From contig OZ237735.1 of the NCBI GenBank assembly GCA_965178125.1, positions 2,728,001 through 2,792,000 on the forward strand: a stretch of DNA of 64,000 nt. The letters are read 5' to 3'. This document shows, one piece after another, positions 1 to 64,000 of this stretch. The translations under genes were made by a program, and so were the position numbers. Source of the stretch: Bilabrum cf. latius (taxonomy: Eukaryota). Each line of letters starts with the position of its first letter. Within the stretch, counting starts at the first letter, position 1. A model generated the notes under the pieces. That model saw only the letters and a program-made list of their open reading frames with translations, was not told where the DNA came from and did no database searches.

Positions 1-2381
1 GCCACTCGCAGCTCGTGCTGCCTCGAAGCCGCCAGCTCTCGGGAGGGCCCGCCCAGCATTGGGACGGCCCCTGCCCGCATGCGATTGGCGGCCCCTGCGC
101 CATGCATGGACCCAGGCAGGGAGGGGGGGACGTGGGGTACATGCATGGCCCCAGGTCCTGGTGGCACGCTCGGTGCGTACTGCCTCTGCATAGAGCGCTG
201 GTGCTGCTGGCCCGTGCCCCCGCCGGTATGTGCGCGCAGCTCGGGGGGAAGCGGCGGAAACCCACCCACCCCTGGCTGGTTGTCCATCGGAGCTGCGTGC
301 ACGGCCGGGCCGCCACTGCCTGGATAGCCAGCCTATAGCCGGGCTGCGTCTGCCAGAGCCCCTGCTGCCGCCGCCGCCCCTGGGCCACCGCTCGACACTG
401 CAGCTCGCAGTGCCGCCTCATCCGCCTCCCTGCTGGCGCGCTGCGCCTCCATGCCGGACTGCCGTCCCACCCGCTCGATGACCGCCGCGAGATCGATCAG
501 CTGCGACCCGGTGCTGCCCGGCATGCGCCCTGTCCCCTGTACACGAGGCACCAACCCTGCCCCGTCCTCGTCCTCTCTAGACTGGAACCTCACAGTGCGC
601 ACCGCTTGCCCCGCTTCTGCTGTCTCCCGGCTGACCCCGAGCTGGCCCTCCGGCACCGGCACCCCGTATTTGGCCCGCAGCAGCTCTGAGAGGTCCTGCT
701 GGATCCGCTGCAGCAGGACACCCGTGCTAGCGGCGCGCTGTGCCTCCTCTCGCGCGGATTGAAGGTGGGCCTGGGCCTGCAGCCTGGCCATGCCCGTTCC
801 CGTGCCGCGTGCAGAGCCGGGTGCAGACAGCGGGGCGTACCCGGCAGGAAGCGCGGCACCGCCAGCGTCACGTGGCTGCGGGGCTCTCCGCTTGGATGCA
901 GCTTGTGCTGCTGCGGCGGCGGCTGCAGCTGCGGCTGCCGCAGCCGCCGCTGCCGCAGCTGCCGGATCGGAACTGCTTGATCCAGCGCGAGTGCCAGCAC
1001 CACTGAGCTGAGTGCTTCCTGTTTTGCCACTCCTGCCAGCAGTGGCCCCGACAGCAGCACCCCTGCCTCGCCCTTTGCCCCTGCCCCTGCCCCTGCCACG
1101 ACCTCGGCCACGCCCCCTGCCCCTGCTCCTGGTCGCACCGCCGGCTTGCTGACTGCGAGTCCTCGCCGCTCCCCGGCCTCTTCCTCTGCTTCGCACGGCA
1201 GGCGCCCTCCTCCTGGCCCCCAGCAGGTCCTTGATTGCCTCCTCGTCAGAGTCATCCTCCACGGAGGACTCCTTCTGCTCCTCGTCCTCGTCCTCATCGT
1301 CCTCGTCCACATCCTCCTGCCCGCTGGCCTCGTACTCGTCCTCGTCGTCCGCCTGGCTGCCCCCGTCCCCCCATAGATCACCAAGCACGCTACCAGCCAC
1401 AGAGGCGCCCCCGCCCCCGTATGTCCCATGCATCCCACCAGCACCAGCACGCAGTGCACCCGCAGCCAGGAGAGTTTGCTCCGGAGGCACAACCTGCTGC
1501 TGGGCCTCCTGCAGCAGGCCCTCCACCTCTGACCTGGGCACGCGGATGCGAGACGGGTCCCTCATCCAGCCCTCCGAGTCCCCGCCCCTGCTGCCGATGG
1601 TCCCGCTTGCGGCCCCCGTGGTACTTGCGCCGTCGGACCCTGCTCGCCGCCTGTGCTGCTGCTACTGCAGCCCGCCCCCGCCCCTGCCCCTGCCCCTGCC
1701 CCTGCCGCTCGCCCCCTCATCGCCATCACCGTCCTCCTCCGCATCGCTAAGCCGGAAATCAGAGTCCACGTCGGGCCTGTCCTCATCCGTGAGCCACGAG
1801 AGGAGGCTGTTCAGGTCATCGTCGTCCCCTCGCCGCCGAGGGATCCGCAGCGAGGGCGCAAGGGACGGGGCCAGGGAGCCAGCCACGGAGGCGCGGCCGG
1901 TGGGAGAGCCCGTCCCGGCATCTCGTAGACTACCATGCATGCCTTGCCGTGGCTGCATTGCGTTTCTATCTGCCTCATCTTCCCTCATGCGCCGCAGGAA
2001 CGCCATATAGTCCACTCTTGCCAAATCTACCGGCTCCCCCACGGACGCACCCCGTTGCGGGCTTGGTGCGCGATCAGCCTAATACCGACCAGATGTTTGT
2101 GTCACAGCTTGCCTGGATCGCCCGCTCGACCCTGGTGGCCCTCTCCGGCCAGCTGCAGCAGGTGACTGGATTCTGCTGAGCCGAGCTTCGCGTCTGGCTG
2201 CGGCAGCGGCTCGAAGCTACCTAGTTTCCTCTCTAGGATCGGGTAGTGCATCATGAAGCACCATTGGAACGGATTCAATCGGTACCTGATCCATGGGAAG
2301 CCGCGCGCGGGTTCTCTATGCGATCGAGCTGGACGGGGCATTCCTACTTGACTACGGGGGCATTTCTTGATTATCGTCCAT
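1..2381 (-). CDS. GON4L/YY1AP1/DUO3-like nuclear protein, 5' part (runs off the window start), TAG read as Gln
   Basis: ATG at 2381 follows an upstream in-frame TAA. One frame continues through ORFs 1662..2042 and 333..1565 to base 1, interrupted only by TAG. Motifs SIA[TAG]RTRARLPMDQVPIE, DYMAFL and RIRVPRSEVEGLLQE resemble GON4L-family blocks as I recall them. Confidence 0.6.
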
Positions 2382-2642
2382 AGTAGAAGGCAAGCACTAC
2401 CGGTGTGTATGATTTTAAGCAGTACCTGGCAAGACCATTTGGTAACGAGACGATTTCGTTCCGATAATCGAGGTTTTAGATTCAAATTTGCGATCCCCTG
2501 GGGCATTATCGCTCCGGGTGGGCTGTCTTGGCGTGGCCAGTGGCCACTGGCACGCGGTTGAGATTCCCGTGCAAAGGCAATGCCAACTTTCAATACCCCG
2601 CAAGCAGTGCGGCTGTACAATGTCGCATGAATGATGACCGCT

Positions 2643-2948
2643 TCACATCGTCTTGGACGATTCTACGGCGCGGCGCTTTACAGGTGGCCCTTCAGTCGAA
2701 TCGATGGTGTCGTTGCCATTCGCCCCAGTTTCGTCCTCCCTCGATCGTTTACTGCCTAGCGGGCTCTCTGTCTTTTGAGCGATGCCAGCACTGTCTTCGC
2801 CCTCAGCCGATGGCTACGGGTGCAACGATTTCGATGGACCATCCGTACCAGTCGATGACTTGGATGGCCCCACTGCGCCAGCACCACCTGATGCGCCTGT
2901 GCCCGTCGCTGGTGGTCCCGGGACCGCGCCGGATCCAAGCGAGGACGA

Positions 2949-2999
<51 letters not shown>

Positions 3000-4361
3000 A
3001 CTGGTGGACGACTCGTTCGTATGAGTAGGAGCAGCAGCAGGGGCCGGGGCCTACGGTTGAGCCTGTGCAGGAGGAGGAGCCGGGGATGGGGCACTACCTG
3101 CTGCTGGCATGGTGCTTGCTCCTGGTGCCGGCGGGCCTATCATTGCTGGTTCAGAGGGCGAGCTGGTTGAGGCCGAGGCGTGCGCATTGGTTGCTACTGC
3201 ATCAGCAGCATTCCCTGGTCCCTTGCCTTGCACTTGCCCTTGTATTGGCATGGCCGTATATGTCGAGGCGGCAGCAGGCCCAGAAGCAGAAGCGCCTGTC
3301 TTTGCCTTGCCAGCGGCCTGTCCCGTTTTGCTTCCGCCCTTGCTTGATTTCTTCTTGGAAGCAGCGCCAGCTGCAGCAGTCCCGCTGCTCCTGCGCCTGT
3401 TGCCACGACTGCTCTTGGGGGCATGCACCACCACGCGATGAGCTGGAGGCTTCCTTGCCTTGCGCTGCCGCCTCCGGAGAGCGATCCGCTGGGCTGCCTC
3501 GAGCCTGCGCTTCAGTGCAGCCGAGATATCGGCGTGCCGACGGGCGTACGCATCGTCCGTGAGGGCTTCCAGCGCGGCATCGACGCTCGCCGGAACCGGC
3601 ACTGACACAGGACCTGGGAATGATGCCAGAGCTGGCGCTGGTGCTGGTGCTGGTGCTGGTGCTGGTGCTGATGCTGATGCTGATGCTGGTGCTGATGCTG
3701 ATGGTAGAGCTGAGGCAGTGGCTGCTTCACACGTGGTGGCACTGCGGTCGGCTGCCTGCGATTGCGTCACATGTGCCGAGCCAACTGCTCCTATGGATGC
3801 ATCAGAGTTGACCGATTGGGTGCCCGATCTGGATGGTGCAGGTACCAGCACAGACACTGGCAAAGGCACACCCACACTGGTTGGCCTCGTTGCCATCAGC
3901 TCCTCCTCCGTGCTGAACAAGCCCTGACGGAGCCTTGCAGCGTCCTGCTGGGTCAGGTCATCGCGAGTCACGGCCTTGTTTTTCTGCTTGCTACTGCTGC
4001 TGCTGCTGCTGCTGTTTGCAGGCTGGCCGCTGGTGGACTTGCCTGCTGCTGCAGTTTGGCTAACTGCACCTGCACTGGCATCGGCAGCGTCCGGGGCAGC
4101 CGACAGAGCCTGCCGCTCTGATGGTATGCTGGCATCAGTGCTGGTCGTCGCGCCCACACCCTGACCGCGCTTGTCGCTGCCAGCCTGGCCCGCGTTAGCA
4201 GGCGGTCCCGCCCCTCGCTCTCCGGCAGGACGAGCGGTAGCCGGCTGCAGCGCGGCCGCTGACCTCTCAGTCGCCTCGGCTGCTTTCTCGCACTCGAACG
4301 TGGCTGAGCTGGAGGCACCGGTGCTGGTGCTGCCGACCGCAGACCCAGACCGTGGGGGCAC

Positions 4362-4396
<35 letters not shown>

Positions 4397-7300
4397 AATG
4401 TGCCGCACCAAGTCGGGCAGCAGCACTGCGAGCTGCCTATTGCACCTCAAGCTTGGCGACAGGTGCGCCCGACTGCGCCTTGGACCCAGAGTAGAACGAG
4501 TCCCAGGCAGTGGCCGGCCGCTGCCACCCTCCATGCCCCACTGTGCCAAACGAGGGCTCCGGGCCCAGCTGTGCCTCCCAGTCCACAGAGGAGCCTCCGG
4601 AGGCCACGGACGCAGGGCCAGCTACGCCGACGGCGCTGGGCCTGCCAGTATCACCCAGCCGCAGCCCGGAGTCTCCTTGTTGGCTCTCCCTAGACGTGTC
4701 ACGCGCGGTGGGCGTCCAAATGTCCATGGCGCGGTACCTGAGCGCAAGCCCGCTGCTGCTCGCGCCCTGCTGCGGGTCCTTGGGTCCACCGTCATTGGAC
4801 GAATCGGGGCTTGCTGCGCCGCCGCCCGTGGAAGAACCCATGCCCCGCCCCCGCCTATCCCTCTACCCGGGTCCGTCGCGGCCCCCGTGGTCCGACGCGG
4901 ACGAGACGGACCCTGCTCCCACCGATCCTGCGCCTGCGCTCGCCTGCCTGGCTCCTCGCTGGGGCCCCGGCAGCAGCCCCGCCCTTCTTGCCGCCTTGTC
5001 GAAGTCTCTGTCTCGGAGACCAGCCGCGCGCCAGGCCTCCCGCTTGTTCTCCAGCGTAGCGGCCTGGGCCTCCTGCATGAGCCGACCAGCGCGCGGAGAA
5101 GAGGCCGGCAGGGGAGTAGGCGGCTCAACTGCGGGGGACATGGGCTCCCACGCGTCGCTGCCGTCGCTGCCGCGTCTTCCCGCCAGCATACCCGGCCTGC
5201 CTGCGCCGCTCCCAGACCGCCGGCCTGGGGGAGACAGCGCGCCCGCCAGGCCTCTGCGCCCCACGCCGCCAAGCGGTTTCGGCTAGCCAGGCCGCACGGC
5301 CCCCACCCTGCCCCCAACGGTCGGGGCACCCACCCGCGGGGTGCTGCCCACAGGGGTGCCCAGCGGCAGGTTGGCCCCTTGCCCCCCTCGGCCCGCCCCT
5401 TCTGCTCCACTCTCAGAGCTGCCCGAGGGTGACCCCGCCGGTCGAGTAGCTCCTTTAGTGGCCTGTCGGATGCCAGTGGTTGGGCTGGCCTGCGGGAAGA
5501 AGGCAGACCCAGAGGCGACCGACAGCGGCAGCTGCACCGGCGGCGCCGTCTCGTCGCTGGCAGACCGCCGCGGGAGGCCCTGGAAATCGGAGCCGAAAAT
5601 ACCCCCATCTCCCCCAAGATGTGCATCGGGGGGAGCAAACGCTGCTTCCAGGGCATCCCGCAGCAGCGTCCGCATGTCTCGGATGGCACGCCTGAGGAGC
5701 GGGCGTGACCTAAGCCCCAGGGCCCCGCCAGTGATGCCGCGGGCGTCCTGCCCAAGCCCCACGTCCTCGCAGGCCCTGATCAGATCCAGGCACGTGGCTG
5801 CTTCTGCCACCAGCGGCCTGAGGTCCTCCCCCCCGGGACCCTCGAGCAAGAAACCCTCCCCTTCCGCCGACCGCTCCAGCTGCAGCGCCTCGCAGGCAGC
5901 CTCCAGGCCCTCGGACCAGACATCAACGCCAGTGGGCACCTCCGATGTCGTCACCAAGGTAGATGCTGCCGGTTCTGCAGTGCCGTGCATATCTGCGCCC
6001 TCGCTGGACCCCATCTGTAGCCCCAGCCCCAGCGCCAGAGCTGACTGGGACTTCGAATAGGACGAGGACGAGGATGAGGACGAGGACTCCGCGACAGAGT
6101 CATCTGATACTCGGATCTTCAGCTGTGGCTCCGGGCGAGGGGTGTCCGTGGCAGCCATACTGTCTTGCGGCGTGGCCAGCGCTGGCGGGGGCGGGGCCTT
6201 GCCTGTTCCAGCGTGAGCATCGTCCGAATCGCTCGCTGGATCTTGGCCAGAGTCCGAGCCGCCGGCCTGGCCCAGCAAGCCAAACACGGGCGGATAGGCC
6301 GCATCTGCGTCTCCAGTGTTTCTGGTTGTCGCGTCCGTGGGCTGCGCTCCCTGGCCCTGGCCCTGGCCCGAGCTTCGACCGGACACGTCCCTCCGCTCCG
6401 ATGCGGCCTACACGTGCCTCTGAGGCGCTTGCTCGCTGTACGGCTGCAAGGCCACGCGCATTGATGACAGCCCGCCAAGGAAGGGGGCAGCAGGGCCTGG
6501 TGCGTCCCCCACCTCGTCAGTTGCTTCATTGGCGCTTTCTGCCTTGTGACCCGTCCGACCTTGCTGCGGTGACGTGCCTGCATTATCACCTTCGGCTGCA
6601 GCCGTAGCACCTTCGGACGACAGGGCCAGACCCAGGTCCGTAGGACCGTCTGCACTTCCATCACCCCACACGGGCGACGCACGGGGCTGCTGAGGGATCC
6701 ATACTATGGGCCCGTCTGGCTCTGCGTGCGCTCCGCCCGCGTACAGAGGCAGCCCCGTGGTGGCACTCACGGCGACGCACGCCTCCCTATCACTGCCCCC
6801 GTTGCCGTCTCGTGCCTCCGCTCCGTCCATAGCGAATGGAGGTGCCTAGCTCGCAGGCGAGCGCACAGGGGGGCTACCACCCACTTCCCCGACCCGCGCA
6901 GCATTCTGACCCCCCTCTTCCTAGTCGTCGTCTGCCTCCATGGGCGGTTGCAGCGTCACTTCGCCCGCCAGTGAGCCCAGGCTGCGGGCCCTACCCGAGC
7001 TCACTGCCTTGTTGAGCGTCCTGGAGCCCAGCCCAGAGGCACCCACGGGCGGGACAGGCACCACGTCCTGCAGACCCACGCCCTCCGACCGAATAGACGC
7101 CTGGGAAGGGGTGGGTCGCAGCACGCGATGGGGAGGGCAGGCTCCGCGATCAGCACCAGCTGTGGCTGCGGCGGTGGCTGCGCCCGCGCCCGAGGATATC
7201 CCCGGTCCGCCCCGGGCTGCGGGTACTGGAGCGGCCAGAGAGCGAGCAACCGGGCCCGTCCCGCCGGCACCCCCGCCGTCTCGTTGCGAAGCCCCCCGCT

Positions 7301-10300
7301 CCGCCCGAGATCCCACGGATGGCCACACAGACTCTCGCGGCGTGCGCTCACCGGTGCGGGCACCATTGCCTGCACCCGACCCGGAGGCACCCGCACCCGC
7401 TGCATCGTGTGAGCCTGGCGTGACCGGGGGCTGCGCCAGCACCCCGAGGAGACCCCTGGGCTGAGACGAGTTCTCTCTCCCAGGCCCCTCGCTGCAGCCA
7501 GTCCCCGCGAGGGGTGGTGCTTCTGCCGAAGACAGGCCGCGCTACCGCAGCTGCGCGTGGTACGTGCGCCCCTGCCCACCCGCCTGCGTGGCAAGCGCCG
7601 GCGAGAGCGGCAGCGCAAACGACTGCGCCCTCCGCCTCCTCGCAGCTAGGATCCGCTCGCTGGCAGGGGGCTGCTGGGAGGGGCTCATGCCGCCCGTCTC
7701 CACCGCCTCGTCCCACAGCCTCGCGTTCTCCGGCCCCCGACGCTTGGAGCTGCGGGCCCCGGCCGCACCGCTGCTGCCGGGGGGCGATGCGGACCCCTGC
7801 ACGGTGCCGTCTTCGGTGCCCGCAACTGACGGCGCCCTGCCCCTCGGGCTGTGCGGGGCCAGCGAGGCGCCTTCGGACGAATCCGAAGCAGCCGCTGCCG
7901 TCGCGGCCCCTCGCCTTGTGTCACGCCTTGGTCTCGGTCTCGAGCCGTCCTCCCCCCGCGCCGGCGAGCCGGGAGAGCCGCCAGACCTCGTCTGGGCCGC
8001 TGCCGGCGCCTGCTTCTTGTGCTTGCCCTGTGCCCCGCCAAGCAGCTGGAATCGCCGCACGATGCTGAGCAGGCTGACCGGCCTCGAGGTCAGCGTGGAC
8101 CGCTTCCCCAGCATCGCGCCCGCCACTGCGTCCCCCATACCTGCGGTAATGCCGATGGCAGCTTCAGGTCCATCGGGTCCGGGAGCACCGCCCAGGTCCG
8201 CGCCCTGTTCCTCCGCGGTCCTCTTGCGGTCTGCCAGCGACTGCTCAGTGGCTGTCATGCCAGTCTTCACGTGCACTTGCTCCTGCGCCGGCCCGCGCGC
8301 GGTGCCGGCGGCCATGACCGCGTCCACGTCACCCTGCATGCGGGCCTGGCCCAGCTCTGCGCCCAGGAGGAACGCCCCGCTGCCGATGGCCGTCCGGCTG
8401 CAGCGGCGCCACCTCGCAGCGACCCCGCGGACGTCCTGCAGGCCTACTCGCTCCGGGTTCAGGGGGTGATCCGGAATCGAAACGACGGGACGTTTGCCGG
8501 AGGCGCTTGCCCCGGACGCGCTGTGCTGCGCCGCGTGCCCGAAGACCGAAGAAGACGCGCCTGCCGCTGCCGCGGATGAAGCTCCAGCTGTCCCTCTAGC
8601 CACTCCCCTATGCTCAGCAACGTCCCCACCGGTTCCAACATCTCCATCTGAGTCGCCGTCACCCTCAAGAAGCTGCTCCTTGACCTTGGCAGACGGCTGG
8701 CGGGCCCTGCCCCCCCTGCGGACCACCCCGGCAGCCCCCCCTGCGCCCCTGCCAGCAGCAGCCGCACTGCCGGCTCCCTTGTGAACCGGATGCGAAGCAC
8801 TCCCGTCCTTCTGCCCCACGCTTGTCGTTTTTCCCTGGGCCCCTTCCGTTGCCGCAAGCATCGCCTCCAGCGTCTCCAGGTCCTGCACGCCCAGCATCCC
8901 CGCCGCAGAGGGCCCCGTGCTCGCGCGCCTGGCAGCCTCAAGCACCGCCGAGGGCTGCATCGTGACCCGCTGCGCCAGCGACTGCGCCAGTCCTCCCGCG
9001 CCGCTGCCCGACGGCGCCGATTGCATGCCCAGGCTGCGGGCCACGATCGCCTTGCTCACGGGCATGCCCGGCTGCAGGCGGGCCCCCTCTGCGCCCAGCT
9101 TGGCCCATGACAGGGCGGGCTCAGGCTGCGCGGCCCTCGCTGATGAGGGCAAAGACAGCTAGGAGGAGGGGGCAGCCGTGGTGGCGGCGGCCGAGCGCTG
9201 CGCCTGGCCGCCCAGGGGCTACTACACGCTCGCACCTGCTGTAGATCCCCGGGCGCCAGATGTGGCTGCCGCCAGAGCCGTGGCGCGCTGGCCCGTCTGC
9301 CTGTCCTTGGCAGCTGTCCCGCGCGCAGCTGCTCCCGACTGCGACGCGCGCACATAGGCGTGGAGTGCCGCGACGGCGCAGATCTCCGATCCACCCGTCG
9401 CCACGTCGGCGGAGGCTCCTTTGCCCCACCACGCCTCGGAGCCAGCCAGACTGGGCGCTGCCTGCGGTGTCACGAGCGCGCCCCGCGGCTGCACCACGTC
9501 CCAGAAGGCGGCGGGGGGCTGCCGCATGCCCCTCAGCCACAGCTCCTCGGCCTCTTTGTGTGCCTCGGGGCCGCGGCCAGCGGCATCCGGGAGCCGGGGA
9601 CCGGCATGCGAACCCTGTCCCCGCGCCTTGCTGCTCTTGCCCTCCCCTTCACTTCCACCCTCCTTCGAAGCATCACCAGGGCCGTCCTTCACCGCCCCCC
9701 GTAGCACTGAGGCCGCCAGCCTGCCCCACACCAGGCCAGACCTCACCAGCAGACTCGTCGCATCTCCCCCGGAGAGCGACACAGACCCCAAGACGCCCCG
9801 CAGCAGCAAAGGACACGTATCGTGCCGTTCCTCGGCCAAGCGAACGCACTCGCCTCGGTGCAGCCGCAGCAGCACGGTTGGAGCCTCGCCCGCTGCCAGC
9901 GGTCGAGGGGCCTGCAGCCCGGCCTCCAGCGCGCTCCTGAGCCCGTCCTGGTCCCGGTCCCGGTCCTGGTCCTGCCCCCCGCCTGATCGAACGGGCGACT
10001 CGAGGTTCTCCGGGTCGCCGCTGGCCACCGAGCTGCGTCTGCTTTTCGGCAGGCGGAGCGGGGATGCCGGCGATCCTGGTCCCTGTCCCTGTCCGTGTCC
10101 GTGTCCCTGCCTGCCCTCCAGCACCTGACTGGCACCGCTCATCGACCGCATGCGCGAGCGGGGCCGTGGGGAGGAGCCCGCCCTCGAGGTCCTGCCCCAC
10201 GCGCTGCCCTCGTCCCAGTCGGACCTGTCGGCGAGCCAGCCGCCCACCGTGGAGGCACCCTGCATCGCTGCTTGCTGCACGAGAGCTGGGGCGCGGGGCG

Positions 10301-11597
10301 CGATGAGCACAGGAGATAGGCCGGGTCCATATGCGTGTGCACGCGCCCCCGCCCCCGCCCCCACCTCGCCTCGCCGGCTCTCAAGACACACTGATGCCCT
10401 GAGCTCCCCGCTTCTCACCATCGAGTCCACCACAGACAGCACCACCCCCTCTGGTAGTGTGCCAAGCAAGTCACCGCGGCATTCGGCTGACTCCCACCGG
10501 TCCCTCACCCGCTGCTCCCAGGCCCGCACCCCGCCCTCCGGCTCCCCCGAGGCCCGCACCTCGCCCTGAAGGAACGCCCGTCTCCTCCACAGGCACTCCA
10601 GCACCAGTCGGCAGCAGAGGGCCACGTCCTCGGGCACGCAGTCCGCCCGCAGCGCCTCCAGTGCACCGTCTGGGCGGGATTCCATTGCCGCTGCACGGGC
10701 TGCCTCTATCTGTTCCTCGGCAGAAACAGAGCCTCCAGCGCCCGCCGCCCTGCCTGCTCCCATACCTAGTCCGCCGGCTCCAACTGACCCGCTGCCCTGC
10801 CCCGCCTCGCTGCCGTCAGTCTCCAGCACGGTCCTGACCTGCCGCGATGCGATGCGCGCCTCGGCATCCAGCGCGATATCGTCTCCAACCCGAGCACACA
10901 TCTTTGCAGTGCGCTGCACCTCGCGGAGCAGCACCGGGCGGCTGGTAGGCCCGAGGGCCGCCAGGGTGGCCACTACGATGCACCTCGATACAGTCACCAG
11001 GCGCTGTTCCAGGCTCCGACCAGCGGCAGCAAGCAGCCGCCTGACCACAAATCGCTGTGCTTGAATATTCAGGTAGGGCGGGGTCAGCGCGCCTTCTGTC
11101 TCGGCCCACCCAGCTGGCTGCTACCAGCCCCGAGGAGGACGCGCAACTGCTCGCACAGCGTCTTGCAGCGTAGCCGGCGCTAGCAATGGAGCTTGCACGT
11201 CACCCAGCGACCGTGAGGCGCACGATCCAACTCTATGCACTGCTCTCGGTCCATGGGAAGCGATAATGCGTCGCCGAGCCCGCCGCATTCGCAGGGACTA
11301 CTGCAACGCATCTTGCCGGATCGCCTAGGCTGGAGGTAATGCAGAATCCACGAGGTTCTCCTCAGCTAGAGCTAGTCGAGAAGCAAGTGACACATAGTTG
11401 ACCTTCAATTTCACTTCACGTGCCAATGTAGACCTAGCGTGAGGCTGGGAACCCAATTGTGGGCTGATGCTGTTTGACTCGAAACGCCTTGAAACGGATG
11501 CCTGAATGCCCTCTGCTCCCCCATAATCTTGTTCCTTAGTAGAACATTCTTTATCTTGCTATTCAAACCAAGATCGAGCGAACTGTCCAGAAGACAT
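2643..11597 (-). CDS. Large (2984 aa) Ala/Gly/Ser-rich hypothetical protein with a possible PEHE-like motif near the C-terminus
   Basis: ORFs 9222..11048, 7542..9152, 6921..7442, 6408..6830, 5283..6386, 4863..5264, 4437..4841 and 3051..4361 share a frame and are joined only across TAG codons. ATG at 11597 has in-frame TAA/TGA upstream, and the frame ends at TGA 2645-2643. LTDDAYARRHAD weakly resembles the PEHE motif of MSL1/KANSL1. Confidence 0.65.
2948..3000. repeat. (CTG)n microsatellite encoding poly-Ser on the minus strand
   Basis: About 17 uninterrupted CTG units, read as AGC codons in the 2643..11597 frame. Confidence 0.9.
3631..3702. repeat. Hexamer repeat (GCTGGT/GCTGAT) encoding an Ala-Pro/Ala-Ser tract
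   Basis: Directly visible; it translates as SASASAPAPAPAPAP on the minus strand. Confidence 0.85.
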
Positions 11598-12091
11598 TGC
11601 AGCACAGGACAGTTTAACTAGCTTGGACCCAGCTGACGGTTAAATCCCTCAAAAACGGACCATCCAAGCAAGATACTCGACCCCCGCTTCGCAGTCGTGA
11701 TGCAAAATTAATCGTTTGATACTCCTGGTAGATGCGATCCAATGTAGCCTGCCAAATGTTGCGTGAAATGGACGATTATGCTCGTGCGGTTCCAGGATTC
11801 GTCACACTCTTGAGCGACGGCCGGTGGACTCCACCGCAAAACTAAAATATCGCCCGATTGTGCGCATGAATTCACCAGAAGTACGGCCATTCTTGGTACT
11901 CTGATTCAACGCTTGCTTTTGCCTGTGTGTGCTTGAGATGGAAGTTCAGATAGAAGAGATCTTCTCCAATTATCTTGTCAGCACTGTCGGCGCCGTCGGG
12001 CGCGAGCCACGCTTTTGCATAAGGCGCAAGTAAATATTTATCAACTCAGTAGTACAGCTGCTACCACTGCAGGGTGCAAGTCTACTCGCGA

Positions 12092-12858
12092 ATCATCGGA
12101 TGTTCGCCCGGATCATGACATCCTCGAGGTCCACCGCAGCCCTCGCAGGCTCCTCGCCCCGATCGATCTTGCTGCTGCTGCTGCTGCTATCGCCACCCTC
12201 ATCTGTCTCGATGCCACTCAATGCTCCTGTGCTCGATCCGCCTGCCAGTGGTGGCTGCATCTCTTCCACGCCTTCGATGTCTGCCCGAGCAGCCACGGAC
12301 GCCACCACGATGGCCCTGGCAGAGTCCGTCCCCAGCCGATACACGAACAGCACCAGCACCTTGCCCAGCTGCACCAGCGGCTCCTGCAGCACGATGTCCA
12401 CCACGAATGCAACCAGGCTCGCGACCACCCAGGCCCTCGCCTGCTCGGGTGTGAACAGGATCCCGTACAGGCAGCACAGGTAGAACATGAAGCCCACCAG
12501 CACAAGCATCACCCCGTACACCAGCCCGATCATGAGGCCTCGGTCCCACCACGCCTCCTCCCAGTCCTGCACCTGCTGCTGCCTCCTCCTCCTCGCGATG
12601 GCCCGCCTCCTCTTGAGCGCCCGCACGATCCGGGCGGCAGACCGCCTGGCCCCGCCCCAGGGCCGTCCCTGCCCTCCGAGTCCCTGGGCCCCCAGCGCGG
12701 CCTTGACCCCGCTCTGCAGCCGGGCCTGCTCCACGGCGTGCTCCTGGATCGAGCTGCGGTACCACTGGATCAAGAAGTACCCCCCTAGTATCATCAGGGC
12801 AGGCAGCACCTGCAGCCCCAGCACAAAGCCAGCGGCCTCGCCCGCGAAGGGCAGCCTG
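12092..12858 (-). pseudogene. Truncated near-identical duplicate of the 3' end of the polycystin-like gene (copy of about 18705..19489)
   Basis: Direct match over about 770 bp with a few substitutions and a shorter CTG run. Similarity stops abruptly at about 12858. An ATG at 12884 gives an open 263-aa frame, so expression is not excluded. Confidence 0.8.
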
Positions 12859-13184
12859 ACAGCTTGGTTGCTCGCACACTGCATGCCCCCACAGTGTCTC
12901 TCCTCATAGGCAGTATGACCGCTGTGTGTCCTGCAGCAGTATCAGGCTGATGTCCCGCAGACGTGATGCGACTACTGGCCAGCCACTAGTAGATCTAGTT
13001 CTAGAGTTCCTGGTTGCTCTTCGGCTCCGGAGCAGCCGTGTGTGCATCCTTCGTTTGTTCAGACGTTCGTATGCAAGATCAACGTGACACGAGGACTATC
13101 CTGACTCAATCTTATGCTAGATCAAGGCGGCTTCGGCCCCCAATATCTTGCCACAACGAGCCCGAGTTGAGGGATCCTGTCCTC

Positions 13185-14459
13185 ATGAAGTGAGAGCCGC
13201 GTAGCTGACCTCAGGACGAAACACGGCCCACCGTTGCCAAGTGGTCATTGCTTTGTACTTGAAGCTGGTGCCGCAGGTAGTGGACCAAGCTGCAGGTCGC
13301 CTTCAACAAGGCGCTGAGGAGCAAGGACGACGAGGCGGCAATTCGTGTGTTCGATTCCAGCCCAGAGAAGCTTGGGAGGCTGGCGTGGCCTGAGGACTAC
13401 ACTTATTGTGGCACTACGCCGTTGGTGAGATGAGATGCCCGATCTTCCTGAAGGCGTCAGTCGTCGATTTGCGGCGCTTCATACCACTGGCAGCGTGTAT
13501 CAAAGAGTGGCTGATTTCCTCCAATCATGATGCTGGAATGCCCGCAGTACCGATACTTCGAGGACGCACTGACAGAAAACGATCGCCCGGCTGTATTGAA
13601 GCACATATTGCTGCATCCGAGTGGAGCTGTAGGGGTGAGTGGGTACAGCCTGTTGTCTATTGGAGGAGCAAGTGCACAGCAACCAAAGCTATTGCCAATG
13701 ATTGTGACTCAGCGCAATTGAGAGTGCTGCCACGCCACCCGTGCACCGCAGTACTTGAGTTACATCATTAGAGATCTCGTGAAAGGCAGGGCATGGAAGA
13801 GCCTGGAGATGATGCTTCGCATTGGAGCGCTAGACACGGGCTGGGACACTGTCACAGAGCAAGACCTTCAGAACGGGAAGAAACGACCGAAGCCCAGGCC
13901 CATCATCATTCATGCCACTGGAGAAGCCTGCTGGGGAAAGGACAAGCGGCCAGCCGCGCTCGCCCTGCTGCTGCGATGGGGCACGAGCGTGTACGAAGAG
14001 GGTCTCCGCAGCCCGACAGGCATCACGTGGCTGGACGTGGCCTGCGCCCAGTCAGCCCCACCCCGCTTGTATGGCGGGCCGCAGATCTTGCCGATCCCTC
14101 AGGCACTGTATGAGTGCAAGCGAGGCGCGAGGCCCCGCGAGGTGCTGGGCTTGCTGTTCGACCTGCTCCCACCGAGCCAGCTGGCCCCAGTAGCGTTCGT
14201 GGACCCGAGGCGGGGGGACCAGGTGGTGCGGTGGCGGCGGGCGGTGGAGGCCCATCGGGACGCGGGCATGGTGTTTCAGGCGGCCAGCGAGGGGCGGCCG
14301 ATGGAGCTCGCGAAGCGGCTGCGATTGGGCCGACTGGCGGGCGGGTTGCGGGCACGAGGCGTGGTGGGGGATGTGGAGATGGACGCGTTGGGGGCAGCGA
14401 GAGCTGGTGGGCATGGGGAGTGCGTGAGAGTCCTGGTTGATCGAGTTAAACAAGAATGA
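13185..14459 (+). CDS. Ankyrin-repeat-like protein with three predicted introns (13190-13276, 13425-13547, 13635-13751)
   Basis: GTGAG donors and CCGCAG acceptors restore one frame containing GTTPL and the C-terminal ALGAARAGGHGECVRVLV. The frame ends in TGA. The start is uncertain. Confidence 0.5.
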
Positions 14460-14591
14460 TTGCGCGCTCTGCAAATTCACAATCCATGCCCAGTCCTGAG
14501 CTGGTCCATGCCGCCAGAAAACGCGCGGCGGTGCTGCGAATCCGCCCCTCCCTCTTGAGCGTGGACGGCCACCCAACACACATGCCGTCCA

Positions 14592-17588
14592 TCAGTCCTG
14601 TCGATAGACAAGCAACGGGTGATACACGGATCCCGGGCCAGACCATGTCATCAACTGAACATCCACTCCCTCGTCTGCAGCGGGATCCGGGGTTTCAATC
14701 TGCGCCTTCACAAACTTCAAGTCCGTCTCCTTCTTCAGGCGTTCCTTGAAGGCCTCGCCAGGGTTCAGCATGACACCAAACTCGGCCAGCCGAATCGATA
14801 TCTCGCCAACATCCACCAAGTCCACCACTTCCCGATGACCGTAGGCGAGGTCCAGACCACCCGGAGCCGATGCTCCATCGCCCCCCCGGGGGCCTTCGTT
14901 GATCTCTTTGGTGAGGTCATGGATCGCCCCATTCACTGCTCTCACAACGTGCTCAACGTACCGCTTGTTAAGTCTCTGGCGTTTCACCGCAACAGAGCCA
15001 GAGGGCTCGATAGCCTTGAATTCCAATACCTTGCGCATGATCAGCTTGAACGCTCTCGGGTTCAGAAGGATGGCCCACGGCCTGGCATTCTCAATGACTT
15101 CAGTGATCTCCTTTTTCACGAAGGCCTCAACTTCATCACCGGTCATGTCGTCCGTCACCATGATTGGGGGAACGAACGTTTCCTTCATGCCCTGCATCTC
15201 GCCCAGGGGTTCCAAGCCGAACGCCGCGAGGTTCTTGTGTGCCATTCCCTCTGTCACGACAGCTGTGTGCGAGTACAGTTTGCGCTGAGCTGGCACTCGT
15301 CTGGCAGACTATGTCCTATCTGAGCCTGTTGATGCGCACTTCTTGTGCTCCCCCCCGGCCTTGCTCCGTAGTGTTGATCGGGTGTGCTGCTGCCCCCCGG
15401 CCTTGCCCCGTGGTGTTGATCGGGTGTGCTGCTGCCCCCCGGCCTTGCCCCGTGGTGTTGATCGAGTGTGCTGCCCCCCCCCGGCCTTGCCCCGTGATGT
15501 TGATCGGGTGTGCTTCTTGCCTCCTCGTGGTGATGACTCGACGTGCCCTTCAGCCACTAAACTACCCGCGCCTATACCAGTGTTGCCTTCGTCCGCTGCT
15601 CCGCCACTCGCGCGCGAAGCTCTGGTGGATTGACCCATGACAGGCGCCGGAAACCGGCTCCAAAACGCTTGCGTGGGGACTGCATACTTGCCTTTCTGTC
15701 TAGCAAATACCTCCATAGCACTTTGCAACACCAGACTCGACGATAGCTGCAACTTGTCGGCGCTTAGCTCTGGGATACCTGCCATTGGGGAACTCTTCGA
15801 ATGCAGCCACTGCAGCCGGCTCGACACGAATGCAGACGAGCCCGAGTCAAAGTTCATCCCGATGATCCTGATGAAGCTACCCAAGGTACGATGCTGGTCG
15901 GAAGGCAGCGGGGCTTCCATCAGTGTCAGCTTGTATGCAGGAGCCACGTAGGCCGCACCCCCGCGTCCGCTTCCTTTGCCTGCAGACTTGCCGTTGTCGC
16001 TCTCCGAGTCAGACTCTGCAGCGCCCTTGCCTGTGCCAGACACAACTGCTGCACCGCCGCTGGAGTCCTCGTCGTGCGCAACTGCTGCGCCAGCACCCGT
16101 GCATGCCGCCGCTGTATGTACCTGTCCAGCGCCCGAGCCACCTTGTACCGCACGGTCGCGTTGTAAGCTTGACTTGGTGCCATCACGTTGTGTTGGTCCG
16201 CGCAGAGCGCCTGGCCTGTGGTCTGGCTTGAGGGAACCCTGGTCGGCTGCGTCCAACGCTTTCGTACTAGCTGCACATTGCAGCCCTTCTTCATCCCCTC
16301 CTAGACGTGCCCGCCCAGCTGCCCGGGTGGCCCTGGAGCGTGTGCCTACACGGGTCCCCTCCCCCGCAGTCTTGCTGCCACTCTCCGGTTTCTTGGAAGC
16401 AGCAGGGTGCTTCTTCGTCGCTTTCTTCGTCTTCTTCCTGCCAGTCGCCTTCTTCCTTGACAGGGATTTCGGCGGTGGAAACTTAAAATCCCTGCGTCTG
16501 AATCCCTCCCATGCAGTCCACCACCTGTTGATCGATGCATCTCCCTTCAACAGCGTGTCCAGCCTGCGGACCTCCACGCGTCTGACAAAGGCTCCGAAGG
16601 TGCGAGTGGACAGTTGGCAGTAATCCTGCTGCTAGGCCGCTGTGCCACGCTCTGCAACCAACCGATCAAGACTTGTGTGAAGCTCTGCTCCCAACCAGCT
16701 CGTACTGGCCACACCCTACACAGCCTCCGCACCAGCGACGGCTTCTCCGACTCCTTGAGGCAATTCCGGTCGCGCCATGGGTGCAGCACCCTCGTTGCCA
16801 GTGCTCGTGCCCGCATGCGAGCCGAGTGCTGAGCTGGGTTGGTCTGAAGCCTTGCCCTGCTGCCCGGCTGTCCCGGCCGCTTGGGAGTCATCCTGGCCCA
16901 GTGCCCCGAGACCCTCATCCTGCTGCAATGGCGCCGAGAGAGCTTGGGGGTCTCGAACTTCATCTAGGCCGGAGCCCCTGCCGGCTGCTAGGCTGCCTGG
17001 CAGGCCAGCGCCAGCCGGCGGACGGAGACCGCCAGGCATGCCACCGCCGGCGCTATTCGCAGGGCACTGCACGTTGATGATGCGGACAGAATCGGATGCA
17101 GTTTCGTCCGGCCTGTCCACTCCGAGTTCTGCCGTATTCGCGCCCCACCCGGCGAGCACAGGCAGTTCAAGGACGCCGCCGCCCATTTCGACAGTCTGAT
17201 CGCCGTCCGATTTCCCCACCTTCACACCCATCTGTATCCGCTTTGTGAAAGTAGGACCTTGTACTTCTAGCACTTGTGCCCAGGCGTACACTCCAGTGCC
17301 GGAGATCTGGTGAAGCTCCAGATCGCGAGCGATCTTCAGGTGCTCGGCTGCGAACACTGGCTCGGTCTTGTCACCATCTCCACCCTTAGCCGCGTTGCCC
17401 TTCTTTCTGGGACGTCTTACCTCATGGAAGCCTTCTTGCAGCAGCATCCACTGGTCCCCATGCCTCCCGATGGAGGAAGATTCGGCCAGTGTGGCATTGG
17501 CGGCGGAAGCAACCAGCCGGCTGCCTCCAATCCAGACAGCACCGGCACAAATACACGATGCTGCGATCACTCTTAGCATGAAAACCAT
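14592..17588 (-). CDS. Hypothetical protein (about 998 aa) with an internal 14-aa tandem repeat
   Basis: ORFs 16716..17897, 15309..16577 and 14592..15296 share a frame, are separated only by TAG and end in TGA. The first in-frame ATG is at 17588. No family recognised. Confidence 0.55.
15351..15520. repeat. 42-bp tandem repeat, about 4 copies, coding HTRSTPRGKAGGQQ on the minus strand
   Basis: The unit CCCCCCGGCCTTGCCCCGTGGTGTTGATCGGGTGTGCTGCTG is repeated head to tail with few mismatches. Confidence 0.9.
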
Positions 17589-18705
17589 CTCTATGCTAGC
17601 TGCTGCTTCTTTCCAATCTTTTCTACGCCGTGAAGCGCAGAAACAGCCGGCTTTCGCAGAGTTTGTAAGGTGCTGGTTGAGCTTCACTTGACCGTCGTCC
17701 TCAGTCGAAAGGGACACAGAGCCTGTAGCATATTCAGGTTTTCCAGCCCATTCACTGCCAATCCATTCTCTGCATGAATGCAACTGGTATCCACCGGACA
17801 CTGCGCCGCATGCATTGCGGCCGGCGAGACAGCCACATGCAGCTCGACATGCAAGACGACATTCGTGTCTCGCGGATTGGGTGAGGAAGCGTACCACTCT
17901 TACGCATCAAGTTGCGCCAGTTGAAATTGGCATGGTGTAGAGGATCAGAGCTTCCACGGGCTAGGCCTTTTCCATCCGTGGTGCGGGTCTGTACTAACAG
18001 CCTCTCGACATCGCGCTACTATCCGTGTCTTCGCATGCCACTGGTCGCACTGGGTGGACCAGCAATACGCGTCGAGTCCCCCACAAGCTTGTGTCGTAGG
18101 AAACTCTATGCTAGATCAGTCACCTGCCGCGGACATTCTCGAGAAGAGCTATGACACGCAACGTCATACTCGCTTTGCACTGTTGCGCATCATCGTTTGC
18201 GCTTCGGCCATTTCCAAGCAGCAGCAGACGCACAACGACAGGGCCTTGATTTGATCGGGACTTGTTGGTAACATCGACACGCTGTAAGCGTATCAGCTGG
18301 CACATGCGACTGTGGATGCATACAGTAGACAACTTGCTAGTCGATCCCTGCCAAGGTGCTTGTAGCCCACCAGCAGTGCTCGCCTACAAGCTACAATGCA
18401 AAGAACACATTGCCTCAGCTAAACACGAGTCGGCTCAACACCCAGCGCGCTGCTCCCGGTACGCTGCCAATTCCCAGCATTCATGGATCATCTACCAGCA
18501 TGTGATTGTCGCACATGGACGACCACTGGCCAGCAAGACCGCTAATATCGTCGCGTTTCACACACCCATAGGTATCATGTCAGACATAACTTCAGCATAC
18601 GAACGAGTCAGGCCGTGAAGGGGTGCAAAGTGAGGACTAGGAAGGCGAGAGAGGGAGAGCCAATCTGTAGAAGGCAAACCAGGAACCGTGAACCAAATCA
18701 TCGGA

Positions 18706-18781
18706 TCATCGGAAGTTCGCCCGGATCATGACATCCTCGAGATCCACCGCAGCCCTCGCAGGCTCCTTGCCCCGATCGATC

Positions 18782-18813
<32 letters not shown>

Positions 18814-21800
18814 ACTGCTATCGCCACCCTCATCTGTCTCGATGCCACTCAATGCTCCTGTGCTCGATCCGCCTGCCAGTGGTGGCTGCATCTCTTCCAC
18901 GCCTTCGATGTCTGCCCGAGCAGCCACGGACGCCACCACGATGGCCCTGGCAGAGTCCGTCCCCAGCCGATACACGAACAGCACCAGCACCTTGCCCAGC
19001 TGCACCAGCGGCTCCTGCAGCACGATGTCCACCACGAATGCAACCAGGCTCGCGACCACCCAGGCCCTCGCCTGCTCGGGTGTGAACAGGATCCCGTACA
19101 GGCAGCACAGGTAGAACATGAAGCCCACCAGCACAAGCATCACCCCGTACACCAGCCCGATCATGAGGCCTCGGTCCCACCACGCCTCCTCCCAGTCCTG
19201 CACCTGCTGCTGCCTCCTCCTCCTCGCGATGGCCCGCCTCCTCTTGAGCGCCCGCACGATCCGGGCGGCAGACCGCCTGGCCCCGCCCCCGGGCCGTCCC
19301 TGCCCTCCGAGTCCCTGGGCCCCCAGCGCGGTCTTGACCCCGCTCTGCAGCCGGGCCTGCTCCACGGCGTGCTCCTGGATCGAGCTGCGGTACCACTGGA
19401 ACAAGAAGTACCCCCCTAGGATCATCAGGGCAGGCAGCACCTGCAGCCCCAGCACAAAACCAGCGGCCTCGCCGGCGAACGGCAGCCTGGCGCCGCCCAT
19501 GATCGCGGCTCCGATGATCTGAAGCAGCATTGCAGGGCCGAGGCACCAAGCAGACGCTTCCAGCCATCCTCGCCTCGACTGCACGTAGGCAGCCACCCCC
19601 AGTCCAACCATAGCAAATCCGATCACCACAAGCACGGCGATGGATCCACCCGCCCCTTCTTGCACCGTCCAAGCTTCAGCACTCAGCAGGTATAGTCCAA
19701 TCAGCACCCCTATAATGCCAGCCCACACCCACACCAGCGACAAAATCCCAATCACGGCCAGCCATGGACGGATGGATTCGGGGGGCACGGGGGCCCGAGC
19801 TACGTCCCGGATCCACGAATCCTCCTGATTGTAATCCTCTTCCACAGCTGCGGAGTCGTCTGTTCGAGGGCCGTGCAGCAAGCTCAGTCCACGACCAACC
19901 CGCTACTACGCTGCGCTGAACTCTGCCTCCAGCAGCGCCAGGTCTTGTGCCAGTTGCGCCAGCATCTCAGTCGAGGACGTCCCTTCCGGTTGTTCTTGGC
20001 CCTGCCGACTGAGTGCCCCGCCGTCAATGGAGCTCTGCTCAGAGCCAGCTGCCTCGCTCTCGGTGCCGCTAGCCGGTGAGTCCTCTTCGTCGTCCTGAGT
20101 TGGGTCTCCTGCAGATGCATGAGTGGCGACTGGATGGCCGGCCGCCCCGTTGCCATTCTTTCCGGCATCGCTCGTTCCATTCTCAGCTGCACGTGCTGCC
20201 GTGCACCCTGCCCGCATCCCAACAGCAGCTGCCAGCCATCGTGACATGCCTTCTGGCGGGCCACCAGGCTCGTGCGCCAAATTGCCGGCCAAACCACGCT
20301 CCAACCGTCGAATCAGTGTGCTCAGACGTCTCCCATCTTTGCTTCCCGGGCCGTCGAGCGCTGCACGGTCATGTCCCAGACCTGGCTGTGCCACCACATT
20401 GAGCAGCAGAGCCCGCACTTCATCAGCAGAGAGCACTCCTCGGTGCCGTTTGCGACGATAGACTAGCCATTCGACCGCTGCATCCAGGTCCATTAGCGCT
20501 TGTGCCACCGCAAGAGATACCCTCTCTGCCTCCTGCCACCCGAAAGGATGCAGTGCCGGTACTGACTCGCCATCGCCAGCTTCGTGCTCGGGATCCTCGT
20601 TCGACTTCATCTCGGACATTCTGGCTGCAATAACTGCTGATCTTGCACAATTAACCTCTTCTGCCTTTGCACTGGTGACAACAGGCTGCTCTTGCCCATC
20701 GTCGGTGCTCGAAACGCTCTAGTCACGTGCTGGCGGAGCTGCGGGGGCATCAGCAGCTCCAGCAGCTCCAGCAGAATCTGTACCCGTATCCGGATCAATA
20801 GAGACAAGGATCGATACCACCCCAGGGCTATTTGAGGCCTTGCCATCTCCATTTTCTGCTGCATTGGGTGGATCTGCTTCTGCCGCATCGTGGTTGCTGC
20901 CATCGACTGAGCCCCCGGGAGACCGGCGCCGCCTTGGGCTTGCTGGATCTTCCGATCTGATGGCATCCAGGATGACCTGGCGCTTTGCTTGCAGCTCCGA
21001 TCCATGCTTGTCTCGAACCGAGTAAGAAACATCGAGCGAGTCTGCCCTAAAAGTGTTGATAAGCGCAAACAGTCGGGGTGTCAGTCGCTCCACCGGCAGC
21101 ATCGAAAGCGCCGAGAAGAACGCGGCCACCATGCGGGACGACACACGCTGGGAATCGTTGCCAAAGAACACGGCGTTGATGGCCATCGAGGTCAGGCAAG
21201 TGGCTGTCAGGATCAGCAGGCGCTGGGGACGGGTCACCACCAACAGGTCCTCCTTGGGCGTGAAGAAGATGCTGCCCCACATGTGTCCTCTCCTCAGTGC
21301 ATCGATCCACTGCTACCAGATGTACGCAACCACAAGCCACAGCGTCCCTCGCTGCCTCAATTCGAGCCACTCCTATCTGGCTGCTTCCTTTTCTTTGCGC
21401 AAGGCCTCCAGCTGCTGCCGCAAGGTCTCCTCTTCCCCCCTTACTGCTGCCTCGATCCTGTCTAGCTCAACATGCTTGGGGTACACCGCAAACAGCTCTT
21501 CCTGGAGCACAGCATTGGCCATGAACTCAATCTGGGCATTTGATGCACCGGCGGTCTCCTCGAACGAGCCATCGCCGCTGCTAGCTCTCTTGTCCTCGGT
21601 ACGCACGCCTAGCTCAATGTCCTCTACGACCACGGTGGATCCAGCATCGACGTCATGCACATCCGTTCGCCCGTCTGCCCCTTCTGATGCGCTCGCTGCA
21701 GATGCCCCGGTATCGAGCGGAGTTAGCGAAATGGCTGATGCGCCCGGCTTTAACTGCGCATGGGACCCGGCCGAAGCCATGTCGGCGTGATGACGCCCCG

Positions 21801-24800
21801 ATGTGGTAGTCGGAGTGCCGCGGGCACCTGCTGCAAATATCGCCGCTGATTCCCCAGTTGCACTGACTGCTTCAGGTGGGCTCAAATCATCCAGGGCAGC
21901 CGGTTGGCTTTCGCTGGCTTCCACCCCAGCAAGCCAAGAAAACGTGCGGTTCATCAGGCTCTGCCTGCCCGCCTTTTGCTTGCGCTACTCTTGCACGATC
22001 TTCCAGCGATACCTCTGCAGCACCTTGAGGTACACCTCTAGCTGGTCCTCAATGTGCAGCTGCTCCATGCCAACGGCTCGCTGGATATGTCCGAACCGAA
22101 GGATGTGAGCCTCTCGCAGTTTCCTAAGCTCGGGCCTGCGATACCCCTCGAAGAACGCAGAGACTACCCACGAAAACGCAAACGCAACGAGAAGTAGACT
22201 CAGTATTATCACAGGAAACACATTCTCGGGCCGCAGGTAGTTCCGGAGCAGTCCTGCGTCCCCGACTGGGTCGACTCGGTTGGTGGTTGGTAGGTCCTGT
22301 CGCACCAGAGAGACAAAGTCAGAGAGATGTATGCTTGCGCAAATTGCAACCATACCCGACGCAGCTGTAGGATCCTGCTCGAATCGAATCAGAACTAGAC
22401 CACGCGAGGACTCCTGGTTGGTCACATAGCCGTTTCCATCAAGTGATCTGCACACGAAGCTGCTTTGTGAAGCACCCTCAGCAACGGGGATTCGGATGAG
22501 CAAGGGACAGTCCTGGTCCTGCACTTGCACCTCCCGCATCGAGTCAGCACTGGCCAGCGTGACCGACACGTAGTCCGATGATCTTACCTGTTCCATTCCC
22601 ATCAAGGCATCGAGAGCGTCAGCTGCAGCGAGAGGCGAATTGTCCCAACGAATCATCCTGAGGTCGATCGCATCTCCCTGCTGGCTCGCTGCTGCAAAGG
22701 CAGATGGGATCTCAGCCACAGATGCCTGCTGTGCTACCCCACCGCTGAAGTCTGCCGCTGGGATGCGCCGGATGGAAATACGTCCTGCACCCTCCAGCGA
22801 CACGGCCGACTCCTCCTCACCCGGAATGGTGTCCGCTGCAGCTGCGGCTGCCAGTCGCTGCACGGTGGCATCTGCCTGGCTACGCTACTGCAGGAGAACT
22901 TGATACAGCTGCGCAGCGGCGCCTCCCTGCTGCAGTAGCCTCCCGGTGAGGCGCCGACGGGACTCGCCAATCTGGACGGCTTCCTGCAGCAGTCCCTGAT
23001 TCTCACGATTGAGCGCCTGCAGCGATGTGCGCTGGGACTCCCGATCCAGGCGCAGCTCTTCAGAGGCTCCGAATGACTGCAGGAGTTCCTAGAGCCCCTG
23101 TATATCTGAGATGGCTGAAATGGATGCCTGCTGCTACTGCTGGCCCGCAATGACCTTGTCTAACAGGCCCGACAAGATGCTCTGCAGGCGGCGCCTGTCC
23201 TGAGTTGGTAGCTCGTTCGGGTTTGAATACAGACTGGAGATTACGGATAGCGCCTGGCTGGCTTCGTCAGGAGTGGCATTCTCAAGCTGCACGAGAGACG
23301 TGCGCAACAGCGACACTCCTGTGGAACGGACGGCCCGCACGTTCGCCAGCACGTCGTTACTGACGTCACACGCCCGCCCGCTCCATCCTGTCTGGCAGAC
23401 ACACGCAGCGCTGCAGGTCTAGGAGGCAGCCGAGTTTTGCGATGGGCTGCACCTAGACCCGGGGATCCGAATGCACGTGCCTCGACCGCTGCATTCGATC
23501 GCTGGGACCTGCAGACCAGAGCCATTCCGGGCAGCCTGCAGCGATGCACGCGTAACAAGTCCAGGGGATGAGCCGGGACACACGGCTGCAAATTGTTGAC
23601 TGGGATCCGAGGACACTCCGGTGACACAGGTCCCCCAGAAACATCTTGACATGGAGCCGGCACCCGCAGATGCTCTGCAGGCCGCCGACTCGCATTGTCG
23701 CGCGCGAAGTGCGTCGGCTCTCCGCGCTACCAGACCTGCCTGCTCCGCAATGCCCTGCAACTCCTACAGCACTGTCTCCAGGCCTGCATAGGCGAGCTAG
23801 GACTCGAGCTCGGACACATCGTCGCCGAGGGACTGCAGACCATCCTGGGCATCCGAGGTGGCATTCGCGAGTGCGGCAGCTGCTTGGCTCTAGTCCAAAC
23901 CAGCTGCTGGGCCAACCAGACGCACAGCTGCGGGTCGACCGGCGCTGTTGAAGATGGACGCCGTCGCAGCGCCTAGCTGATCCCGCACAGTCACGCTGAG
24001 GACAACAGCGGCTGAAGCATCCGGGTCCTACAGCAGGAGCGACCGCACTTCGTCTTGGACCTTGAAGAGGGCCCCTCCAGCGGCAGCCGACGGTGTGAAG
24101 GTAGATTGCAGAGGCACAAACACGGCACCAGGCAGTTGCCCCGTGGCAAGTCGATGCACTTCAGTGTCCGATAGCAAGCCATCCGCTGCAGCGATGGATG
24201 CCTCCAGCGGCAGCTAGTAGTACCCGAATCGATACGTCAACGGCTGTTGCTCAGCCACGTCTGTCCAGCCGCTGGCTTCAATCTAGAGGCCATCTCCCTG
24301 CGCTAGCACATCTATCGCGACATTCCCGACATCGATGAACCCAGAGGATGGAGGCGAGTTCGTCTCCAGATCGACTGAAGCCCGCACCCTCCACTGTCCG
24401 CTGGAGCTCGACACGGTCACAGTACATGTAAACGTTGCTCCTGCCTCAAGCCCATCTGGCCGGATAACGCCAAAGAGCTGCTTGCCGGGGCGCTCGCCAG
24501 CGCTCAGCACGCCCTTCAGCGGTGCTGTGTCCCCACTCCGCCTGACGACAAACTGTACCAATACATCCGTGCCGCCCAGGAGCTGGCCATCGTCCTGCCC
24601 GGGAAGCTCCTCACCGGTAACCGCATCCACCAGCCCGCTCTCAAGCACGACCCGGCGGGTGGGATTCACCAGCGTGCGACCCGGTGTATCCGGTGCATCC
24701 GCGGTTTCCACGAGTCTTGAGGAGTCCGAGACCTTGAGCAACACTCGAGGGGGAGCAACTGCGCCGGTACTGGGCAGAGCAGCACCCACCACGGCATACG

Positions 24801-27800
24801 CGCGCCTCTGCACCAGCCCAAGCGGAAAAGGATCAGATAGTAAGGCACTTGGGTTCCGTATTACGGCCAATTCAAACACAAATATCCCCCCTGGGACGAG
24901 CGCCCCGGCAGGCAGCGACAGGACAGGGCCGCGAGCCGAAGTCGTGTTGACGGCCGAGCCCAGCAGCTGAGCCGCAGTCTCTACAGGAGGCAAAACATCA
25001 GGTGTGGTTAAATTCAGCACATCTGGGGCCATAGGGTGAGTTGTATTTCCAAACGTACGGTTGTCCATGCAAGCCGACCCCTCAGCAAAAGCTAGTGTTG
25101 CCGACCCGATCGAGCCTATCTCCTCGAGCAGCATGTCCTGCCTCTCATGCAGCGACACCCGCCGGCAGCGCCACACAAGCTGCAGGGGGGCAGTAGTCAG
25201 ATCTAGATCGGCAGATTGCCCCCTTGCATCCAGTCGCAGGCCCTTTGCCGGCTATACTACTCGAGAAGCGCCCCCCGCGATGCCCGCGACCAGACCCGAG
25301 GGCCGGACTTGCACGGACACGTCCGCGGCGGCGGAGAGCAGCGCAGACGTCGAGCTATTGCCGGACTGCTGTGAGGTGACGCGTTGCCGCACGGTCGCTC
25401 GAAATGCGTACGTCCTACCCGGACGCAGGCTGCCAGCTGGCAACCGAAGGATGCGCCCGCCGTCCCTGGTCACTCGAGCAAGCGACGCGGCCGGAAGCCG
25501 CACGGCTGGCAAGCTTCCATGCGATACGCCTGTTGTGGGCTGTACCATCTGATTTACCCATGTCACATTCGAGTCAGTGACCTGACCAGACCCACAGGGT
25601 GACGCCCTCACCGTGACGGCCAGTTCAATAGGCGCCAAGGAGTTCGCAATCGCTACAGAGCCGCCCTGCACACTGATCACTGGCACTGGGGTGCTCACCC
25701 TGCGAACAGTCACCCTGGCGGTACCCACTGCGGTACTCAGGAAGTTCGCAACAGCAACCTGCAGCGTGATGCTCGATGCGGAGGCGGTTGGGGCGAAGGG
25801 CAGCGACACGCGAGGCAGCCTGCCAGAGGAGCCAGCCAGGTGCGCGGACACCGCGTCGATCTGTGAGCTGGAGGCACCAGGCATCGACACGAGAGACCAC
25901 TGGAAGCGCAATGGACGGCCGAGGCTTCCAAACGATGCCTCTGCAGTCGTCTCAACCGTATCGCAAGGCCCTATCTCTGCCGGTGCCTGCAGCACCGGCG
26001 TCGCCACTACCACTGAGGCGGGCGGCGGCGGCTCAATCAGCACGCATGCAGCCGGCATAGAGTCAATAGCGAATGGAACAGGTCGAATGACCCCCGAGCG
26101 AAACAGCAGCTACGACAGCGGGTGTTGCTGCTCTTGCCCATCGCAAGACGAGCCACCCGCCCAGGGGCTCTGCGGGACAACAGTAGCTCCTGGACCCGGC
26201 AGCACGTCGATCGTCCTTTCCCCGGAGAAGCGACACCAAGACGTCTGCCCCTGCACGCCAGAGGCAGTGGCACCAAGCGATGTGGTCACATTGTTGAGCA
26301 GCAGTGAGCACGGCCCTGCCTGCAGCCGCTGCCCCCCCTGCGTCACGAGGAAAGGATCGACGCGGCCGGCTAGCGTGACCCGGATGCGGCCCCCGCTGGG
26401 GTTGAACACGGCTGACTCAATGACCGGAGGCGCGGTCCTGCCCTGCAGTGTGACGGTCCCCTGTACCGCCCTGTACTCGAGCTACTCGTCCTGGCCTTGC
26501 GGCTGGGTGGCCGCCCGGAGCCCCATCCCGGTCCACTGCAGGACCTGCCCAGCTCTCAGTTTCACGCGGTCCGGCGGCACCACGACCAGCACAGACACAG
26601 ACTGCCAGGCGCAGAACGCCGGTGACTCCATCGCATCACCAAGTGTCTGCTGCAACGACTTGGAATTGAACACGGCAGAGCAGCGGAAACCGCTCTGCCG
26701 CACGAGTGGGACCAGCCCTGTCGATGCAGCCTATGAGGAGAGCGATGGAATGCCATTGAGCACCCGCTATCTCGCCATGTTGGTGCCTCGGTCGAATCGA
26801 ATGACGGCTGCCTCCGCAGCGTCGAGTACCCTGGCCTCTGCCACTTGGGGCGCATCCACGGGAACCACCACCAGCTGGCTCTCGATAGGCAGCACCAGCT
26901 CGAGCACCTGCACCGACAGCGAGACAGGGTCACCAATGGAGGACGTGGCCCTCGATCCAGCCGCAACCTGCGTGGCTGTGTCGTAGTTTGGATCTGCACT
27001 GGACAGTGATACTGTCAGCCTGGATCCGATCTGCTGTCGGCCTTCAATGGGCAGCGGGCGGGCGGACCGCACGAAGAACCTCGCGGGACTCTCCCATGCC
27101 GACTGCGTCACGACTCGCGACAACGGTTCAACTTTCAGACCGTACTGATCCATGGACTCCGTGCTCATCCGGATCGTTACAGGGTGTAAAGGCGCAGTCT
27201 CAAGGTAAATCATGATCGATTCCGACGTTGCTTTGTACCGATTATAGCCTAACTCAGAGTCCAGTTCCTCCTGCCCGACAACCGTGAGACTTTGTGGATT
27301 GATGCGGATGCCCGGACGGTCCACGTCGGCCAATGGCGCATAGATGAGCCCCAACATCGATGGATGCGTGGCAGTCACCAAACCGTAGTACACAGGGTCA
27401 GCTGAGCTCTCCTGGACCAGCGCCGACACGCGCACAGCGCTCCTATTCGAACCAAACAGCCCGTCGGGAAGAGTGGTTAGGACCGAGAGCTGGGGCACAT
27501 TCCAGTTGGACGGTGTGAATTGCATGCTCTGCACGCTAAGCGTGCTGATCTTCTCCTCCGGCAGAGAGTCCTCACCATCCACGAACAATTCCACCGTGAC
27601 CTGGTACTCCGGTTCGCTCGACAGCGATAGTCCGATAGCAAACACCGAGCCCTCGTCCCAGGGATCGCCCCCTGGGGAGAGTAACACGCTCTAGTCGGGT
27701 GCTTCTGGGCGCCCTGTGTCCTGCAGCACTGGCAACTGCCTCGGGCTCACGGCTGCAATCACATCGTCGATCTGCTCCTGACTCAAACCGTCCGTACTGA

Positions 27801-30800
27801 CTCTCTCGCCCCGCAGCACCAGGCCGGCGTAGTCGTCCTCGATCTAACGAAGCTCCACCCGCGTGCTTGCCAGCACTGCGTTTAGAGGATCAACCACATC
27901 GAGATTGAAATCCAAGCCGGGGCATGCTCCAGCAGCAATCTGATCGCCGGGCAGCTGCAAGTGCACGGGGATGGAGATAGGCGCATTGAGTCTTCCGGCG
28001 GGTATTGTGGACAATAAGAATCCTGGAGCTGTGCGATCGACCACTTGTCTCCAGTCTTGGCCCCTTGCGTTCAAAGGCAGCAGTGTGGTGATACTGCAGC
28101 CAGGCGTGGACGACTGAGGGCCACCCGCAGACACGAATAGCCTCAGACCCTCCTGAGCCACCTCGCGGGTTAGCGAGACATTCAGGCGAAGTAGAGCACC
28201 TTCACTCGCTTGCACGGTGGCGAGTCCATCCGCGTAGTTATCGCCAGCAGGACCGGTTGTCGTCGATTCTAGGTTGAACAGTATCCCAGTAAACCCCTGG
28301 ACACCGGCTGGAAGCTCGTCGAACTTGACTGCACGAACCCGGTCCCTGTCGCCCTCGAACTCAAACACAGCCACCACGGGCAGCTCAGGTCGGGGAGTAG
28401 CCGATCTTTGAGGCTAAACGGTGGGCGCGGAGCTAGAGCTAGCAGCTACGCTAGGGCTGCTTGATGGTGATTGTGACGGTGTCGGTGTCGGTGTCGGGGT
28501 CGGTAGGCTGGTTGGTGATGACACCCTGCTGACGTTCAGCTTGAAGAGGTTTACCTCCCCTTGATTTGATAACTTCAGCGGGGATCCAACTGCAAACCAT
28601 ACAGATGTGCTCTGGAGGTCGCTCGATTGTTCCTTGCGATACACACCAACGGATTGACCGAAGTTTCCGTCTAGTGTAACGATGAGACTGATAGCATAGT
28701 TACCCTGGGACAGAACTCGAAGTGCCTCCACCGTGCCGCCGGCCTGCATCTGCAAGTAGTATACTGCACCAGACTAGCCGTCTATATTACGGTCCAAGTC
28801 GTGACCGGGCGCCCCGACCAGCAAGTCCTCCACTCCAGAGCCAGTCGTGTCTCCGATCGTGCTCACAGCGGTACCGAACCGCTCGTTGCCCTTGAAGCGG
28901 GTTCCGCTGATCCCGCCACGAACATTGGAGACTTGTTGCCCATCAATCACGGTTCCATTTGCGTCAAGACTGGTCACGAATATGCCCCCTCCATTCCCAG
29001 CGTTCAATCCATTCCCGGGCGCACCAACGATGAGCCCTCGCACCCCTCCGGAATGGTAGGGCAGTGCTGCCACGGCTATTGAGCTGCCGAAGTCTCCGTA
29101 TATGCCGGGCGGCTCTCCACGAGCGCCAGAAAAGAAGTAACCACTCGACACTGTCGTAGCAATGCGCTCGAAGCGACGCACCATGTCGTTGCCTCGTAGG
29201 AACAGCAAGAACACGCTTCCTTCAGACACCCCGTCTTCGTCATCCGGCGCACCCACGCCCAGATCGACAAATCCGTCGCCATCAATGTCGCCCAACTGCT
29301 CGATGACACTCCCAAACTTCGATCCGGATGGAACGGCTCCGCTTGGCAAGCCACCGATCCCGTTCCCAATCTCCTGGATGCTGCTTGCGTGTCCTGTCGC
29401 ATTCACGCGATATATTGCGATGCCATACTGTGCACTCTGGCTCAGATCGAACCCGCATGCAATTCGGTGCAGCGAGATCTCTTGGCCGCTTGTCTAGCGG
29501 TACCCGGAAACGCCTTGTCCGAGCCGGACGAACTGCTGCGCAGCAGCTTGCAGCCCAGGTGCGGTGGATGCCGCAATAAAGAAAGAGCTTTTAGGCCGTC
29601 CATCCGCACCCATCAAGAACACATCGACTCGTCCATACTGCCCATTGAGCTCGAAGCGCGGTGTGGACACCGCCAGGTCCATGGTGCCGCTGTCATCGAC
29701 ATCTCCAACCACCGATACAACCGAGCCAAATTCACTTCGGGGGCCAGAGTGCGAGACCGGCTCGAGGGGCGCATCTGCCGTCAGTACCGCGAAGTCTTCC
29801 TCTGGAACAGGCGAGACGGAAGGCGTGGGCGTGGGCGAGACGGATGGAGTTGGAAGTGGGGTTGACGATGGCGTCACGGATGGGGATGGTGTCGGTAGGG
29901 ACTCTTGAGCTGGGTTGGTGCCCGCCCGGCCTTGCGCTAGCTGCACTAGGTACGTGGACCCCTGAGATAAGCTGATGAGCACGTCAGGGATTCCATCCCC
30001 GGACACGTCACCGAGCCCGTTGGAAATGCCAGAACCAAAGTTGATGGGCTGAACTAGGCCAGCGATACCCAATGAGTCCTGGAAAATCTCAGAGTAGTGA
30101 AGCACGGCCGCATCCTAGTCCAGTTCGAAAATGAACACCGAGCCGCAAGCATTAGTGCTATCGCATCCTGCAAATGTCCTTCCAGGAACGGAGACTGCAA
30201 TATCTCCGTACCCATCGCCACCGATATCACCCAGCCCACCGGCAGCCTATCCAAAGAAGTCATTCGTGTTCCACATTCCAGGAGGAAGCTGCCTCCTGAT
30301 GCTCACCGACCTCGCCACTTGACCGGGTGACATGACACCTTCGATGTTCCGTTTCTGCAGGAAGACGACATACACCTCACCCACATTGGTAAATTGAACA
30401 GCCTCTGGTGTACCACTGAACAAGACGCCCTGGTTGGGATCACTGAGCAGGATCTCGTCGTAGCCATCACCATCCACGTCTTGCTTGCCCAGGCGGCGTC
30501 CAGCCGAGCTAGTCAAGCCGGAAGCGACAGAACCACGAGAAATATATACAGGAGATTCAATCGAGGCAGTTGGAGAGCGCACTGCCACCAGCCAGAACCC
30601 GGCCCTCTCACTTATGGCCATCCAGGTAGTGCCCAGTGACGTGCTGTTGCCGAATTGCAAGCGTAGGATCTATTCGCCGAAGAACGTCCAAGATGTCAGC
30701 GCAGGCGGGTTCTCGTTGCCAAAAGTCTGCATGGATTTCACCGTACCTGCCCGCGTCAGAAGCAACAGATGCGCCTGGTAGTCTCCGAACCGTTCTCCCA

Positions 30801-32547
30801 CAACAATGTCCGGCACGCCGTCGCCGTCTGCATCGCCCGCGGCAGCCACCCCATGGCCGAACTCCTAGATGGTGACGCCACTGGGGAGTGCAGATGCCAA
30901 CCCACCGTCATCGAGCGATATCGCTTGCACCGCTCGGATTCCCTTGAAGCCCGGCTCCATGAACAGGATGAGCAGGGCCCCTGTGTTGGTGCTGCTGCTG
31001 ATGTCCCTGTACCAGTTCCACGAGCACGCCCAGTCCAGATGCCCGTCATTGTCAACATCGCCTACTACGTCGCAGGACCGAAGCATCATGAACCTATTGT
31101 TCTGCGTTGCCCCTGCATCCGCTAACACCTGCATGGTATAGTCGAACTCAATCGCGGCGCCAAACGGTGACCCAGTGCTGGGAGCTGCCAGGGACACTAG
31201 AGCGAGAGAGCCCTAATTGGCCGGATCGTCCGATCCACCGGAGAGTCCAACGGCTATGTGCACCCTGCCATCTTCTCGCAGACCTTGGATGCTTGTGATT
31301 GACCTGCCAAAGGCCATCACACTGGCAATGCCTGGGCCCAGCCCTGCTGTTAGGCGATCCAGCTTGGTCAGCACCGCCACCGGCATCGCCCGGCTGGTCA
31401 CGATAATCTTCAGGATCCACACAGCCCCGCTAGCGCCGCTACTAGCCGAGTCATCCCCCGGCGCAGCCACTGCCAAGTCGTCGAACGAGTCCCCGCTCAC
31501 ATCGGGAATGCGCGCCAGGCTTTCTCCAAAGCGGTGACCGGCAGCGAGCGCGGCAGCCGGCAGTCCTCCCCGCCCGGGCTGCACGAGTGTGTACGCATCC
31601 ACCGTGGCGTTCGGTAGCAGATCGACCACTACTATAGCGCCCTGCCCGGGCCTCCCCGGTGCCTCTGTGTTCCCCCCGCCGATGGCCAGCCTGGCCCCGA
31701 ACCTGGCCCCGCCGCTCGAGTCCAGGATGCGTGCGATGGACGTCACGTCGGTGCACAGCCCATCCACGCTCACTGCCTGCAGATCCAGCCCCTCGAGTCC
31801 CTCGGAACCCTACGTACTGATTCTGACGATGCCTTTGACTGTATCATTGCCGTGCATGTACAAGATGCGCAGCCGGCCTGCCCCACCGGCGCCACCCGGT
31901 GAACACACCGCCAGATCATTCAGGCCGTCTTTGTCAAAGTCACCGACCGATGCGGAGATGCTATGGGCAAATAGGGCCCCCGTGTCTAGTTCCCCGTCGG
32001 GGATGCCGCCCATGCCGCTCGAGAGCAGCGTCTGGTGCACGGCGTGTCCAGTGGAGTTGATGCGAGCCACCAGGAGGGCGCCCATGGGCTGGCCTTCCTG
32101 CTCCCAATCCGGGGCTCCGACCAACAGGCGGACGAGGGAGGGATCGTCCCCGTTTGGTTGCCGCATCGCGGCCAATCCAGCTCCGAACGAGTCGTTCCTT
32201 GCTAGGCGACCATCGATCGCAGAAATGTATTCCGGCTCGAGCGACCTCTACGACTTCACTGTCCCATTCGAGTGCATTAGGAGCAGAGTCACTCGATTGA
32301 GTTGCAATGAGTGAACAGCAATTTCGTCCGTGTCGTCTCCATCAATATCTGGAACTGGCGCTGTTGTGGAGCCGAACAGCTCACCGGGCTCCAGGTTATC
32401 GAGTTGGAAGCCATCCTCGCTAGTGCCGCCAATCGTTGCTGAAGACACGACAGTGGTCCACGGCTACGGCTATGCGGATACGCCCAAACAGGAGACCAAG
32501 CCAATAATGGTTACCAATACTGGCCACATAAAGTTGCGCCAAAACAT
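18706..32547 (-). CDS. Giant (4613 aa) polycystin-1/REJ-like membrane receptor with N-terminal FG-GAP (integrin-alpha type) repeats
   Basis: A single intron-free frame of 13842 bp with about 35 TAG and no TAA/TGA. In order: signal peptide MFWRNFMWPVLVTIIGLVSCLGVSA, many DxDGDGxxD-GAP repeats, Pro/Thr/Ser linkers, REJ-type motifs (LRLDARGQSADLD, WTD..QPLTYRFGY), EGF-like CSGRGTC..CVCQTGWSGRAC, GPS site CASIHLSDF, and transmembrane segments with HMWGSIF..TRPQRL. Confidence 0.85.
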
Positions 32548-33453
32548 CCTCCCAGCCTCCGAAACCGGTTAGCTTGAACGCCTTGCTCGAACAGAGGGGT
32601 CACCGATGAAACGCGCGATTGCAATCGTCCTTGTATACACTGGTTGGAATTCCAAGGCGTCCTTGTCCTTCTCAGCGCCTGTTTGCTGCGAAAAGAGATA
32701 GGGTTGCGGCAATCACTGGCAGTCATGCTGGCGTGGAACGCCCCCTGCCCTCAAGATCACGCGGTACATTGGGAATCTCAGTGAAAGCCCGGGAACTAAA
32801 ATCAGTGGCACGCGAGATCCTTAGTCGAAGCAACTGAACTACTCTCGTGCACAAACGACAACCGTCGTTGGTACCGTGGCGATCAGCGAAAGGCAATGAG
32901 ACAGTTTGGCTGGATGCTCAGGGCTCATCACTAACCTAGGACACAATATACACGATACTGAATAATGCTTTTGAGGGAATTCGCCAAGATACCTCAGAAG
33001 CTCGGAAAATTGTGGCCAGGAAGACTACATTCGCGCTGTCGGGTCGGAAGAATCCGCTTGGTCGCAAGGGGAAAATTTTTGCCTTTAGACTGTATTTATG
33101 ATTGATGTACTGCTGCAGCACATATTTAGCGTACGGATTGTACCTTGTAGCCGTGCAGATAACCAGAAACGACACGAATGTGGCTGGGATAGACATCATG
33201 ATGAACCAATGCTTGAAGTAGCCTCGAATATATGCGAAGGTGGAGGGTGAGTACAGCTCTGGGAACTCAAGTCATCATATAAATAAAGATAAATTTCCCG
33301 TGGTGATTTCGATGCCTGCCTGGGTGGTATAGCCGTCCGGCCTGAAAGATTGTAGTTTACATCATTCATTCTCACTCTCATTGCCATCTTTGGGACGAAA
33401 CATTTAGTGTTTCTGACCGTGTCCCGCCGTTCTAGCTCAGAATATCGAATTAA

Positions 33454-36120
33454 ATGTCTCTCTTTGGGGATGACGATGAAGGCGGCGGGGCCCTTTGGGA
33501 AATGGATGGTATGGTGCAGGAAAGGTAAGCCTTCCGCTGTTGGTAATCGACGCCTACGCAGCTCAACAAGTTTGAATAAGGACCCCACCGCGATAACTTT
33601 CTCAAGTGCAGTCGCTTAGTAGATATGTTGCTGGGAGATTCTGGGTCGTTCTCGCTCAACGATGTGCTGGACGAGGACGACGTAATCCAAGAGCTCAAAG
33701 GAATGAATCCTGCGCTGCTCGAATTGTAAGTCCAAGCCTGGCATTGCTCCGATCGCAAACATAATTTTAAATATCCATACTAGATCATAGGTTGCTCTGG
33801 CACCCGCAGTTTTGGTGCAGAGGATACCTGCAGAAAGCTTGCAGAGCTGATCGCCGAACCAGCTGCAACGGCGGACACCAAGCGTGCGTTCCGGTATCCT
33901 CACATGGCCACTCAAGTTGTTTGCAGCGGAAGTGAGCCCATCATGCGAAATTTGTGCGACGATCACAAGGGCTTGGTTGACATCCTCCTGCAAGGTGTTG
34001 CGCAGCACCGGCCGTGCAGGCCATACCTGGCGGGGTACATCGCAAAATCGGTTGCAGCCATTGCCGCTGCCGCCCCCGCAACTGTCGCGAGGGCTGCAGC
34101 TCGCACAAAGGGCCTCGGCGCATCGCTGCTCTGCTAGCTGGACAACGGCTCGCTGGCCGACCTCCTGGAGCTGCTGCTGGGCCTACCTGTGGTCGCCCCT
34201 GGCCCTGACCCTTTCGAGGATGAGCCAGGCTTGGGCTCTGTGTCAGGGGCAGAAGAATCGACGTGGGCAAAGGACGCGCCCAGAATCTGTGTAGACCCAC
34301 CGTCAGCCTTCTTGCCCGGCATCATTGGGCATGCTACGCAGGGGCCGGGGCAGGGGCAGGGCGTGGAGGTCGAGGGCGAGGGGTCGAAGCCCGAGGCAAC
34401 GACCGTGACAAGCAACCCTCTTGCTGCCGCGGAGCTATGGATGGCCAGGAGAGGAGGCAAAGGGTCTTTGTCCGATGCCGCTGCAGCTGTCAGCTGTCTC
34501 AGCGCGGACAGCCTCGCAGACCCCGAGGTTTAGCCCGTGCCCGTGCCGCTGGCTCGCTCCTATGCGGCCACGCATGCCAGCGCGATGCTGGACCGGTGGG
34601 TGTCTAGGGGTCTCTGCGTGCCCCATCAGAGTGCACTCCTGCGATCTGCGAGGGGTGACAGAGACCTGTGGAGGCGGCTTGAGGGAGCTGCTGCATCGCT
34701 CTGGGAAGGCGAGGGACCGGGGACACCAAGATCAGTCGCAGCCAGCACGGCCGTGGACCCATTGGTGCTGGGCCCGCCGCCTGCCGCCTCTAACGACTCT
34801 GGGGGGCTGGGTGCGCCCCTGCCCACAGTTGCGATGACCACCATGCTGCACAACCCGGGGGTGGCCGATGGCCTGGCTGCCGCGGCGAAGCGGGCGCTGG
34901 ATCAGGCGGTGAGCCTGCAGCAGGCGTCTGGGCCAGCAAGCGCTCCGGGGGCAGCTCTTAGCATTGGGGCCATGCAGGGGATGGCAGCCGTGCGAGCATC
35001 AGCCGAGCTGGCGCGATGTGATGCTGCCCTCGCCGTGGTGGCATCGTTGGCAAAAGCAGCGACGTGGCTGGCTGGCGGGCGGGCAGGGTGCTGGTCGCAG
35101 CACCAGACCTTGCTGCGGCTAGCCAGCACGGGACCCATCGCACGATCCGGACCGCCCCTTGAGAGCAGCAAGGGCGGCAGAGGTGCCGGCAACGGGGGTA
35201 ACTCGAGACTGCAGGTCGTGGTGGAGACGGGGCCGCAGCAGTCTCGCAGACGGGCTGCGGATGCTGCGGCATCAGCAGGTGCATCGTCCAAGCCTGTGCC
35301 CCTACTGGTCGCCCTGGCCTCCGAAGTGCTGCCTTCCAGCGCTTCCTTCCTGCGGGCTGCTGCTGAGCACGCCCGCCAGTTTGCAGAGAAGCGCTACGCA
35401 GAGGCCAAGGAGCAAGGAAGACCGGTGCGAGCCGCGGAGCCGCAGGCTGGCAGGTTTGGGGCCCCGTCGTTCGGGGCCATCGGGCTGCGGGCCCTGCAGC
35501 TGCTCTTTAGCACAGCCGCGGCAGCGCAGCTGCCAGCGATTTGGGAGGGCGTGGAACGCAGCGGCGCGCTGGTGGCCGCTGTGGGCGCGTTCGAGGCCTA
35601 TCCCTGGCACTCGCAACTGCACGTGATTGTGGAGGCAGGGCTGCGGGCGCTGCTCGAGAAGGGCACTGACGCGGTGAGGAGACACGTCATATTCCCGAGC
35701 GAGGTGCCGGGTGCAGCAGGGGCGGGCGGAGCGGGATCTCCTGGAGGGTGTGCGCTGCCGGCTCGCATCATGCGTGCCTTTGATGTGGCTGGTGCCCCTC
35801 GCAGCATTGCAGAGCTTGAAATGCCGCCGAGAGAGCGTGAGAAGGCCAGGCCTGCTCTCAGGATTGGGTACTTGGGCCACTACCGATAGCTGGCAAACTG
35901 CATCGTGTCCCTGCCCGAGTGGAACGACCGACTCACGAGTGAACTGCCCGGATGGGGCGACTTTGTGGACGGTGCACTTGCCATTGCCAATTTACTGACG
36001 AACGAGCAGGTCGGTGGGGCGGTGCCAAGAGGGGACGGCGGTGCGAGTGCCACGACTGGCGGGGGACCCATGGTGGACGAGGTGGCAGCCATGGACACCG
36101 ACACAGCAGATGGAAGCTAA
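33454..36120 (+). CDS. SIT4/PP6 phosphatase-associated protein (SAPS family); introns 33525-33611 and 33726-33809
   Basis: The spliced N-terminus FSLNDVLDEDDVIQELKGMNPALLEFF..KRAFRYPHMATQVVCS and the C-terminal RIGYLGHYR[TAG]LANCIV match SAPS blocks. Three internal TAG; ends in TAA. Confidence 0.85.
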
Positions 36121-36208
36121 ATGATTTATCTGATTTATCTGCACAACAACTATCGATCCAACATTTTGTCTAAGCCGGACTGGAGCCTCCAGTGTACTAA
36201 CCATCTCC

Positions 36209-39200
36209 TCATACCCCGGTAGCACCGGTTGCAAGTGTAGCAGAGGCATGGTCGCTTCTCCACCGAGCAAGCAATGCATCCCCTGTGCCCGCGATCGGCC
36301 GCGCAAAGGGGTTCATGGGCTAGGTTGCAGAACTGCCTGAACGGTCGGATGGTCCGGTTGAAACACCGATTCGCCGTGCGGCTTGCAGCTCAGCAACATG
36401 GGGCGACAGGACGCTCCTGCGCCCTAGAGTTCCTGAGCCGTCGAATCGACCTACTGAGCTACCTAGCAGCACAAATCCAGACGCAGCGCGCTCAACGCGC
36501 CGAGCCTTGTGCGGGCGCAGGTGCACGACACTCCCCGATGCACCTCGTGAGGACGACAGACTAGAACCTGCTACCTGACCGCTGCCTACCAGGGAGCCAA
36601 GGTGGCCAAGGCCAGGGAGCGTGCCTGAGCCTGCCAGCCTCTCCCGAGCCTGCCCGTCCTGTACCAGACCAGCAGCAGCTAGTGATGCTGGGCTCGTCAA
36701 GGAGCGCGAATTTGCCTGCGATTGGGTGGCTGCGCTGTTTCTCGCCGAAGGAGCATCCGGCCTAGCGGTTGCTGGCGTACGCCTGGTCTTCCTGCGCACC
36801 CTGATGGGCTAAGGGTCGTCCTCAGGGTCTTCCACTAGCTCTGGATGCTCCTCGAGGGCCGAATCCAGCACGCTGTCCATGAAGCCCACTGCCTGGTCAG
36901 GCACTGCAGCACCCCTGCTGCTGCCCCTGAGCTGCTGGTCGATCGCATCAGGCCCACCATCGCCATCTCCAGAAGAGCTGGAAGCCGCATCTTCACCAGT
37001 GTCCTCCCTCGCGCTGGCCCTGGACAAAGATTCCTGCAGTATCCTATACTTTGCAGCACCAGGGCCGACAGGTGCAGCGTCCCCGGCTCCTTCTCCTTGG
37101 CCGGGAGCAGTTGCACCGGCTTGGCTGCGACCCTGCTAGGCAGCACTCGAAGAGGCCGAATACGATGCCGCAGCACTTGACGCGGATGCAGGCGCCATCA
37201 ACCTCCCGGCTTGGTCTGCTGATGGCTCATATGCCTCCTGCGCAACAGCGCCAGCGATGGATTGTGCCTCCACTGCAGCAGCTTCAGCGGTTCGAATCCT
37301 TGACACGCCTGCTTTGCGCCTGCCTGTGGAGGCTGATTCCCTCCCCCTGTTCCCCTGCCTCTGTCCACTAATACGCGAAATGCTTTGCGCATCTTGATGC
37401 TACTGCATCTGCTGCTGCTGCTGCTGCTACTGCTGCTACTGCTGCTGCTACTGCTGCTGCTCATCAAATTCCATGGGAGGCGGCCTCTCATACCGAAAGA
37501 GCCCCCTGAAATCGTCTCCGGAGGTCTTTGCCCGCAGTGACGGGTCAATCAGGATGCGTCGTTGAATCACTGTCTTCCATACCTGCCGGTGGTATACCTT
37601 CTCCTCCACAGTACCAGCGCTGATTAGCCGCAGCACGGTTACCGGCTTGGTTTGCCCGAGGCGCCACGCCCTCTCCCTCGCCTGTGCGTCCGTGGAGGGG
37701 TTCCAATCTGGGTCGAACAGCACCACGCGGTCTGCACCCTGTAGGTTGAGACCCACTCCGCCCACCCTCGTGGTGAGCAAGAAGAGAGAAATGCTCTCGT
37801 CTGCATTGAACTGGTCCACCAGGGCCTGCCTGTGCCTCACGCCGGTAGACCCATCCAGCCTGAGGTACCTCACAGGTCCCATAGGACCGGGCGCGCTGTC
37901 ATCGCTGTCTGACTCTGCAGCGGCCGCCGATGCAGCTTCGCCTGAGCGCTTCTGACTACCCTATACTTTGGTGCCGTCGTCCTTCTATTCCACGTCACCG
38001 TCCGACTCCGACTCCGATCCTGACCCAGCCGTAGCCCTGCTTCCTCCCTTCTGCTTCTTCGCCGCCTTCCTTGGCTTCCTCTTCTTCGGCGCAGCATCCT
38101 CGTCCAGCATCCCCTGCGCGATGAACTCCTCGATCAGGTCCAGCATCTAGGTGCCCTGGCAGAACAGCAGGGTGCGGTGACCAGTCTTGCGCCAGAGCCG
38201 CAAGATTTCCCGTAGCACAAGCAACTTGCCCGCATCGCGCCACGAGGGGCCCTCAGCGCCAATCCGGCGGTACCCTGGCACCGAGTCGGGGTTCCAGCGG
38301 CTGTACGCATTTCCATACGACCCGCTATATCCGCCACGACCACTGCCCCTGCCACTACCGCTCGAGGCCTGCGCTGCCCCTCCCATCCGAAGCAGGTCGG
38401 GATGATTGCAGATCTTCCGCATCACCGTGAGTGCCCGGAGCGCCTGGTTGCGCCTGTCTAGCACCCCGGCCACTTCGTCCGACTGCAAGAAAGAAAGGTA
38501 TAGATCCTCCTGCAGAGGTGACAGTCGACAGAAAACCACGCGCTCTCGCTTCTGCGGGAGCTGCTGGGCCACCTGGCGTTTACGACGCCGCAGAAGCAGC
38601 GGTTGGAGCGCCTCTCGTAGCGCGCCAGCCCTCTAGAACGCCGTGGCCGCCGTGGACGCGCTTGCATTCGTCACCGCCCCCTGCGCGATGGGCTGTGCGT
38701 AGTGTGCCTCGAAGGAGCCGAGGTCTCCCAGGCGGTCCGGCACCGCGAAATCAACCAGGCTCCAGAGCTCCTGCAGCGAGTTTTGAAGCGGGGAGCCGGT
38801 CACTAGCAGCTTATGCCTCGCCTAGACTCGCTTGACGCAGGCAGTGATTGCAGCTGCCGGGTTCCTGATCCTGTGCCCCTCGTCTAGCACCATGTAGTCC
38901 CATCTAGAGTCGCCGAATGAGGCCTCTGCCGCCCGCAGTCCAGAGTACGTCGTGATGATTACGCTACCCCGCAGCGGCACCCTCGGCCCTAGGGCCCCCT
39001 CTGTCCTCCCCTCTCCCAGGGGACCCCATCTGGCCCTCGCCTCCCGCACCACGCGGTCCGCGCTCCAACCGGCCACTGATCGCGACCTTCCAGACTCGTG
39101 CCACACGTAGAACCGCACGGTCGGCGCCCATTTCCTCAGTTCCGCAGCCCACTGAGTCACTAGACTCGCTGGTGACACCAACAGCGATGGACCCAGCATG

Positions 39201-40543
39201 CCACTCAGCTACAGACCCTGTAGGAAGCACGCCAGCTGCACGGTCTTGCCCAGGCCCATCTCGTCCCCGAGAATGCCTCCCTGACCCTTGCACCTGAGCC
39301 CCCACAGCCACCTCAACCCGGCCCTCTAGTACCGGTACAGTGCCCGCCAGGTCGCGTCGGGCACCGTTAGTCCTCTATGCTCGCACCCGGGCGCTCCCGT
39401 GGGACTCACTTTGCGCAGGACAGGGGCCCGCATGGCACCCCTCACCTGCTCCTCCAAGGGGACTGGCGGTCGTTCGCCACCTTCCTCCTCCTCCCCACCC
39501 GCAGCCTCCTGAACATGCTCCCTGTAGGCCCTCCGGAGCGTCCTGGCGAATCCTTTGGCCCTCCGCACGAATGCCTGGGAGTCGGACGCGTCCTGCACTG
39601 CACTGCCGCGGGAGCCGGTGGCACGACCTCCGACGATGGCCTCGTCATCCAGGTCTTCAAAGTGCACCCCATCGCTGTCCTCGTCCTCGTCCTCATCCTC
39701 GCCATCTTTGCTCCCTGCGCAGTCGCCCTTGCCTTTCCCCTTGTTCTTGGCCTTCCTCCTGGCCGATGGCCCCGCCCCGCTCCCGGAAGCAGCGCCAGCC
39801 CTCAGGCTACTGCCCTTTCTTCTTCTTGGACCTTTCCCCGATTCTTTTGATTCCTCGTCGCTGTATGACTCCTCGTCCAGCCCCTCAGGCAAGGAGGGCG
39901 CGCTGTAGGCGGCCGTGCTGGAGGCGTCATCTGCTGCCGGGGCACTGCCCTGTCGACGGGAGCGGAGCCTGCGGCCCTGTGCTGGAGGGGGCATTTGAGC
40001 TGAAGAGGACGACACTACACGAGTCTGGCCTTGGCCTACCTCATGGAATTGCTCGGCTGCTCTCCGGCGTCTACCTGCGGACATGTCGTTCTCGGGTTCA
40101 TCCTCGTCCGAGGCCTCGTCCAGCCCCTCATCATGCCTTCCCAAGTCCTACAAGTCATCGACCATGTCTTCCTGAGTACGCTTGCGCTTCTGTCCCGCTG
40201 CTTTAGCTGCTCTGCCGCTCTCTCGTCGCCTTTCTTGCATTCGTTCGTCTCTGAGCTGGATGAGCAGCTGCCTCTTCACACGTAAGCGGTCCAGTTTGGA
40301 CCGGTCCACTCGGTGCCCTTTCCTTGCAACCTTCATTGCTTCTTGCACCGCTCTTAGCTCAATAGATACCTAATCTCTGACCTTGGCAAGCACCGCGGCG
40401 ATCGCCTCTAGGCTTGCGTGAGTCCTCACTCCGGTGCTTGCAGCGGCATTTGCCTTCTTGCGCACCTGGTCCTCCACCAAGCTCGCGGCCATGCTGGTAG
40501 CACCTAGCATGCCGAGAGCAGCACCTAATCTATCATCGTCCAT
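36209..40543 (-). CDS. ERCC6: SNF2-family helicase, ERCC6/CSB/RAD26-like (1444 aa)
   Basis: Motifs LYRY[TAG][62 protein letters not shown][TAG][16 protein letters not shown] and [22 protein letters not shown]. One frame with about 16 TAG, ending in TGA. Confidence 0.9.
37400..37459 (-). repeat. Poly-Gln tract of mixed CAG and TAG codons
   Basis: The minus strand reads CAG CAG CAG TAG CAG CAG CAG TAG CAG CAG TAG CAG x6 ATG CAG TAG in the helicase frame. Confidence 0.9.
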
Positions 40544-40740
40544 GGATAGTTGCACAATAACAGCTTGTACCTCAGGTGGAATAATGCACACGCATTGAGC
40601 AGCGCATTGCAGCCAAATGACGAGTGTGACAGCTCGGCAAGAAAGGTGTGCCAGCACAAAAAGAAGCAGTGTTAGTCGCCAACCATTGCGTGGCCGGATT
40701 ATATCTGTGCTACTGCTCCGGGATAGAGCCGCCTTCGTGC

Positions 40741-43406
40741 ATGATTCGAGCGCCTGTCCGTCGGTTAGCGATGTCGGCCTCGAGTATTGCTTCGGCGGCA
40801 TAGCGTATGTACGCGTTTCAATTGGTACAGAAATTCGGTGCCAAGCACGCCCTCAGCTTCTGTCTGCCGGAGCTGAAGGCGGTCATGCTTAACTATGGAG
40901 TTGATCCGGCAGCCTCGTTGGCATCAGTGGATGATATATCGTTCCCCGGCTGGCCGGTCGTTTTCGCCCGACTTCCCGACGATGCCACAGCAACAAAGAT
41001 ATGCGAATAGGTTATTTTATGTCATAAAGTGGGCGAGGTCTTACTACGTGGAGACAGTCCGGCAGATTTGAGCCAGTAGATCCGGGAACCAAACTCGATC
41101 ATCGGGCAGCAACAGGTGGATCGCTTGCGCCAAATAGCCGAGGGCCGCCCAAGCTTTCGCACGCGAGAGACTAAGTTTTCTACCGTCCCGAACTCGCTCC
41201 GGTTGTCCAGCGCTGGCCATGTGTATCTTCGGGAGCCGGTTCTGAACGAGATGGTGGCGCAGTGCGGCTTCGGCGGGTGCAAGGTGCAGCTGAAGGATCC
41301 CGAATGCGCCCTCGAGCTATGGGCCAGGTGTGAGCCCACAAAGGCTTCTGGCGATAGCAAGTAGGCTGTTAAATCGTCAGCCGTCGCGGGTGCCGGTTCG
41401 AAGCCGGCAGCTGCAGGTGAGGGTGCGGGGGAGGCGGCAGCGAGCAAGGCGTCGTCCATGCCTTCCGAGCTGGAAGGGCTGAACCACGTGATGCTGCTGC
41501 GCACAGTGGGCCGCAGTAAGCGCACGGAGGTGCTTAAGGCGCACAGCCTCAAGACGCGCGCCTTTCTGGGTCCCACCTCGATGGATCCGGAGCTTGCTCT
41601 CGTCATGGCCAACATCGCCAGGTGCAGGCCGGGCACTCTGGCGATGGACATGTACGGAGGCACGGGGGGCATCATGCTGGCGGCAGCTCAGCAGGGCAGC
41701 GCGGTGGTTGGCTGCGACATCGACTACCTTGTGCTGCGGGGCAAGGCCGGGAGGGACGCCAGCACGAACTTCAAGGACCAAGGGCTCCCTAGGCCCGACT
41801 GGCTGCTGTGCGACGTGAGCAGGCCCCCGCTGCGGGGCGACGATGCATTCGTCGCGATGCGGGCCACCTCTAGGGCGGCTGACCTGGAGGGGGGCAGGAG
41901 GCCGGAGGGCAGCAGCAGCGGGAGCGGGAGCAGCAGCGGGAGCGGGAGCGGGAGCGGAGGGGGGAAGGGAGAGGGGCTAGCCGAGTGGGCCGGGCTGCAG
42001 GGGCCCAGGCTACCCGTTCAGCCGCGCATGGGCATCGACTGCATCGTGACAGACCCTCCCTATGGCATCCGCGCGGGCGCGAAGTGCGTGAGGAGAGAGG
42101 CAGACGAGGCGGCGGTACCCATGCCCGAGTCGCTGAGGCGCACGCACATCCCGCGTAAGGCCAACTTCCGGCCCTCGGACATGCTGTTTCGGATGCTGGA
42201 TTTCGCCGCTATGCACCTGCCGTCCGGGGGTCGCATCGTGTACCTGCTGCCCGTGACCATGCGCCAGCATGAGGGCCAGCTGCCGGCACACCCGCTGATG
42301 ACGCCCGTGGCATGCGCCTACAACAAGCTGGGCATGGCGCACGGCCGGTTCATCGTGGGCATGGAGCGTCTCGAGGGTCCCTACGACGAAGAGAAGGCGC
42401 AGGCGGGGGAGTACCGCCGCTTCTTTGATGAGAAAGCCTCTAAGAGCGGGATCAACTTCGATACGCTGCCCGAGGACCTGCAGGCCGTGCGGGAGGACGA
42501 GATGGCCAAGGGCGTGGAGGCGCATCGGGCGGCGGGGGCGGCATCGGGGGGCGCTGGCAAGAAGAAAGCGCTGAAGAAGAAGAAAGGGAACCAGACAAAG
42601 GGGCTTAGTGCCTAGGGAGAGGCGAGTGCTCCGATGCAGGACAGCGACGTGGACAGCGGCGAGGAGGAGGCCTCTGGTGCAGCAGTTGATATGTCACAGA
42701 GGAGGGCCCGTCGGCTGGCTGACATGAAAAGGCGCAGGGCAGCGCGGGCTGAGGCGCGGAAGGGGCCGGAGCAGGGGTGGGCCGGAGCTCGGGGCAAGGT
42801 TGGGGGCGGGGCAGGAGAGGCAGGGGTGTAGGATGGGGATGGAGATGGAGAGGCCATGCCTGCGGGCAGCAAGCGGAAGGCAGGCAGCGCCTCTGGACCA
42901 TCTGCGGGGGTGGAGGAGGGCGCTGAAGGCGGGTCTCGGCCCAGCAAGCAGTCGAGGGTGTCCTCCGGAAAGGGCAAGAAGGTCTACGAGAAGGGCATCA
43001 CGGGAGAGAAGGGCCGAGCCAGGGACGTCGTGTCCATGATGGCAGCAGCCAAGGCAGCGGGGCGAGCGGCCGAGGATGGGGCTGACCTGCCTGGCAGGGG
43101 ACCAGGGCTGGCTGCTGCATCTGGGAGCGGCGGCAAGGTGTCAGTCCCCGCGGGTGGCTTCCTGCGGCCAGATGGGGGCCTTAACGTCTCTGGGGTCAAG
43201 TTCGACAGGGCCGATCCGCTGGCCCAGCCGGTCACTGTGCACAGGTCCGTGCCGCTGTCGCTGTCGGTGGCCACCGCTGGCAGCGAGGTGGGGTCCGCGG
43301 GAGACGCTGACCGGCGAAAGTTGCTTGAGGTGGCAGTGGTAGAGCTCCCGTTCGTCTCGTTTGCGGGGTGTGCGAGTCCTGTCCCTGCCTCTGCCTCTGC
43401 TCCAGC

Positions 43407-43446
<40 letters not shown>

Positions 43447-43656
43447 GGAGGCGCAGAAGCCGCGGCCAGTGCCACGGCCCCCTCCGTGCCCGAAGACCGC
43501 AGGTAGCTGCTGGAGGCATGGGTGGATGGTCGGCTGTGGCAGATCGCTCCCTCTTTGAACCCGCGGGAGGCCCCTTCGGAGGAGGACTTCGTGAGGCTGG
43601 TGCGGGAGAAGAAGGAGAGGGACCGAGAGAGGAAGAGAGGCGGGAAGGAAGCCTGA
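40741..43656 (+). CDS. TRM11: tRNA (guanine-10-N2)-methyltransferase TRM11-like with a long C-terminal extension
   Basis: Motifs SLKTRAFLGPTSMDPELALVMAN, DCIVTDPPYGIRAG and GGRIVYLLP. ORFs at 40807, 41116, 41458, 42634 and 42856 share one frame with 7 TAG; the first TGA is at 43654-43656. The start could instead be 40771. Confidence 0.8.
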
Positions 43657-43773
43657 GGGGCATGGCTTCAAAGCTACTAGTACATGGAGCAAATGCCGTG
43701 CTCGGTGTCACTCCAGATCCAAAAATATACTTTCTATTCTGGTTCCAAAGTTGTGCTACAGCCCGCACCCCAA

Positions 43774-44516
43774 TCACTCCTTCTACGTCAGCACGAAGAT
43801 GCCCATCAAAGCTATCACCAGAAACTTGACGGTCTAGTTCTCATTCAAGAGGATCGTTGCATGTCCTGCGTACGGGATGAAACCCACCGCACGGCCCATC
43901 ATTGCCTCCCTATTCAGCCAGAGCTGGCCCTCATTGTACAGCCCGCGGTCGTCGATCCTGTTGTTGTCTCCTTTGGTCAAGTACAGCGTATCATCCTCAT
44001 CAACAAACTCATGTCTTTCCATTACTCTGTGCACAATCGGAATATCCTTTCCCTCCAGTTTGTACACGACAATTTCACCCTGCGCGATGGCGGGATGATG
44101 CAACGTTGCTGGCGAAAGCACGATTTGAAGGTTGCTCAGGGTGCTGTTAGTGCACAGTAGCGACCGCAAAACTCACAATCTGCATGATTTCAGGGTTATT
44201 ATCCAGGAACAGGATATCACCCTTGTACATTGCGGTCTCCATGCTGCCGCTGAGCACCACTACGACCGGGCTTTCACTCCTGGTCAGCACCATGAGCCCA
44301 CGCCACATCATGAGAGCAGAAAATGCTACCATAGCAAGGTTCAGAACAGAGAAACTCAACTGCGGACGGAGGGGTGTCGAACAAAGATTGGATTGCTCAG
44401 GGTGCTGGAAGGACACGCACATAATGTGATCATGTTCGTGCTGAAACGTAGCCCACCTATCGCTTGTCCTTCCACATCGCCTACAACTAGTCATACATGT
44501 CCCCAAGCCCTAGCAT
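43774..44516 (-). CDS. SEC11: Signal peptidase complex catalytic subunit SEC11; introns 44360-44456 and 44080-44176
   Basis: The spliced product contains DKR[TAG][41 protein letters not shown] and the C-terminus GIFVLT[TAG]KE-TGA. Five in-frame TAG. Confidence 0.93.
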
Positions 44517-44640
44517 TTTTGCTATCGACGCCATGTTGCAGCTACTTGTGCAAATCCCGATTCACAAATAATTTGTAGCGTGTTATTTCAACTGCAACTC
44601 GTGCTCTGTACCGTGATTACCAAATTTACGGATACTGACG

Positions 44641-46131
44641 ATGAGACTAGCAAGATTTTCCAGATCACGTTTGTCAGAATGTTGTTTCCAAAGGCGAGAG
44701 CGTCGCACATGTGCGCGCAGACTTCAGCAAGCGGCAAACTTGCCGCACCAGCTCACGCTATTCCTGTCCAATCTCGACCCTACTGTCAGCGAGACGGAAT
44801 TATCCGCGTATCTAGGTGCGGCTGGAAACATCGAACAGGTCTCTATCATCCGGTAGAATGGTCACTCTGTCGGAATGGCGTGAGATATGCTATTGAGGTC
44901 CTCTATAGCAATTGCTTCCGTTGCACCAGCTTGCCTCAGCTGCTAGCTATCCCGGATTTGAATTCACCAGAGACATCGCAGAGCTGCGCGATTCAGCAAC
45001 CATGAAGCTGTTGCTCGCGTTCAGAAGGTTGCACAACGGGAGTTGTTGCTTGGGAGACCAGTTTGGATTTCCAGTATTCTTCCCCCAACTCTGCCGGAGG
45101 AAGAAGTCGAGGCTTCGAAAGTTTCGTCAGACTCGCATAGGTCTGCTTCAGCACGAACACCTGTGAACCCAGGCAATGTGCCCCGCAGCGGCGGCACTGA
45201 ACCGGTGCCAAAGGAGAGAATCGGCAGGGGCAAAAGCAGGACCCAAGGGGCGGGCAATACGAGCAAGGGCATCGAAACTCTGCTCATCAAACAGGTTCCT
45301 GCCTCTGTATCAGCCGCTCAAATTGCCCGTGCGCTCCTCCCTCACGTCTCGATCGCCCGCATTCTTGAGCAGCGCGCCTTCACGCCCGCCCCCAAGCGCG
45401 GCAAGAAGCAGCGCCCGCGCAACCTCAGGGTGGAGCTCACGGGCGCCATCCCGCACCAAATCGCCAAGTGCATCCCGCCTCTACGACTAGCCGTCCCCCC
45501 CGGCGAGACGCGCGGGGACTCGCACGAGCAGCAGCAAGCGTCCAGGCCTGGGCCTGGTGCGGGAGGGGCGGCGGGAGGGCTGCATGGCGGGGACTCGCAC
45601 GATAGCGCGATGCAGCTGCTGCAGATAGCGGTCAATCCTATAGCCCCGAGCCAGCACTAGAGGGGTTCGGGCAGGAGGCGTCCGGTGCAGTGGGATGAGG
45701 TCTACAAGGCCCACGCCCAGGCCGGTGGGCATACCCGTGGTGGATCCACCGGTCGAGCTGCGGCTCTCAGGACCTCGGCGGACAGCCCAGGCCGCTCGCG
45801 GTCCCAATCTCCTCATGGTCTCGTGCTGCCGCTGGCAGTGAGCAATCAGACCGGGGCCGGTGATAGGGGCGGGCCAGTCACTGCCACACAGTAGGGCAGC
45901 AGGCGGGCCGGGGGCAGTACGGAAGGTGCCGCGGGAGTGTACGCGGCTGCCGAGCAGCTGAGCCGGCGTATGACGCAGAGAATGGTGGCAGGAGGAGTGG
46001 CCAGCAGAGGGGCGGGCCCAGGGGTCGGAAGGAGACTGAAGGGTGGGTCGCAGCAGCGAAAATCTGCAGGTTGGGATGGGCCACAAGGGCAAAGGGACGA
46101 GGCAGGCGAGCAGGACGGTGGCCGGAGGTAA
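44641..46131 (+). CDS. RRM-domain protein; predicted intron 44880-44981
   Basis: RNP2-like TLFLSNLDPTVSETEL, and spliced GHSVGMAAARF..LLGRPVWI. The frame continues across TAG at 44854, 45658 and 45892 to TAA. Both ends are uncertain. Confidence 0.6.
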
Positions 46132-46344
46132 CTGAAATTCTGGTTGGATTCCTCGTATAGACCGATTGCCAGGTAATTTGAACTGTCTCTGACCACACGA
46201 ACGTTCATCTACGGTACACGAACAAGGTCATAACGCACACGCAAAGCAGCACAGCAGCCGAAAGGGCCGCCGTGGGCCAGCGCGCACAGCACGGCCAGCC
46301 AATCCCGAGATGCGGCCAATCGCACGATTGATCACTGTGGGTAC

Positions 46345-48238
46345 TTATTCGGCCAGGAATTCGGCTTCAATCGTGGACCACTCGTCTACAGGGTCGTCTT
46401 GATGCCTCACAGGGGTGTCCTCTGGCATGTAGCCCGCCTCGACCCACGCGAGCATCTGGGCTGTGCTGAAGGGGCCCTGGTGTTGGCCCTGCTTATCGCG
46501 GTACGTCCACACTGGAGCGGTCTCGTCTTCCTCGTCTTCCTCTTCGCCTTCAGCACCAGCATCTGCCGGCTCGGGGGCTGCATCGGCCGGTACCACCCCG
46601 TTGGCCTCCGCTGCCGGAGTCTCTGCCGATTCCACTGGCTCAGGCGCGGCTCCGCTCGATGGTTCATCAGCGGCACCACCTCTGTGCAGCAGCGCAGCCG
46701 CAGAAGGAGCTGCCGCCACCTCCCTCGCTTCCACGTCAGCTTCCACGTCGTCCTCCTCCTCTGCCTCCTCGGGCAGTTCGAATGCCTGTCCCACTGTCTT
46801 GAAGAACCCGAACTGCTCCTGGTCCCTGTGCCTCAGCGGCTGCTCTCCGGGGAAGTGCCCAGCCTGCACCCACTCGTCCATCTGCTCGGTGCTGAAGGGG
46901 CCCTGCCCCCGCTCCTGGGCGTCCTTGTAGAACCACACCGGGTCATCGGGGGCGTCGAAGGCAGCATCCACCAGCGCCTCCCATACAGGATCGTCTTCTT
47001 CCTCTTCTCCCGCCTTTTCCTCCGTATTCAGCACCTCTTCAGCCTCCTCCTTCGCTGATTTTGATGCTGATGCTTCCGCTGTTCCACCGTCGTTAATGGA
47101 TGCCGCCGGAGGCTCCCTGGCAACGCCCTCGCCCACCACTTCGCCTGCTCCACCCTGCGCCGCCCCACCCCCGCCCTCCTGCTCCTGCTCCTGGATCTTG
47201 TCCTCCGCCATGGCCAGAATGTCCTCCACCGTCGAGTAGGATTCCCAGCCGTAGTGACAGATGAGCAGGTCTTTATCCCAGAAAAATCCAGCCGAGAACC
47301 ACTGCGAAAGTATGGAAGGGAACACAGTGATTGTGGGCAGAACAATGACGAAACACCTCGTGCAAGGCGCAGCTGTGACCCTCGCACCACGACGACAAGA
47401 CCCCTCTGGTCTCGCCCGAGAGCGCTGCCAGCAGTGCAGTCCTCACTTTGTACATCTTCTTGCCCTCAAAGGGCCCCTGCTGCTTCTCGTCTGCGTCGAT
47501 GAAGTACCACTGCTTTCCTTGCGCGAAGAAGTCCTTCACCCAGGGGGTATACCTCTTGATCTCGCTCTGGCTCACCATGCGGTCCTCGGGCTTGGACGCA
47601 GCCTCGGCCACCTGGCTGTCGCGAGCCGCCTCCTGCTCGGCCTGCTCGGAGGCACGCAGTGCGGCGGCCTCTTCCTGCGCGGCCCGCTCCGCCCTGTCCA
47701 TATCCCCGCTCCTCTCTGCCTCTGCCCTCTCCCTGCCCTTGGCCAGCGCGCGGTGCTTGAGCCTGGCCGCCTCCAGCTGCTTCTGCCGCCGCTCCTCCAG
47801 CGCGATCCCTGCAGCTGCTCGCATGACATCATCGGCATTATCAGGCAAAAATGCGCGGTCATCCTCGGGGAACACGTCGCGGAACTCGCTCCAGGTGCTG
47901 CCCAGCTGGTTGGCCACGCCCTGGGGAAAGCTGGAGCCGGGCTGAGGGGCGGCCCGCAGCAGCATCTTGTCCGGGCGCAGGTACCCGCTATCTAACCAAT
48001 GACGCATTTGCTCCCATGAAAACGGACCCTCTACTTTCGCGTAGTACCATAATGGCGCGTCGGCACCCAATCCTTTCGCTTGGGGGTGCTCGCTAAATCC
48101 TCGAAAGCAATTGCGGCAAATCGTCGCTCTCCAATGGTTAGGGCGGAAACTGAGACAAGCACGTGGTGCCATTCTACCACTTGGGGTGCCGGCGGCAGCC
48201 GCTCCCGCTTTGCTGCGTTTTCCCGTCGTCGTAGACAT
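46345..48238 (-). CDS. Protein with four GYF-like domains and an N-terminal Cys/His motif; intron 47302-47446
   Basis: Four copies of W-x-Y/F..GPF..M..W..GY/F. Splicing joins GPFEGKKMYK to WFSAGFF. The N-terminus has CLSFRPNHWRATICRNCFRGFSEH. Ends in TAA. Confidence 0.8.
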
Positions 48239-48818
48239 GGCTCGGTATGCAATTCCTGCGCACGGGGCGATTGCCAGCACCAATGCAAGAGGATGGGCTC
48301 AGCTTTGGCGACGGAAGTGATTTCATATATCATGAATGGTTGTACTGTGTAACCATAGGCGCCAGCTATGCAGAGACCGTGGTATAAAATAGGTTGCACA
48401 AACGACTTCGAGCCGTTTGAAGCCGTGGAACGGAGCCCGCCCATGGAGTAACACGCAAACGACCACCTCAGCGATGTACCCATGACCAACGAAATAATCG
48501 AATCACGAGCAGACCCAAACTCCGTGGCTTGTCCTCAATTACCCATGAGCTTGCTCCGGGTCAGTAGCGGCTCTGGTGTCTTGCTTGCAAAACTTCTACA
48601 ACCATTCAGACACTTCTTCCACAAAGATTAATACTTACTCGATTCAAAAGCTCGAGAAAACTTAAGCAACCGAAGGGATCAGGCGCTACCAGTTGATTCT
48701 GTGAATTGGATCGCTTCTGCTTGCGACCACACAACAAAATATCTTCATCTTCAAACATAGGTTACAACCGTTCCCGACCCAAAATTTCTTCGTGCACAGT
48801 ATTTAAGTCCGTACAAGT

Positions 48819-50354
48819 ATGGATAGAGAGATTTTGCTCGATAGAATCAAAGGTCTTGTCTTTGGAATGGCGATGGGTGATGCGGTGGGATTGTCAACGG
48901 AGTTTATGTCCAAAGCGTAGGTTGAAGAGCAATATGGCACTCTTTTTGCAGACGGCAAGTACACATTTCGAGATATCAGGTGGAATAATCACAATCGTAG
49001 GTGGGCATGCGGTGACTGGACCGATGATACGGACCAAGCCATACTCCTGATGCAGAGTTTTGCGCAGCATTGGGGCCCAAGGGAAGCTTCATCACATGCA
49101 CACGAACCGCCAATACACGATTTTGCGAAGCGTCTCAGGTACTGGGCAATGTGTGGGTTTCCCGAGCTTGGTGATGAAGGAGGCATGGGCCTTGGCCTGA
49201 CCGTGAGCAGGTCAGTTTTTTCTCCTGAGTTCTTCGATAACCCAATCAAGTGCGCCGAGGCAGTGTGGGAGGCGTCTGGCCAGTTTCTCGCTGCCAATGG
49301 CGCAGTGATGCGGACCGCACCCATTGCAATCGCAACACTCGATGATCGAGCAGCATCATCGCGAGTTGCTGCGCAGCTGGCGCGCGTCACTCACGCCGAT
49401 CCTCGTGCGGTTGGGAGCGCCGTGGCCGTCACGATTGCGTGTAGAGAGGTCCTCTTGCGCGGGCTGGCAGGTGTAGGAATGCCTGCTAGCGATTCCAAAG
49501 CCCGAGCAGAGACAGGAGCGATAGCAGCCAGTGAGAGCAGCAGCGATACCCCTGCAGCCTCCGAAGAATCCAGGCGTGCGGCGGTCCCGGGACCTGTAGA
49601 ACTTGACGAGCTTGTGCAGCTGGCATTGGAAGTTGCCAAGCCGTACTGTAATCAGGTCGGGTACATGGACATGGGCACAGGGGAGGAAGATGAGGAAAAG
49701 GAGGAAGGTAAGGAAGGGAGTACCAAGGCCGAGGCGGAAGAATCACCGGTCGTTGGAGGAGATGCAGCATCGTCTGGTGCTGGTGCAGGTGCAGGTGCTG
49801 GTGCTGGCTCGGGTGCTGGTGCAGGTGCAGGTGCTGGTACAAGCACCCCGGCGCGCAAGTCGAAGCGGAAGGGAGGCTATGACCCCTCCACTGCGTTTGA
49901 GGAGCTGCGGACACACCTGCTGGCACCGACCCTGAGCGACCTTTCGCTGGACGATAGCAAGACAATGGGTTACACCTTGAAGACAGCAGCCGCGGGATTT
50001 GCCGCGATTCGGCAGCACGGGCCGGACTTCAGGCGGTGCATCTGCGCCATCACTGGCGAGGCAGGTGACGCGGACACCAACTGTGCGGTGGCTGGAGCCC
50101 TGCTTGGTGCCGCCACAGGGTACAAGGGCCTGCCCGCGGACTGGCTGGAGGCCATGCCCCACCGAGAGTGGCTGGAGTATCAAGTAGAGTGCTTCCTCGC
50201 GGCAGTGCGGCCCGAGCTTGGTGTGCGGCCGTCCGACGAGAAGGTGGCGAGCATGACAGAAGCCAGCCGCATGGCGCAAGAGGCCGTGGCGAGGAACAAG
50301 ACGGAGGGAGAGGATGCAGAAGATCGCAGCACGGGTGGGTGCCGACCTGCCTGA
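48819..50354 (+). CDS. ADP-ribosylglycohydrolase (ARH/DraG family)
   Basis: Motifs DRIKGLVFGMAMGDAVGLSTEF, GDWTDDTDQ, AANGAVMRTAP, THADP and GDADTNCAVAGALLG. One TAG at 48918-48920 lies between the first two conserved motifs. Confidence 0.9.
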
Positions 50355-50606
50355 CGGAGAGGTGTGTGTGTGGAGGAGGGGGGGCGGGGGCGGCTTATAG
50401 ATATCCGTGTCTGTTGTTCGTGCATGAGGGCATTATGTTGTAGGCCCAAGCAGCTCTACGCCCATCTCTATTTTTCTTGCTCCTGGTGTACCTTGATGAA
50501 TTTCATTGCGGCATCGCCACCCAAGGGGTTGGGATATCAGCTTCAGATTCCCCGATCGCCCGAGCCCCACCAAGTCCCCACCCAACCCCAAACCTTCTCA
50601 CGCCGC

Positions 50607-53600
50607 TCAGTCTCTCGTCAGCCCCTTGATCGCATTCCCTTGCATCAGCCGCGCCCTGGCCTCGGCATCCCCACGTGCCCGTGCCTCCCGCGAGGCCTGA
50701 GCCCGCCGCCCGACGTCTCTTGCACTCGGGGGATCCGCCCTGGCCCGAAGCACCTTGAAGGGCTTGCGGTTGCCCCTGGCTCCCTTCCAGCTCGGCCCCG
50801 GCGCCTGGGCTGCCCTCATGTCGTCCCTCGCCGCCTCGATGCGAGCCGCCTCGCCGTGTCTCTCGATCCACTTGAGTCGGAACTGGGCCAGCCGCCACTC
50901 GCGCCCCTGCCACTTGAGTCGCCCGTCCGCCTCGGAGCCGTCTCCGTCTTCCTCTTCCTCTTCCTCTTCCTAACCTCCTTCATCCTCACGCCCACCCGCA
51001 CCGCGGCTCCGCATCATGTCCCTGCTTTCAGTCCCGCCTGCCCCCACACCGGGCGCAGACACGCCGTCCCCCGCCACCCGCGCCAGCCACCTCCACGCGT
51101 CCGATCCCTGCCAGCCCTCCAGCCCGTGTCCTCCCGGCACTGCCACCACCCAGTCGACGAAGTTGTCCAGGTCAAGCTACCCGGCATACTCGAGCGCGCG
51201 GTGCCTCCGGTGAGGGATCGGCTTCCGGCGCTTGCCCTGGCCCCTTCTCCCCTTGCCAGCGCCCCCGCGGTCTCGCGATTTAGTGGACGATGATGCGTCC
51301 ACCAGCGGCTGCCCTGCCCCCCCGAGAGCCTGTGACAGGCTCCCATCGAAAGCAGCCACCAGCCTGAGAGCATCCACGGGGGCCACGCGCAGGCCGGCAG
51401 AGGCCAGGGCCTGTCCCAGCTCCACGTGGCTGAGCACACCGTCACCGTCACCGTCCTGGGCCCGCAGCTTGCGCCGGAGCAGCTGCTCAGCCGCCTTGGA
51501 GGTCACCGGCAGCGACCTGCGGAGGGCGATCCTCAGCCTCAGCAGCCGCCCCGGGTCCATGGTGCCAGGGAGGGGCACCGCCCTGCCGACTCCCCAGCGC
51601 TCCTGAGGGGCGGCAGCGGCCCGCACCCGCATGTCCTGCAGCATCTTCATGGACTCTGCGGCCTCGGGGCGGGCGGCGGGCGGTGGCGGGGCCATGCTGC
51701 CTGCGCCTCTGCCGCTGGCGTGCAGGGGCAGGCTAGGGGCACCGGCGAAGGGGCGCGAGGGGTCCGTGTCCCAGGCCCCCCGCAGCTTGAGGAAGCCCAC
51801 GGGCCGTCCCGGGGGCACGTGGGCAGGCAGGGGCTGCTGCTGGGCCGCTGCACTCGACACAGTTGGGTCATATCCCTCCGCCACGGGCTGTAGAGAGGCG
51901 ACTGGTGGCTCCGGCAGCACCTGTTCCAAAGGCCCCCGGGTCGAAGACGACGATGAAGTTCTCGCTAGCTGTTGCGGCTAGGCTGGGGTGAGTCCGCCTG
52001 CCTCGTCGGGCAGGTCGCCACTTGCATCTCTGGATGCATCGTGGTCGCTGTCCTCGCCGAGCGTCCCCAGCGCCGCCTGTTCCCTGCCCCTCGCCTCCTC
52101 CGCTGCGCCCGCGTGGCCTACTCCGAGGAAAGGGACCCCTTCTTCCGCCCCCGGCTGCCTCCAGATGCTCACCGGCTGGTACTCGGCTGCACCCAGGACT
52201 CTGCGAGGAACATCACTCGCACGATCATGCTGCCCTCCAGCACCGCCCCCGTTGTCGCCTCGGTGCACCGCGTGCAGCTGCACGTGCGGGGACCCACCCG
52301 TGCGCGTGACGGGGCCAGGCAGCGCCGGCTCGCTCCACACGGGCCTCATGGCCAGAGCGGAGGGCGCCCCCGCCGCTTGCACTGGAGCTTCTTCTGCCCC
52401 GCTGGTTGACGCACCAGCAGACTGCGGAGCTCGAAGGGCCGCCCGCGACGGGCCTTTCTGCTGCCTGCCCTGGGCAGCGGGCTCCTCTTCCTCCTGATCC
52501 GCTTGGAAGGCTGGCACCTCCTCCTCCCTGGACCCACTATCGAGTGCCCCAAAGTCGCTCTCGCCCTCGCCCCCGACCTGCGCATCCAGCATGCGCCCTG
52601 CACCCACGAGTGCAGTCTCCAGACCCTGCGCCCTCACAAACGCCAGTCCAGACGCTGCCCCCGCCGCCTTGGCAGCTGCAGCCACCTCACCCTGGGACAG
52701 CCTTGCCCCGCACCTTTCCAGCACCGCCACCACGTCGCCCAGGGGCACCACCGCACCCTCGCTGGCGCTCCTGGACCGCTGACCCCCCCTCGCCCGGAGC
52801 GCCCTCGCAACCAAATCGCCCGCCTGGGCCGCTGACGATAGCCCCGTGCCCCGCTGCACGGCGCGCAAGAGGAACGCTGCCCCACCCATGCCCGCCCGCA
52901 GCGCCTTCATCTGGGCCTCGCTGTGCACGCGGGGCTTCCGCACCTCCACTCCACCGGTGGACCGACCCCCAGAGGACAGGATTCCCCCCGCGGCAGCCGC
53001 ACCCCCAGGTCTCGTCAGTCCACCCGCCCCCACGAACTCATCAGCCCCCCCTCGCCCCACACCCGTGCCCCTGCCTGCCATGAAGCCGGCAATGCCCCCG
53101 CGCACCGCCGCCACGTCTCCGTCGTGGTGCGCGTGTACCCCAGAGGGACCGTAGCGCAGGGGCGACCCGGGGGCTCCTCCCCGGAACGCAGCCCCCGCAC
53201 GCTCGGGCCTTGGCCTCGAGGACTCCCTGTCTAGCGGGCCCCGCATGGCCTCGTCCAGCGCGTCCCCAGTCGACACTGGCCTGGGCCCGCCCCTCCCGAA
53301 GGGCCCCAGCAGCGCCCTCGCGCTGCCCGTCACAGACCCCGGAGCCAGGGCACGGGCCTCGGCTGCCCACGGAGCAAACTGCCCCTGCCCCTGCCCCTGC
53401 TTCTCCTCGCCCACCACGGGAGAAGCGCCGGTGCCGTACTCTGCCTCTCTCTCCCCCCCGCCGGTGCGGTCCGTGGGCTGTCCCGCTGCCCCTGCCCCTG
53501 CACCTGCCACTGCAGGCAGGCCGGGCACGAATGCCCCACTGGCCTGGAGCTGGGACCCCGCAGCTCGCAGCCCAGGGGGCGCCTTCTTCCTGCTGCCCAG

Positions 53601-54303
53601 GCGAGGGCCCATCCCCGCCCTGCTCCCCATGAACTCGTCACTGCCACTCTCAAAAACGAGGCCCCCGCCCCCGCTCGTGCCGCGGGTGGCGCCATCCGTC
53701 CACGTGGATTCCTCCGCGCGCTGGATCGCCCCCAGCAGGCGGCGGTAGTCCACCACAGGCACCGCGCTCACCACTGAGGACGATCCAGCGCTCGCACTGC
53801 CAGTGGTGCCACCTGCACCCGGCTCCTGCCCCTGCCCCAATGCACCGCTTCCCGTTCGCAAGGACTCGGCCGCTGGCTGGGCTCTCAGGCGAGTGACTGC
53901 GCCGGCTCGCTTCGCCATGGCCTCGATCTAGTCCCTGGACAGATCCAAACCAAGCCGACGAAGCGCCGTAGAGGCTCCGCTGAACGTCACGGTGCCCGTC
54001 TGAGCCGAATCGAATGCCTGGAACACCGCTCTGGCGTTCTGGCCTGGGCGAAACACGCGAGGGGCGGCGTTCCGCATCACCGACACGGGGTCATTTCGAG
54101 CATTCGGTAAGCTCGGGGGTTGGATGTTGCTCTTCGAATCCTCGCCAGAGCTACCAAACGGTGCCACCCGGTGCGCCACACCACGAGCTGCATCGCGGAG
54201 GCCACGACGTCGAAGAGGTTGACCCTAGGGGTCTAGAAAGCATCTGCGGGACAAATTGATGCGATTTTAAAGAAGATCACTTCATATGCGGTATGTACCT
54301 CAT
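50607..54303 (-). CDS. Large low-complexity protein with EF-hand-like motifs
   Basis: ORFs 53928..54179, 51978..53918, 51177..51929 and 50607..50819 share a frame joined across TAG. EF-hand-like segments VFQAFDSAQTGTV and QDGDGDGVLSHVEL. The 5' end (ATG 54303 with a short intron 54244-54298) is tentative. Confidence 0.6.
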
Positions 54304-54844
54304 GCTCTAGCAGATAAAACGGCCCCTGTCGGTTCACTTTGCATTTGATACCTTACTCATCGTATTCTCCCGTAGATACGTGCGTTCGCGAGCCAGCTGA
54401 TGCACACAACTGAGACATACCGCAGGTGACCGGCAAGTACCGAGTAGAACCGGTTGCACTCGCGAATAGACGCAAATTGTCCAGTTTACGACTCGACAAC
54501 TACCGAACGTTCCACCGGCGGGTTCGATCATTTGTGGATTCCGGAAACCGGACGCGGCCGTGCGCGTCGACGCTTCTTCGCGCAGATCAAGCGCGCCGCA
54601 GCCAGATTGCTGTGCGAACTCAAACAACAAAGCTTTGTCTTTTCTGTAGGGAGCTTGCTTCCCCGAGGTTTGCAGATCAATTCGTGGCAAGTTGCACTAG
54701 TTCTTGTTGCCCCGTCATCACTCCACGCGGATCCACGTCGGGAGCACCAGCCTCGACGTAAAAGCACGGCCTCGCGGCCAAAGAGACACCATATAGCGCC
54801 GGCGCAGTAGCGCAGGCATTGCATTAAGTAGGATTCATAGGCAC

Positions 54845-57800
54845 ATGGCGGCGTCTGGTGCTGGCAGCGACGATTCGGCGGGAGGATCTTCAGTCCCCCA
54901 GTCGTCTTCGTCGTTCGAGGTAGCCCAGAGCCGGGACGCGTTCACGTTCGTGGTCTTGGGAGCAAGCGGAGATTTGGCTAAGAAGAAGACGTACCCAGCT
55001 CTCTTTGAGCTGTACTGCGCAAAGCTCCTGCCACGCAAGGTGCAAGTCATCGGGTACGCAAGGTCCAAGCTGTCCGATTCTGACCTGCGCGACCGGCTAA
55101 GACCGTTTCTGGAAAAGAAAGCAAAGCAGCTGATGGAAGAAGACAAGGTCGATGGCTTCCTGGAGCTGTGCTCGTACAGTTAGGGCCAGTACGACAGCCC
55201 CTCCGACATGAAGTCTTCCATGGAGGATGCGTCGGCCGCGGAGAAGGAGCTTTCGGAGACGGGGCGGGCCAACCGCATCTTCTACCTCGCTGTGCCTCCC
55301 ACAGTCTTCGTGGATGCCGCAAAGACGGCTCGGGAGGGCGGCTTCGGCAGCTCTGGCTGGAACCGCGTGGTGGTCGAGAAGCCCTTCGGGCACGACGCGG
55401 CGAGCAGCGCCGAGCTGTCTCGGGACATGAAGTCTCTGCTGAAGGAGGAGGAGATGTACCGCATCGACCACTACCTGGGCAAGGAGATGGTCCAGAACCT
55501 GATGGTGCTGCGGTTCGCCAACGCCGTGTTCGAGCCGTTGTGGAACCGTGAGCACGTGAGCATGGTGACCATCACCTTCAAGGAGCCCTTCGGGACCGAG
55601 GGCAGGGAGGGGTACTTCGACAAGTTCGGTATCATCAGAGACATCCTGCAGAACCACCTGCTGCAGGTGCTGTCGATCGTGGCCATGGAGCCCCCGGTCA
55701 GCCTCGCGGCCGAGGACGTACGCGACGAGAAGGTCAAGGTGCTTCGGTGCGTGCCTCCCGTGCGGCCCGACGACGTGGTGGTGGGTCAGTACGGGGCCTC
55801 TTCCGATGGGGAGAGGAAGGCCTACAGGGACGGGAGCCCGGAGGTGGCGGACAGCACCGCGCCCACATTCTGCACGTCTGTCATCTGGGTGCACAACCGC
55901 CGCTGGGCGGGGGTCCCCTTCGTGCTCAAGGCGGGCAAGGCGCTGAATGAGCGCAAGGCCGAGATCAGGATCCAGTTCAGGGACCCGCCGCAGATGCTTC
56001 TGGGAGGTGCGCGGCCCTCGGTGGCAGAGCAGTACGGGCAGGGGCCCGGGCCTGTGGGCGCCGCCCAGCTGCAGCGACAGCAGAGCGGCGCCGACTCGAG
56101 CGACGGCGGGACGGTCGTGTCGGGGCCCAAGCAGCCCCTGTACGGCTACCGCAACGCCGCGAACGAGCTGGTGATCCGCATCCAGCCCGACGAGGCAGTG
56201 TACCTCAAGATCCTGTCCAAGCTGCCCGGCCTGCAGACCGCCGCTGTTCCCTCCGAGCTCGACCTCAACTTCAGCAGCAGGTTCCCACTCAAGAGGGCCC
56301 CGGAGGCGTACGCCCGGCTGCTGCTGGACGTGCTGCGGGGGGACCAGTCCCAGTTCGTGCGCACGGACGAGCTGGCAGCGGCCTGGGAGGTGTTCACTCC
56401 GCTGCTGCACCGGCTCGAGGGCACGGATGGGGGCCCGCCCGTGCAGCCGATCATCTACAGGTACGGCAGCCGGGGGCCGACGGAGAGCGACGACCTCATC
56501 CGGCGCATGGGCTTCAAGCGAGACGAGAGCTACGACGAGTCTTGGAGGCAGGCCACTGACCCGGACGAGCTTCGGCAGATGCGCGACTCTCTGCAGCTAT
56601 CCACGGGCACGCTGCTAACGCTGGTGAACCAGATGCTGTCCGAGATGGAGGCAGGGCTGGCCAGAGAGGACTCTGGATCCACCATGAAGATGATCTTCAC
56701 TCACATCCAGAAGGTGCCCACGGGTCGGGAGGAGGGCAGGTACTGGGGCGTGGACGTGGGTGGGTCCAACCTGAGGGTGCAGCCAGTGCGGCTGTCCCCC
56801 GACAGCAAGGGCAAGCTGGACGTGAGCGTGGAGGAGTGCAAGGTGGGCGAGGCCATCCCCGAGGAGGTGCGGATGGGGGACGCCGATGGCCTCATGAGCT
56901 ACCTGGCCAGCAAGATGAAGGACGGCGGCGTGCAGGACGGAGACGTGGTGGGCTTCACCTTCTCCTTCCCCGTGCGTCAGACGGCCATCGACGAGGGCGA
57001 GCTCATCGCCTGGACCAAGGAGTGGGGTGTCAGCGGGGTCGTGGACAAGCCCCTCGTGGCCATGCTGAGGGCCGCTCTCGTCAAGGTCGGCTTGGGCGGC
57101 GTCAAGATCGCGTGCATGCTGTCGGACACAGTGGCCACGCTGCTGGCGGCCAGGGCTGCAAACCCGGCGTGCGTGTGCGGGGTGATCTTGGGCACGGGCA
57201 CCAACGCGGCGTACGTGGGGCCGTGCGCCGGGATCAAGAAGCTGTCCGGGGAGCAGCGGGCGGGCGGGCTGGCCGTGATCAACACCGAGTGGGGCGCTTT
57301 CAACTCGCAGAAGAACAGCAGCGTGCGCATGCCGCTGACTCCCTACGACAATGAGATGGACGAGCAGATGAGCTGGGCCTCGCCCGGCACGCAGCGCTTC
57401 GAGAAGATGATCTCGGGCGCCTTCCTGGGCCCCATCTGCAGGGTCGCACTGCAGCACCTGGTCAAGGCAGGTATCCTCTTCGCGCACGGGGAGGGCGAGG
57501 GCAAGGGCGGCGAGGGGGAGAAGCCCAAGGGCCCGTACCGCCTGCCCGAGGACTCCCCCCTGCAGCCCGGCTGGCAGCCATCGGGTCCGTCTGATGTGCG
57601 CTTCGAGACTCGGATCGCATTTGACGCGGTGCGGGACCGCTCGGGAGACCTCATGTACGTAGAAAAGGCTCTCAGGGAACAGCTGCAGGCCCCGGGGAGC
57701 ACACTCAAGGAGCGCAAGATGGTCCGGGAGGTGTGCGACCTGGTGGTGCGCAGGGCGGCCCGACTCACGGCGGTGGGTATCGCTGCCGTGCTGCAGCAGG

Positions 57801-58267
57801 CAGGGACCATCGGCGGGTCTGGCGTGGACACGAGTCGGTGCCTGACCAAAGGGGCTGCATGCAGCGGCGTGGACGCTGCTTCCAGCGGGGCCGGTGCGTC
57901 CGAGGACAAGGGCGCGGAGAAAGAGGAGAAAGAGGGGGACGACGAGAGCATTTCGAGGGGCAGGTCGGGCACCAGCGGGTCCGTGAGCGGCTCCTTGGAG
58001 GGCAGCGGCCTGCCGGTGGTGGCGATCGACGGGAGCGTGTTCCTCAAGAACAGGGACCTGGAGGCAGCCCCGGGGGAGAAGAGCGACCGCATCGGCAGGG
58101 GCTTCGACCGGTGGGTAGGGGAGGCTCTGGGAGACCTGGGCGTGCGGTGCCGGCTGGTGGAGGCCACGGAGGGGTCCAGCCTGGGGGCGGCCGTGTGTGC
58201 GGCCATGTACGGGAGCGAGGCCGTGGATGCCAAGGAGGGCGCGGCGGCGGCGGGGACCAGCAGCTGA
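54845..58267 (+). CDS. G6PD: Glucose-6-phosphate dehydrogenase - hexokinase fusion protein (1140 aa)
   Basis: G6PD motifs [35 protein letters not shown] and [11 protein letters not shown] are followed in frame by hexokinase motifs [57 protein letters not shown] and GSSLGAA. A single TAG at 55181-55183. Confidence 0.93.
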
Positions 58268-58419
58268 TCGATTTGCGATAGCGAGGCCTTGGGACCCATC
58301 GGCCCGGCGGTGTGGATCTGGCGTGCAGGGGGCGGGCAGCTGATCGATTAGTGATGCGCGCATGGCATCGAGAAAGAAATTAAGAGAATTCAACAAAGCG
58401 TGTCCTTCGTTGCATCCGA

Positions 58420-60025
58420 TCAGCAGCACGTGTAGTACCGGTTTTGCCAAGGGTGCTCGCAGACGTCGTCGCTGTCGCGCACCACTGGTCCCGGGACAGA
58501 GTACGACTTGGCCTTCCACTCTTTGCCCCGGATGACCCAGCAGAGGCCGTCCTGCTCGCAGCAGAAGACCCTCACGTTCGCCAACACGCCCCTGGAGAAC
58601 GGAAAATCGCACTTCATGGTGTGGCGCAGGTACCAGATGCGGGAGGTGTTCTGCGACAGCTCGTAACCGGTGGCGCGCGCCAGTGCCAGCCACGTGTGGA
58701 AGCAAAGCAGGGGGAACACGAACGCCTGGAAAACCCAGAGGTAAATGTTGGCCCAGAAGTGCCCTGCATTCACCTCGTACCACTAGTTCCAGTTCCTCTG
58801 CTCGTGAAAGCCCGACTGCACGATTCCAATCCCCACCCCCATGGCCAAGCTCATGAGGAACAAGAACCACCAGAACCGGCAGTGGTTCCGCTCGCCGATG
58901 CTCGTGCCCAAGAACCCACAGTAGTGGTCAAACCCGTGCACCCACCTGTCGCTGGCAGAGCAAAAGTGCGCCCGCACAGGCACCCCGGGCAAGGGGGGCT
59001 CGCCCGGGCTGCTGGGTCGGGTGCCGACGCCTCCACCCTCGCCCCCGACAGCGCCAGCGGAGCGAAGGCTGGAGGTGCGCAAGCTCCCCGTGCTGGCATA
59101 CATTTCCCTCTCGGCCTGCCTGCGGATCTCATCGGGGTCCAGCCCGAGTTCCCTGGCCTCGAGATCGAACCTTCGCTGCTGCTCCTGATACTTCGCCTCG
59201 GCGCTGTGGGCCCCGTGCCCAGTGGCAAAGTCCCAGTCTGCGCCCGCGGAGGGGAGATGGCCCGCTGTAGCACCAGAAGCGGATGACGCCCTCGCACCCG
59301 ATGGGGCCGGTGCGGGCATGTCATCCGCTCCCGCGCCAGAGGCCGGTCCCGCCGCCCCTCCTCCGCGCGAGTCGTCCGCATACTCAGAGGCGCGCACGAC
59401 GGTCTCGGAGAAAGCCGCCATAGATCCGCCCTCGCTCGCAGATGCCTTGCTATCCGCCCCTCCTAGGCTCGTCCCTGCGCCTCCCAGGAGCCCCGCCTCC
59501 TCGTCGTCGTCCTCGAGGGCTCGGCCCGCCATCCTGCGCTCGCGCTCTCGGGCTTCTCCTAGCTCAATCGCAGTGGCTCGGTGACGGGCTGCCGTTGTCA
59601 TTCGTTTTACTTTTCTTCGAAGTTCTGCCTCAGCCTTGTTCAGGGCAGCTGCGATATGTTGCGCGATTCCAGCGTGCGTGCTACCTTGTTATGGTGGCAG
59701 GGCCAGCTGAGCAAGGATACGTGGTGGACAGGCGCACGGTCGGGCACTCACCGTCGTAAATATAACCTGGATCGGAGCCTTGCACCAACATAAACGCAGC
59801 AAGAGCCATCGCCGCAGTGAATACCTAGCCGAATGCCAAATCTGCATCAACTGCTCCATTTCTGCCGATCAAGTCATTACCTCGCAGCCTCCAAATGAGA
59901 AACATGCCCACACCAAGTAGACATATGAATATTGCTTTGTAGCAAAGGGCCTGTGCAGCATGGATTGATGGGGTATACCAAAGTCGGTTTCGAACGGTAG
60001 GGAAACTACCGAGGTGCACTGCCAT
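58420..60025 (-). CDS. DHHC-family palmitoyltransferase (DHYC variant); intron 59649-59751
   Basis: Two N-terminal hydrophobic segments, then SDPGYI, PVRAHFC..FDHYCGFLGTSIGERNHCRFW, further transmembrane segments and PFSRG..NVRVFC. TAG at 59825 and 58783 are read through; ends in TGA. Confidence 0.88.
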
Positions 60026-60230
60026 TAAAAGGAAGCACTCGACTCACGGCTGACTTAATCCGCTAAGGAAACGATATGTAGTCATCTTTTGACTGCTACG
60101 CTTGTTGGGATGCCTACCTTGCCATACTTCGTACAAATAACAGCACGAATAATTTTCCGGGAAGATAATTGTAGCGTGTACATACAGCTCGCGCTTTGGC
60201 AACTTCCAATAGGCCACACGTACTGCGAGC

Positions 60231-61028
60231 ATGGCGGACAGACAGAATCGCCATGCGTCCAAGGTAGGGGCTGGTGGGCCAGCGTCCACTATGGCAGCCG
60301 CCATGGACCTGAAATAGAGGTAGTACGAGATGGGACTTGAGATGTTCGATATCGACAAGGACCCGTACGTTTTTCGTAATCACCTCGGGCAGTTTGAGTG
60401 CAGGCTATGTTTGACGATTCATAGGACAATTACAGACTATATAGCTCACACTCAGGGCAGGAAGCATGCGGATGGCTTGAGAAAGCGGGCGGCCGTGGAG
60501 CGGAAGAAGCTCGAGGCCTTGGAAGATGGCGCTGCCGGGCCAGCCGTGCCAGGTGCAGGAGAGCTGGGTGGTTCCGCGGATGCTACTTCTTCGAAACGGA
60601 AACGAGTCAGGATTGGCCAGCCTGCGTTCTCTGTTGCCAAGTTGCGGGACCCTCGATCTGGTGCCCCTGGCCTCCAGTTCACCCTGGACTATCCTCACAT
60701 CGAAGAGGGCCTGCAGCCCAGGCACAGGTTCATGTCAGCTTTCGAGCAGAAAAAAGAAGCCCCCGACCGCAGATTCCAGTTCCTTCTCTTCGCGGCGGAG
60801 CCCTACGAGACCGTCGCCTTCAAGGTGCCCAACCGGCCCATCGACCGCGCCGGCGGCCGCCTCCGCACCGACTGGGATGAGGCAGCCCGGCGGTTTCAGC
60901 TGCAGTTTGTGTTTGCCCCCGAGGACAAGGCGAAGGCCAGTGCCGGTGCCAGTGGCACTGCCAGTGCATCGGCCGCCAAGCAGGGGGGTGCCTCTTCTTC
61001 TTCTTCGGTGCCCATGGTGGCAACTTGA
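60231..61028 (+). CDS. SF3A2: Splicing factor 3A subunit 2 (SF3a66/PRP11)
   Basis: Motifs DIDKDPYVFRNHLGQFECRLCLTIH..HTQGRKH, PRHRFMSAFEQKKE and LLFAAEPYETVAFKVPN. The conserved N-terminus (QNRHASKVGAGGPAS) lies upstream of two TAG codons. Confidence 0.93.
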
Positions 61029-61436
61029 CGACTTGTTCCGATGCAGCGCAGTGCAGTGCATTAGACCAACGGGGGACTGTCTCCAGCCTAGATAGACAAA
61101 GGCTTTGCACTGCAGGACTCCGCTTGTACAGCGAATGCGGATCCTGGATGCGGATGCGCTGCAGGACCCGATCTGACACGATGCGAGCGTCGCTATGGAC
61201 CATTGAATGTGACCTCGGAGGGTACCCGGTTGCGATTTCAGCCGTCCGCGCCCATCGATATCGTAGTGCCAAACCAGCCACCGCCACTGGTTCTGGCACT
61301 ATTTGTAGCATTGGACCAGGGCATCCGGTGTGGTCACCCGGCAGGGGTCCCGTCCTACCTGCAGCGTGGCCACCAGCATGTCGATCAAGAAGAAAAGATT
61401 GATCCACCCTCGCTGCAAACCAGGCTGGCAGTGCCC

Positions 61437-61916
61437 TCAGAAGCCCAGGCGGGCCCTTGCTGCCTGCGCGCTTGCGATGACCGCGGCATCGCTCCGGACC
61501 TTTAGGAACTTCTGGACAAGGTCTGCCATGGATTTGTCCATTGATGCATCCTCGACTGTTGATACCCAGTCTTTGGTGGGGGTTGGGTCGGATGCAAGCA
61601 GTAGACTGACCATGCGTAGATCGTTTTTTGTCACAGCGATTCCAAGCGGCGATTCCCCTGATCCATCTTCCACAGTGGCGTCGGCCCCAAAGTCTAAGCA
61701 AAGCTTTGCAATCTCGAGCGAACAGCTGTGAACTGCGCCATGTAATGCTGTCGCACCATCGATGGTTCCCACCTCAGAAATCGCATCCCCAGCTTCCAAA
61801 CACGTCAGGAACGCCATTGGATCCCCCTTCATCGCGGCCTCAAGCAGCGGGGTCCAGCCCGTTAGCACATTTCGTTTCACAAAAGCCCTCTTTTGGCCCG
61901 GAACCCTTCTATCCAT
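61437..61916 (-). CDS. Small ankyrin-repeat protein
   Basis: Three ankyrin starts GWTPLLEAA, GATALHGAV and GESPLGIAV; ends in TGA. Confidence 0.8.
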   Translation of the reverse strand: MDRRVPGQKRAFVKRNVLTGWTPLLEAAMKGDPMAFLTCLEAGDAISEVGTIDGATALHGAVHSCSLEIAKLCLDFGADATVEDGSGESPLGIAVTKNDLRMVSLLLASDPTPTKDWVSTVEDASMDKSMADLVQKFLKVRSDAAVIASAQAARARLGF

Positions 61917-62048
61917 CCTATTTAATGCCGATTCTGCCCCGCAGCCAACGAATACCGGTTCATGGAACGTTCGAACGGGTTCGTTAATTCGACACCGTTG
62001 CAAAATTCAAAACTCTGTACTGCTTTACAGCAATACTGCGGGCATAAC

Positions 62049-62942
62049 ATGTCTTCTCTCTTCGACCCGGAAGAGATTGCTGCAGAAGATGAGAGGCTGC
62101 CCCTTCGAATGAACGTGGATGCCTTCCGATTAGGATGTTTGGACTCGTGCTCCGCAGGCCAGGTGAGAGTGACCGACTTCAGCATGCGGCTTACGGTCTC
62201 ATCATTATGCGTTTTGCATAGCATCCGGGGTGACGTAGTATTTTTGTTTATGTCGCAGGATTTAGTGGCTGGTTCATAGCTTGATCTCCCTGTTTGGCTG
62301 TGCTACAAGCTGGTGCGGCTCGGGTTTGCGTCTGTCAGCATCCCGCGAGCATACGCGCACTCCACTATGGTTGATCTCACGGCTGATCCGCGCTCTGTTA
62401 ATTTAAGAGATCGGTCTCCCTTTTTCTATCGGCTGATGCCTGCAGTGTGCCGGACTGTGCGTCCCGCCCACGCGGTTTCGAAGCTGCCCGACATTGTACG
62501 CAAAACTCTTGCGGTTAGAGCTGAAGACATCATGACACGTGGAGGAGCTGAGGCCCCAAGTGACGTATCTGGATTTATTGATTCGCTGACGAATGAGGAG
62601 CAGCTCGTTTTCCAGAAGGCGTACGGACAGGCAAGACGGGCTGCGGCTCACAACCGAGGGTACGGCAGCGAGCTGGCTGCCTCGGGGCTCGCCAGGGCAG
62701 TGGCCAGCTCTGTAGGTGCAGGGGCGGGCGCGGCATCCTCTAGCGAGTAGATGGCAGCGCAGGCAGCCGCGGCTGCAGTGGCTAGCGCCTCGGTGGGAGG
62801 GGCCCAGCCCGCGGGGAAAGGGGGTACCGCGCAGCCAGCCGTGAGCGGGGGTATGCTAGCCGAGGTGGCGGTGGGCCTGGATCCAATGGCGGCGCAGGCC
62901 GTCCGTAGCTTTGCCGCACGCAAGCGCAGACGAATAGTGTGA
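62049..62942 (+). CDS. PSF3: GINS complex subunit PSF3-like; probable intron 62163-62258
   Basis: FDPEEIAAEDERLP, DLVAGS[TAG]LDLPVWL, LTADPRSVNLRDRSPFFY and LTNEEQLVF match the Psf3 pattern. TAG at 62277 and 62748; ends in TGA. Confidence 0.8.
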
Positions 62943-63066
62943 CGAACATAGAGAACTATATCTCCTGACGAGTGCGAAAGTCGCATGGCATTGATGAGGA
63001 ATGCCAGCCACCACAGCCGTGCATCATCAAATGTGATGCACACACACCCTCTTTGATCCGCCTGCC

Positions 63067-63194
63067 TCAGTGGCTCTCCCTGGGCACATCATGCCCGCTG
63101 GCCCCGTGCAAGAAGCCCAGGTCGCACCCCTCAGTGGCTCTCCCTGGGCACATCATGCCCGCTGGCCCCGTGCAAGAAGCCCAGGTCGCACCCC
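63067..63194. repeat. Perfect 64-bp tandem duplication spanning the stop codon of the dehydratase gene
   Basis: 63067-63130 is identical to 63131-63194. Confidence 0.95.
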
Positions 63195-64000
63195 TCGTGC
63201 GACTGGGTCACGTTGTCCACGTACATGCGGCTGTACCCCCTGGATGCAACAGGGGCAGGGGCCTCCCACGCCTGCTTCCTCCGGGCCAGCTCCTCCTCCT
63301 CCACCTCCAGCTCAAGCTTGCCCGCCTCCACGTCCAGAGAAATCGTGTCACCGTCCCGCACCAGGGCGAGGGGCCCGCCCACCGCCGACTCGGGCGACAC
63401 GTGCAGCACCACCGTCCCGTAGGCCGTGCCCGACATGCGCCCGTCGCTGATGCGCACCATGTCAGTGATCCCCTTGCGCAGCAGCTTGGGCGGCAGGGCC
63501 ATGTTCCCCACCTCCGGCATGCCCGGGTACCCCACCGGCCCCGCCCCCTGCAGCACCAGCACGCTGTTCTCGTCCACGTCCAGGTCCTCGTCAGAGATCC
63601 TAGCTTCGAAGTCTTCCTTGCTGGAGAACACGACGGCCCTGCCGCGGTGTTTCATGAGCGAGGGGGATGCCGCGGCTGGCTTGATGATGGCCCCGTTGGG
63701 AGCCAGGTTCCCCTTCAGAACGGTTATGCCGGCGCTGCCCGACCCAAGCAGGGGGTCGCTCGCGGGTCGGATCACGTCGTCGTCATAGCACTCAGCCTCC
63801 GCCACGCTCTCCCCCATCCGCTGCCCTGATACCGTCAGTGCCTCTGGGTCGGGCAGCGCGCCCGCCTCGTGGATCCGCCTGAGCACTGCAGGCAGGCCCC
63901 CGGCATAGAAGAACTCCTCCATGAGGTGCTCCCCCGCGGGCTGCAGGTTGGCCAGCAGAGGCACCTGCCGGCCCACCCTGTCGAAGTCGTCCAGCGACAG
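63131..64000 (-). CDS. IlvD/EDD-family dehydratase, sugar-acid (L-arabinonate/D-xylonate type), 3' part
   Basis: Motifs MEEFFYAGGLPAVL, LKGNLAPNGAIIKP, GPVGYPGMPE, MVRISDGRMSGTAYGTVVLHVSPE and the C-terminal GCDLGFL..VPRESH. The 5' part lies beyond the window. Confidence 0.88.
   Translation of the reverse strand: MSLDDFDRVGRQVPLLANLQPAGEHLMEEFFYAGGLPAVLRRIHEAGALPDPEALTVSGQRMGESVAEAECYDDDVIRPASDPLLGSGSAGITVLKGNLAPNGAIIKPAAASPSLMKHRGRAVVFSSKEDFEARISDEDLDVDENSVLVLQGAGPVGYPGMPEVGNMALPPKLLRKGITDMVRISDGRMSGTAYGTVVLHVSPESAVGGPLALVRDGDTISLDVEAGKLELEVEEEELARRKQAWEAPAPVASRGYSRMYVDNVTQSHEGCDLGFLHGASGHDVPRESH

What the first reader, a model, noticed from the sequence alone, without database searches (positions are those of the whole stretch)
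1..64000. Non-standard nuclear genetic code: TAG encodes Gln while TAA and TGA remain stops
Seen in the sequence: most genes, including essential ones (SEC11, SF3A2, PSF3, G6PD, TRM11), carry in-frame TAG (roughly 100 in the window by my count) and no in-frame TAA or TGA. All 18 gene ends I could define use TGA (15) or TAA (3). Established knowledge: eukaryotic reassignments usually move UAA and UAG together, and a split with only UAG=Gln (NCBI table 15 layout) is rare, reported for example in the fornicate Iotanema. Inference: this GC-rich protist has a possibly unreported, independent UAG-to-Gln reassignment, which needs a tRNA-Gln(CUA) and an eRF1 that ignores UAG but still reads UAA.
Basis: partly seen in the sequence, partly recalled or inferred. 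Interest (0 to 1): 0.97.

Follow-up and report, generated by a model that had tools for sequence, protein, structure and literature searches.

The report
UAG read as glutamine, stramenopile protist
This GC-rich protist genome piece uses the stop codon TAG as an ordinary codon, most likely for glutamine, while TGA and TAA still end genes; this rare code variant does not seem to have been reported for this branch of eukaryotes.

Summary
In 18 gene segments (17,662 codons) there are 101 in-frame TAG, 0 TAA and 0 TGA. The two other frames of the same segments hold 96-114 TAG, 36-45 TAA and 282-305 TGA. Of 17 gene ends, 14 are TGA and 3 are TAA. Reading TAG as sense joins ORFs into 4620, 2998 and 1547 codons. 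Reading TAA as sense changes nothing.

Glutamine is the best reading:
- One TAG sits on the invariant Q of the SNF2 Q motif (Q in 120 of 120 homologues), and another on a column with Q in 93 of 120.
- TAG interrupts pure CAG runs.
- Near relatives have Q at 4 of 7 window TAG sites, E at 2 and K at 1.

Related organisms in public assemblies carry TAG at the same places. Two JGI metagenome contigs show in-frame TAG directly. Two gene trees place the organism among stramenopiles, and the G6PD-hexokinase tree places it next to Cafeteria.

Not tested: tRNA-Gln(CUA), eRF1, and UAG in mRNA. No genome is held, and the read-laying run gave nothing.

The code layout is known from Iotanema and some ciliates. 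The lineage appears new in the literature I searched. Verdict: new member of a known kind, high interest.

The parts
18706..32547 (-). Giant FG-GAP/REJ membrane protein gene: 4613 codons, 35 in-frame TAG, ends TGA
   Evidence: Pfam FG-GAP 1.5e-26 and REJ 9.2e-19. A relative's ORF fragments are 87-94% identical and align without gaps across TAG sites.
36209..40801 (-). SNF2/ERCC6-RAD26-like helicase gene: 1530 codons from the first ATG, 16 in-frame TAG, ends TGA
   Evidence: Pfam SNF2-rel_dom 2.7e-67 and Helicase_C 1e-19. 120 homologues were aligned.
39326..39328 (-). TAG at the invariant glutamine of the SNF2 Q motif (residue 492)
   Evidence: The column is Q in 120 of 120 homologues.
38147..38149 (-). 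TAG at SNF2 residue 885
   Evidence: The column is Q in 93 of 120 homologues.
37385..37462 (-). CAG-repeat (polyQ) tract in SNF2 with four TAG interruptions
   Evidence: The codons read CAG CAG CAG TAG CAG CAG CAG TAG CAG CAG TAG CAGx6 ATG CAG TAG.
4353..4409 (-). TAG directly ahead of a run of 9 CAG, 1 CAA and 1 CAG in the 2984-codon ORF
   Evidence: Codon listing.
40741..43656 (+). TRM11-like tRNA methyltransferase gene: 971 codons from the first ATG, 7 in-frame TAG, ends TGA. The first TAG, at residue 21, may lie upstream of the true start.
   Evidence: Pfam UPF0020 2.2e-08. 1533 representatives were found.
41008..41010 (+). TAG at TRM11 residue 90; a near-identical relative has Q here
   Evidence: P0393 reads KICEQVILCHK where the window has KICE-TAG-VILCHK. 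P0265 stops exactly at this codon.
43774..44082 (-). Last exon of SEC11 signal peptidase: 2 in-frame TAG (43834-43836 and 43783-43785), ends TGA
   Evidence: The PDB alignment to human SEC11A/C runs through both TAG to the last residue of the chain. An upstream exon with the SGSME motif lies at about 44190-44340.
48819..50354 (+). ADP-ribosylglycohydrolase gene: 1 TAG, ends TGA
   Evidence: Pfam 3.4e-42.
54845..58267 (+). G6PD-hexokinase fusion gene: 1140 codons, 1 TAG, ends TGA
   Evidence: Pfam G6PD_N, G6PD_C, Hexokinase_1 and Hexokinase_2. Fused homologues include Cafeteria roenbergensis.
58420..59601 (-). DHHC-type palmitoyltransferase gene: 1 TAG, ends TGA
   Evidence: Pfam DHHC 8e-17.
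60231..61028 (+). SF3A2 splicing factor gene: 2 TAG, ends TGA
   Evidence: Pfam SF3A2 7.1e-31. PDB human SF3A2 2e-62.
62049..62942 (+). GINS PSF3 gene, 3' part: 2 TAG, ends TGA
   Evidence: Pfam gave PSF3_N and Sld5 only below their curated cut-offs. PDB human PSF3 1.7e-05.
46345..47211 (-). GYF-domain gene: no TAG, ends TAA
   Evidence: Pfam GYF 3.5e-27. The sequence after the TAA scores as non-coding.
47273..48238 (-). Second GYF-domain gene: no TAG, ends TAA
   Evidence: Pfam GYF 7.7e-10..
33904..36120 (+). 738-codon ORF without Pfam hit: 3 TAG, ends TAA
2643..11597 (-). 2984-codon low-complexity ORF without Pfam hit: 17 TAG, ends TGA
50607..54077 (-). 1156-codon ORF without Pfam hit: 4 TAG, ends TGA
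14592..17588 (-). 998-codon ORF without Pfam hit: 3 TAG, ends TGA
3..2414 (-). ORF running off the window's start: 803 codons, 7 TAG
63131..64000 (-). 3' part of a dihydroxy-acid/6-phosphogluconate dehydratase gene: no TAG, ends TGA
   Evidence: Pfam ILV_EDD_C 7.4e-64.

Best explanation
The window is nuclear DNA of a GC-rich, intron-poor stramenopile protist, probably near the bicosoecids. Its translation system reads UAG as a sense codon, most likely glutamine. UGA (the main stop) and UAA still terminate.

Shown here: TAG is in frame in most genes, its positions are shared with related organisms, it fits Gln best, and genes end at TGA or TAA.

Inferred from established knowledge of other UAG- and UAR-to-Gln lineages (passages of PMC5304391): a tRNA-Gln with anticodon CUA, one mutation away from tRNA-Gln(CUG), decodes UAG but not UAA. 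The eRF1 N-domain has lost recognition of UAG while keeping UAA and UGA, which is the same codon pair that bacterial RF2 reads.

TAG makes up 101 of 886 Gln-type codons (CAG 629, CAA 156), so it is a minor synonym. In part it probably arises by C-to-T change in CAG, as in the polyQ tracts.
For: TAG is a sense codon:
- There are 101 in-frame TAG against 0 TAA and 0 TGA in 17,662 codons, and TAG is as frequent in frame as off frame.
- ORFs of 4620, 2998 and 1547 codons appear only when TAG is sense.
- The SEC11 alignment to human SEC11A/C runs through two TAG to the last residue and stops at TGA.
- A relative's 639-residue fragment aligns without gaps over four window TAG sites.

The TAG are not errors or pseudogenes:
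- Of 9 ends of relatives' standard-code ORF fragments, 6 fall exactly on window TAG codons, 2 on CAG and 1 on GAG.
- L001 shows TAG at the GAG site. L001 and L002, contigs from two JGI metagenomes, share three in-frame TAG in the TRM11 orthologue.

The residue is Gln:
- SNF2 TAG columns are Q in 120 of 120 and Q in 93 of 120. Two further columns are R/K/Q mixes (49/34/26 and 75/39/4).
- Near relatives (87-99% identical) have Q at 4 of 7 window TAG sites.
- TAG interrupts pure CAG runs.
- The share of flanking residues that are Q is 0.104 for TAG and 0.091 for Q. For every other residue it is at most 0.056.
- The column-profile likelihood over 10 TAG columns ranks Q first.
- The base after TAG is C in 41% of cases, close to CAG (34%) and unlike GAG and AAG (24% each).

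Stops:
- 14 TGA and 3 TAA end the 17 gene 3' ends.
- Sequence after the three TAA scores as non-coding (-0.15, -0.04, -0.03 per codon, against 0.14-0.36 for genes), and no TAA joins two coding-like halves.
- Tails between the last TAG and the stop keep a coding-like score in 12 of 13 genes. The 60 codons after the stop score 0.004 or lower in 13 of 16 genes.
Against: - Gln is not proven. Near relatives show E at 2 and K at 1 of 7 window TAG sites.
- In the JGI relative, TAG stands where the window has GAG (E) inside a fully conserved block, and where it has AAA (K).
- The ADP-ribosylglycohydrolase TAG aligns to E in 4 of 5 PDB alignments. The PSF3 TAG aligns to K. The TRM11 residue-90 column is R in 98 of 145 homologues.
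- The likelihood margin of Q over R is only about 1 nat on 10 columns, and the controls drew from the same pooled columns.
- TAA as a stop rests on three gene ends, in a genome where TAA is rare anyway.
- No tRNA, eRF1, transcript or peptide evidence could be obtained.
- 34 of the 101 TAG lie in ORFs with no homology support.
Confidence: 0.85

Rival explanations
1. UAG is a sense codon but encodes another residue, Glu above all, or Lys or Arg, rather than Gln.
For: Near relatives have E at 2 and K at 1 of 7 window TAG sites. In L001/L002, TAG replaces a GAG inside a conserved block. The ADP-ribosylglycohydrolase TAG aligns to E in 4 of 5 PDB alignments. R scores only about 1 nat below Q. UAG or UAR read as Glu is known in some ciliates and in Blastocrithidia (passage of PMC11687900; abstract of PMC12153298 in the listing).
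Against: The SNF2 Q-motif column is Q in 120 of 120 homologues and a second column is Q in 93 of 120. Four TAG sit inside one pure CAG run. TAG has Q neighbours as often as Q itself does (0.104 against 0.091), while E has 0.050 and K 0.038. Near relatives have Q at 4 of 7 sites, and two of their fragment ends fall on window CAG codons. E and K are common replacements of Q, and GAG and AAG are each one base from TAG.
Confidence: 0.07
2. The code is ambiguous: UAG is read as Gln inside genes but also ends some genes, depending on context, as in Condylostoma, karyorelict ciliates or Blastocrithidia UAA.
For: Only 17 gene ends could be examined. In L001 the TRM11 orthologue has a TAG four codons before its TGA, so the true end there cannot be told. 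The SNF2 tail after its last TAG has a weak coding score of -0.03.
Against: None of the 17 ends needs TAG. Tails after the last TAG keep a coding-like score in 12 of 13 genes. For SEC11 and TRM11 the tails stay homologous to human SEC11 and to the L001 orthologue. The SNF2 tail scores the same as the stretch before its last TAG (-0.07).
Confidence: 0.06
3. The TAG are not translated as such. They are assembly or sequencing errors, mutations in pseudogenes, or sites edited to CAG in the mRNA.
For: Editing cannot be excluded from DNA alone.
Against: TAG positions recur in independent public assemblies of related organisms. Six fragment ends fall on window TAG, and L001 and L002 share three TAG. 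The 101 TAG stand against 0 TAA and 0 TGA in frames that stay open for up to 4613 codons, which excludes decay. Essential genes (SEC11, SF3A2, PSF3, TRM11) are affected. From my own knowledge, U-to-C editing of nuclear mRNA on this scale is not known.
Confidence: 0.02

Closest known systems
Iotanema spirale (Fornicata) nuclear code: UAG=Gln, UAA and UGA stops (Panek et al. 2017, PMC5304391; search listing, and passages read)
   Same: It has the same layout: only UAG is reassigned, to Gln, and UAA is kept as a stop. The proposed mechanism is the same: a tRNA-Gln(CUA) derived from tRNA-Gln(CUG), and a changed eRF1 N-domain (T32G in the GTS motif in Iotanema).
   Different: It belongs to a different supergroup. 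Here two gene trees place the organism with stramenopiles. The Iotanema case rests on a transcriptome, whereas here only genomic DNA was seen, and neither eRF1 nor a tRNA.
Ciliates with UAG-only=Gln: Protocruzia tuzeti and two phyllopharyngean lineages (McGowan et al. 2024, PMC11687900; search listing, and Discussion passages read)
   Same: UAG alone is reassigned to Gln.
   Different: The ciliate affinity is not supported here. The window is a 64-kb, 62.7% G+C stretch with genes on both strands, and the G6PD-hexokinase fusion groups with Cafeteria.
UAR=Gln codes (NCBI table 6 type: many ciliates, Hexamita, Streblomastix, ulvophycean algae, Amoeboaphelidium; listed in the PMC11687900 passage)
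   Same: A stop codon is captured by glutamine through a tRNA-Gln anticodon change.
   Different: There TAA is also sense. Here there are 0 in-frame TAA, three genes end at TAA, and no TAA joins coding-like halves.
Uncultured rhizarian exLh (UAG=Leu) and Scotinosphaera (UAG=Ser), as named in the passages
   Same: UAG is split from UAA in a nuclear code outside the ciliates.
   Different: The residue differs. Leu and Ser fit the TAG columns here poorly.
Bacterial RF2 specificity (UAA and UGA, not UAG; passage of PMC5304391) and 'code 15' crAss-like phages (abstract of PMC9523058, listing)
   Same: The termination specificity that this organism's eRF1 must have is that of RF2. TAG=Gln is the phage code 15 layout.
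   Different: Eukaryotes have a single eRF1 and no RF1/RF2 pair. The window is eukaryotic nuclear DNA carrying spliceosome, GINS and SEC11 genes.

Membership tests
UAG-only=Gln nuclear code (NCBI table 15 layout) | In-frame UAG inside conserved protein-coding sequence | tested here: met
   67 TAG lie in 9 homology-supported genes. Alignments run through them.
UAG-only=Gln nuclear code (NCBI table 15 layout) | UAG positions correspond to glutamine in homologues | tested here: met
   Columns are Q in 120 of 120 and in 93 of 120. Near relatives have Q at 4 of 7 sites. TAG interrupts CAG runs. Q ranks first of 20 residues, but only about 1 nat above R. E or K appear at several sites.
UAG-only=Gln nuclear code (NCBI table 15 layout) | UAA is not a sense codon and ends genes | tested here: met
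   There are 0 in-frame TAA in 17,662 codons, against about 25 expected if TAA followed the CAA:CAG ratio. Three genes end at TAA followed by non-coding-like sequence, and no TAA joins two coding-like halves. The sample is small.
UAG-only=Gln nuclear code (NCBI table 15 layout) | UGA ends genes | tested here: met
   14 of 17 gene ends are TGA. There are 0 in-frame TGA against 282-305 off frame. SEC11 ends at TGA at the homologous C-terminus.
UAG-only=Gln nuclear code (NCBI table 15 layout) | A tRNA-Gln gene with anticodon CUA | not testable with these tools
   There is no tRNA in the window or in L001-L003, no Rfam match in the window, and no genome held.
UAG-only=Gln nuclear code (NCBI table 15 layout) | eRF1 N-domain changed so that UAG is not recognised | not testable with these tools
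   eRF1 is not in the window, and no assembly is held.
UAG-only=Gln nuclear code (NCBI table 15 layout) | UAG present in mature mRNA and Gln in the peptide | not testable with these tools
   The one read-laying run returned nothing. No proteomics is available.
UAR=Gln code (table 6 type) | Both UAA and UAG are in frame in coding sequence | tested here: not met
   There is no in-frame TAA, and TAA ends three genes.
Ambiguous stop/sense codes (Condylostoma type) | The reassigned codon also ends genes | tested here: inconclusive
   No sign of this in 17 ends, but the sample is small, and one orthologue in L001 has a TAG four codons before its TGA.
Stramenopiles, Bicosoecida-related (placement of the organism) | Groups with named stramenopiles in gene trees | tested here: met
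   In the G6PD-hexokinase tree the window is sister (SH-aLRT 99) to a 5-row clade holding Cafeteria roenbergensis, inside an all-fused clade of 28 rows. In the SNF2 tree it falls in a 9-row clade (95) with an oomycete and an ochrophyte, on a long branch of 1.07. These are two single-gene trees, with no rRNA and no phylogenomics.

The most novel reading that the evidence does not exclude
This is the first nuclear genetic-code change in Stramenopiles. It is an independent capture of UAG by glutamine in a clade of GC-rich, bicosoecid-like flagellates. It is old enough to be shared by lineages whose TRM11 proteins are only 64% identical. It needs an eRF1 that reads UAA and UGA but not UAG, which is an RF2-like specificity in a single eukaryotic factor.
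Probability: 0.55. Interest if true: 0.85.

Novelty: new member of a known kind. Interest (0 to 1): 0.78.

Why it matters
- **A rare kind of code change.** Splits between UAA and UAG in nuclear codes are rare. The passages I read name, for UAG=Gln, one fornicate and three ciliate lineages. A further, independent case in another supergroup adds a replicate for asking how eRF1 can drop UAG while keeping UAA and UGA, and how GlnRS accepts a CUA anticodon.
- **An unusual genome setting.** This case sits in a GC-rich genome where TGA is the main stop and TAA is rare. That setting differs from the ciliates that dominate the field.
- **A practical cost for databases.** Standard-code gene callers cut this organism's genes at every TAG. 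The public protein collections I searched hold its relatives' genes only as fragments that end at TAG sites. Its proteome, and that of its relatives in metagenomes, is therefore mis-annotated.

Tried and rejected
- **Read evidence.** Whether the TAG stand in raw reads and in mRNA is therefore untested.
- **Sequencing runs.** No RNA holder was listed. 18 rows in 11 studies hold the stretch or part of it, 7 of them half or more of its words. None was laid, so I draw nothing from them.
- **Whole genome.** None is held, so a genome-wide Codetta-type test, a tRNA-Gln(CUA) search and eRF1 inspection were impossible.
- **RNA genes.** ARAGORN found no tRNA in the window or in L001-L003. Rfam at gathering threshold found nothing in the window.
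- **Other collections.** A scan of prokaryote genome contigs for mis-binned pieces of this organism, using the TRM11 alignment, confirmed none of 62 pattern matches.
- **Earlier findings of this scan.** There was nothing for this genome or for the words searched, and one unrelated bacterial hit by sequence.
- **Uninformative TAG columns.** These were G6PD residue 113 (S 51, Q 11, N 9, A 9 of 120; variable even among fused relatives), DHHC (a loop aligned to DHHC20 only), TRM11 residue 21 (aligns with homologues' start and is probably upstream of the true start), and SF3A2 (E and L in human).
- **Rejected ORF.** The 1345-codon ORF at 54890-58927(-) is the antisense of G6PD-hexokinase and has no Pfam hit.
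- **EukProt source.** I could not identify the EukProt sequence labelled GECG01; a search found no paper. My recollection that it is a Halocafeteria transcriptome is unverified.
- **Supplements.** The eRF1 alignment of PMC5304391 (its Additional file 6) was not seen.

Full report
**What is in the window.** The 64-kb window is 62.7% G+C. It has no tRNA gene and no Rfam match. It carries eukaryotic nuclear genes on both strands:
- a 4613-codon FG-GAP/REJ membrane protein
- an SNF2/ERCC6-like helicase
- a TRM11-like methyltransferase
- SEC11 (with introns)
- two GYF-domain genes
- an ADP-ribosylglycohydrolase
- a G6PD-hexokinase fusion
- a DHHC palmitoyltransferase
- SF3A2
- GINS PSF3
- the end of a dihydroxy-acid dehydratase
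- five long low-complexity ORFs with no Pfam hit

No whole genome is held for the window.

Across 18 gene segments (17,662 codons) I count 101 in-frame TAG, 0 TAA and 0 TGA. The other two frames of the same segments hold 114 and 96 TAG, 36 and 45 TAA, 282 and 305 TGA. TAG is therefore not avoided in frame, while TAA and TGA are.
- 67 of the TAG lie in nine homology-supported genes and 34 in ORFs without homologues.
- 14 of 18 segments carry TAG.
- Of 17 gene 3' ends, 14 are TGA and 3 are TAA.

Because the ORFs were defined by TAA and TGA, the zeros are partly circular, so I relied on two controls. First, only TAG-as-sense produces very long ORFs: 4620, 2998 and 1547 codons, against a standard-code maximum of 1027. 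TAA-as-sense leaves the list unchanged and TGA-as-sense reaches 1133 at most. Second, no TAA separates two halves that both score as coding.

**The TAG are real and translated through.**
- The last exon of SEC11 aligns to human SEC11A and SEC11C through two TAG up to the last residue of the chain, and ends at TGA.
- Public protein collections hold fragments of the same genes from related organisms, evidently called under the standard code. A 639-residue fragment, 89% identical, aligns without gaps across four window TAG sites.
- Nine such fragments end on window codons that are TAG in 6 cases, CAG in 2 and GAG in 1.
- Two JGI metagenome contigs from a more distant relative (L001 and L002; TRM11 is identical at 459 of 715 aligned residues) show the DNA directly. 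L001 has four in-frame TAG, three of them shared with L002. The frame continues in conserved sequence and ends at TGA.

So at least three lineages share the trait. Assembly error and gene decay are excluded.

**Which residue: evidence for Gln.**
- SNF2 residue 492 is the invariant Q of the Q motif, and the column is Q in 120 of 120 homologues. Residue 885 is Q in 93 of 120. Two further columns are R/K/Q mixes.
- At TRM11 residue 90, a near-identical relative (P0393) has Q where the window has TAG.
- In the giant gene the relative has Q at residues 246, 626 and 3221.
- One SNF2 tract reads CAGx3 TAG CAGx3 TAG CAGx2 TAG CAGx6 ATG CAG TAG. A second TAG heads a run of 11 Gln codons in another gene.
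- TAG has Q neighbours as often as Q itself (0.104 against 0.091). The next residue is at 0.056.
- A column-profile likelihood over 10 TAG columns ranks Q first.
- The base after TAG resembles that after CAG, not GAG or AAG.

**Which residue: evidence against Gln, or neutral.**
- The relative has E at giant residues 445 and 561, and K at 1258.
- In L001, TAG stands where the window has GAG inside a conserved block, and where it has AAA.
- The ADP-ribosylglycohydrolase TAG aligns to E in 4 of 5 PDB alignments. The PSF3 TAG aligns to K. The SF3A2 TAG align to E and L. The SEC11 TAG align to P and to K or H.
- TRM11 residue 90 is R in 98 of 145 distant homologues.
- R is only about 1 nat behind Q, and the controls of that call are partly circular.

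E, K, R and H are the usual exchange partners of Q, and GAG and AAG are each one base from TAG. I therefore read these as substitutions of a Gln codon. I put Gln at about 0.85-0.9, given that TAG is sense.

**Stops.** TGA is clearly the main stop. TAA ends three genes, and the sequence after it scores as non-coding. If TAA were a Gln codon used in the CAA:CAG ratio, about 25 in-frame TAA would be expected; none is seen. I see no sign that TAG also terminates. Tails after the last TAG keep a coding-like score in 12 of 13 genes, while sequence after TGA or TAA scores 0.004 or lower in 13 of 16. With 17 ends, an ambiguous code cannot be fully excluded.

**Who it is.**
- The best hits of all tested proteins are at most 52% identical, apart from the fragments of close relatives.
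- G6PD-hexokinase fusions occur in Cafeteria roenbergensis and in many unnamed sequences. In a tree of 51 rows the window is sister, with SH-aLRT 99, to a five-row clade holding Cafeteria, inside an all-fused clade.
- In an SNF2 tree of 33 rows it falls in a nine-row clade (95) with an oomycete and an ochrophyte, apart from animals, plants and fungi, but on a long branch.
- Cafeteria is a bicosoecid stramenopile.

A stramenopile near the bicosoecids is thus the best placement. It rests on two single-gene trees.

**Mechanism (inferred).** From the passages of PMC5304391 read:
- A tRNA-Gln(CUA) is one mutation from tRNA-Gln(CUG), and it reads UAG but not UAA.
- GlnRS uses the anticodon as an identity element, so it may need to adapt.
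- eRF1 must lose UAG recognition. In Iotanema a T32G change in the GTS motif is the candidate.

None of this could be tested here.

**Known or new.** From the Discussion passages of PMC11687900, UAG-only=Gln is reported for Iotanema spirale, Protocruzia tuzeti and two phyllopharyngean ciliate lineages. The layout is therefore known. My searches found no paper reporting a nuclear code change in stramenopiles or bicosoecids:
-, from listings and abstracts
- a 2024 review of stramenopiles (PMC11412368), which mentions genetic codes only in a reference on mitochondria

The library lacks most subscription journals, and the runs that hold this DNA date from 2019 to 2025, the fullest holders from 2025. 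A recent description elsewhere therefore cannot be excluded.

**Verdict.** This is a new member of a known kind, of high interest to those who study code evolution. It also matters in practice, because standard-code annotation fragments this organism's genes.

Noticed in passing
window 54845-58267 (+): Glucose-6-phosphate dehydrogenase and hexokinase are fused in one 1140-codon gene. The same fusion occurs in Cafeteria roenbergensis and in about 30 unnamed metagenome proteins, which form one clade. A literature search found papers on G6PD fusions with 6PGL and 6PGDH, but I did not check whether this fusion is described (listing only).
   Followed up: partly
window 12089-12858 against 18702-19489: There is a 788-bp copy (96.3% identical, one gap) of the 3' end of the giant FG-GAP/REJ gene, including its stop codon. 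It lies about 6 kb away on the same strand as a 263-codon ORF. It is probably a truncated duplicate.
   Followed up: partly
window, all 101 in-frame TAG: The base after TAG is C in 41% of cases, against 34% after CAG and 24% after GAG or AAG. This may only reflect Gln-like neighbours. It could also be selection for a weak termination context. I did not test the difference for significance against CAG.
   Followed up: partly
window 40741-40801: The first-ATG ORFs of the divergent SNF2 (-) and TRM11 (+) genes overlap by 61 bp, so at least one true start lies further in. TRM11 homologues begin near residue 21-23.
   Followed up: no
window 46345-48238 (-): Two neighbouring GYF-domain genes, both without TAG and both ending in TAA, account for 2 of the 3 TAA stops in the window.
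   Followed up: no
window 58420-59601 (-): The palmitoyltransferase has DHYC instead of DHHC at its catalytic motif (translation).
   Followed up: no
proteins P0243, P0393, P0400, P0401: Fragments of TRM11 and of the giant gene from the 87-94% relative are all listed with a longest contig of 20,581 bp. This would fit conserved gene order with the window, but the contig itself could not be read.
   Followed up: no
window 2643-11597, 14592-17588, 33904-36120, 50607-54077 and 3-2414: Five long ORFs (738 to 2984 codons) are rich in Ala, Gly, Ser and Gln runs. They have no Pfam family and carry 34 of the TAG. Their function is unknown.
   Followed up: no

Follow-up and report, generated by a model that had tools for sequence, protein, structure and literature searches.

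In-frame TAG codons in an ERCC6/RAD26-type SNF2 gene and its neighbours point to UAG being read as glutamine in a eukaryotic nuclear genome

The window, by which we mean the whole stretch of 64,000 nucleotides that was analysed, has a GC content of 62% and contains eukaryotic nuclear genes for an ERCC6-type SNF2 protein, SF3A2, GINS Psf3, TRM11 and a G6PD-hexokinase. The SNF2 gene carries 16 in-frame TAG triplets, which are given below together with the SF3A2 gene. Orthologue residues are taken from the 150 best of 91,243 library matches, each aligned pairwise to the SNF2 protein. L001 and L002 denote two metagenome contigs that carry the SNF2 orthologue of a related organism.

36209 to 40543, minus strand: gene for the ERCC6/CSB/RAD26-type SNF2 ATPase, from ATG 40543-40541 to TGA 36211-36209
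40370 to 40372, minus strand: TAG at residue 58; L001 has GAT, 6 of 12 neighbouring residues identical
40148 to 40150, minus strand: TAG at residue 132 (MVDDL-TAG-DLGRH); L001 has CAA, 10 of 12 neighbours identical
39326 to 39328, minus strand: TAG at residue 406 counting from Met 40543 (X405 in P0001), the Gln position of the SNF2 Q motif
39209 to 39211, minus strand: TAG at residue 445 (LQGL-TAG-LSG); H 61, Q 19 and S 14 of 150 orthologues; L001 has CAG
38822 to 38824, minus strand: TAG at residue 574 (KRV-TAG-ARH); R 59, K 31 and Q 17 of 150; L001 has CGG
38633 to 38635, minus strand: TAG at residue 637 (TAF-TAG-RAG); K 74, R 34 and Q 20 of 150; L001 has CAG, 12 of 12 neighbours identical
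38147 to 38149, minus strand: TAG at residue 799 (X798 in P0001), the Gln position that precedes MLD, in the context FCQGT-TAG-MLDLIE
37961 to 37987, minus strand: two TAGs (37987-37985, 37963-37961) in an acidic/basic insert between the helicase lobes, where 4 of 150 orthologues align
37397 to 37459, minus strand: polyQ tract of CAG and CAA with four TAGs (37450-37448, 37438-37436, 37429-37427, 37402-37400)
36320 to 37138, minus strand: three TAGs (37138-37136, 36811-36809, 36322-36320) in the poorly conserved C-terminal third
60231 to 61028, plus strand: SF3A2 gene, with TAG at residues 29 and 31

If TAG is read through, positions 36209 to 40852 form a single stop-to-stop frame of 1,547 codons with the 16 TAGs, no TAA and no internal TGA. 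The gene itself encodes 1,444 residues, no introns were detected between 36209 and 40543, and the L001 orthologue has the same start methionine and the same first 17 residues. Under the standard code it would fall into 17 pieces of at most 273 amino acids, with the TAGs as their ends. Pfam recognises two domains over the TAG-bearing stretch, namely SNF2-rel_dom (PF00176, 2.4e-67, residues 404-716) and Helicase_C (PF00271, 8.3e-20, residues 890-962). The best PDB matches are ERCC6/Rad26 proteins, which cover both ATPase lobes with E values of 1.7e-125 to 2.9e-121 and scores of 410-424 bits, against at most 258 bits for the top chain of any other SNF2 subfamily. Judged by these matches, the product is an ERCC6/RAD26-type SNF2 ATPase, and homology suggests a role in transcription-coupled repair with RNA polymerase II. 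It shares the YQ, RQMLD and RLGQ motifs with the transcription-coupled repair translocases human ERCC6/CSB and yeast Rad26, but differs from them in a charged insert of about 90 residues between the lobes, a polyQ tract, a long low-complexity tail and the 16 glutamines that TAG would encode.

A sequence-only reading of this DNA had placed two of the TAGs on conserved Gln residues of the helicase core, and both placements held. TAG 39328-39326 is in frame on the minus strand and its column in the Q motif contains Q in 150 of 150 orthologues. TAG 38149-38147, likewise in frame on the minus strand, stands in a column where 93 of 148 orthologues have Q, followed by K (12), S (7) and I (7). Gln is thus the commonest residue in each of the two tabulated columns and no other residue dominates either of them. 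Both L001 and L002 have CAG at both positions, and in PDB alignments both TAGs lie opposite Gln in the Rad26-type chain 8he5_O (dYQkt, tRQMLD) and in human ERCC6 (kYQqt, sRQMLD). Contigs assembled from the runs of three other studies cover the two TAGs without a differing letter, so that neither is an assembly slip. On this comparative evidence, both are normal Gln codons, placed where the SNF2 ATPase has a conserved Gln.

The remaining core TAGs, at residues 445, 574 and 637, fall in variable H/R/K columns in which Gln ranks second or third. Still, all five helicase-core TAG columns hold at least 11% Gln, a level reached by 24 of 442 non-Gln columns, so the enrichment is above chance. On average, Gln has a share of 0.40 in TAG columns, compared with 0.37 in CAG columns (n=20), 0.53 in CAA columns (n=4) and 0.031 in all others (n=442). 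Profile log-odds over the five columns amount to +8.3 for Q, -1.8 for K, -3.7 for R and -4.6 for H; in a control with five random columns of a normal codon, 85% of trials gave the correct residue. With the two conserved-Gln columns removed, the values are 3.0 for K, 2.8 for Q and 2.3 for R, and these three residues are inseparable.

A more direct comparison is offered by the related organism. L001 and L002 agree at 954 of 955 residues and were therefore counted as one witness; 731 of 1,250 aligned residues are identical to the window protein. The L001 frame has 1,320 codons with 17 TAGs and not one TAA, against an expectation of 10.7 (P about 2e-5). Across 638 well-aligned columns, TAG lies opposite CAG or CAA of the other species in 13 of 15 cases (5 of 6 window TAGs, 8 of 9 L001 TAGs), and a non-Gln residue lies opposite Gln in 6 of 602. 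The CGG (Arg) opposite TAG 38822-38824 is one of the two non-Gln partners; TAG 40370-40372 was left out of this set because only 6 of its 12 neighbours are identical. One L001 TAG occupies the RLGQ Gln of motif VI, for which the window uses CAA. No TAG column is common to the window and L001 orthologues. The log-likelihood of the codon exchanges is -10.3 for Q, -42.5 for H and -53.2 for R, with all remaining residues lower. TAG, as these alignments have it, is freely interchangeable with CAG and CAA across the related species, and the related organism has the same code.

The pattern extends over the whole window. Treating TAG as a sense codon extends the longest frame from 1,027 amino acids to frames of 4,620, 2,998, 1,547 and so on, and treating TAA in this way leaves frame lengths almost unchanged. 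Eight large frames with 14,337 codons contain 88 in-frame TAGs, and every large window gene is affected likewise. In the same frames, which were defined with TAA as stop, in-frame TAA is absent against about 24 expected from the CAA:CAG ratio of 136:508. TAA is, by these counts, not in use as a sense codon. TAG makes up about 12% of the Gln-type codons in the window and clusters as CAG does: 23 of 176 codons adjoining TAG (13%) are of Gln type, compared with 12.2% adjoining CAG and 3.4-7.8% adjoining eight other codon sets. Overall, we regard it as very probable, from the sequence comparisons, that the window comes from the GC-rich nuclear genome, with few introns, of a eukaryote whose cytoplasmic translation takes UAG as Gln and uses UGA, for the most part, and UAA as stops. 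By analogy with known cases, UAG would be read by a tRNA-Gln with the anticodon CUA, one base from CUG, and eRF1 would be blind to UAG while still reading UAA and UGA. Suppressor tRNA(CUA) genes are reported for two UAG=Leu genomes in PMC11687900. A tRNA scan of the window returned no tRNA gene, and Rfam gave no match at gathering thresholds.

All 14 frames examined for their terminators end without recourse to TAG, 12 at TGA and two at TAA. The TGA-ended frames include G6PD-hexokinase and SF3A2, which show homology to their ends; the two TAA-ended frames (33730-36120 and the GYF frame 46345-47442) have putative C-termini. These ends bear on a dual reading, in which TAG would encode Gln within genes but stop translation close to the end of some of them, like the context-dependent codes that PMC11687900 describes for some ciliates. 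Just 36 unconserved codons follow the last SNF2 TAG (36322-36320), and a gene truly ending at TAG would be missed, since frames were defined without TAG as stop. Yet sequence conserved in L001 follows downstream of at least 13 of the 16 SNF2 TAGs, among them 37138-37136, which precedes a block kept there, and dedicated stops exist, given that TAA and TGA are never found in frame. We therefore consider a context-dependent code very unlikely.

Less likely again is that TAG stands for another amino acid, be it Glu, Leu, Lys, Arg, Tyr, Trp or pyrrolysine. UAG is known to encode Leu in other protists (a rhizarian and three ciliates are named in PMC5304391 and PMC11687900), UAR encodes Glu in peritrich ciliates according to PMC11687900, and several columns in our data do not favour Gln. 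Apart from the three H/R/K columns of the SNF2 core, these are chiefly the two TAGs of SF3A2, where 120 homologues have E (103) or D (17) at residue 29 and, in 119 cases, L at residue 31, with no Gln at either. SF3A2 differs from the 90% consensus in 20 of 97 columns, and four of these (27, 31, 34 and 35) lie within residues 27-35, a locally divergent stretch; the two TAGs, the worst-fitting columns of all, are probably real substitutions to Gln. An in-frame intron of 54-60 nt (GT 60264, AG 60317 or 60323) that would remove them was considered and rejected because the stretch in question aligns with an N-terminus conserved among 120 homologues. The TAG of the ADP-ribosylglycohydrolase lies opposite Glu in the three distant bacterial chains listed, two of them near-identical. 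Other positions tell little: the G6PD TAG column has S in 51 and Q in 10 of 101, only 3 to 6 of 79 matches align at the three TRM11 TAGs, and the internal duplicate 12089-12469 (a copy of 18702-19100) has no TAG for comparison. Against another amino acid stand the Q-motif column, without any non-Q residue in its 150 orthologues, the TAGs within polyQ runs, and a log-likelihood that falls by 32 units or more for any non-Gln residue. The preference for Gln over Leu, Tyr, Trp and Glu, and over pyrrolysine, had been part of the sequence-only reading and was borne out: not one of the 15 partner codons encodes Glu, Leu, Lys, Tyr or Trp. Pyrrolysine would give the same alignment as Gln but leaves the exchange of TAG for CAG and the TAGs in polyQ unexplained.

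If the code were standard and each TAG were edited to CAG in the mRNA, the DNA would look the same; none of the sequencing runs with this DNA is listed as RNA, and the contigs of the four runs compared show no informative joint and give no proof of transcription. Such editing would have to be precise at no fewer than 88 sites in the window and at 17 other sites in the related organism, since the two orthologues share no TAG column, and the codon evolves like a synonymous Gln codon. We know of no U-to-C editing system of such a kind for nuclear mRNAs and hold this explanation to be extremely improbable. The chance that the SNF2 gene, with its 16 breaks under the standard code, is a pseudogene, or that its TAGs are errors or lie in unrecognised introns, is negligible, since the interruptions are always TAG and never TAA or TGA, occur midway in conserved motifs with gap-free alignments, are identical in the contigs of other studies and recur in all large window genes as well as in the orthologue of the other organism.

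With regard to the origin of the DNA, the G6PD-domain tree places the window gene in a clade of six rows with Cafeteria and fused forms (SH-aLRT 99). Among the named best matches of TRM11, 8 of 9 organisms are stramenopiles, and those of SF3A2 are mostly diatoms plus one oomycete. The named matches of SNF2 are of mixed lineages, and an ILVD/EDD fragment, free of TAG, matches bacterial-type clusters only in a protein atlas. The organism is probably a stramenopile near Cafeteria, an assignment with moderate support from these matches. DNA of the window organism was also found in public sequencing runs labelled as other organisms. As a separate observation, one public TRM11 prediction from a close relative appears to begin only after a TAG. 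Our literature search returned nothing useful on G6PD-hexokinase fusion and no report on stramenopile or bicosoecid nuclear code changes. With this TAG-only change, a probably new lineage would join the few eukaryotes in which such a change is known. Whether it is the first nuclear code change in stramenopiles is an evenly balanced question; such a reading would unite a 94%-identical strain and the L001 species with the window organism in an undescribed clade of GC-rich, intron-poor, Cafeteria-related heterotrophic flagellates with UAG=Gln, UAA and UGA as stops and UGA as the main one, and would represent a further independent UAG-only origin. In practical terms, annotation with the standard code shatters the genes of the window organism and shortens its proteins. 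Codes with different meanings for UAG and UAA are rare, and their importance lies in showing that the two codons can be separated, in mechanism as well as in evolution; one more case would allow the loss of UAG alone by eRF1 to be studied in an independent replicate.

The formal table, with TAG as Gln and TAA and TGA as stops, is that of code 15, described for gut phages such as crAss-like phages (PMC9523058); those phages have bacterial hosts, whereas the genes of this window are eukaryotic and nuclear. NCBI table 6 (ciliate, dasycladacean and Hexamita) also has UAG as Gln but reads UAA in the same way, in contrast to the window frames and L001, which are free of in-frame TAA. Closer are the nuclear codes with UAG=Gln named in PMC5304391 and PMC11687900, those of Iotanema spirale and two phyllopharyngean ciliates. 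In the ciliates, Hartmannula sinica and Trochilia petrani (McGowan et al. 2024, PMC11687900), only UAG has changed, to Gln and with wide sense use as in our data, but UAA is described as the preferred stop and the window prefers TGA. In the fornicate Iotanema spirale (Panek et al. 2017, PMC5304391), UAG alone is likewise reassigned to Gln, and UAA and UGA are stops. There, however, UAA is given as the primary stop, whereas UGA ends 12 of 14 frames here, and Iotanema belongs to another supergroup than the stramenopiles to which the genes of this window, at 62% GC, point. Compared with these cases, the present one would add a different supergroup, a GC-rich genome, UGA as the main stop and at least two diverged species that use the code.

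TAG is a sense codon meaning Gln in this genome, TAA is not a sense codon, and the trait is common to a related organism. We consider the assignment of TAG to Gln highly probable and the limitation of the reassignment to TAG likely. With TAG read through, 36209..40852 (minus strand) forms a single stop-to-stop frame of 1,547 codons containing 16 TAG, no TAA and no internal TGA, and under the standard code no piece of the SNF2 stretch exceeds 273 aa, the pieces ending at those TAGs. The gene likely starts at ATG 40543-40541; the first 17 residues from this codon are identical in the orthologue of the related organism (metagenome contig L001). The closest solved structures are the Rad26-type chain 8he5_O (1.7e-125), human ERCC6 (5.2e-123) and yeast Rad26 (2.9e-121), with other SNF2 subfamilies far below these matches at no more than 258 bits in the PDB comparison. 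The sequence-only reading had placed two TAGs on conserved Gln residues of the helicase core, and both are in frame on the minus strand where it located them: in PDB alignments TAG 39328-39326 faces the Gln of the Q motif (YQ), and TAG 38149-38147, in the context FCQGT-TAG-MLDLIE, faces the Gln of RQMLD. The Q-motif Gln touches the adenine of ATP.

Features of the SNF2 gene and homologue residues at its core TAG codons (X, protein numbering); residue counts are from the best 150 of 91,243 matches.
TGA 36211-36209, minus strand: stop codon of the SNF2 gene, frame end
Residues 404-716: SNF2-rel_dom (Pfam, 2.4e-67)
Residues 890-962: Helicase_C (Pfam, 8.3e-20)
X405, TAG 39328-39326: Q 150/150
X444, TAG 39211-39209: H 61, Q 19, S 14 (n=150)
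X573, TAG 38824-38822: R 59, K 31, Q 17 (n=150)
X636, TAG 38635-38633: K 74, R 34, Q 20 (n=150)
X798, TAG 38149-38147: Q 93/148; K 12, S 7, I 7

The helicase core, carrying X in place of every TAG, was searched against 1.84 billion cluster representatives and gave 91,243 matches at E ≤0.001; columns were counted from pairwise alignment of the best 150, the closest of which is 54% identical. Gln leads both columns singled out beforehand (150/150 and 93/148), and among the same best 150 of 91,243 the remaining 11 SNF2 TAGs had few or no reliably aligned orthologues. Summed over the five core TAG columns, the profile log-odds were +8.3 for Q, -1.8 for K, -3.7 for R and -4.6 for H; applied to five random columns of ordinary codons, the procedure returned the correct residue in 85% of trials. 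The mean Gln share was 0.40 in TAG columns, 0.37 in CAG columns (n=20), 0.53 in CAA columns (n=4) and 0.031 in other columns (n=442), and all five core TAG columns had a Gln share of at least 11% compared with 24 of 442 others. Once both conserved-Gln columns are removed, K (3.0), Q (2.8) and R (2.3) are inseparable by the profile test.

Searching metagenome contigs with the helicase core yielded 21 loci, among which L001 and L002 were 71-73% identical to the window gene in the best segment; being near-identical to each other (954/955 residues), they count as one witness. If TAG is sense, L001 holds a single 1,320-codon frame that contains 17 TAG and no TAA; its longest frame under the standard code is 301 aa. 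Aligned codon by codon, L001 and the window gene have 731 identical residues out of 1,250 and no TAG column in common. We defined well-aligned columns by at least 7 of 12 identical neighbouring residues, which gave 638 columns, 15 with TAG. The six window TAGs face CAA, CAG, CAG, CGG, CAG and CAG in L001, and the nine L001 TAGs face CAG, CAA, CAG, GAC, CAG, CAG, CAG, CAA and CAA in the window. Thus, a Gln codon stands opposite TAG in 13 of 15 columns, compared with 6 of 602 opposite non-Gln codons; ordinary Gln is kept in 76% of well-aligned columns. With substitution frequencies drawn from this same alignment, the log-likelihood for TAG was -10.3 as Gln, -42.5 as His, -53.2 as Arg and lower for all other residues. 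TAGs of L001 also occupy the Gln of RLGQ (motif VI), that of QELWSL and two in VAQQLP. This exchange between TAG and Gln codons indicates that, in at least two diverged organisms, TAG is used like a synonymous Gln codon. The proposal that TAG encodes Gln is supported by the orthologue columns, by the codon partners and by the log-likelihood.

Some TAG columns fit Gln poorly. In SF3A2 (60231-61028, plus strand) the homologue column at TAG residue 29 is E 103 / D 17 and at TAG residue 31 L 119 / M 1 (n=120 each). At 20 of 97 columns the protein differs from the 90% consensus, and four of these columns (27, 31, 34, 35) lie within residues 27-35; residues 29 and 31 sit in this locally divergent helix and are the only TAG columns clearly misfitting Gln. 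A small in-frame intron removing both TAGs can be rejected, since the N-terminus around them matches the conserved DRQNR..SK.G.GG..S and is clearly coding. In our view both TAGs are real substitutions to Gln, each one base from GAG or TTG, and they are still the worst-fitting columns. The TAG of the ADP-ribosylglycohydrolase faces Glu in the three distant chains listed, the G6PD (glucose-6-phosphate dehydrogenase) column holds S 51, Q 10, N 8 and A 8 (n=101), and the TRM11 TAGs, with only 3 to 6 aligned matches, are uninformative.

Alignment-free evidence comes from the window itself. With TAG as sense, the longest frames measure 4,620, 2,998, 1,547, 1,345, 1,288, 1,219, 1,104 and 1,008 aa, up from 1,027; the 1,345-aa frame, which has no Pfam match, runs antisense to the G6PD-hexokinase frame of 1,288 aa. 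Eight large frames (14,337 codons in all) contain 88 TAG, 508 CAG and 136 CAA. Codons flanking TAG are of Gln type in 23 of 176 cases (13%), those flanking CAG in 12.2% and those flanking eight other codon sets in 3.4-7.8%. TAG also breaks polyQ runs, QQQXQQQXQQXQQQQQQ in the SNF2 gene and HXQQQQQQQQQQQ in the 2,998-aa frame. Genes differ in how much of their Gln-type codon set is TAG, with about 2% in G6PD-hexokinase (GC3 0.85) and 10-20% in SNF2, TRM11 and the giant frames, where GC3 is 0.66-0.75; a lower share in a high-GC3 gene is expected of a minor codon. The largest frame (18706-32568, minus strand), intronless with 4,620 codons and 35 in-frame TAG, encodes FG-GAP repeats, a REJ domain and C-terminal membrane-like segments. 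Its 3' end has a second copy at a distance of about 6.6 kb (12089-12941, compared with 18702-19100 and onwards; 300 nt at 100% and 100 nt at 96% identity), in a frame encoding a near-identical C-terminus. At 15346-15513 (minus strand), within the 1,104-aa frame, a coding 42-nt unit stands four times in tandem and yields repeats of the type HTRSTPRGKAGGQQ; the repeat search lists it as three 84-nt copies that overlap at a spacing of 42 nt.

In-frame TAA is absent from the 14,337 codons of the eight large frames, which were delimited with TAA as stop; we infer that about 24 would be expected if TAA:TAG equalled CAA:CAG. L001 has none where 10.7 are expected (P ~2e-5). Reading TAA as sense scarcely lengthens the frames of the window. 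Among 14 frames that are large or carry a Pfam domain, TGA closes 12 and TAA two, the two TAA-ended frames being without homologue-checked C-termini. Two GYF-domain frames at 46345-48298 (minus strand; 46345-47442 and 47273-48298), both ending in TAA, have 170 nt in common, read in different frames; a single gene divided by a small intron or a frameshift may account for the pair.

The SNF2 gene is present, whole or in part, in 12 runs from seven studies. Both TAGs of the conserved Gln positions are covered by contigs of four runs, belonging to three studies, without a differing letter in the gene; the TAG letters are real and not an assembly error. The 12 runs are labelled as coded organisms A to F, 'protist metagenome' or 'algae metagenome', and identical letters occur under at least four different coded labels and in several studies. 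This spread suggests a co-cultured or contaminating organism. A public prediction of 373 aa (P0417) matches the C-terminal 353 residues of the window TRM11 (40807-42516) at 94% identity. Its first residue is a Met internal to TRM11, downstream of the TAG that is residue 186, which is what annotating a close relative with the standard code would be expected to produce.

The window is densely coding with 59-70% GC, includes the eukaryotic nuclear genes SF3A2, GINS Psf3, TRM11, DHHC and GYF, and shows no visible introns in the SNF2, G6PD-hexokinase and SF3A2 genes, all colinear with their homologues. An uninterrupted G6PD-hexokinase fusion gene (54845-58267, plus strand; 1,140 aa) contains a single TAG; the fusion also occurs in Cafeteria and many unnamed metagenome proteins. 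In a 47-row G6PD tree the window and Cafeteria fall in a six-row clade (SH-aLRT 99) nested in a 17-row clade of fused forms (98). Named best matches are mostly stramenopiles for TRM11 (8/9 named organisms), mostly diatoms plus one oomycete for SF3A2, and mixed for SNF2 (brown alga, green alga, glaucophyte, weevil). We lean towards a stramenopile affinity near the bicosoecids. An ILVD/EDD-family dehydratase gene, whose nearest protein-atlas clusters are bacterial, carries a perfect 64-nt tandem duplication at its 3' end (63065-63192).

Gln tRNAs act naturally as near-cognate readers of UAG, and an amber-suppressing tRNA-Gln(CUA) is functional in bacteria. By analogy with known systems, a tRNA-Gln(CUA) would decode UAG and not UAA, and the release factor would no longer recognise UAG; PMC11687900 sets out the logic of a tRNA(CUA) reading UAG but not UAA. 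In the mainly open-access literature searched, we found no report that the nuclear code has changed in stramenopiles or bicosoecids. Table 6 codes reassign UAA as well, whereas UAA is not reassigned in the window. UAG alone is reported to be reassigned to Gln, with UAA as the main stop, in Iotanema spirale (PMC5304391), in Hartmannula sinica and in Trochilia petrani (both PMC11687900). The organism studied here is a further case of this known type of code variant, probably in a lineage without a recorded case.
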